25,249 nt of DNA from Fimbriimonadales bacterium (GTDB lineage: Bacteria; Armatimonadota; Fimbriimonadia; Fimbriimonadales; GBS-DC), in the NCBI GenBank assembly GCA_025060055.1, contig JANXCK010000239.1:1-25249 (forward strand). Reading direction: 5' to 3'. The stretch's first letter is position 1. Each line of letters begins with the position of its first letter. Below the pieces are notes generated by a model. That model was given only the letters and a program-made list of their open reading frames with translations, made no database searches and had not been told where the DNA came from. A program made the translations under genes and the position numbers. Below, in pieces: positions 1-25,249 of this stretch.

Positions 1-2
1 TC

Positions 3-122
3 GCTTATTGGTTCTCTGATAAAATTGTCCTCGCTATGTATGGTGCAAGACAGGTAACCGAAGCTGAGGCACCGAGGTTATATTCAATGGTTCGTCGTCT
101 TGCGACTAAAGCAGGCTTATAA
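3..122 (+). pseudogene. htpX: Internal fragment of an HtpX-like M48 zinc protease, cut off by TAA at 120-122
   Basis: Frame +3 reads [39 protein letters not shown], matching the conserved HtpX segment that normally continues PMPKVY..PNAFATG. Hand count gives 54/120 = 45% GC, clearly lower than the adjacent GC-rich DNA. Confidence 0.72.
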
Positions 123-715
123 AACTCCAGCACGCGCTCCACGATTTGCTCCAGCGGCTCGTCCTCGCGCTCCATCATCCACTCCATCAGCGAGAGCCGA
201 TAGAGGCGAATCGCGTGGTGCGCTAACTCCTCCGCTGAGACATCGGTGCGGAACTCGCCCGTGCGTTGCCCCGCCTCGAACCCCGCGCGGGCATGCTGCG
301 TCGCTTCTTTGGTAATCTCCAGCATCTGCTCGCGCAGCACGGGGCTGTGGCAGCAGGCGACCATCATGGAGCGCGTTATCTGAATTGAGCGGGCGTCGCG
401 CCGCGCGATAAACAGCATCACCTGTCGCAACACCTCCCACTGGCTCGGCGCGTTTTCAGGCTGCAGCGCGTCCAGAAACTCGTACACCTCGTCCGTCATA
501 TCGCGGATGTAGGCGTGCAGGAGGTGTTCTTTGGTAGGGAAGTAGGTGAAGAAAGTGCCCTTCGCGACATCGGCAAGCTCGGTGATTTCCTCGACGGTGA
601 CCTGCTCGAAGGGCTTTTCGTGCATCAACGCGAGCGCCGCCTCGATGAGCCGCTGGCGGGTCTCCTCCCGACGGCGCTCGCGTCGATTCGCGTACTGCCG
701 CGTCTGCGTATTCAT
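5..715 (-). CDS. TetR/AcrR-family transcriptional regulator (C-terminal ~38 aa are antisense to the htpX fragment and may not be native)
   Basis: [47 protein letters not shown] is a TetR HTH. The ATG at 715 has AAGGA 7 nt upstream; alternative starts lie at 730 and 742. Confidence 0.92.
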
Positions 716-752
716 AGTGCGTTCCTTCATAGAGCATGCCAATAGCCCGTTC

Positions 753-800
753 TAACCAGCGGTCAGAGATGACCGCTGGTCAAGATTATACCATGGGTCA
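753..800. promoter_or_regulatory. Three tandem TGACC-N3-GGTCA-type boxes, probable TetR operators
   Basis: TAACCAGCGGTCA (753-765), perfect palindrome TGACCGCTGGTCA (770-782) and ATACCATGGGTCA (788-800), spaced 17-18 bp and overlapping the tetR -10 and transcription start region. Confidence 0.65.
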
Positions 801-814
801 GAGCGGAATGTCAA
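785..814 (-). promoter_or_regulatory. Consensus sigma70 promoter of the TetR gene
   Basis: Minus strand reads TTGACA (814-809), 18 nt, TATAAT (790-785), with an extended TG motif. Confidence 0.85.
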
Positions 815-822
815 GAGGATCA

Positions 823-920
823 GAGGGTGTTTGAGAAATGCTTGCATGCAACACGGCTGAGGTCGTTGCTGTGTAGCCCGCGCAGGCGGGTTTCGTTTGC
901 ATAAGAACGGCTTCAGCTGT
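823..920. repeat. Family A branched palindrome (internally deleted copy) behind a shell-E left end
   Basis: GAGGGTGTTTGAGAAATG, then ACGGCTGAGGTCGTTGCTGTG-TAGCCCGCGCAGGCGGG...AACGGCTTCAGCTGT. Homologous to 19421-19546 but lacks the GCCGAC hairpin. Confidence 0.75.
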
Positions 921-973
921 CAACATCGGCTACAAAATCTTCCCCTGTTATTGGCTTTGGCTCGCCTTCAAGC

Positions 974-1096
974 TTATACTAATCGGGGTTTCAAGTAGCG
1001 CAGTCGTCGGCGAGGACGCCGACGCTACGGGGAGCGCGTGCGTAGCGTCCGCGTCTCGCTGACGAACTGGGTCGCTTGGGACGCCGATTGGTATTA
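974..1096. mobile_element. MITE-like shell D, copy 1 (117 bp, 977-1093), carrying two inverted GTAG REP hairpins
   Basis: Left TIR TACTAATCGGGGTTTCAAG (977-995); right TIR CTTGGGACGCCGATTGGTA (1075-1093); flanked by TTA (974-976) and TTA (1094-1096). REP units at 1005-1028 and 1042-1064. Confidence 0.75.
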
Positions 1097-1117
1097 AACG
1101 GAGCAACCCTGAGGGGG

Positions 1118-1123
1118 TATAAT
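1118..1123 (+). promoter_or_regulatory. -10 box (TATAAT), 8 nt before the folK ATG; probable leaderless or near-leaderless start
   Basis: GGGGTATAATCCCTGTGC-ATG, with no Shine-Dalgarno between the box and the start codon. Confidence 0.65.
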
Positions 1124-1131
1124 CCCTGTGC

Positions 1132-1647
1132 ATGGCGACGAAGGTTTACCTGAGCCTCGGCTCGAATTTGGGCGATCGGCTGGCAAACTTGCGGGAGGGT
1201 CTACGCCGCCTTTCCTTGCACGGAGTGGTTCCTCTGCAGATTTCACGAGTGTACGAGACCGCACCTGTGGGAGAAACTCCCGACCCGCGTCCGTATCTGA
1301 ATGTAGGCATATGGGCAGTGACCGAGCTGTCTCCCGATGCGCTGCTGAACACCGTGAAGACCGTCGAGGCGGAGCTGGGGCGCGTTCACAACGAAGGGCG
1401 CTGGATGCCTCGAACCCTCGACATCGATATCATCCTATATGACAACCTGACGATGGACACGCCGACACTGACGATTCCGCATCCGCGCATGCGCGAGCGC
1501 GCTTTTGTTCTCATCCCGTTGGCGGAGCTGACACCCCATCTCGTGTTGCCCGACGGAACGCCCGTGCAGGAACTTCTGCGCAACCCGCAAACCCAAGCAC
1601 AGGAGGTACGAATCTACCATGCCGACCTATCGGTACCAAGCGATTGA
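1132..1647 (+). CDS. folK: 2-amino-4-hydroxy-6-hydroxymethyldihydropteridine diphosphokinase (HPPK)
   Basis: YLSLGSNLGDR, YETAPVG, PRTLDIDIILY and LTIPHPRMRERAFVLIPL are HPPK signature motifs. Confidence 0.97.
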   Translation: MATKVYLSLGSNLGDRLANLREGLRRLSLHGVVPLQISRVYETAPVGETPDPRPYLNVGIWAVTELSPDALLNTVKTVEAELGRVHNEGRWMPRTLDIDIILYDNLTMDTPTLTIPHPRMRERAFVLIPLAELTPHLVLPDGTPVQELLRNPQTQAQEVRIYHADLSVPSD

Positions 1648-2935
1648 CTCGACAGGTCGGAGCGTTGCGGGTGAGATTACCGCATCCGATGTGCGGAATG
1701 CGCAGCAGCTGCTTCGTCAACGGGGCTTGATTGCCACGCACTTGAGCACGGTCAATCCTTCCACTTCTGGAACGCCTCGCCCACCCCTCGGACAAGATAT
1801 TCGAGCCACTGGAGGCGCGCGTCCTCAGCCCGCGCCGCGCTCACGCGCGTCTGCCCGAACAACAGGCACTTGGGAGCGCACGCGCGTCTCGCCCCATCAG
1901 ATGGTGGTATGGCTGATTCAGTTGCGCTCGATGCTCAAAGCGGGGATGACGCCTGCAAATGCATTCGAGAGCCTAAGCGGACGCATACCACATCGCGGGC
2001 TTCAGCACGCCAGTCGTGAAATCGCGCGTAGCGCCGCGCAGGGTATCCCGATTTCCGAGTCGATGCAACGATTTCCTGAGCTGTTTCCGAGTTTTGTTGT
2101 GGGCGCGTTTCGCGCGGCGGAGTACGGAGGTTACCTACCTGAGATGCTGGAACGCCTGATTGTCTACTTTGAGCAGTGGCGGATAGTGCGCCGCTGGTCG
2201 GTTCTAACGCAAGGCTGCTTGTGGCACGCAGTGCTGCTGCTACCGCTGATTGCGCCGTTCGGGGTTGGACTGTTGTGGGGGCTGCAGCGATTTGAAGGCG
2301 GTGGTACAGCGGACGCGCTGCGTGCGATTGCAGGTGGCGTGGGGCAGGCGTTCTTGCGCTACGGCTTACCGATGGCGTTGGCTTTCGTTGCGCTGCTGCT
2401 ACTGGGCTACTTGCTATTAGGCAACGAGCGCATTCGGGCACGCCTGCGCCTGAGCGGCTCAGGGTTTTTGTCATACGCGGACTGGATTCGCGCCCAGTCG
2501 CTGGAACAGTATCTGTTCCATCTGAGCCGCCTCACGCAGGCGGGCGTTGCACCTGCAACGGCACACGCACTTGCCGCAAGCGCAGTTCCCAACCGCGTGC
2601 TGGCGGAATCCTTGCTGGCAGTCGATCTGGGACGCGCGGAAGGCGCAAAACACCTCGACCTTGCGCTGGAGCGGTCAGGGCTGTTCCCGATAGAGGAGGT
2701 TATGTTGGCACGCACAGGCGTGCAGACAGGCGAGTTGCCTGCTACGCTCCAGACCCTCGCCGCGTGGTACAAAGAACGCGCCGATACCAACCTGCGGCAG
2801 CTCCCACGCGCGTTTGCACGACTGGTGTTTTTTATCAGCCTCGTCGCAGTGGGAATTGCCGCGATTAGTCTGGCTTGGGGCTATTACAGGAATGTCTTCC
2901 ACGCTGTGGAGCGATTTATGGGCGTTGGAGAGTGA
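1619..2935 (+). CDS. Type II secretion system F / PilC-family inner-membrane platform protein
   Basis: N-terminus MPTYRYQAIDSTGRSVAGEI; two GspF repeats (QLRSMLKAGM..GAFRAAEYGGYLPEML; GVQTGELPATLQTLAAWY) separated by hydrophobic helices. Overlaps folK by 29 nt. Confidence 0.88.
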   Translation: MPTYRYQAIDSTGRSVAGEITASDVRNAQQLLRQRGLIATHLSTVNPSTSGTPRPPLGQDIRATGGARPQPAPRSRASARTTGTWERTRVSPHQMVVWLIQLRSMLKAGMTPANAFESLSGRIPHRGLQHASREIARSAAQGIPISESMQRFPELFPSFVVGAFRAAEYGGYLPEMLERLIVYFEQWRIVRRWSVLTQGCLWHAVLLLPLIAPFGVGLLWGLQRFEGGGTADALRAIAGGVGQAFLRYGLPMALAFVALLLLGYLLLGNERIRARLRLSGSGFLSYADWIRAQSLEQYLFHLSRLTQAGVAPATAHALAASAVPNRVLAESLLAVDLGRAEGAKHLDLALERSGLFPIEEVMLARTGVQTGELPATLQTLAAWYKERADTNLRQLPRAFARLVFFISLVAVGIAAISLAWGYYRNVFHAVERFMGVGE

Positions 2936-3007
2936 TAAGCCCTTCGAATAGGTGCGACGGCATTCTTGCCATCGCACCTTACGGAGTCTGCGTGTTTGGA
3001 GATGATC

Positions 3008-3167
3008 TAATACCCATCGGGGGTTCAAGCGATACAGTGTTCTGAACGGCTGAAGCCGTTCCTGCGCAGGCCAAGCCGACCTCCGTCGGTTGTAACCCGC
3101 GTAGGCGGGCTTTGTTTGCACAGGAACGGCTTGAGCCGTGTTTTACCTGACACCCCAATCGGTATAA
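3008..3167. mobile_element. MITE-like shell D, copy 2 (154 bp, 3011-3164), carrying a family A palindrome (3045-3140)
   Basis: Left TIR TACCCATCGGGGGTTCAAG; right TIR CCTGACACCCCAATCGGTA; flanked by TAA (3008-3010) and TAA (3165-3167). Confidence 0.78.
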
Positions 3168-3201
3168 CAAGTGACTCACAGGTGAAATTATCTTTTTTTT
3201 C

Positions 3202-3264
3202 AGGGCGCGCACGGGGGCGCGCCCCTACTCAGACTCGGTAGGGGCAGCCCCCTGTGGCTGCCCT
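3202..3264. repeat. REPIN-like doublet of GTAGGGGC REP hairpins
   Basis: AGGGCGCGCACGGGGGCGCGCCCCTAC, 9-nt spacer, GTAGGGGCAGCCCCCTGTGGCTGCCCT: two inverted hairpins, each starting with GTAG on its own strand. Confidence 0.75.
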
Positions 3265-3329
3265 GTAAAAGGAGACGATTTTATATTGGAAGCACTCAAG
3301 TCCCTCAAAGGTCAAAGGCTCCCTTTTTG

Positions 3330-3415
3330 ACCCTCACCCCCAACCCCTCTCCCACGAGGAGAGGGGAGCCGAGTTCCCCCTCGCCCTCTGGGAGAGGGGG
3401 TCAGGGGGTGAGGGT
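3330..3415. repeat. Family C C-rich/G-rich palindrome (CCCTCACCCCC...GGGGGTGAGGG)
   Basis: Self-complementary ends and internal CCCTCTCC/GGAGAGGG stems. Its reverse complement aligns closely with 12069-12160. Confidence 0.8.
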
Positions 3416-3450
3416 GGGAGAACGAGACGATTTAATCGTTGAGGCACTTA

Positions 3451-4752
3451 TTACCCCGCCAGCGACGGCTCGCCCACCACCACGGTTGCGAACCGTTCTG
3501 GCTGCAAATAGCGCGCCGCTGCTTGTTGCACCGCATCCGCCGTTAGCGACTCCAGCATCTCAGGATACCGACGCCAGTAGTCCATCGGCAGCCCGTACAG
3601 CACCACCTGCTTATACAAATCCGCCAGCGAGCCGAGCGTGAGGCGACCAATCATATGGCGTCCGATGAGGTAGTTGCGTGTGGCGTCCAGCTCGTCGGCG
3701 GGGATTGGCTCGTGTATCAGGCGTTCCACCTCGGCGCAAATTTGGCGGACGGCGTCGTGCGTATTCTCGGTGGCGGTTTGCGCCTCGGCAGTAAACGCGC
3801 TGACGCGCAGATAGTAATCCAAGTGTGCGCCGACGCTGTAGGCGTAGCCGTACTGCTCGCGCACGGTCAGGAACAGGCGGGAACTCGCGCCTGCGCCCAA
3901 GATGCTCACTGCCATCTGCAGCGCGAGGCTGTCGGGCGCAGTGCGCGGCGGGCACAGTGCGCCCAGCATAATCTGGCTCTGCACCGAGTGCGGACGCTCC
4001 ACCAGTCGCCAGCCCGTCTCGGCGTTCTGCATCGGCGGCGCGGGAAGCGGCTCCTGCTCCGCCGTGCCGTGCCAGTCGCCCAGTGCGTCCTGCAGCAACT
4101 TGAGTGCAGCGTTCGGCTCGAAGTCGCCCACCAGCAGCAGCGTGGCGTCCTGCGGGCGATAGCGTTCGGCGTGGAACGCCTGCAGATGCTCTTGCTGCCA
4201 GCGTTGCAGGACGTCCTCGTCGGGCGCGAGCCGACGATACGGATGCTCGCCAAACAGCGCGATTCGGAACCGCTCCTCCGCCAGAAACGCGGGCTGCGAG
4301 CGTTGCAGGCGCAGTCGTTGCAAAGTGTTGGCGCGGTCAATCTCCAGCTCGTCGGGCGGGAAGGTGGGATTTAGCAGCACATCGGCAATCAGGCGCGTCA
4401 TCGGCTCCAGATAGGGCGCGAGGCAGCGTGCGCTCAGGGTTGCCGTCTCGGTGTTCGCGCTGACGCTGATGTAGCCCCCGCAGCGGTCGGCTTCATCGGC
4501 GATTTCGAAGCTGCTGCGCGTGGGCGTGCCGCCGATTAGCAGTCGCGCCGTCGCGCCCGACAGCCCTATCCACTCAGGGGCGTCGTACGCGCGCCCTGCG
4601 TAGGGCAGAACCAGCCGAAACTCCACCACAGGCGCGCGGGTGTCGGGCAGCATCAGCAGGCGCAAGCCGTTGGGCAACAGCGTCGCGTCGGGCAGGGGCA
4701 ACTCCGACGGGCGCATCGGCACATCGGGCGGCGGCACAGAGCGCGTTATCAT
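3451..4752 (-). CDS. M16 (insulinase/pitrilysin-like) peptidase, non-catalytic subunit lacking HXXEH
   Basis: LPNGLRLLM, GLSGATARLL in place of HXXEH, LGAGASSRLFLTVREQYGYAYSVGA. Lies next to an HXXEH-containing M16 gene. Confidence 0.88.
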   Translation of the reverse strand: MITRSVPPPDVPMRPSELPLPDATLLPNGLRLLMLPDTRAPVVEFRLVLPYAGRAYDAPEWIGLSGATARLLIGGTPTRSSFEIADEADRCGGYISVSANTETATLSARCLAPYLEPMTRLIADVLLNPTFPPDELEIDRANTLQRLRLQRSQPAFLAEERFRIALFGEHPYRRLAPDEDVLQRWQQEHLQAFHAERYRPQDATLLLVGDFEPNAALKLLQDALGDWHGTAEQEPLPAPPMQNAETGWRLVERPHSVQSQIMLGALCPPRTAPDSLALQMAVSILGAGASSRLFLTVREQYGYAYSVGAHLDYYLRVSAFTAEAQTATENTHDAVRQICAEVERLIHEPIPADELDATRNYLIGRHMIGRLTLGSLADLYKQVVLYGLPMDYWRRYPEMLESLTADAVQQAAARYLQPERFATVVVGEPSLAG

Positions 4753-4759
4753 AGGCGAG

Positions 4760-4765
4760 AGTATA
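4760..4765 (-). promoter_or_regulatory. -10 box (TATACT), 7 nt before the M16 non-catalytic subunit ATG
   Basis: Minus strand reads GTAGGTATACTCTCGCCT-ATG, with no SD. Confidence 0.6.
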
Positions 4766-4766
4766 C

Positions 4767-5321
4767 CTACTCAAACAGTTCGCCCACGCGCACTTCGAAG
4801 TTGGGCAGCAGCTCGCCCCCCGTCAGCACATCGTTTTCGTGCAGCACCTCCACCTCCAGCGGCGCAGTGTAGCGATACGCCTGCTTGCGCTCTGGAAACA
4901 GCAACCACACCTGCTGCGCCCCCGACTCAAAGTACTCCAACACCTTCTGATACAGGTCGTTCAGGTTCTCTGAGGGGGAAACAATCTCCACTGCCAGGTC
5001 TGGTGCGCCGTCGATAAGATCCACAGGTGGCTCGCCCTGTGGCAGGCGAGTTTTTTGCATCAGCGCGAAGTCGGGGCTGCGAATGTTGCCCCCCGCTATC
5101 CGAAACCCCGTGCTGGAGTCGAAGCCCTCAAGAGATTCGGGCGCACTGTTGCCGATTCTACGCGCCAATCTATAGCCGATTCTGCCGTGTCTTCCACCTG
5201 TGGGCACGGTTTGTAGCCTCCCGTTGACCAGTTCATACTTGCGCCCGTCATCAGGCAGCTGCAGCAGGTCGTGTTCGGTGTAGCGGCGTTTGCGTTTGGG
5301 CTGCTCGCGTACCGTCGCCAT
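4767..5321 (-). CDS. Uma2/DUF820-family putative PD-(D/E)XK endonuclease
   Basis: YELVNG, GGRHGRI, IRSPDFAL, APDLAVEIVSPSE and KVLEYFESGAQQVWLL are typical Uma2 motifs. Start MATVREQ has AGGTGA upstream; the ORF-track extension to 5408 is repeat-derived. Confidence 0.9.
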   Translation of the reverse strand: MATVREQPKRKRRYTEHDLLQLPDDGRKYELVNGRLQTVPTGGRHGRIGYRLARRIGNSAPESLEGFDSSTGFRIAGGNIRSPDFALMQKTRLPQGEPPVDLIDGAPDLAVEIVSPSENLNDLYQKVLEYFESGAQQVWLLFPERKQAYRYTAPLEVEVLHENDVLTGGELLPNFEVRVGELFE

Positions 5322-5339
5322 CAGTCTCACCTGTGGGGA

Positions 5340-5348
5340 AGTGTACCA
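5340..5348 (-). promoter_or_regulatory. Possible extended -10 (TG-G-TACACT) for the Uma2 gene
   Basis: Minus strand reads CATGGTACACT about 20 nt upstream of the ATG at 5321. Confidence 0.4.
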
Positions 5349-5365
5349 TGCATGCTTCAAGCGTT

Positions 5366-5523
5366 GCACGGGCGAGACGCCCGTGCCACAAAGGGGGGGC
5401 ACGGACAAGACTGTCCGTGCTACCTTGACACGGGCGGGACGCCCGTGCTACGCGCATAGGTGGCACGGACAAGACTGTCCGTGCTACGCGCATAGGGGGC
5501 ACGGACAAGACTGTCCGTGCTAT
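5366..5523. repeat. Family B REP cluster, five hairpins, including a 36-bp tandem duplication
   Basis: GCACGGGCGAGACGCCCGTGCCAC, three copies of GGCACGGACAAGACTGTCCGTGCTA and ACACGGGCGGGACGCCCGTGCTAC. Period 36 between 5445, 5481 and 5517. Confidence 0.88.
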
Positions 5524-6800
5524 GATGTGCCTGCGTGAATGTGCATCACGGTTCGGTTGCGCGGGGTGTACAGATACTGCTGCACAGCGCGTTGCACATC
5601 AGCGGGGGTGATGGCGAGCAGGCGTTCCAGCGCGCGGTTTAGCCCGTCGGGGTCGCCCTCAAAAGCGGCGAAGTACGCCAGCCCCAACGCGCGCCCCAGC
5701 GGGCTTTGCATGCCGTAGTACAAGTTGTCGCTCCAGCGTTGCGCCAGCAGCATTGTGCGCACGCGCTCCAGCTCGCGCTCCGAGACGCCCGCGTCGGCAA
5801 GTTTCTGGATCTCCTCGTACAGCACGGCTTCCACTTGCGCGGGTTCCACATGCGGATGGTGCAAGATGAACAGTCGGAACAGGCTGGGCGCGGGACGCGC
5901 CTCCACCCCACCCGATACGCTGACCGCGATTTGCTCCTGTTTCACCAGTCGCTGGTAGAGTCGCGAGGCGCGCCCGTCCACCAGCAGGTCGCCCGCGATT
6001 TGCAGCGCATCGTTTTCCAGCGTACCGCGTGGGGGGATTTTCCAGCATACGGCGACGGCGGGCACTTGCGCCAGCGGGTCATGAAATACCTCGCGCCGCT
6101 CGTCGCGGTCAGGCTCCGACACATCCACTGCGGGCGGGGCGGGCTGCGACGGGATGTCAGCGAAATACTGCTCGATCCAATCGCGTGCTGTCGCCGCGTC
6201 GTAGTCGCCTGTCACCACCAAAATCGCGTTGTTGGGCGCGTAGTAGGTGCGGAAGAACGCCTGCACATCCGCCAGCGTCGCGTTGTCCAGATCCTCCATC
6301 GAGCCGATAACCGAGTGCTGATTGGCGAAGTTGTCGTAGGCGATTTCGCGCAGGCGTTCCATCGCGCGGGCGTAGGGCTGATTGTCCACGCTGAGCCGTC
6401 GCTCCTCTTTCACGACGGCGCGCTGGTTGTCTAAGTTTTCCTGCGACACCTGCAGCGAGCGCATCCGATCCGATTCGAGCCACAAGCCCAGTGGCAGCTT
6501 GGATGCGGGCAGCAGCTCAAAGTAAACCGTCATGTCGTACGAGGTGAAACCGTTCAGCACGCCCCCGTTCGATTCCACATACTTGAAGTGCATTTCGCGT
6601 GGCACATTTTCGGAGCCTTGAAACATCATATGCTCGAACAGATGGGCGAAGCCTGTTTTGCCGCGCGGCTCGTTGACTGAGCCGACCTTGTACAGCACCA
6701 GCACTGCCACCGTGGGCGCGACTGTGTGGGACGACAAGATGACTTGCAAGCCGTTCGGCAGGGTGTAGGTTTCGTACTCGATGCGCGTGGGCGTATGCAT
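5520..6800 (-). CDS. M16 peptidase, catalytic zinc-binding subunit
   Basis: YTLPNGLQVIL, YKVGSVNEPRGKTGFAHLFEHMMFQGS (HXXEH), AVVKEERR and FFRTYYAPNNAILVVTGD. Confidence 0.95.
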   Translation of the reverse strand: MHTPTRIEYETYTLPNGLQVILSSHTVAPTVAVLVLYKVGSVNEPRGKTGFAHLFEHMMFQGSENVPREMHFKYVESNGGVLNGFTSYDMTVYFELLPASKLPLGLWLESDRMRSLQVSQENLDNQRAVVKEERRLSVDNQPYARAMERLREIAYDNFANQHSVIGSMEDLDNATLADVQAFFRTYYAPNNAILVVTGDYDAATARDWIEQYFADIPSQPAPPAVDVSEPDRDERREVFHDPLAQVPAVAVCWKIPPRGTLENDALQIAGDLLVDGRASRLYQRLVKQEQIAVSVSGGVEARPAPSLFRLFILHHPHVEPAQVEAVLYEEIQKLADAGVSERELERVRTMLLAQRWSDNLYYGMQSPLGRALGLAYFAAFEGDPDGLNRALERLLAITPADVQRAVQQYLYTPRNRTVMHIHAGTS

Positions 6801-6806
6801 AATGAA

Positions 6807-6812
6807 AGTATA
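6807..6812 (-). promoter_or_regulatory. -10 box (TATACT), 6 nt before the M16 catalytic subunit ATG
   Basis: Minus strand reads AAGGTATACTTTCATT-ATG, with no SD. Confidence 0.65.
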
Positions 6813-6861
6813 CCTTGTGGGAGAGGGGCTTGGTTTCTCTCAGGGAATGTTCGCGTTGTCG

Positions 6862-6885
6862 AAGCCCCGCCTTTCGGCGGGGCTT
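6862..6885 (-). terminator. GC-rich hairpin downstream of the prepilin-like gene; probable terminator
   Basis: AAGCCCCGCC-GAAA-GGCGGGGCTT: perfect 10-bp stem with a GNRA loop, 9 nt after the stop at 6895. The U-tract is weak. Confidence 0.6.
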
Positions 6886-6894
6886 ACGAGTTGA

Positions 6895-7707
6895 CTAATT
6901 GCCTGTGCAGTTGCCGTCGCGTTGGGCTTGACTGGGGCGGTTCGGGCAGTTGCGACACGGTGTGCCGTTAGCACGGCGCGACGCCACACCCCACAGGCTC
7001 AGATCGTTCAGGTACGGACCCTGTTCGCCGACACGGTAGAGGCGGACTGTGCGACCGTCCCAAGCGGTGGTTGTGCTACCCGCGCCTTCCAGCAAGCGTC
7101 CTTTCACCGTGCGGGCGTGTCCGTCCACGAAGTTCGCCCCCGCAAGGCTGTTATGACGCGCTTGCAAAAACGAGTTGAACTGGGGCGGTCCACCTAAGGT
7201 GCCGTCGTACAGCATCGAGGTCTCCACGGGATACTCTATCTGCGCTAAGGTCATCGGGGGGTTCGCTTGATTGCGCAGCGGAGGCATAAAGCCGTCCTCG
7301 AACACGCACCAGTTGAAAATGTAGCCAACATACCGAAAGTTGGGCAACGGACATACCGACGCTCCCGCAGACTGAAAGCTACCTACGAGGTCAAGCCCTT
7401 GGCGATCGGAAGGGCAGATGACGACATCCGTGTTCTTGATGTAGGGGGAGATGGCATGGTAGAGGGTGAAGACACAGGGCTGGTTATTGTTGTTCACGCT
7501 GGCGTACATGCTGAACGGGAACTTCTCCTCGTAGTCTTGTACATACTGCAGCACGCCGAGCGCAATCTGCTTCATGTTGTTGGTGCACTGGGTCTGGCGC
7601 GCTTTCTCGCGCGCTTGCGCAAACACAGGGAACAGTATCGCCGCCAGAATTGCGATTATGGCGATCACCACCAGCAACTCAATCAGTGTGAAGCCTTCTC
7701 GTCTCAT
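6895..7707 (-). CDS. Prepilin-type N-terminal cleavage/methylation protein with DUF1559 and H-X9-DG motif
   Basis: [51 protein letters not shown], and [13 protein letters not shown] (H-X9-DG). Start at 7707 inferred from the leader peptide; the ORF track starts at 7761. Confidence 0.92.
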
Positions 7708-7779
7708 AGTGATTCGAACGATTCTAAGCGTGCGCCGCGATTCCTGCTGTAAATTCTGCAAGGAAATGAGGATATTTCG

Positions 7780-8271
7780 TCAGTCGCGCGAGTAACCAGT
7801 TTCAGAGACTTCCAACCTCAGCGGGTGAACAGTAATCCTTCGTCGGGTCTCGCCCTCAGGGAAGAGGCGTACCGTGTATCCCCACTGCGTAGGCAACGGC
7901 ACGCCGAGCAGTCTCAGCCGTTCTGCCCACTCTATGGCAGTGATCCCCATGCGCTCGAAAAGCTCATCCAGCCCCAGCGTGCGGATTTGTTCGGGCGTCT
8001 CGATTCGGTACAGGTCGATGTGGAAAAAGGGCAACCCTTGCAGATGGGGCGGCTGCTGGATAGTGTACTCGTGGATGAGTGTGAAAGTTGGGCTGCGAAT
8101 CGGTTCGGTGATACCCAGTCCGCGTGCCAGTCCGCGTATGAAAGTCGTCTTGCCCGCTCCCAAGTCGCCTTCGAGCAGAATTGCCGTGTCCGCCTGCAAG
8201 TTTTGCGCCCACTGCGCCGCGAACGCTTCGGTAGCGGCAGGGCTGTCGGACAGGAACTCAGTCGAGGTCAT
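7780..8271 (-). CDS. tsaE: tRNA threonylcarbamoyladenosine biosynthesis ATPase TsaE
   Basis: LLEGDLGAGKTTFIRGLARGLG, IRSPTFTLIHEY, HIDLYR and IEWAER. Confidence 0.96.
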   Translation of the reverse strand: MTSTEFLSDSPAATEAFAAQWAQNLQADTAILLEGDLGAGKTTFIRGLARGLGITEPIRSPTFTLIHEYTIQQPPHLQGLPFFHIDLYRIETPEQIRTLGLDELFERMGITAIEWAERLRLLGVPLPTQWGYTVRLFPEGETRRRITVHPLRLEVSETGYSRD

Positions 8272-8656
8272 CGTCGTAGCGCTCGAAGCGAATCAGCAGC
8301 GACTGTGGGTCGACAGGCAAATTATGCTCGTGAATCAGTTGCAGGATGCGCATGTTGGTCTGCGCCACCACCTCTGCCATTTCGCGGTTCATCTGCTCGA
8401 TGCGTTCCAGTAGGCGCAGAATGATGTCTACGCCCGCGAGGTTCACGCCCAGTTGCTGTGTCAATCGCTGGATGCGGCGCAGGCGGGCGATGTCGGCTTC
8501 CGAGTAGAGCCGTTTGCTATTACCCACGCGGTAGGGCTGGATTAGCCCCAGTCGCTCATAGAGCCGAATGGTTTGAGGGTGTAGCCCGCACATGCGCGCC
8601 ACGACGCTGATGAGGTACACCGGCTCGTTCGATGGGCGATTGCCATCCTGCCTCAT
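8258..8656 (-). CDS. hspR: HspR-like MerR-family heat-shock repressor
   Basis: [67 protein letters not shown] overlap with the dnaJ stop, GGAGG SD, and position directly after dnaK-dnaJ. Confidence 0.9.
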
Positions 8657-9735
8657 ACTTTCACCTCCTGCGAGTGGCGTAGGCGTTGCAGCTGTTCCAG
8701 CAGCTCGCGCTCGCGCGGCGAAAGGTGTCGGGGCACGGTGATTCGGGCGCGGGCATACAAATCGCCGATTTTGCCTTTGCCCAGCGGTAGCCCTTTGCCT
8801 GCCAGTCTGAAACGGGTGCCGCTTTGCGTGCCTGCAGGCACTTTCATCTTCACGGTTCCGTGCGGCGTGGGCACTTCCACCTCGCCGCCGAGAATCGCCG
8901 TGAGGTAGTCGATGTCCAGTTCGATATAGAGGTCGTCGTCTTTGCGCTCGAAGCGCGGGTCGGGCTTGATTTTGAGGCGCAGGTACAGGTCGCCGCGCTT
9001 GCCGTTTGCGCCGAGTGCGCCCTCGCCCGCAAGGCGCAAGCGTTGCCCTTCCGCCACGCCTGCGGGGATGTTCACTGTGAGCGTGCGCGTGCGCACCACC
9101 GTGCCCTGTCCACGACAGGCAGGGCATGGCGCGCCCACGATGCCCGTGCCGTCGCACTCGTCGCAGTGCATCTCCAGCCCGAACATACCGAACCGTCGAC
9201 GCCCTGTGCCGCCGCAGGCGCGACAGGTCTGGCGACGGTTCGGCGCAATGCCCATCCCGCCGCAGCTCTCACACGGCTCCTCTGTGCTAAGCTGAATCGT
9301 GCGTGTTGCGCCGTGAATTGCGTCTTGCAGGCTGATTTCGAGGGTCTGCTCGATGTCGCGCGGGGCGCGCTGCATCCGCAAGCCGCTCTCGAAGCCCCCG
9401 CCGCGCAGTAGGTTCTCGATGAACTCCTGGAAGTTGCCGAAACCGAATGGCGATTCGAACCCGTCGGGCTGGAAGCCCTCGCCGTACTGCTCGCGCATGC
9501 GCTGGTAGGCTTGCCACTGCTCGCCGTAGCGGTCATATGCCGCGCGCTTTTCAGGGTCGGACAGCACTTGGTAGGCTTCGTTGATTTCCTTGAACTTCTC
9601 TTCGGCGGTTTTGTCGCCAGGGTTCACATCGGGGTGATACTTGCGCGCGAGCTTGCGGTACGCCGCCTTGATTTCCTTCTCGGTGGCGTTCCGCGATACA
9701 CCCAGAATCTGGTAGTAGTCTTTGAAGTCGCGCAT
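8653..9735 (-). CDS. dnaJ: DnaJ co-chaperone with J domain, four CxxCxGxG zinc-finger repeats and C-terminal domain
   Basis: [26 protein letters not shown]; [32 protein letters not shown]; [17 protein letters not shown]. Confidence 0.95.
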
Positions 9736-9757
9736 CGTGTATCACTCCGCCTCATTT

Positions 9758-9941
9758 GTGGCTTGGACAGTCTTGTCCAAGCATACAACAGCGCGTAGCG
9801 TCGGCGTCTTGCCGACGATTGCACGGACGCGACTGTCCGTGCTACGGATGCACGGGCTGGAAGCCCGTGCCACGCGTAGCCCGCACGGACAAGACTGTCC
9901 GTGCCACGCGCAGTTCGCACGGACAAGACTGTCCGTGCTAC
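9758..9941. repeat. Family B REP cluster, six hairpins, between dnaK and dnaJ
   Basis: GTGGCTTGGACAGTCTTGTCCAAGC, GTAGCGTCGGCGTCTTGCCGACG, GCACGGACGCGACTGTCCGTGCTAC, GCACGGGCTGGAAGCCCGTGCCAC and two GCACGGACAAGACTGTCCGTGC(C/T)AC. Confidence 0.88.
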
Positions 9942-9943
9942 GA

Positions 9944-11845
9944 TTATTTCTCTTCGCGATACTCGGCGTCGATCACATCGTCGCCGCTGGCACTGCTGGT
10001 GGCGCCTGCCGTCGCGCCCGTGTCGCTGGTGTAGCCCGCCGTGCGCTGCCGATAGAGCTGCTCGGTGATGCGGTAGGTCAGGCTCTCCAGCTCGCTCATC
10101 AGGCTGATGGCGCGTTCGGCGTTCTGTTGCTGGATGGCTTCGCGGATGTCTCGAATCAGGCTCTCGGCGCGCTCGCGATCGCTCGCGCTGATTTGCTCGC
10201 CCTGCTCTTTGAGTAGCCGTTCGGTCTCGATAGCGAGTCGCTCGGCGCGGTTGAGCTGCTCGGCTTGCTCGCGCAGTTTGCGGTCGCGCTCGGCGTTCGC
10301 CTCCGCCTCCTTGACCATGCGCTCCACCTCCTCGCGCGTGAGGTTCGTGGAGCCTGTGATGCGGATGCTCTGCGCGCGCCCGGTGCCTAAATCCTTCGCT
10401 GACACCTGCAGAATGCCGTTCGCGTCAATGTCGAAGGTCACCTCAATCTGGGGCACGCCAGCGGGCGCAGGCGGAATGCCATCTAAGTGGAACACGCCGA
10501 GTAGCTTATTGTCGCGCGCCATCGGGCGCTCACCCTGATAGACGCGCACCTCCACGCTGGTCTGCCCGTCGGCAGCGGTGGTGAAAATCTCGCTCTTGCG
10601 CGTCGGGATCGTGGTGTTGCGCGGAATCAGCACGGTAAAGATACCGCCTTTGGTCTCGATCCCAAGCGAGAGCGGGGTGACATCGAGCAGCACGATGTCT
10701 TTCACCTCGCCTGCCAGCACGCCTGCCTGAATTGCTGCGCCAATCGCCACTACCTCGTCGGGGTTCACGCCCTTGTGCGGTTCCTTGCCTGTAATCTGGC
10801 GCACCATCTCCTGCACTTTCGGGATGCGCGTGGAGCCGCCCACCAGCACCACCTCGTCCACATCGCTCGGCTTCAACCCCGCGTCCTCCAGCGCACGGAA
10901 GATAGGCCCCTTGAGCCGCTCGAACAGATCGGCGCAGAGGTCTTCGAACTTCGCGCGGGTGAGCGTCATATCGAGGTGCTTGGGTCCGCTGGCGTCTGCC
11001 GTGATGAACGGCAGGTTGATGGTGGTGGTAGTCACGCTGGACAGTTCGATCTTGGCGCGTTCGGCGGCTTCCTTCAGGCGTTGCAGCGCCTGCCGATCGT
11101 GGCGTAGGTCGATGCCATGCTCTTTCTTGAACTCGTCGGCGAGGTAGTCCACAATCCGCTGGTCAAAATCGTCGCCGCCGAGGTGCGTGTCGCCCGATGT
11201 GGACTTCACTTCGAACACGCCGTCGCCCACTTCCAGAATCGACACATCAAAAGTGCCGCCGCCGAGGTCGAACACCAGAATTGTTTCGTTGGTCTTCTTG
11301 TCCAGCCCGTAAGCGAGCGCGGCGGCAGTCGGTTCGTTGATGATGCGCAGCACTTTCAGCCCCGCGATTTCGCCTGCATTCTTAGTGGCGGTGCGCTGCG
11401 CGTCGTTGAAGTAAGCGGGCACGGTAATCACGGCAGCGTCCACTTTCTCGCCCAAGTAGGCTTCGGCGTCGGCTTTGAGCTTTTGCAGCACTATTGCCGA
11501 AATCTCTTCGGGGCGCAGCGTCCTATCGAGCGCGGGGACATACACGGCGGCGTCGCCCTTGCTGTCGGCGACCACCTTATAGGGCACACGCTTGCGCTCT
11601 TCCTCGACTTCGTCATAGCGTCGCCCGATGAAGCGCTTGATGGAAAAGAGGGTGTTCTCAGGGTTCACGATTGCCTGTCGCTTGGCGGGCGCGCCCACCA
11701 GCCGCTCGCCCGTTTTCGTGAAGCCCACGACCGACGGGCACAAACGACCGCCCTCCGCCGTCGGAATCACGACGGGCTCGCCGCCCTCCAGTACGGCAAT
11801 CACCGAGTTCGTCGTCCCTAAATCGATACCCACTACCTTGCCCAT
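9944..11845 (-). CDS. dnaK: Molecular chaperone DnaK (Hsp70)
   Basis: [52 protein letters not shown] and [13 protein letters not shown]; GGAGG SD. Confidence 0.99.
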
Positions 11846-11948
11846 GGCTCTGTCCTCCGTAAGGTAATTATTTGGCTACCACGCCCTGCTTCCACAGGAA
11901 TTGATACTTCCTGCGCGAAGGGGAAGTTCCCGTTTGTTGAGCAGATAG

Positions 11949-11979
11949 ATTGTACCTGACTTGAGCAAGGTATTGTCAA
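11949..11979 (-). promoter_or_regulatory. Sigma70-type promoter of the dnaK operon
   Basis: Minus strand reads TTGACA (11979-11974), 19 nt, TACAAT (11954-11949). The spacer is at the long limit. Confidence 0.6.
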
Positions 11980-11980
11980 G
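11960..11980. promoter_or_regulatory. HAIR-like HspR operator overlapping the dnaK -35
   Basis: CTTGAGC-N7-TGTCAAG versus the established HAIR consensus CTTGAGT-N7-ACTCAAG (11/14 matches). An hspR gene lies in the same run. Confidence 0.72.
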
Positions 11981-11988
11981 ATGTTGGT

Positions 11989-12037
11989 GTGGGTGTTCGA
12001 AAAATGCCTGTAGACAGGGCGGCTCAAGCCGTTCCTG
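11989..12037. repeat. Truncated shell-E/family A element ending at the shell D insertion
   Basis: GTGGGTGTTCGAAAAATGCCTGTAGACAGGGCGGCTCAAGCCGTTCCTG aligns with the start of the 823 and 19421 copies. Confidence 0.55.
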
Positions 12038-12194
12038 TTATACCAATTAGGATTTCAAGCGTCGTTATACCCTCACCCCCTTGTCCCCCTCTCCCACCGC
12101 GTGGGCGAGGGGGAATTCGGCTCCCCTCTCCCGCAACGCGGGAGAGGGGCTGGGGGTGAGAGAACAACGGCATTTGAAACCCCGCTTGGTATTA
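12038..12194. mobile_element. MITE-like shell D, copy 3 (151 bp, 12041-12191), carrying a family C palindrome (12069-12160)
   Basis: Left TIR TACCAATTAGGATTTCAAG; right TIR TTTGAAACCCCGCTTGGTA; flanked by TTA (12038-12040) and TTA (12192-12194). The second TTA is the stop codon of the TPR gene. Confidence 0.78.
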
Positions 12195-14333
12195 CTTGCG
12201 AGTGCTCCCTGCGCCGTTGCGTAGCCTCGATCGCGCCTCTTGGAGCAGAGCCGTGACTGTGCGGTCGTTGTAGCCGCTGCGCTGGAGCTCCAAAAGCACC
12301 TGCTCAGCCTCTGCGGGGCGTCCCTGCAAGAGGCGTAATCGTGCCAGCGCAATCCCATAAGCGATTCGATCGGGGTCGCGTTGGGCAGCGGCACGCAGGT
12401 GTGCCTCGGCTAATGCCAGGTTGCGCTCGTTCATCCAGTGGTGCGCGGCAGCAACCCATTTGCTGGCGCTTCGCAGTTGCTGCAGTCCCTCCGCAGCGAC
12501 GGAGCCACTCGGATTGGGCAACAGCGCGTAGGCTTTGCGGAACTCGGCTTCCGCAAGGTCGAGCCGTGCGCGACGCGCGTAAATCAATCCCAGCGCCTGA
12601 TGCCCCATAAACTGGGGTGGCTTACCCAGCACGCGCTGTTTGATGATTCGTTCCGCTGCCTCGTGCTCGCCGCGCTCGGAAAGCATCGCAGCAAAGTTGT
12701 TCCATGCCGTGACATTCTCAGGTTCTACCTCAGTCGCCTGCCGAAATGCGACGATAGCAGCATCTGGGTCGCCTAAACGCAGCAGTGCAACGCCTTTGTT
12801 CACATAGCCCATCCCGCTGCGCGGCGCAACCCGAATTGCCCGCTCAGCGTATTCCAACGCCTCAGTGTACCTGCCCATCTTCGCGTACAAGTCCGACAAG
12901 TTGCTGAACCCGACGGGCGAGCTGGGCGAAGCGACCGTGAGCCACTTCCAAAGCGTCTCTGCGTCGCGCCAGTTCGGTAAGTTATACGCGCTCGTGATAA
13001 TAAGCCCAACGCCCCACACCGCGATAAGCGTCCGCAACGCCCACGAAGTGCTGACGCGCCACATCGACAGCCGCGCAGACCAAAAATCCGTGCCACTTGG
13101 CGGCTTGGGCGACCTCGCCCAAGCAGGTGTGGCGTCAGCGTCTTGCCGACGACGATGCACGGACTTCCAGTCCGTGCCAGTTGGGGGCTGAGCGGTCTTG
13201 CCCAAGCGCGGCACAAGCGGAGGCTCAACACCGTGCACAAGCCCCAGCAGAAACAGCGCGAGTGGGAACGTCAGAAACCGCTCTGCCGTGAAGATGCCAT
13301 ATGCGAACTCCAGCGGGCGCAGGTTCAGCACGGGCAGCAGCGCAACCAGCCCCGCCGCCACAAGCCAGCCGACCTGAGGACGACGCCGAATCAGATACCC
13401 GACCCCCAACAGGGTCAGACCCGCCAACCCCAGTTGCGCCCACGCCCAGCCCTCATTCAGCGGTATAGGCAGCTCAGAATGGTGTGCAGCGGTGATACTC
13501 GGAAATGGGAACAGCACCAGTCCTGTCAAGGTGGTTAGTGTGCGTCCAATCAGCAGAAGATGCTGTAGGGGCGTGCCCGCCTCAATCTGGGCGTCGCCTA
13601 TCGGTGCGGTGAGCCAGTATCCTAATGCGGCATAGCGCACGACAAGATACACCATCAGCGCGCCGCCCAGCGCGCCGTACAACGCCCGATCCTGACGCCA
13701 GAGCCGAACTACCTTTTCTCTCAACCCGCTGCCCTCTTGCTGCGCCAGCTGCCACAGCACCAGCACAAGCGGGAACACCAGCGCCATCTCCTTACAAAAC
13801 AGCGCCAAGAGGAACGCGCCCGACACGCCCCAAAGGCGTGCAACACCCCGCAGACACCCCTCCAGCCACAGCGCCAGCAGCAGGAAGAGCGTCACGGTCA
13901 GGTCATACCGCGACGAGACGAACGCCACACTCTCCACTAAGGCGGGATGCACACCGTACAGGGCGCCTGCCAGCAGCCCCATCCAGTGCCCGCGCAGCAG
14001 GCGCAGCCCCAACGCCATCACGAGCGCGGTGTTCAGCAGGTGGATTTGCAGATTCGCTGCATGGAACGGCGCGGGATTATCTTTCCACAGCCAAATCTGC
14101 ACGAGCAAACTGCTCAGTGCCAGCGGGCGGAAGTAGTTCGGCGAGAAGTCCAGCGGTTGACTCACTGCCTCCAGCCAACGCGCGGGTGAGCGGTAGTCGG
14201 CACGCCCGTAAATCAGCTGGTCGTCGTCCCACACGAACTTGAAGCGCACTGTCGGCGCGTAAAGCGCACCCACCATTACCAAAATCGCCAGTGCGCCGCC
14301 CCACTGCAGCGCTTGCAAGCCGTTGCGAAACAC
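12192..14333 (-). CDS. Multi-pass membrane protein with C-terminal TPRs, TMTC-like/GT-C glycosyltransferase family
   Basis: FVWDDDQLI and NYFRPL first-loop motifs, HPALVESVAFVSSRYDL, many hydrophobic helices, AERFLTFP, NWRDAETLW, then about five TPR units. GTG start at 14333 inferred from the -10 box and first TM helix; the ORF track starts at 14414. Confidence 0.8.
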   Translation of the reverse strand: MFRNGLQALQWGGALAILVMVGALYAPTVRFKFVWDDDQLIYGRADYRSPARWLEAVSQPLDFSPNYFRPLALSSLLVQIWLWKDNPAPFHAANLQIHLLNTALVMALGLRLLRGHWMGLLAGALYGVHPALVESVAFVSSRYDLTVTLFLLLALWLEGCLRGVARLWGVSGAFLLALFCKEMALVFPLVLVLWQLAQQEGSGLREKVVRLWRQDRALYGALGGALMVYLVVRYAALGYWLTAPIGDAQIEAGTPLQHLLLIGRTLTTLTGLVLFPFPSITAAHHSELPIPLNEGWAWAQLGLAGLTLLGVGYLIRRRPQVGWLVAAGLVALLPVLNLRPLEFAYGIFTAERFLTFPLALFLLGLVHGVEPPLVPRLGKTAQPPTGTDWKSVHRRRQDADATPAWARSPKPPSGTDFWSARLSMWRVSTSWALRTLIAVWGVGLIITSAYNLPNWRDAETLWKWLTVASPSSPVGFSNLSDLYAKMGRYTEALEYAERAIRVAPRSGMGYVNKGVALLRLGDPDAAIVAFRQATEVEPENVTAWNNFAAMLSERGEHEAAERIIKQRVLGKPPQFMGHQALGLIYARRARLDLAEAEFRKAYALLPNPSGSVAAEGLQQLRSASKWVAAAHHWMNERNLALAEAHLRAAAQRDPDRIAYGIALARLRLLQGRPAEAEQVLLELQRSGYNDRTVTALLQEARSRLRNGAGSTRK
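13074..13207. repeat. Family B REP cluster (five degenerate hairpins) inserted in frame inside the TPR membrane-protein gene
   Basis: Coding strand carries GCTTGGGCAAGACCGCTCAGC, GGCACGGACTGGAAGTCCGTGC, CGTCGGCAAGACGCTGACGCCAC, GCTTGGGCGAGGTCGCCCAAGCC and GTGGCACGGATTTTTGGTCTGCG, all variants of the intergenic units. Confidence 0.85.
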
Positions 14334-14338
14334 GCAGT

Positions 14339-14344
14339 AGTATA
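14339..14344 (-). promoter_or_regulatory. -10 box (TATACT), 5 nt before an in-frame GTG of the TPR gene
   Basis: Minus strand reads CGTGTATACTACTGC-GTG, with no SD. Confidence 0.55.
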
Positions 14345-14364
14345 CACGAGAGCCTTTTACTCGC

Positions 14365-15621
14365 CTATTTCCCGCACGGCGCGTTCGGGGGCAGTCCGCA
14401 GAACAGGCGGTCATACGCTGTGAGCAGTACTTGCTCGCTGCGCTCCCAGCTCAGACAGTCTAAGAACCGCTGCCGTCCGTATTGGCTCATGAAGCGCCGA
14501 CGCTCCTCGTCGTGCAGCAGTTCCAAAATCGTGTCGCCGAACGATTCGGGGCGATCGTCAGGCGGGGAAATCAGCGACTCCTGCGCCGACCATTTGTTCT
14601 CGATGCTTTGGGTAGCGACAATCGGCAGCCCAACCGCCATAAACTCGATAATTTTGTTCATGGTGGAGCGCGCAGTATAGGTGTTGTCGGGGTCGCTGGC
14701 GACGCCCACATCCGCCGTGCTGAGGTAGCGCAGGAGCAGCTCGCGTTCGCGCACAAAGCCCGTGAAGGTAATGTAGTCTTGCAGGTTCAGCTGTTGCGCG
14801 AGCCGCTTGACTTCCTCAAGGCAGTCGCCCGAGCCAACCGCGATGAAATGCACATCGGTATACCCGCGTGTATACACAATATGGTGCGCTGCCTTGACGA
14901 AGATATCCGTCCCGTCCTGAGGTCCCATAATCCCCAGATAGCACACGAGGTACTTCTTGCCCTTTTTGATGCTGGGGTCAGGCTCGACGGGACAGAACTC
15001 GGAGGCGCGTGGCCCGCTGCGCACAATCACAATCTTTTCGGGGTCTGCCTTGCCCCGCTCGATCGCGTTTTGGCGGTACGACTCGTTCATTTCGATAATC
15101 ATATCCGCCAGTTGGTACGACCAGCGTTCGAACAGCACCTGCAGGTGGTAAAACAGTCCGCGTTTTTTGAAGCGCACTTCGTACAGCTCGGGACACAGGT
15201 CACGATGCTCATACACGAACTTCTTACCGCGCGCCTTGTAGTACAGCCCGATAGACCAGAAGATGTCCAACGGGTTGCCCACATGGAACACATCGAAGCC
15301 TTGTTCGCGTTCCACGCGCTTGCTCAGGCGGAAAGTGTGCCAGAGGCAGTAGAGTGCTTCTTTGATGAAGTTGCCGACGCTGTGGGTAGGTGGTGGCATC
15401 GGGTAGCGGTACAGGTGGATGCCTTCCATCTGGCAGTATTCGGGGTCTTCGGGCGGGCGCGGCGAGATGACCGAGACGTGGTAGCCCGCGCGGCGCAGAG
15501 AGGTCGCCACCTGCCACATGCGGCGATCATGCGGCACTGGCAGGTTCTCCAGCACCAGCAGTATCTTCCTCGGTTGTGCCTCGAGCGTCTGGGTACGCTC
15601 TACTTCCGACTCTTTCAACAT
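14365..15621 (-). CDS. Glycosyltransferase family 4
   Basis: LVLENLPVPHDRRMWQ, YEHRDLCPELY, YLGIMGPQDG and STMNKIIEFMAVGLPIV. AGGAG SD before MLKESE at 15621. Confidence 0.92.
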   Translation of the reverse strand: MLKESEVERTQTLEAQPRKILLVLENLPVPHDRRMWQVATSLRRAGYHVSVISPRPPEDPEYCQMEGIHLYRYPMPPPTHSVGNFIKEALYCLWHTFRLSKRVEREQGFDVFHVGNPLDIFWSIGLYYKARGKKFVYEHRDLCPELYEVRFKKRGLFYHLQVLFERWSYQLADMIIEMNESYRQNAIERGKADPEKIVIVRSGPRASEFCPVEPDPSIKKGKKYLVCYLGIMGPQDGTDIFVKAAHHIVYTRGYTDVHFIAVGSGDCLEEVKRLAQQLNLQDYITFTGFVRERELLLRYLSTADVGVASDPDNTYTARSTMNKIIEFMAVGLPIVATQSIENKWSAQESLISPPDDRPESFGDTILELLHDEERRRFMSQYGRQRFLDCLSWERSEQVLLTAYDRLFCGLPPNAPCGK

Positions 15622-16808
15622 ACCAACTCCTGCGCGATTGGTTGGGGCATGGGCGTCAGTCCCATCAGGTGGCACACCTGCTCGGCGTGCGCTCGGATCG
15701 AGTACCGCTCCGCTGTGCGACGCGCATGTTGGCTCAGGCGCTCGCGATGGTGTAAAGCGCGCTCGATCAGGTCAGCCAGCTGGTCGGGGTCGCGCTCCGT
15801 GAGCAGGTAGCCGTTCTCGTCATCGTGAACGACGGCGGGCATGCCACCGACGTTGGTCACTACAGCAGGCACGCCGCACGCCAACGCTTCCAGCAAGGCA
15901 GTCGGCAAGCCCTCCCACAGCGAGGTCATCACAAACACATCCGCCCGATGGTAGTACGGCAATATCGCCTCGCGTGGCAGCAAGCCCGTCATCACGACAC
16001 TGTCCGAGACTCCGCTTCGCTCGATGGCGTGGCGCACCTCCGCCTCCACTGGGTTGAAATCGTGCGAGCCGCCCACAATCGTGAGCGTTGCGTCAGGATA
16101 GCGTGCGCGGAACCGTGCAAAGCCCGCGATTAGCAAATCCAGCCCTTTGGAGGCGTCGAGCCTGCCCACGAACAGAATCTGGGGCGCACCCGACTCGCGT
16201 TCCGCAGGCGGGGTGTACTCGTCGATCTCTATCCCCAGCGGCGTGAAGTGGATCTTAGAGGCGTGCTGGGGGAACTTGCCCACATAGTAGTCGTGGTCGG
16301 CGGGGCTGATGGTGAACACACCCTGCGCCCGCGCAATCACACGCGCCTCCATGCGCATAAACCACGCGCGAAACGCTCGCCACCGAAACAGCGGATGCGA
16401 AGTCCACCTCTCGAAGAACGCCGATTGCCCGTGCGTATTGAAGAAGAGCGGAGCATTGGCGTTGAGGAACGCCAGTCCATGTTCTGCCCGTTGAATGTAG
16501 ATGGCTGCGCCCATCCGTGCAAACTCCGCTCTTTGACGCTTCAGGGCGTTCAGGAACCTGTAGTTGAGCGGGATTTTGGAGCGTCGCTGCTTCGCATCGT
16601 CCACATACAGCAGGGGCAGGAACGGACGCTCCACCTCCTTGATTTTTACCGTTGTCCACTGGCGTAAGGGCAGGCGGGGGTCGGTCGTGATGCCGACGCA
16701 GTAGAGTTCGACGGGGGCGTAGCGGGCGAAGTTTTTCGTGTACTCCAGCACGCCACCCATCGGATACTCTGCAAAGTCCCCAGCGTACGCCAAGATGAGT
16801 TTGCGCAT
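15615..16808 (-). CDS. Glycosyltransferase family 4
   Basis: ILFVGRLDASKGLDLL and ADVFVMTSLWEGLPTALLEALACGVPAVVTNVGG (EX7E motif). Confidence 0.94.
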   Translation of the reverse strand: MRKLILAYAGDFAEYPMGGVLEYTKNFARYAPVELYCVGITTDPRLPLRQWTTVKIKEVERPFLPLLYVDDAKQRRSKIPLNYRFLNALKRQRAEFARMGAAIYIQRAEHGLAFLNANAPLFFNTHGQSAFFERWTSHPLFRWRAFRAWFMRMEARVIARAQGVFTISPADHDYYVGKFPQHASKIHFTPLGIEIDEYTPPAERESGAPQILFVGRLDASKGLDLLIAGFARFRARYPDATLTIVGGSHDFNPVEAEVRHAIERSGVSDSVVMTGLLPREAILPYYHRADVFVMTSLWEGLPTALLEALACGVPAVVTNVGGMPAVVHDDENGYLLTERDPDQLADLIERALHHRERLSQHARRTAERYSIRAHAEQVCHLMGLTPMPQPIAQELVC

Positions 16809-16816
16809 CGTTGCTC

Positions 16817-18040
16817 CTATTTAGCGGGCTTACCACGCCCGCAGCCTATCAGGGTGTCGTAAAACTCGATGAGTTTCTCGCGGCTGTGTTCCCAGCTCAG
16901 GCACTCTAAGAATCGTTTACGCCCCGACTCGCCCATACGGGCGCGCTGTTCGGGGTTGTTTAGTAGGTCAATAATCGCTTGAGCGAAGGCTTTCTCATCG
17001 TTGTTGGGAACGTAGATTGCTGCGTCCTGCGCCGAAAAACGCGACTCCTTGAGGTCGAACGACACAATCGGCAAGCCGACCGCCATATACTCGATGACCT
17101 TATTCATTGTAGACACATCGTTGAGGGGGTTGAGCGGGTCGGGTGCGAGTGCAATATCGGCGGTGCTAAAGTAGCGCAGCAGCTCCGAATCAGGGATGCG
17201 TCCTGTGAACTCCACGAACTCAGTGAGCTTCAGCGCGTGCGCCAGTTTCACAAGGTCTGGATACATGTCGCCGCCGCCGATCAGCGCGAAATGGCATTCG
17301 TGATAGCCAAAGGTGTGGACGACATGGCTAATCGCTCGCAGTAAGTAGTCCACGCCGTCTTGTGCGCCCATCACGCCCAAGTAGACGCCTAAGTATCGGC
17401 GTCCGCGTTTGAGGCTGGGGTCTGGCTCCACGCGCTGGAATCGGCTGGCTAACGGACCGCTGCGCACCACGGTGATGCGGTCAGGGGGCACGCCGCCGCG
17501 TTCCATCGCCACGCGCCGATACGACTCGTTCGTGACGATAACGGCATCGGCGGTGCGATAGGTCTGCTTCTCCAGCCACAGCAGCCCCTTGTAGAAAAAG
17601 CCCCGCCGATTGAATCGCGACTCGTACAGTTCAGGACACAGGTCGTGCTGGTCAAACACGAACTTGACACCTTTGCGCTTGTAGTAGCGTCCGATAAGCC
17701 AGAAGGTGTCGGGCGGGTTGCAGGTTTGAATCACATCGAAGCCGCGCTCTTTCCACACGCGGCGGGTCAGCCGCCATGTGTGGAGCCAGCAGTAGCTGAA
17801 CTCATACAGGAAGCTCAGGATGCTTTTGGTAGGCGGTGGGAGCGGGTAGCGGTACAGATGCACGCCTTCCAGCACCATGTATTCAGGTTCATCCGGCGGG
17901 CGCGGCGAGATGACCGACACCTCATAGCCCGCTTCCGTGAGCGCAAGCGACTCTTGCCACACGCGCCGATCCATCGGCACAGGCAGATTCTCGACGAGTA
18001 TAAGCACTCTCCCTTTTGGCTTACCAGTACAGTCCGACAT
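16817..18040 (-). CDS. Glycosyltransferase family 4, paralogue of 14365-15621
   Basis: ILVENLPVPMDRRVWQE, FDQHDLCPELY, YLGVMGAQDG and STMNKVIEYMAVGLPIV. Start MSDCTG at 18040 inferred. Confidence 0.92.
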   Translation of the reverse strand: MSDCTGKPKGRVLILVENLPVPMDRRVWQESLALTEAGYEVSVISPRPPDEPEYMVLEGVHLYRYPLPPPTKSILSFLYEFSYCWLHTWRLTRRVWKERGFDVIQTCNPPDTFWLIGRYYKRKGVKFVFDQHDLCPELYESRFNRRGFFYKGLLWLEKQTYRTADAVIVTNESYRRVAMERGGVPPDRITVVRSGPLASRFQRVEPDPSLKRGRRYLGVYLGVMGAQDGVDYLLRAISHVVHTFGYHECHFALIGGGDMYPDLVKLAHALKLTEFVEFTGRIPDSELLRYFSTADIALAPDPLNPLNDVSTMNKVIEYMAVGLPIVSFDLKESRFSAQDAAIYVPNNDEKAFAQAIIDLLNNPEQRARMGESGRKRFLECLSWEHSREKLIEFYDTLIGCGRGKPAK

Positions 18041-19343
18041 AGCGCCCCCGTAGTTCGTCCGGCGTGAGTGCGCGGGCAAGGTCAACAACGACCTGATTCT
18101 CGGAATGCTCGGCGAGAATTGCCTCACGCGCTGCGGTGCTGAGATGCCCAATCACCAGCACTTCGGCGTGCCGTACCACCGCGTGTGCGTCCTCGTGCAA
18201 AATCTCGCGGATATGCGGGATTTCGCGCTCGATGAACGCTTTGTTCGACCCGTGCAGCGCGGCGTAAGACACATTTGGGTCATGGATAAGCAGGCGGTAG
18301 CCCTTGCCGAGCAGTTGCTCAGCGAGTTCCACCAGCGGGCTTTCGCGCAGATCGTCGGTGCCAGGCTTGAATGACAGCCCAAATAGCCCAACCTTGCGCT
18401 TGCGCAGGCGCACAATCGCGCGCACTACCTCTTCGATTTGGTGGCGGTTGCTGGGCAGGATGGCTTCCAGCATCGGCAGTTGGAGGTCATTAGCGCGGGC
18501 GCGATAGGTCAGCGCACGCAAGTCCTTCGGCAGACACGAGCCACCAAAGGCGAAGCCCGGCACCAGATACTTGCACGAGATGTTCAGCTTCGTGTCGGCA
18601 CAGAACACGCGCATGACCTCGTGGCTGTCAATACCTTCCGCTTTGCAGAGCATGCCCAGCTCGTTCGCGAAGGTGATTTTGAGCGCGTGGAAGGCGTTGC
18701 AAGCGTACTTGATCATCTCGGCGGTGCGGATGGACACCAAAAACAGTTGTGCTTTCACATTCTCGTAGAGCGTGGCGACCTGCTCCGCGTCCGATTCGCA
18801 CAGTGCGCCCACAACGGTAAACGGCGGATCGTAGAAATCGGCAATAGCAGTGCCCTCGCGCAGAAACTCAGGGTTCACCGCAAGCCCGAAATGCTCATTC
18901 ACGCGCTTGCCCGATGTCTCCTCCAAGATGGGTAGCACCACCTCTTCCGTCGTGCCAGGCAGCACCGTGCTGCGAATGACCACGATGTGATAGGTAGGCT
19001 TGGTGATAAGTGCCTCTCCAATCTGTTTTGCGACGCGCTCCAGGTGGTCGGTGCGCAGGTCGCCATTCTCCTTGCTGGGCGTACCGACACACAGTAAAGA
19101 TAAGTCCGTTGCATGGATTGCCTCTACTGCGTCATCCGTGACAGTGAGTCGTCCCGCCTCAATCGCCTGCTTGAGGTAAGGTTCGAGGTCTTTTTCCACA
19201 ATCGGGGCTTTGCCCTGACGAAGCAAAGCCAGCTTGTAGGGATCGATATCGACGCCGACGACAGTGTGCCCCTCGCGCGCCAGACACGCCGCAGAGACCG
19301 CTCCGACATAGCCCAGTCCGAAGACACTTACGCGCATAGCCAC
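18021..19343 (-). CDS. UDP-glucose/GDP-mannose dehydrogenase family, closest in motif pattern to GDP-mannose 6-dehydrogenase (AlgD-like)
   Basis: MRVSVFGLGYVGAVSAACLA, LCVGTPS, NPEFLREG, MIKYACNAFHALKITFANE, FGGSCLPKDLRALTYRA and GLSFKPGTDDLRESP. Start at GTG 19343 or ATG 19337. Confidence 0.92.
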   Translation of the reverse strand: MAMRVSVFGLGYVGAVSAACLAREGHTVVGVDIDPYKLALLRQGKAPIVEKDLEPYLKQAIEAGRLTVTDDAVEAIHATDLSLLCVGTPSKENGDLRTDHLERVAKQIGEALITKPTYHIVVIRSTVLPGTTEEVVLPILEETSGKRVNEHFGLAVNPEFLREGTAIADFYDPPFTVVGALCESDAEQVATLYENVKAQLFLVSIRTAEMIKYACNAFHALKITFANELGMLCKAEGIDSHEVMRVFCADTKLNISCKYLVPGFAFGGSCLPKDLRALTYRARANDLQLPMLEAILPSNRHQIEEVVRAIVRLRKRKVGLFGLSFKPGTDDLRESPLVELAEQLLGKGYRLLIHDPNVSYAALHGSNKAFIEREIPHIREILHEDAHAVVRHAEVLVIGHLSTAAREAILAEHSENQVVVDLARALTPDELRGRYVGLYW

Positions 19344-19375
19344 CGCCGTAGGCGTTATTCCATATCGCCCGGTAT

Positions 19376-19381
19376 ATTATA
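19376..19381 (-). promoter_or_regulatory. -10 box (TATAAT) upstream of the dehydrogenase/GT operon
   Basis: Minus strand reads GGGCTATAAT about 33 nt upstream of the start. No good -35 seen. Confidence 0.5.
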
Positions 19382-19420
19382 GCCCAAATTGCCACCTATT
19401 TTTCAGGTTGACCGACCTTA

Positions 19421-19560
19421 GAGACTGCTTAAGAAATGGCGCATGCCCCCAACGGCTAAAGCCGTTGCCGTGCAAACCAAGCCGACCTGCGTCGGCTTTT
19501 AGCCCGCGCAGGCGGGCTTCGTCTGCATAGGAACGGCTTCAGCCGTCTATTTCTTAGACA
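19421..19560. repeat. Shell-E element carrying a full family A palindrome (19451-19546)
   Basis: Left end GAGACTGCTTAAGAAATG preceded by TTA; partial inverted right end ATTTCTTAGACA. Confidence 0.7.
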
Positions 19561-19561
19561 A

Positions 19562-19848
19562 GAGACTGTTCAAGAATGCGAGCGGGCTTTCGTAGCGTCG
19601 GCGTCTCGCCGACGCCCCTGCGTGGCACGGGCTTCCAGCCCGTGCAGCCGTAGCACGGACAGTCGTGTCCGTGTCTCGTCGGCGCGGACGCCGACGCCAC
19701 GGCTTGGACACGACTGTCCAAGCCACGCTCGGCTTGGGCGAGACGCCCAAGCCGCGAGTCGCTTGCGTCGGCAGGATGCCGTCGTACCCACAGCGACGGC
19801 AACGCGTCGGCACTACGAAAACTTGCCTGTATCCTTTCAAACGGTCTC
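19562..19848. repeat. Shell-E-like element carrying seven family B REP hairpins (19592-19787)
   Basis: Left end GAGACTGTTCAAGAATG; right end CCTTTCAAACGGTCTC (reverse complement GAGACCGTTTGAAAGG). Internal GTAG/GTGG hairpins. Confidence 0.68.
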
Positions 19849-19900
19849 CGTGCCTTTCACTGCAGGAAACTCGCCCACAGTGCCGAAACCTGAAGGCGCG

Positions 19901-21232
19901 ATGCAGTTTCCGAAGGACTTTCTCTGGGGCGCAGCGACGGCAGCGTATCAGATCGAAGGCTCGCCGCTGGCAGATGGCGCAGGTGCGTCCATCTGGCATC
20001 GGTTCAGCCACACGCCCGGCACAATCCTCAACGGCGACAACGGCGATATCGCATGCGACCACTACCGCCGCTGGCAAGAAGATATCGAGTGGATGAAGCG
20101 GTTAGGGCTGAACGCCTATCGTTTCTCAGTGGCGTGGGGACGCGTGCTGCCCACCGGGCGCGGCACGGTGAATTCGAAAGGGCTGGACTTCTACAAACGG
20201 CTCGTGGACGGCTTGCTCCACGCGGGAATTACCCCGATGATTACGCTCTACCACTGGGACTTGCCTGCCGAGCTGCAGGATTGCGGCGGCTGGGCGAACC
20301 GCGACTGCGCCAAGTGGTTTGCCGACTACGCCTGCCTGATGTTCCGCGAACTGGGCGACCGTGTGCCCCTTTGGGCAACGCTCAATGAGCCGTGGGTCGT
20401 GATGGCGCTGGGCTACATTTGGGGTCAGCATGCGCCTGGCATGCGCGACATCGGCGCTGCTGCAAAAGCGGGACACCACATGCTGCTCGGACACGGTAAA
20501 GCGGTGCAGGCATTCCGCGCCCAGAGCCTGCCCGATGCGCAAATCGGCATCGTGACCAATCTCGGACCGCAACAGCCTGCCAGCGACAGCCCGCAAGACC
20601 AGATGGTCGCTGCCCTGTGGCATAACTTCATCAACCGCTATTTCTTAGACCCCATCTTTCGCGGGGAGTACCCCGATACAGTGATGAACTTTATCGGCGA
20701 GTTCGCGCCCAAAGCCGCACCCGATGACATGCAAGTCATCCAGAGTCGTATCGACTTTTTGGGCGTGAACTACTACACGCGCAACGTGGTTGCCTACGAT
20801 GCTAGCGACCCAATCGGCTCGCGCACTGTGTATCAGGAGGGCAAACTCCACACCGAGATGGGCTGGGAAGTGTATCCTGAAGGCTTGTATGAAATCCTGA
20901 GGTGGGTTCACGACGATTACGGCAACATCCCGCTGTACATCACCGAGAACGGCGCAGCGTTCGCCGATGCGCCCAACCCGCAAGGCGAGGTAGACGACCC
21001 CCTGCGCGTGGAGTACCTCAAGGCGCATCTGGAGCAGGCGTATCGCGCGATTCAGGACGGCATACCGCTCAAAGGCTACTTCTATTGGTCATTGATGGAC
21101 AACTTCGAGTGGGCGTTCGGCTTCAGCAAGCGATTCGGACTGCTGTATGTCGATTATGAGACGCAGCGACGCCTGATGAAGTCCAGTGGACGCTGGTATG
21201 CGGAGTTCATCGCTGCGCAACGACAAGCGTAG
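19901..21232 (+). CDS. Glycoside hydrolase family 1 beta-glucosidase
   Basis: FPKDFLWGAATAAYQIEG, ACDHYRRW, YRFSVAWGR, TLNEP (acid/base), ITENG (nucleophile) and WSLMDNFEW. The ORF-track extension from 19622 is repeat-derived. Confidence 0.96.
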   Translation: MQFPKDFLWGAATAAYQIEGSPLADGAGASIWHRFSHTPGTILNGDNGDIACDHYRRWQEDIEWMKRLGLNAYRFSVAWGRVLPTGRGTVNSKGLDFYKRLVDGLLHAGITPMITLYHWDLPAELQDCGGWANRDCAKWFADYACLMFRELGDRVPLWATLNEPWVVMALGYIWGQHAPGMRDIGAAAKAGHHMLLGHGKAVQAFRAQSLPDAQIGIVTNLGPQQPASDSPQDQMVAALWHNFINRYFLDPIFRGEYPDTVMNFIGEFAPKAAPDDMQVIQSRIDFLGVNYYTRNVVAYDASDPIGSRTVYQEGKLHTEMGWEVYPEGLYEILRWVHDDYGNIPLYITENGAAFADAPNPQGEVDDPLRVEYLKAHLEQAYRAIQDGIPLKGYFYWSLMDNFEWAFGFSKRFGLLYVDYETQRRLMKSSGRWYAEFIAAQRQA

Positions 21233-21258
21233 GTTCGCCAATTTTGAGGCAATCGAGT

Positions 21259-21264
21259 TATAAT
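21259..21264 (+). promoter_or_regulatory. -10 box (TATAAT) and GAGGAGG SD upstream of the second prepilin-like gene
   Basis: GAGTTATAATTGCACAAGAGGAGGTCTCCG-ATG. Confidence 0.6.
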
Positions 21265-21284
21265 TGCACAAGAGGAGGTCTCCG

Positions 21285-22088
21285 ATGAATCGACGAGGCT
21301 TCACGCTGATAGAACTGCTCGTGGTGATTGCGATCATCGCGATTTTGGCGGCGATTCTGTTCCCTGTGTTTGCGCAAGCGCGTGAAAAGGCGCGTCAGAC
21401 GACCTGCCTTTCGAACCTACGCCAGCTGGGTACTGCCTTCGAAATGTACCGCACGGATTGGGAAGGGCGCAACCCTGGACCTGCCGACGGCGGACGCTGC
21501 CCTGGCTCGTGGAATCCCCCCGATTGGCCCAGTTGGATGACAGGGTTCCGAGCCTACTTGGAGGGGCAGTGGGTACCATGTTTTCCGATACTTACTCGAG
21601 TTAGCGATCCCGACTCACCGGTCAGCTCCTTCTGGCTGCTGTACGGGCATGTGACTCGCGGCGCAATTTACCTGTATGTGAAAAATCCCGATGTGTACAT
21701 CTGCCCCTCCGATCGACGCGGACGCGAGAAGCGCCTCAGCTACTCGATGAATGCAGTGGCGGGGTTCATCCCGGAGCAGGTAGTGGAGCGTCCTGCTGAG
21801 TTCGTGTACCTGATTGATGAGGGCGAAACCCTCAACGACGGCTACTTCTGGGCAATTGCAGCGGGATCCGCTGGTCCTCGGATGGTCGACTGCCCCTCGA
21901 TTATGCATGCGAACGGCGCGAACTTTCTATTTTTTGATGGGCATTCGAAGTGGGTGCGGGCGACCCATCCGCGCGAGCGGGCACGCATAGACCAGTGCCT
22001 CGATACAGTGCCCAAACATTACTTCTGCCCCAAGATACCTTTCCCTGAGTCGGCGCAGTATCGGGGCGGGTGCGAGCGCGCTCCGTAG
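21285..22088 (+). CDS. Prepilin-type N-terminal cleavage/methylation protein with DUF1559-like region and H-X9-DG motif
   Basis: [58 protein letters not shown] and [13 protein letters not shown]. Confidence 0.92.
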
Positions 22089-22091
22089 GGG

Positions 22092-22097
22092 TATACT
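22092..22097 (+). promoter_or_regulatory. -10 box (TATACT), 7 nt before the biotin carboxylase ATG
   Basis: GGGGTATACTCGCCCCG-ATG, with no SD. Confidence 0.65.
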
Positions 22098-22104
22098 CGC
22101 CCCG

Positions 22105-23613
22105 ATGTTCCGCACAGTGTTGGTCGCGAATCGGGGCGAGATTGCGCGGCGCGTAATTCAGGCGTGCCGCGAGCTGGGCATCCGCGCGATTGCGGTCTAT
22201 TCAGAAGCGGACGCTGACGCGCCGTTCGTGCAGGAGGCGGACGAGGCGTACCTGCTGGGCGGTGCGCCCGCCGTTGAGAGTTACCTCAACATCCCGCGCA
22301 TCTTGGAAGTGGCGCGTCAATCGGGCGCGGAGGCAATTCATCCAGGCTACGGGTTCCTGTCCGAGAATGCCGACTTCGCTGAGGCGTGTGCCCAGGCGGG
22401 CGTGGTGTTCATCGGGCCGCGCCCTGAGGTGATTCGGTTGCTCGGTGATAAGGGCGCCGCGAAGCGGGCGGCTCTGCGTGCGGGCGTTCCAATTGCCCCT
22501 GGCTACAACCCTGAACACGCCGCCACGCCCGAAGAGCTGCTGAACGCCGCGCACCAGATAGGCTTCCCCGTGTTGCTCAAAGCGGTGGCAGGGGGCGGTG
22601 GGAAGGGCATGCGTGTCGTGGAGACGCCTGATACCTTCTTGGAACTGGTGGAGAGCGCTGCGCGCGAGGCTCAGAACGCCTTCGGCGACCCCCGCTTGAT
22701 GCTGGAACGCTACCTCCGCCGCCCGCGCCACATCGAAGTGCAAATCCTCGCAGACCAGCACGGCAGAGTAATGCACCTGTACGAGCGCGAATGCTCCATC
22801 CAGCGCCGCTACCAGAAAATCGTCGAAGAAAGCCCTTCGCCCGCTTTAGACGCGCCCACGCGCACTGCCCTTTGCGACGCCGCCATCCGCCTTGCCGAGA
22901 CCGTCGGCTACACCAACGCAGGCACAGTAGAGTTCCTCTACGAGGAGACGCCCGAAGGCTGCCAGTTTTACTTTATGGAAGTCAACACGCGCCTGCAAGT
23001 GGAACACCCCGTAACGGAGATGGTCACAGGCGTCGATTTGGTGCAGTGGCAGATTCGAATCGCGGCGGGCGAGCGATTGGAGTTGGCGACACCTGTGCAG
23101 CGCGGGCACGCGATTGAGGCGCGCCTATATGCGGAGGACCCTGAAAACGACTTCGCGCCGTCGCTGGGCACGCTCGTGGCATACCAGCTGCCCCATCTGC
23201 CCGGCGTGCGCTTCGATTCGGGCGTGGAAGCAGGTTCGGTCATCACCCATCACTACGATCCAATGATAGCGAAGGTCATCGCGCACGCGCATGACCGCGC
23301 CAGCGCCATCCGCCGACTTATAAATGCTCTGGAGCAGACCGTCGCTCTCGGCGTGCGCACGAATCAGGCATTTCTGATCGAGCTGCTGCGCCATCCCGCT
23401 TTTCTGGCGGGTGCGCTGCACACGGGCTTTCTTCAAGAACACCGCGTCGCCGCCGAGCCGAGCCAGCCGCCAGAGGGCGTGCTGCTCGCATTAGCACTGC
23501 TGGAACCGCTTACGCGCTCTCAGACGCGCCCTGCTGCTGCGGGCGGCGCGCCAGACGCCGTTCTGTGGTCGCCGTGGGAGCGCTTCGGCAGGTGGCGAGT
23601 GGGCAGCGGATAA
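22105..23613 (+). CDS. Biotin carboxylase subunit of an acyl-CoA carboxylase; no biotinyl domain
   Basis: VLVANRGEIARR, IHPGYGFLSENA, KAVAGGGGKGMR, ERECSIQRRYQK, FMEVNTRLQVEHPVTE and YDPMIAK. No EAMKM motif. Confidence 0.94.
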   Translation: MFRTVLVANRGEIARRVIQACRELGIRAIAVYSEADADAPFVQEADEAYLLGGAPAVESYLNIPRILEVARQSGAEAIHPGYGFLSENADFAEACAQAGVVFIGPRPEVIRLLGDKGAAKRAALRAGVPIAPGYNPEHAATPEELLNAAHQIGFPVLLKAVAGGGGKGMRVVETPDTFLELVESAAREAQNAFGDPRLMLERYLRRPRHIEVQILADQHGRVMHLYERECSIQRRYQKIVEESPSPALDAPTRTALCDAAIRLAETVGYTNAGTVEFLYEETPEGCQFYFMEVNTRLQVEHPVTEMVTGVDLVQWQIRIAAGERLELATPVQRGHAIEARLYAEDPENDFAPSLGTLVAYQLPHLPGVRFDSGVEAGSVITHHYDPMIAKVIAHAHDRASAIRRLINALEQTVALGVRTNQAFLIELLRHPAFLAGALHTGFLQEHRVAAEPSQPPEGVLLALALLEPLTRSQTRPAAAGGAPDAVLWSPWERFGRWRVGSG

Positions 23614-23635
23614 GTGCCTCTGATGCGAACTCGCC

Positions 23636-24082
23636 TCAATCGGGCAGGTTCGTTTCCAAAATCGCTTGACAGCAGTCAATCAGGCGTATTGTACCGATGA
23701 ACTTGCCCTCGCCCTGCACAGGGAGCGTGTCCAACTCGTGTTGCAGCATAGTTACAACAGCTTCCTCAACGGGCGCCTGCTCACTCAGTACAGGTGGGTC
23801 GTGCATCATCCATTCGGTGATAAGGCTGTCTTTGCGGGCATGGGCATACGAGCGAAACGGGGCAAGATGTGGGATTGGCACTTGACGCGCCGCGACCTGC
23901 CACTCGGCAAACAGCGCGTTGAACACCTGCCGTTCCGTAACCAGCCCGATGACGACACCATCCTCATTCAGCACGGGCAGCGCGGTGGCTTTATACAAGT
24001 CCAACTTGTCCACGGCGTCCTGCAAGGTGGCGGTTTCGCTCAGGTACGGCGCGTGGGTGTCTACGAACTCTAAGACGCGCAT
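23636..24082 (-). CDS. CBS-domain pair protein
   Basis: ATLQDAVDKL..LPVLNEDGVVIGLVTERQV and EAVVTMLQHELDTLPV..GKFIGTI. GGAG SD before MRVLEF; the ORF-track extension to 24271 is repeat-derived. Confidence 0.85.
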   Translation of the reverse strand: MRVLEFVDTHAPYLSETATLQDAVDKLDLYKATALPVLNEDGVVIGLVTERQVFNALFAEWQVAARQVPIPHLAPFRSYAHARKDSLITEWMMHDPPVLSEQAPVEEAVVTMLQHELDTLPVQGEGKFIGTIRLIDCCQAILETNLPD

Positions 24083-24130
24083 AGGTTTACTCCTGCACAA
24101 GTTTAGCGAATACTTGAGAATTCCTACTGC

Positions 24131-24261
24131 ATAGCGTCGGCGTCTCGCCGACGAGCGTGGCTTGGGCGTCTCGCGCATGCAGTTGCACGGGCGGGATTGC
24201 CCGTGCCACGAGCGTGGCTTGGACAGTGCTGCCCAAGCACGGCACGGACAAGACTGTCCGT
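24131..24261. repeat. Family B REP cluster, five hairpins
   Basis: ATAGCGTCGGCGTCTCGCCGACG, GTGGCTTGGGCGTCTCGCGCATGC (degenerate), GCACGGGCGGGATTGCCCGTGCCAC, GTGGCTTGGACAGTGCTGCCCAAGC and GGCACGGACAAGACTGTCCGT (truncated). Confidence 0.85.
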
Positions 24262-24272
24262 TTGGAAGCACT

Positions 24273-24429
24273 TACCAATCGGGGTTTCAAACGGCACAGT
24301 ATTCTGAACGGCTGAAGCCGTTCCTGTGTAGACCAAGCCGACCTGCGTCGGCTGTAGCCCGCGTAGGCGGGCTTGGTTTGCACAGCAACGGCTTTAGCCG
24401 TGTTTCACTTGACACCCTAATCGGTATAA
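24273..24429. mobile_element. MITE-like shell D, copy 4 (154 bp, 24273-24426), carrying a family A palindrome (24307-24402)
   Basis: Left TIR TACCAATCGGGGTTTCAAA; right TIR CTTGACACCCTAATCGGTA; right flank TAA, left flank ACT (duplication not intact). Same length and cargo as copy 2. Confidence 0.75.
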
Positions 24430-24462
24430 GAAACGGCTTCCGCCGTCCCTCTCGCACGCGCG

Positions 24463-25249
24463 CTAAGAGCGCATCTGCGCGACTTCGCGGATAATCGCCA
24501 GCGTCAAGTCCACACTCTTGGCGAGGTCGTCAATCCGCACGAACTCTTCGTGCGTGTGGATGTTCTGGTGGGCGGTGCCGACGACGCAACAGGGCAGCCC
24601 GCGCGCGATGAAAATGTTCGCGTCCGCGCCACCCCCTGTGGGGCGCATCGGCGCGTCCATACCCAGCTGCTTCAGCGCACGACGCACCACTTGCACAGGC
24701 AGGTCATTTTCCGTGAGCGTGTAGCCCTCGTAGTGGCGATGAATCTCGATCACGGTTTGACCGCCGAACAGGTGCGCTGCGCGTTCGAACAGGTACAGCA
24801 TATGCCCGACTTGCGCGTCCAGTTTTGCGCGGTCGAGGCTGCGCGCCTCTGCCGTGATGAGCACCTCAGGGCACACCACATTCGTCGCGTGCCCGCCACG
24901 AATCGTGCCGATGTTGGCAGTGGTTTCCTCATCGATGCGCCCCAGTTTCATCTGGCTAATCGCGTATGCGGCAATCTGGATGGCGCTGACACCCTTCTCA
25001 GGCTCCACGCCCGCATGGGCAGGCTTGCCCAGAATGCGAATGTCCATCGTATCGTGGGTGGGCGTCTGGATGATAACCGTGCCGACGGGCGGTCCTGTGT
25101 CGTACACAAAGCCGAAATCGCTGTCCACCAGCGAGAGGTCTAACGCCCGCGCACCTTTCAGCCCAATCTCCTCGCACACGGTGAAGATGAGCTGGATTTG
25201 CCCGTGCGGGAGGTTGTTCTCCACCACGATACGAATCGCTTCCAAAATC
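24463..25249 (-). CDS. M20-family peptidase (peptidase T-like), 5' part outside the window
   Basis: FTVCEEIGLKGA, GKPAHAGVEPEKG, TANIG, AEARSL, GGGADAN and HTHEE. Confidence 0.9.
   Translation of the reverse strand, partial: ILEAIRIVVENNLPHGQIQLIFTVCEEIGLKGARALDLSLVDSDFGFVYDTGPPVGTVIIQTPTHDTMDIRILGKPAHAGVEPEKGVSAIQIAAYAISQMKLGRIDEETTANIGTIRGGHATNVVCPEVLITAEARSLDRAKLDAQVGHMLYLFERAAHLFGGQTVIEIHRHYEGYTLTENDLPVQVVRRALKQLGMDAPMRPTGGGADANIFIARGLPCCVVGTAHQNIHTHEEFVRIDDLAKSVDLTLAIIREVAQMRS

Follow-up and report, generated by a model that had tools for sequence, protein, structure and literature searches.

A stretch of 25,249 nucleotides (the window), which is a contig of a hot-spring Fimbriimonadales (Armatimonadota) MAG (2.08 Mb, 81% complete), carries four genuine copies of an abundant miniature transposon, here termed shell D. 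Shell D elements insert at TWA and duplicate those 3 bp, and the palindromic cargos that they enclose are independent repeat families existing outside shell D. Taken as a whole, the data are probably best explained by TWA-duplicating non-autonomous elements that have resident palindromic repeats as their central modules.

Shell D in the window and in the genome

The shell D copies of the window are as follows.
977..1093 (117 bp): copy 1, shell D MITE of subfamily F0, with ~28-nt ends around an inverted doublet of GTAG REP hairpins; duplication TTA at 974-976 and 1094-1096; a TetR gene on one side and an HPPK gene on the other; folds as a single long hairpin (z -6.2)
3011..3164: copy 2, shell D MITE of subfamily F2, 154-bp class, with the ACGGCT...AGCCGT branched palindrome at 3046-3139; duplication TAA at 3008-3010 and 3165-3167
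12041..12191 (151 bp): copy 3, shell D MITE of subfamily F1, with the nested palindrome CCCTCACCCCC...GGGGGTGAGGG as cargo; duplication TTA at 12038-12040 and 12192-12194, the right TTA being the TAA stop codon of a TPR gene (12192-14414, minus strand)
24273..24426: copy 4, shell D MITE of subfamily F2, 154-bp class, 88% identical to copy 2; flanks ACT/TAA and therefore no duplication; left end adjoining the GGAAGCACT terminus of a G-type element

The TACCAATCGGGGTTTCAAG end has 349 matches at ≤4 mismatches in the 2.08-Mb genome, and at ≤2 mismatches 207 matches genome-wide compared with 0 for the reversed pattern. About 176 elements are paired, and their inverted ends are imperfect, about 28 nt long with a 19-nt core, and begin with TACC, whereas the IS5-family ends seen here begin with GAG or GG. 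The elements are 114-168 bp long and consist of non-coding, hairpin-forming repeat sequence. In the window, six of the eight ends lie within ≤3 mismatches of the 19-mer (shuffles expect 0), the right ends of copies 2 and 4 belong to a recurrent, TACCGATTGGGGTGTCAAG-like variant, and all four copies fold end to end (z -5.3 to -6.8). A sequence-only reading of the window had placed all four elements correctly and had described their 19-bp imperfect TIRs; the genome-wide search for inverted 19-mer pairs that it proposed, with flanks, lengths and cargo classes tabulated, returned the paired elements counted above. Across the genus the distribution of shell D is patchy (6 of 16 other species), with 89 ends in the congener G015, and the same shell-plus-cargo composites recur in congeners and in metagenome contigs.

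Insertion at TWA and duplication of the target

Identical 3-mers directly adjoin 57 of 140 shell D elements, nearly all of them TAA or TTA, compared with 1-5 of 140 at control offsets of 3-12 bp; such exact 3-bp flanks had been noticed on copies 1-3. The flank pairs are TAA/TAA in 27 cases, TTA/TTA in 18 and mixed in 10, and TAA or TTA flanks 64% of the 279 shell D ends, with TCA, TGA, CTA and TAG as minor variants. Empty sites had also been suggested as a check, and four nested insertions have clean paralogous ones, in which the 3-mer is present once and no gap is seen.
C253:6272-6388: nested insertion inside an F1 element
C198:6451-6565: nested insertion inside the F2 palindrome of an F shell
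C266:5217-5382 and C201:3151-3317: two further nested insertions

Shell D is frequently inserted at the AT-rich apex of other palindromes or at TAA stop codons, the duplication regenerating the stop in the latter case. In 14 of 140 elements the duplicated 3-mer falls on the stop codon of an ORF that is 120 aa or longer, compared with 4 in the controls (six offsets summed), and copy 3 of the window is an example, with a right junction that is found also in two hot-spring metagenomes. Copy 4 lies within a 388-bp spacer full of repeats which is missing from three congeners, where the flanking genes overlap (ATGA) at the orthologous site and have no spacer, and the genes flanking copies 1-3 are not adjacent to each other in any congener. 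No presence/absence polymorphism of D sites was seen in the two hot-spring metagenomes, in which contigs end at repeats.

Three cargos amplified as composites

The three types of non-homologous interior first distinguished in the window reappear genome-wide as three separate clusters, which have just ~9 subterminal bases in common beyond the 19-mer.
Subfamily F0: GTAG REP doublet, 117 bp, n=50
Subfamily F1: nested/branched palindrome, ~150 bp, n=36
Subfamily F2: branched palindrome, 154 or 166 bp, n=36

The consensus sequences of the clusters are conserved, linkers included, and pairwise identity within a subfamily has a median of 0.81-0.83 and a maximum of 0.96-0.99, which supports amplification of each shell-plus-cargo composite as a unit. 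Together with the TWA duplication, this bears out the view of shell D as a non-autonomous transposable element. Most families have arms of almost the same length on both sides of the cargo (19/19, 28/29, 29/29, 36/36 and 31/30), the 154-bp F2 class (36/25) being the exception. Three of the four window copies are 151-154 bp long, from which a common length constraint had been suspected; this is ruled out as a local coincidence by the genome-wide length modes of 117, ~150 (plus 183), 154 and 166 bp. Elements of the 183-bp class (n=7), and likewise C240, have gained a REP inside the cargo. An apparent 54-bp class of elements was an artefact of a pseudo-end within F2, and the sole Rfam match, a CRISPR-repeat model on an inner hairpin of F2, was a false positive.

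Cargos outside shell D

Each cargo type also occurs outside shell D within the window, as the sequence-only reading had recognised: F2 in E- and F-type shells, F1 in a G-type shell and the REPs at four sites.
822..935: shell E left end GAGGGTGTTTGAGAAAT, then a shortened F2-type palindrome; second end missing or degenerate
3297..3450: shell G element with ends AGTCCCTCAA / TTGAGGCACT and TA-type flanks, enclosing an F1-type palindrome as in copy 3
11989..12037: shell E end GGGTGTTCGAAAAAT plus the first F2-type hairpin, truncated precisely at the TTA of copy 3
19421..19561: shell F element (IS5-family type, GAGACTGCTTAAGAA) with a complete F2 palindrome at 19451-19546; TTA before it and a further F-type end after it at 19563
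24129..24154: bare GTAG REP of the type of the two REPs of copy 1
9793-9818, 13127-13152 and 19590-19615: other bare GTAG REPs of the copy-1 type

Genome-wide, the cargos are distributed over the flanking shells as follows.
F2: D/D 34, F/F 18, E/E 9, none 17
F1: D/D 29, G/G 11, D/G 9, none 19
REP doublet: D/D 44, none 20

The palindromes keep their boundaries when bare, when in other MITE shells and in congeners without shell D; those of F2 are always ACGGCT...AGCCGT, unchanged across five shells, and the congener G011 has no shell D and yet contains F2 inside another, fifth shell. The ends of shell F match an 860-bp IS5-family IS, its parent, and shell F shows TNA duplications in 13 of 20 cases, while shell G has TA/TA flanks in 35 of 49. 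The initial restriction to one shell and to GTAG REPs was accordingly too narrow, as the cargos also occupy a minimum of four other shells, whose duplication signatures differ. In the F2 cargo tree, which is unresolved (few columns), the D-borne cargos are not a single clade, and the shell labels require 27 changes compared with 38 when shuffled, a clustering above chance. Forty-three D ends adjoin a G-type terminus, and mixed D/F, D/G and E/F flanks are present. In most one-ended D copies no remnant of a second D arm is visible, and an F or G arm often takes its place. Both the insertion of REPs into elements already in place and recombination via shared cargo were observed as well. No empty shells were found for shells F and E, there are only two short D elements, which look like deletions, and F2 is absent from the full-length IS-E and IS-F copies examined. 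Because empty shells are absent, entry of cargo into pre-existing shells fits poorly.

Search for a transposase

A transposase gene bounded by the same TIR was sought and not found in the 17 genomes of the genus (this genome and 16 congeners), in 401 genomes of the phylum or in 16 metagenome contigs. The scans covered DDE_Tnp_1, DUF4096, DDE_Tnp_4, DDE_Tnp_1_2, DUF772 and DDE_3 in the genus or in five carrier genomes, using PF01609, PF13359 and PF01797 in the genome of the window, PF01609, PF13586, PF05598 and PF13358 in all 17 genus genomes, and PF13340 and PF13359 in the five carriers, and each transposase locus retrieved was also inspected for D ends. The IS5-type genes of the genus are bounded by shell E, shell F or GAGGCTATCTAGGAAA ends and never by D, and DDE_Tnp_4 (PF13359), the PIF/Harbinger type, had no match in the five shell D carriers (this genome and four others). 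Inward of unpaired and contig-end D copies there were only known cargos or ordinary genes and no transposase. This absence is weak evidence because the assemblies are fragmented MAGs, and insertion sequences assemble poorly in such MAGs.

Several candidates were rejected. Outlying end matches in other Armatimonadota either have LacI, pilin-like, nuclease or FadB genes as neighbours or form small MITE-like pairs, and metagenome end pairs 0.9-1.9 kb apart are nested MITEs and not an autonomous element. Exact 19-mers also occur outside the phylum, in low-GC Gastranaerophilales, and the two that were checked lie within a conserved ~365-aa ORF unrelated to the MITE. As for tyrosine transposases, the genome of the window has no protein over the RAYT model cut-off; its sole Y1 transposase reaches 39 bits on that model (cut-off 80) and scores as IS200-like, and neither D ends nor REPs adjoin its gene.

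The vehicle had been proposed to be of DDE type. The 3-bp TWA duplication agrees with this proposal, but neither a D-bounded transposase nor DDE_Tnp_4 in the carriers was found to go with it, and it is from the duplication, as the sole basis, that we infer a DDE or IS5-like origin of shell D.

Origin of the composites

The central modules of shell D are complete resident palindromic repeats of the genus, namely the GTAG REP doublet, F1 and F2, and we propose that the element would be moved in trans by a transposase whose cuts are staggered by 3 bp, most likely an IS5-like DDE enzyme. As to how the module came to lie between the ends, we lean slightly towards its addition in the middle of an element with hairpin shape, whether a palindrome inserted at the apex of the hairpin or one end was copied by fold-back together with the adjacent palindrome, because the arms on both sides are almost always of equal length. 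Afterwards, the shared cargo would serve as portable homology, through which recombination could have produced the numerous copies that are one-ended or of mixed shell, and which may add to the loss of gene order at these sites. The sequence-only reading had shell D capture and spread REP-type repeats; the spread of composites agrees with our data, while capture is just one possible route. More speculatively, and in our judgment rather doubtfully, the palindromic cores might themselves be selfish DNA, a second and independent layer riding in MITEs; they would enter any MITE family at the apex or found new MITEs by fold-back, spread by means of host transposases, and shuffle ends and break gene order through their homology.

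The composites might instead have arisen by end recruitment, whereby ISs of several families land beside resident palindromes, such palindromes being known hot spots for ISs, and either two facing ends become a mini-element, through transposition of the inside-out or composite type, or deletion or abortive repair removes the interior of the IS. This is conceivable although we regard it as unlikely. Several observations speak for it: in G008 an F-type end pair surrounds a six-REP cluster and adjoins a full-length IS-F (L012), in the genome of the window an E-shell F2 element adjoins a full-length IS-E (C168), no empty shells were found, and REPs are documented as IS targets according to passages in PMC3733652 and PMC3184786 that cite such work. 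However, nearly every family has symmetric arms, with imperfect inverted repeats that run right up to the cargo, and end recruitment is disfavoured because two independent insertions would not yield such symmetry. The constancy of the cargo boundary across five shells and the lack of F2 in full-length IS-E and IS-F copies likewise argue against it.

A more distant alternative would class the elements as composite repeats of REP type (BIME, REPIN or TIR-repeat-like) that owe their spread to a tyrosine HUH transposase (RAYT/TIRYT), with TWA as a mere target preference. HUH enzymes make no target duplication, whereas the flanking 3-mers of shell D are direct repeats, with TAA/TAA and TTA/TTA far exceeding mixed pairs, that are gone at shifted offsets, and the paralogous empty sites hold one gapless copy. 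The F0 cargo is indeed a REPIN-like inverted doublet of GTAG REPs, the genome does have a Y1 transposase gene, and both TIR repeats tied to tyrosine transposases and REPs adjoined to unrelated stem-loops are known (PMC3733652), but the Y1 protein stays below the RAYT cut-off and its gene has neither D ends nor REPs beside it, and we consider this explanation very improbable. Equally little credence can be given to the idea that cargo sharing is mostly an artefact of the nesting or adjacency of separate elements. Nested and tandem arrangements are common, as the D ends abutting a G-type terminus and the mixed D/F, D/G and E/F flanks illustrate; nevertheless, the consensus, linkers and lengths are fixed in 36-50 copies, the TWA duplication lies outside the ends, and identical composites occur in other species. 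Nesting explains singletons but not families.

To our knowledge, how MITEs come by their non-IS cores is not well understood. In the present case, a single small genome combines at least four end types having different duplication signatures with three palindromic cores, each combination being amplified, and for one shell or more the parent IS has been identified. This makes it possible to test how MITE cores originate and what traffic there is between REP-type repeats and DDE transposons. Regarding effects on the host, insertion on a TAA stop codon does not disrupt the gene, spacers full of repeats separate genes that overlapped ancestrally, and shared cores may drive rearrangement. From a practical standpoint, such repeats fragment MAG assemblies and can yield false CRISPR-repeat matches.

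Comparison with known systems

IS5-family elements make 3-bp TNA duplications, and eukaryotic PIF/Harbinger elements make TWA duplications; shell D resembles both in its 3-bp TWA duplication, which fits the TNA pattern of IS5. The same genus also harbours a true IS of the IS5 family, whose MITEs (shell F, TNA) share cargo with shell D. Unlike the IS5 family, the D ends start with TACC and not with GAG or GG, and no D-bounded DDE_Tnp_1 or DDE_Tnp_4 was present in the genomes searched; the DDE_Tnp_4 that characterises PIF/Harbinger did not accompany shell D.

Bacterial MITEs derived from DDE insertion sequences include Correia/NEMIS, RUP, Nezha and MITEAba12 (PMC3184786, PMC6382973). Shell D has the TIRs, the fixed 3-bp duplication and the small, non-coding, multi-copy nature of a MITE, and it is like these elements in its size (115-170 bp), its tens to hundreds of copies, its intergenic position near gene ends, its strong hairpin folding and its single-genus distribution. 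Unlike them, it has no parent IS that could be found, and its core is a resident palindromic repeat rather than IS sequence, with cores that recur in the MITEs of other families.

REPs, REPINs and BIMEs are associated with RAYT and TIR repeats with TIRYT (PMC3116915, PMC3733652), and in Pseudomonas REP units are joined to unrelated stem-loops (PMC3733652). The F0 cargo, and only F0, is like a REPIN in being an inverted doublet of GTAG-tagged hairpins, whose REP type is here also abundant singly and in clusters. The shell D doublet has outer inverted ends and a 3-bp duplication, whereas REPINs have neither, and the duplication-free spread by a REP-flanked RAYT that defines them is not what we see in shell D.

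Modular mosaic repeats include BOX of Streptococcus pneumoniae and the enterococcal EFAR. A MITE of Porphyromonas gingivalis carries a minisatellite (PMC4596501). Shell D shares with these three systems conserved end modules around exchangeable or variable inner modules, and it differs from them in that the inner modules are common to shells with TWA, TNA and TA signatures, each combination having been amplified separately. Shell D belongs to a kind of selfish DNA that is already known, and its modular make-up is unusual.

Results

Re-examination of the window, contig C75 of a 2.08-Mb MAG (281 contigs, 81% complete, 61% G+C) with near-identical DNA in hot-spring metagenomes, agreed with the sequence-only reading on four MITE-like elements, their ends and their flanks. 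These copies of shell D, whose 19-bp inverted ends start with TACC, all sit among ordinary housekeeping genes.

Shell D copies in the window, with core, 3-bp flanks (exact direct repeats in copies 1-3) and neighbouring genes
Copy 1, 977-1093: GTAG REP doublet (F0); TTA/TTA; TetR and HPPK genes
Copy 2, 3011-3164: branched palindrome (F2); TAA/TAA; T2SS-F-like gene and M16 peptidase
Copy 3, 12041-12191: nested palindrome (F1); TTA/TTA; DnaK and TPR protein
Copy 4, 24273-24426: branched palindrome (F2); ACT/TAA; CBS protein and M20 peptidase

The 19-mer was found at up to 3 mismatches in six of these eight ends and in none of 100 shuffles, and since every arm has a loose YGRCRCANT-like stretch past it, the shell extends about 28 nt on each side. 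All four copies, as single strands, fold end to end (z -5.3 to -6.8). Genome-wide there were 349 matches at up to 4 mismatches, and 207 at up to 2, against 0 for the reversed pattern; with indels tolerated in the partner end, pairing was seen for about 176 elements, while a further 76 ends had no partner within 420 bp. Among 140 elements measuring 100-260 bp, 57 had identical adjacent 3-mers, nearly always TAA or TTA, compared with just 1-5 of 140 when the 3-mers were moved outward by 3-12 bp, and TAA or TTA flanked 64% of 279 D ends.

As direct evidence of insertion, a genome search with the joined flanks of each D element revealed nested cases whose host repeat also exists as a paralogue without the insert.

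Nested D insertions with an intact paralogue of the host repeat (C numbers are contigs of the same genome)
C253:6272-6388: 117-bp element at TAA, centre of a 150-bp D element
C198:6451-6565: at TTA, centre of an F2 palindrome in a different shell
C266:5217-5382: at TAA near the end of a G-type element
C201:3151-3317: at TAA near the end of a G-type element

These paralogous empty sites aligned without gaps across one single 3-mer copy, which establishes the element as TACC...GGTA with a 3-bp duplication and rules out a TA duplication for shell D. The copy 4 junction (window 24083-24470) was compared with loci L104, L105, L101 and L106: the CBS-domain and M20 peptidase genes overlap (ATGA) with zero spacer in the congeners G015, G004 and G008; in the window, REPs plus the MITE separate them by 388 bp, and in G012 the junction holds an unrelated 264-bp tandem repeat, with five tandem units of ~42 bp. 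The genes flanking copies 1-3 are adjacent in none of 16 congeners. In 14 of 140 elements the duplication coincides with the stop codon that ends an ORF of 120 aa or more, compared with 4 over six control offsets summed; at copy 3 the TPR gene stops at the right TTA (12192-12194), and 13 other elements likewise supply a neighbour's stop. Insertion into a TAA stop regenerates the stop.

D interiors cluster genome-wide into three large groups, each with a conserved consensus that includes the end-to-core linkers, and with T(T/A)A on either side.

Shell D subfamilies
F0: 50 copies, 114-119 bp; core made of GTAG REP hairpins in an inverted doublet
F1: 36 copies, modal length 150 bp; core CCCTCACCCCC...GGGGGTGAGGG, containing two inner hairpins
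F2: 36 copies; core ACGGCT...AGCCGT with two inner hairpins

F2 comprises classes of 154 bp (n=16, including window copies 2 and 4) and 166 bp (n=20) with different linkers, and a 183-bp class of F1 (n=7) has an additional central GTAG REP. Because subfamilies and classes differ in length, the common length constraint once considered possible is not upheld. Pairwise identity within subfamilies had a median of 0.81-0.83 and a maximum of 0.96-0.99, indicating that the families are old and some copies recent.

The cores are independent repeats. When their consensus sequences were BLASTed against the genome and the flanks of each match sorted by end type, they were found bare or in shells E, F and G (other end types enclosing the same cores) as well as in shell D, bearing out the claim that the cargos also occur elsewhere.

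Genome-wide contexts of the cores (letters give the end types on the two sides)
F2: 126 copies; D/D 34, F/F 18, E/E 9, one D end only 16, no known end 17
F1: 95 copies; D/D 29, G/G 11, D/G 9, one D end only 19, no known end 19
REP doublet: 96 copies; D/D 44, D/E 2, D/G 2, one D end only 28, no known end 20

Core boundaries were identical whatever the context, and the single REP occurred 166 times, 113 of them without a D end nearby. F2 is abundant too in congeners that have no D end at all: G011 carries it in a further shell, a ~250-bp element with ends GGGTAGGTTTTTTT...AAAAAAACCTACCC present in at least seven identical copies (L075-L081), and in G006 F2 lies bare among REPs. Several F1 cores (contigs C148, C239, C61, C159 and C78; L123:3850-4060) are interrupted by another repeat, whose end resembles TAAGGGTACATC/TAAGGGTACAAC; it probably represents an additional IS or MITE family targeting the core centre. 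A candidate CRISPR repeat at window 19500-19523 (Rfam CRISPR-DR28, barely above the gathering threshold, no array) was rejected, being a false positive from an F2 inner hairpin.

Shell F ends (GAGACTGTTTAAGAA) enclose an 860-bp IS in G008 and G005, both ORFs of which match the IS5-family model NF033580, and shell F MITEs have a TAA, TGA or TCA duplication in 13 of 20 cases; shell E ends enclose IS copies of ~1 kb with DDE_Tnp_1 matches. Shell G ends (AGTGCCTCAA) define a separate MITE family of 49 pairs, 35 of them with TA/TA flanks, an IS630-type signature; many carry the F1 palindrome (e.g., window 3297-3450), and no IS630-type gene with shell G ends was found in the genus. As the shells differ in flank signature, the same cores lie inside elements of three different duplication signatures. 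At 43 sites genome-wide (15% of D ends; window 24262-24275), a D end abuts a G-type terminus GAGGCACT or GAAGCACT with TA in common (GAGGCACT-TA-CCAATCGG), likely through G-type insertion into the D element's terminal TA or through the pair spreading as a unit. A complete 919-bp IS982-family insertion sequence (C231:1-919, L015; NF033520, E 3e-54) has TAACCCAACTTGC ends, and an end of this kind directly adjoins one D element (C87:4091-4166).

No D-bounded transposase was found in 17 genus genomes, 401 phylum genomes and 16 metagenome contigs, the assemblies being fragmented MAGs, and a DDE_Tnp_4 gene is absent from the source genome and four other shell D carriers. The sole Y1 transposase of the genome is IS200-like, falls under the RAYT cut-off and is flanked by neither REPs nor D ends; its gene (C100:2958-3628, L107) runs off the contig end and has a C-terminal stretch resembling sigma-70 region 4. 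The D end is at high copy number in only 6 of 16 congeners, and other Armatimonadota families have a few MITE-like D-end pairs, with different interiors. In G223, from another such family (49% GC; L094:319-467), a 149-bp element has TAA and TGA flanks, D-like ends TACCAATCGGGTTTTCAAA and an interior that is unrelated and less palindromic. The exact 19-mer also turned up in low-GC Gastranaerophilales-like contigs (L060, L063, L072, L110, L115); in the two checked, L063 and L072, it falls within a conserved ORF of ~365 aa that has nothing to do with the MITE.

Discussion

The four composite elements are confirmed, and the observation extends genome-wide and to congeners. In structure, D elements are bacterial MITEs in every respect save a known parent IS. 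The 3-bp TWA duplication suggests that their mover would be a DDE enzyme of IS5-like kind; D ends start with TACC, and the IS5-type ends here begin otherwise. The proposal of a non-autonomous DDE-type vehicle spreading REP-type cargo is partly supported, by this duplication and by the cores outside shell D, but "DDE-type" is suggested by the duplication, no D-bounded transposase having been found in the genomes searched, and the length constraint falls away.

The arms may hint at how the cores came between the ends: they are imperfect inverted repeats as far as the core and nearly equal in length in most families (left/right 19/19, 28/29, 29/29, 36/36 and 31/30; the exception is the 154-bp F2 class, 36/25). 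Near-equal arms suggest addition at the hairpin centre, and we lean slightly toward a founding step in which a core would have been added at the centre of a hairpin-shaped element, either because a palindrome inserted at its apex or because one end and an adjacent palindrome were copied by fold-back. REPs were added inside existing cores in the 183-bp F1 class and on contig C240, and the REP at the F1 centre is found both in D shells and outside them. Alternatively, IS ends may have been recruited around resident palindromes. We regard this as rather doubtful; it is favoured by the nonexistence of empty shells and by two places where an end pair encloses resident repeats directly beside a full-length IS of matching type. 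At L012:1224-1457 (G008), an F-type end pair surrounds six different REP hairpins beside a full-length IS5-family IS with identical ends. After the founding step, recombination via the shared core could have produced one-ended and mixed-arm copies. In most one-ended D copies no remnant of a second D arm is visible, and an F or G arm often stands in its place, which such recombination would explain most simply; a loss of gene order around copies 1-3 would be compatible with it as well.

MITE families with common ends and differing interiors are familiar, especially in eukaryotes. No description of the same palindromic cores amplified in MITEs of several transposon families was found in the literature searched. 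Partial bacterial precedents come from Pseudomonas, where REP units adjoin unrelated stem-loops, and from TIR repeat families located near tyrosine transposases (PMC3733652); others are a minisatellite-bearing MITE (PMC4596501) and REPs that serve as IS targets (PMC3184786).
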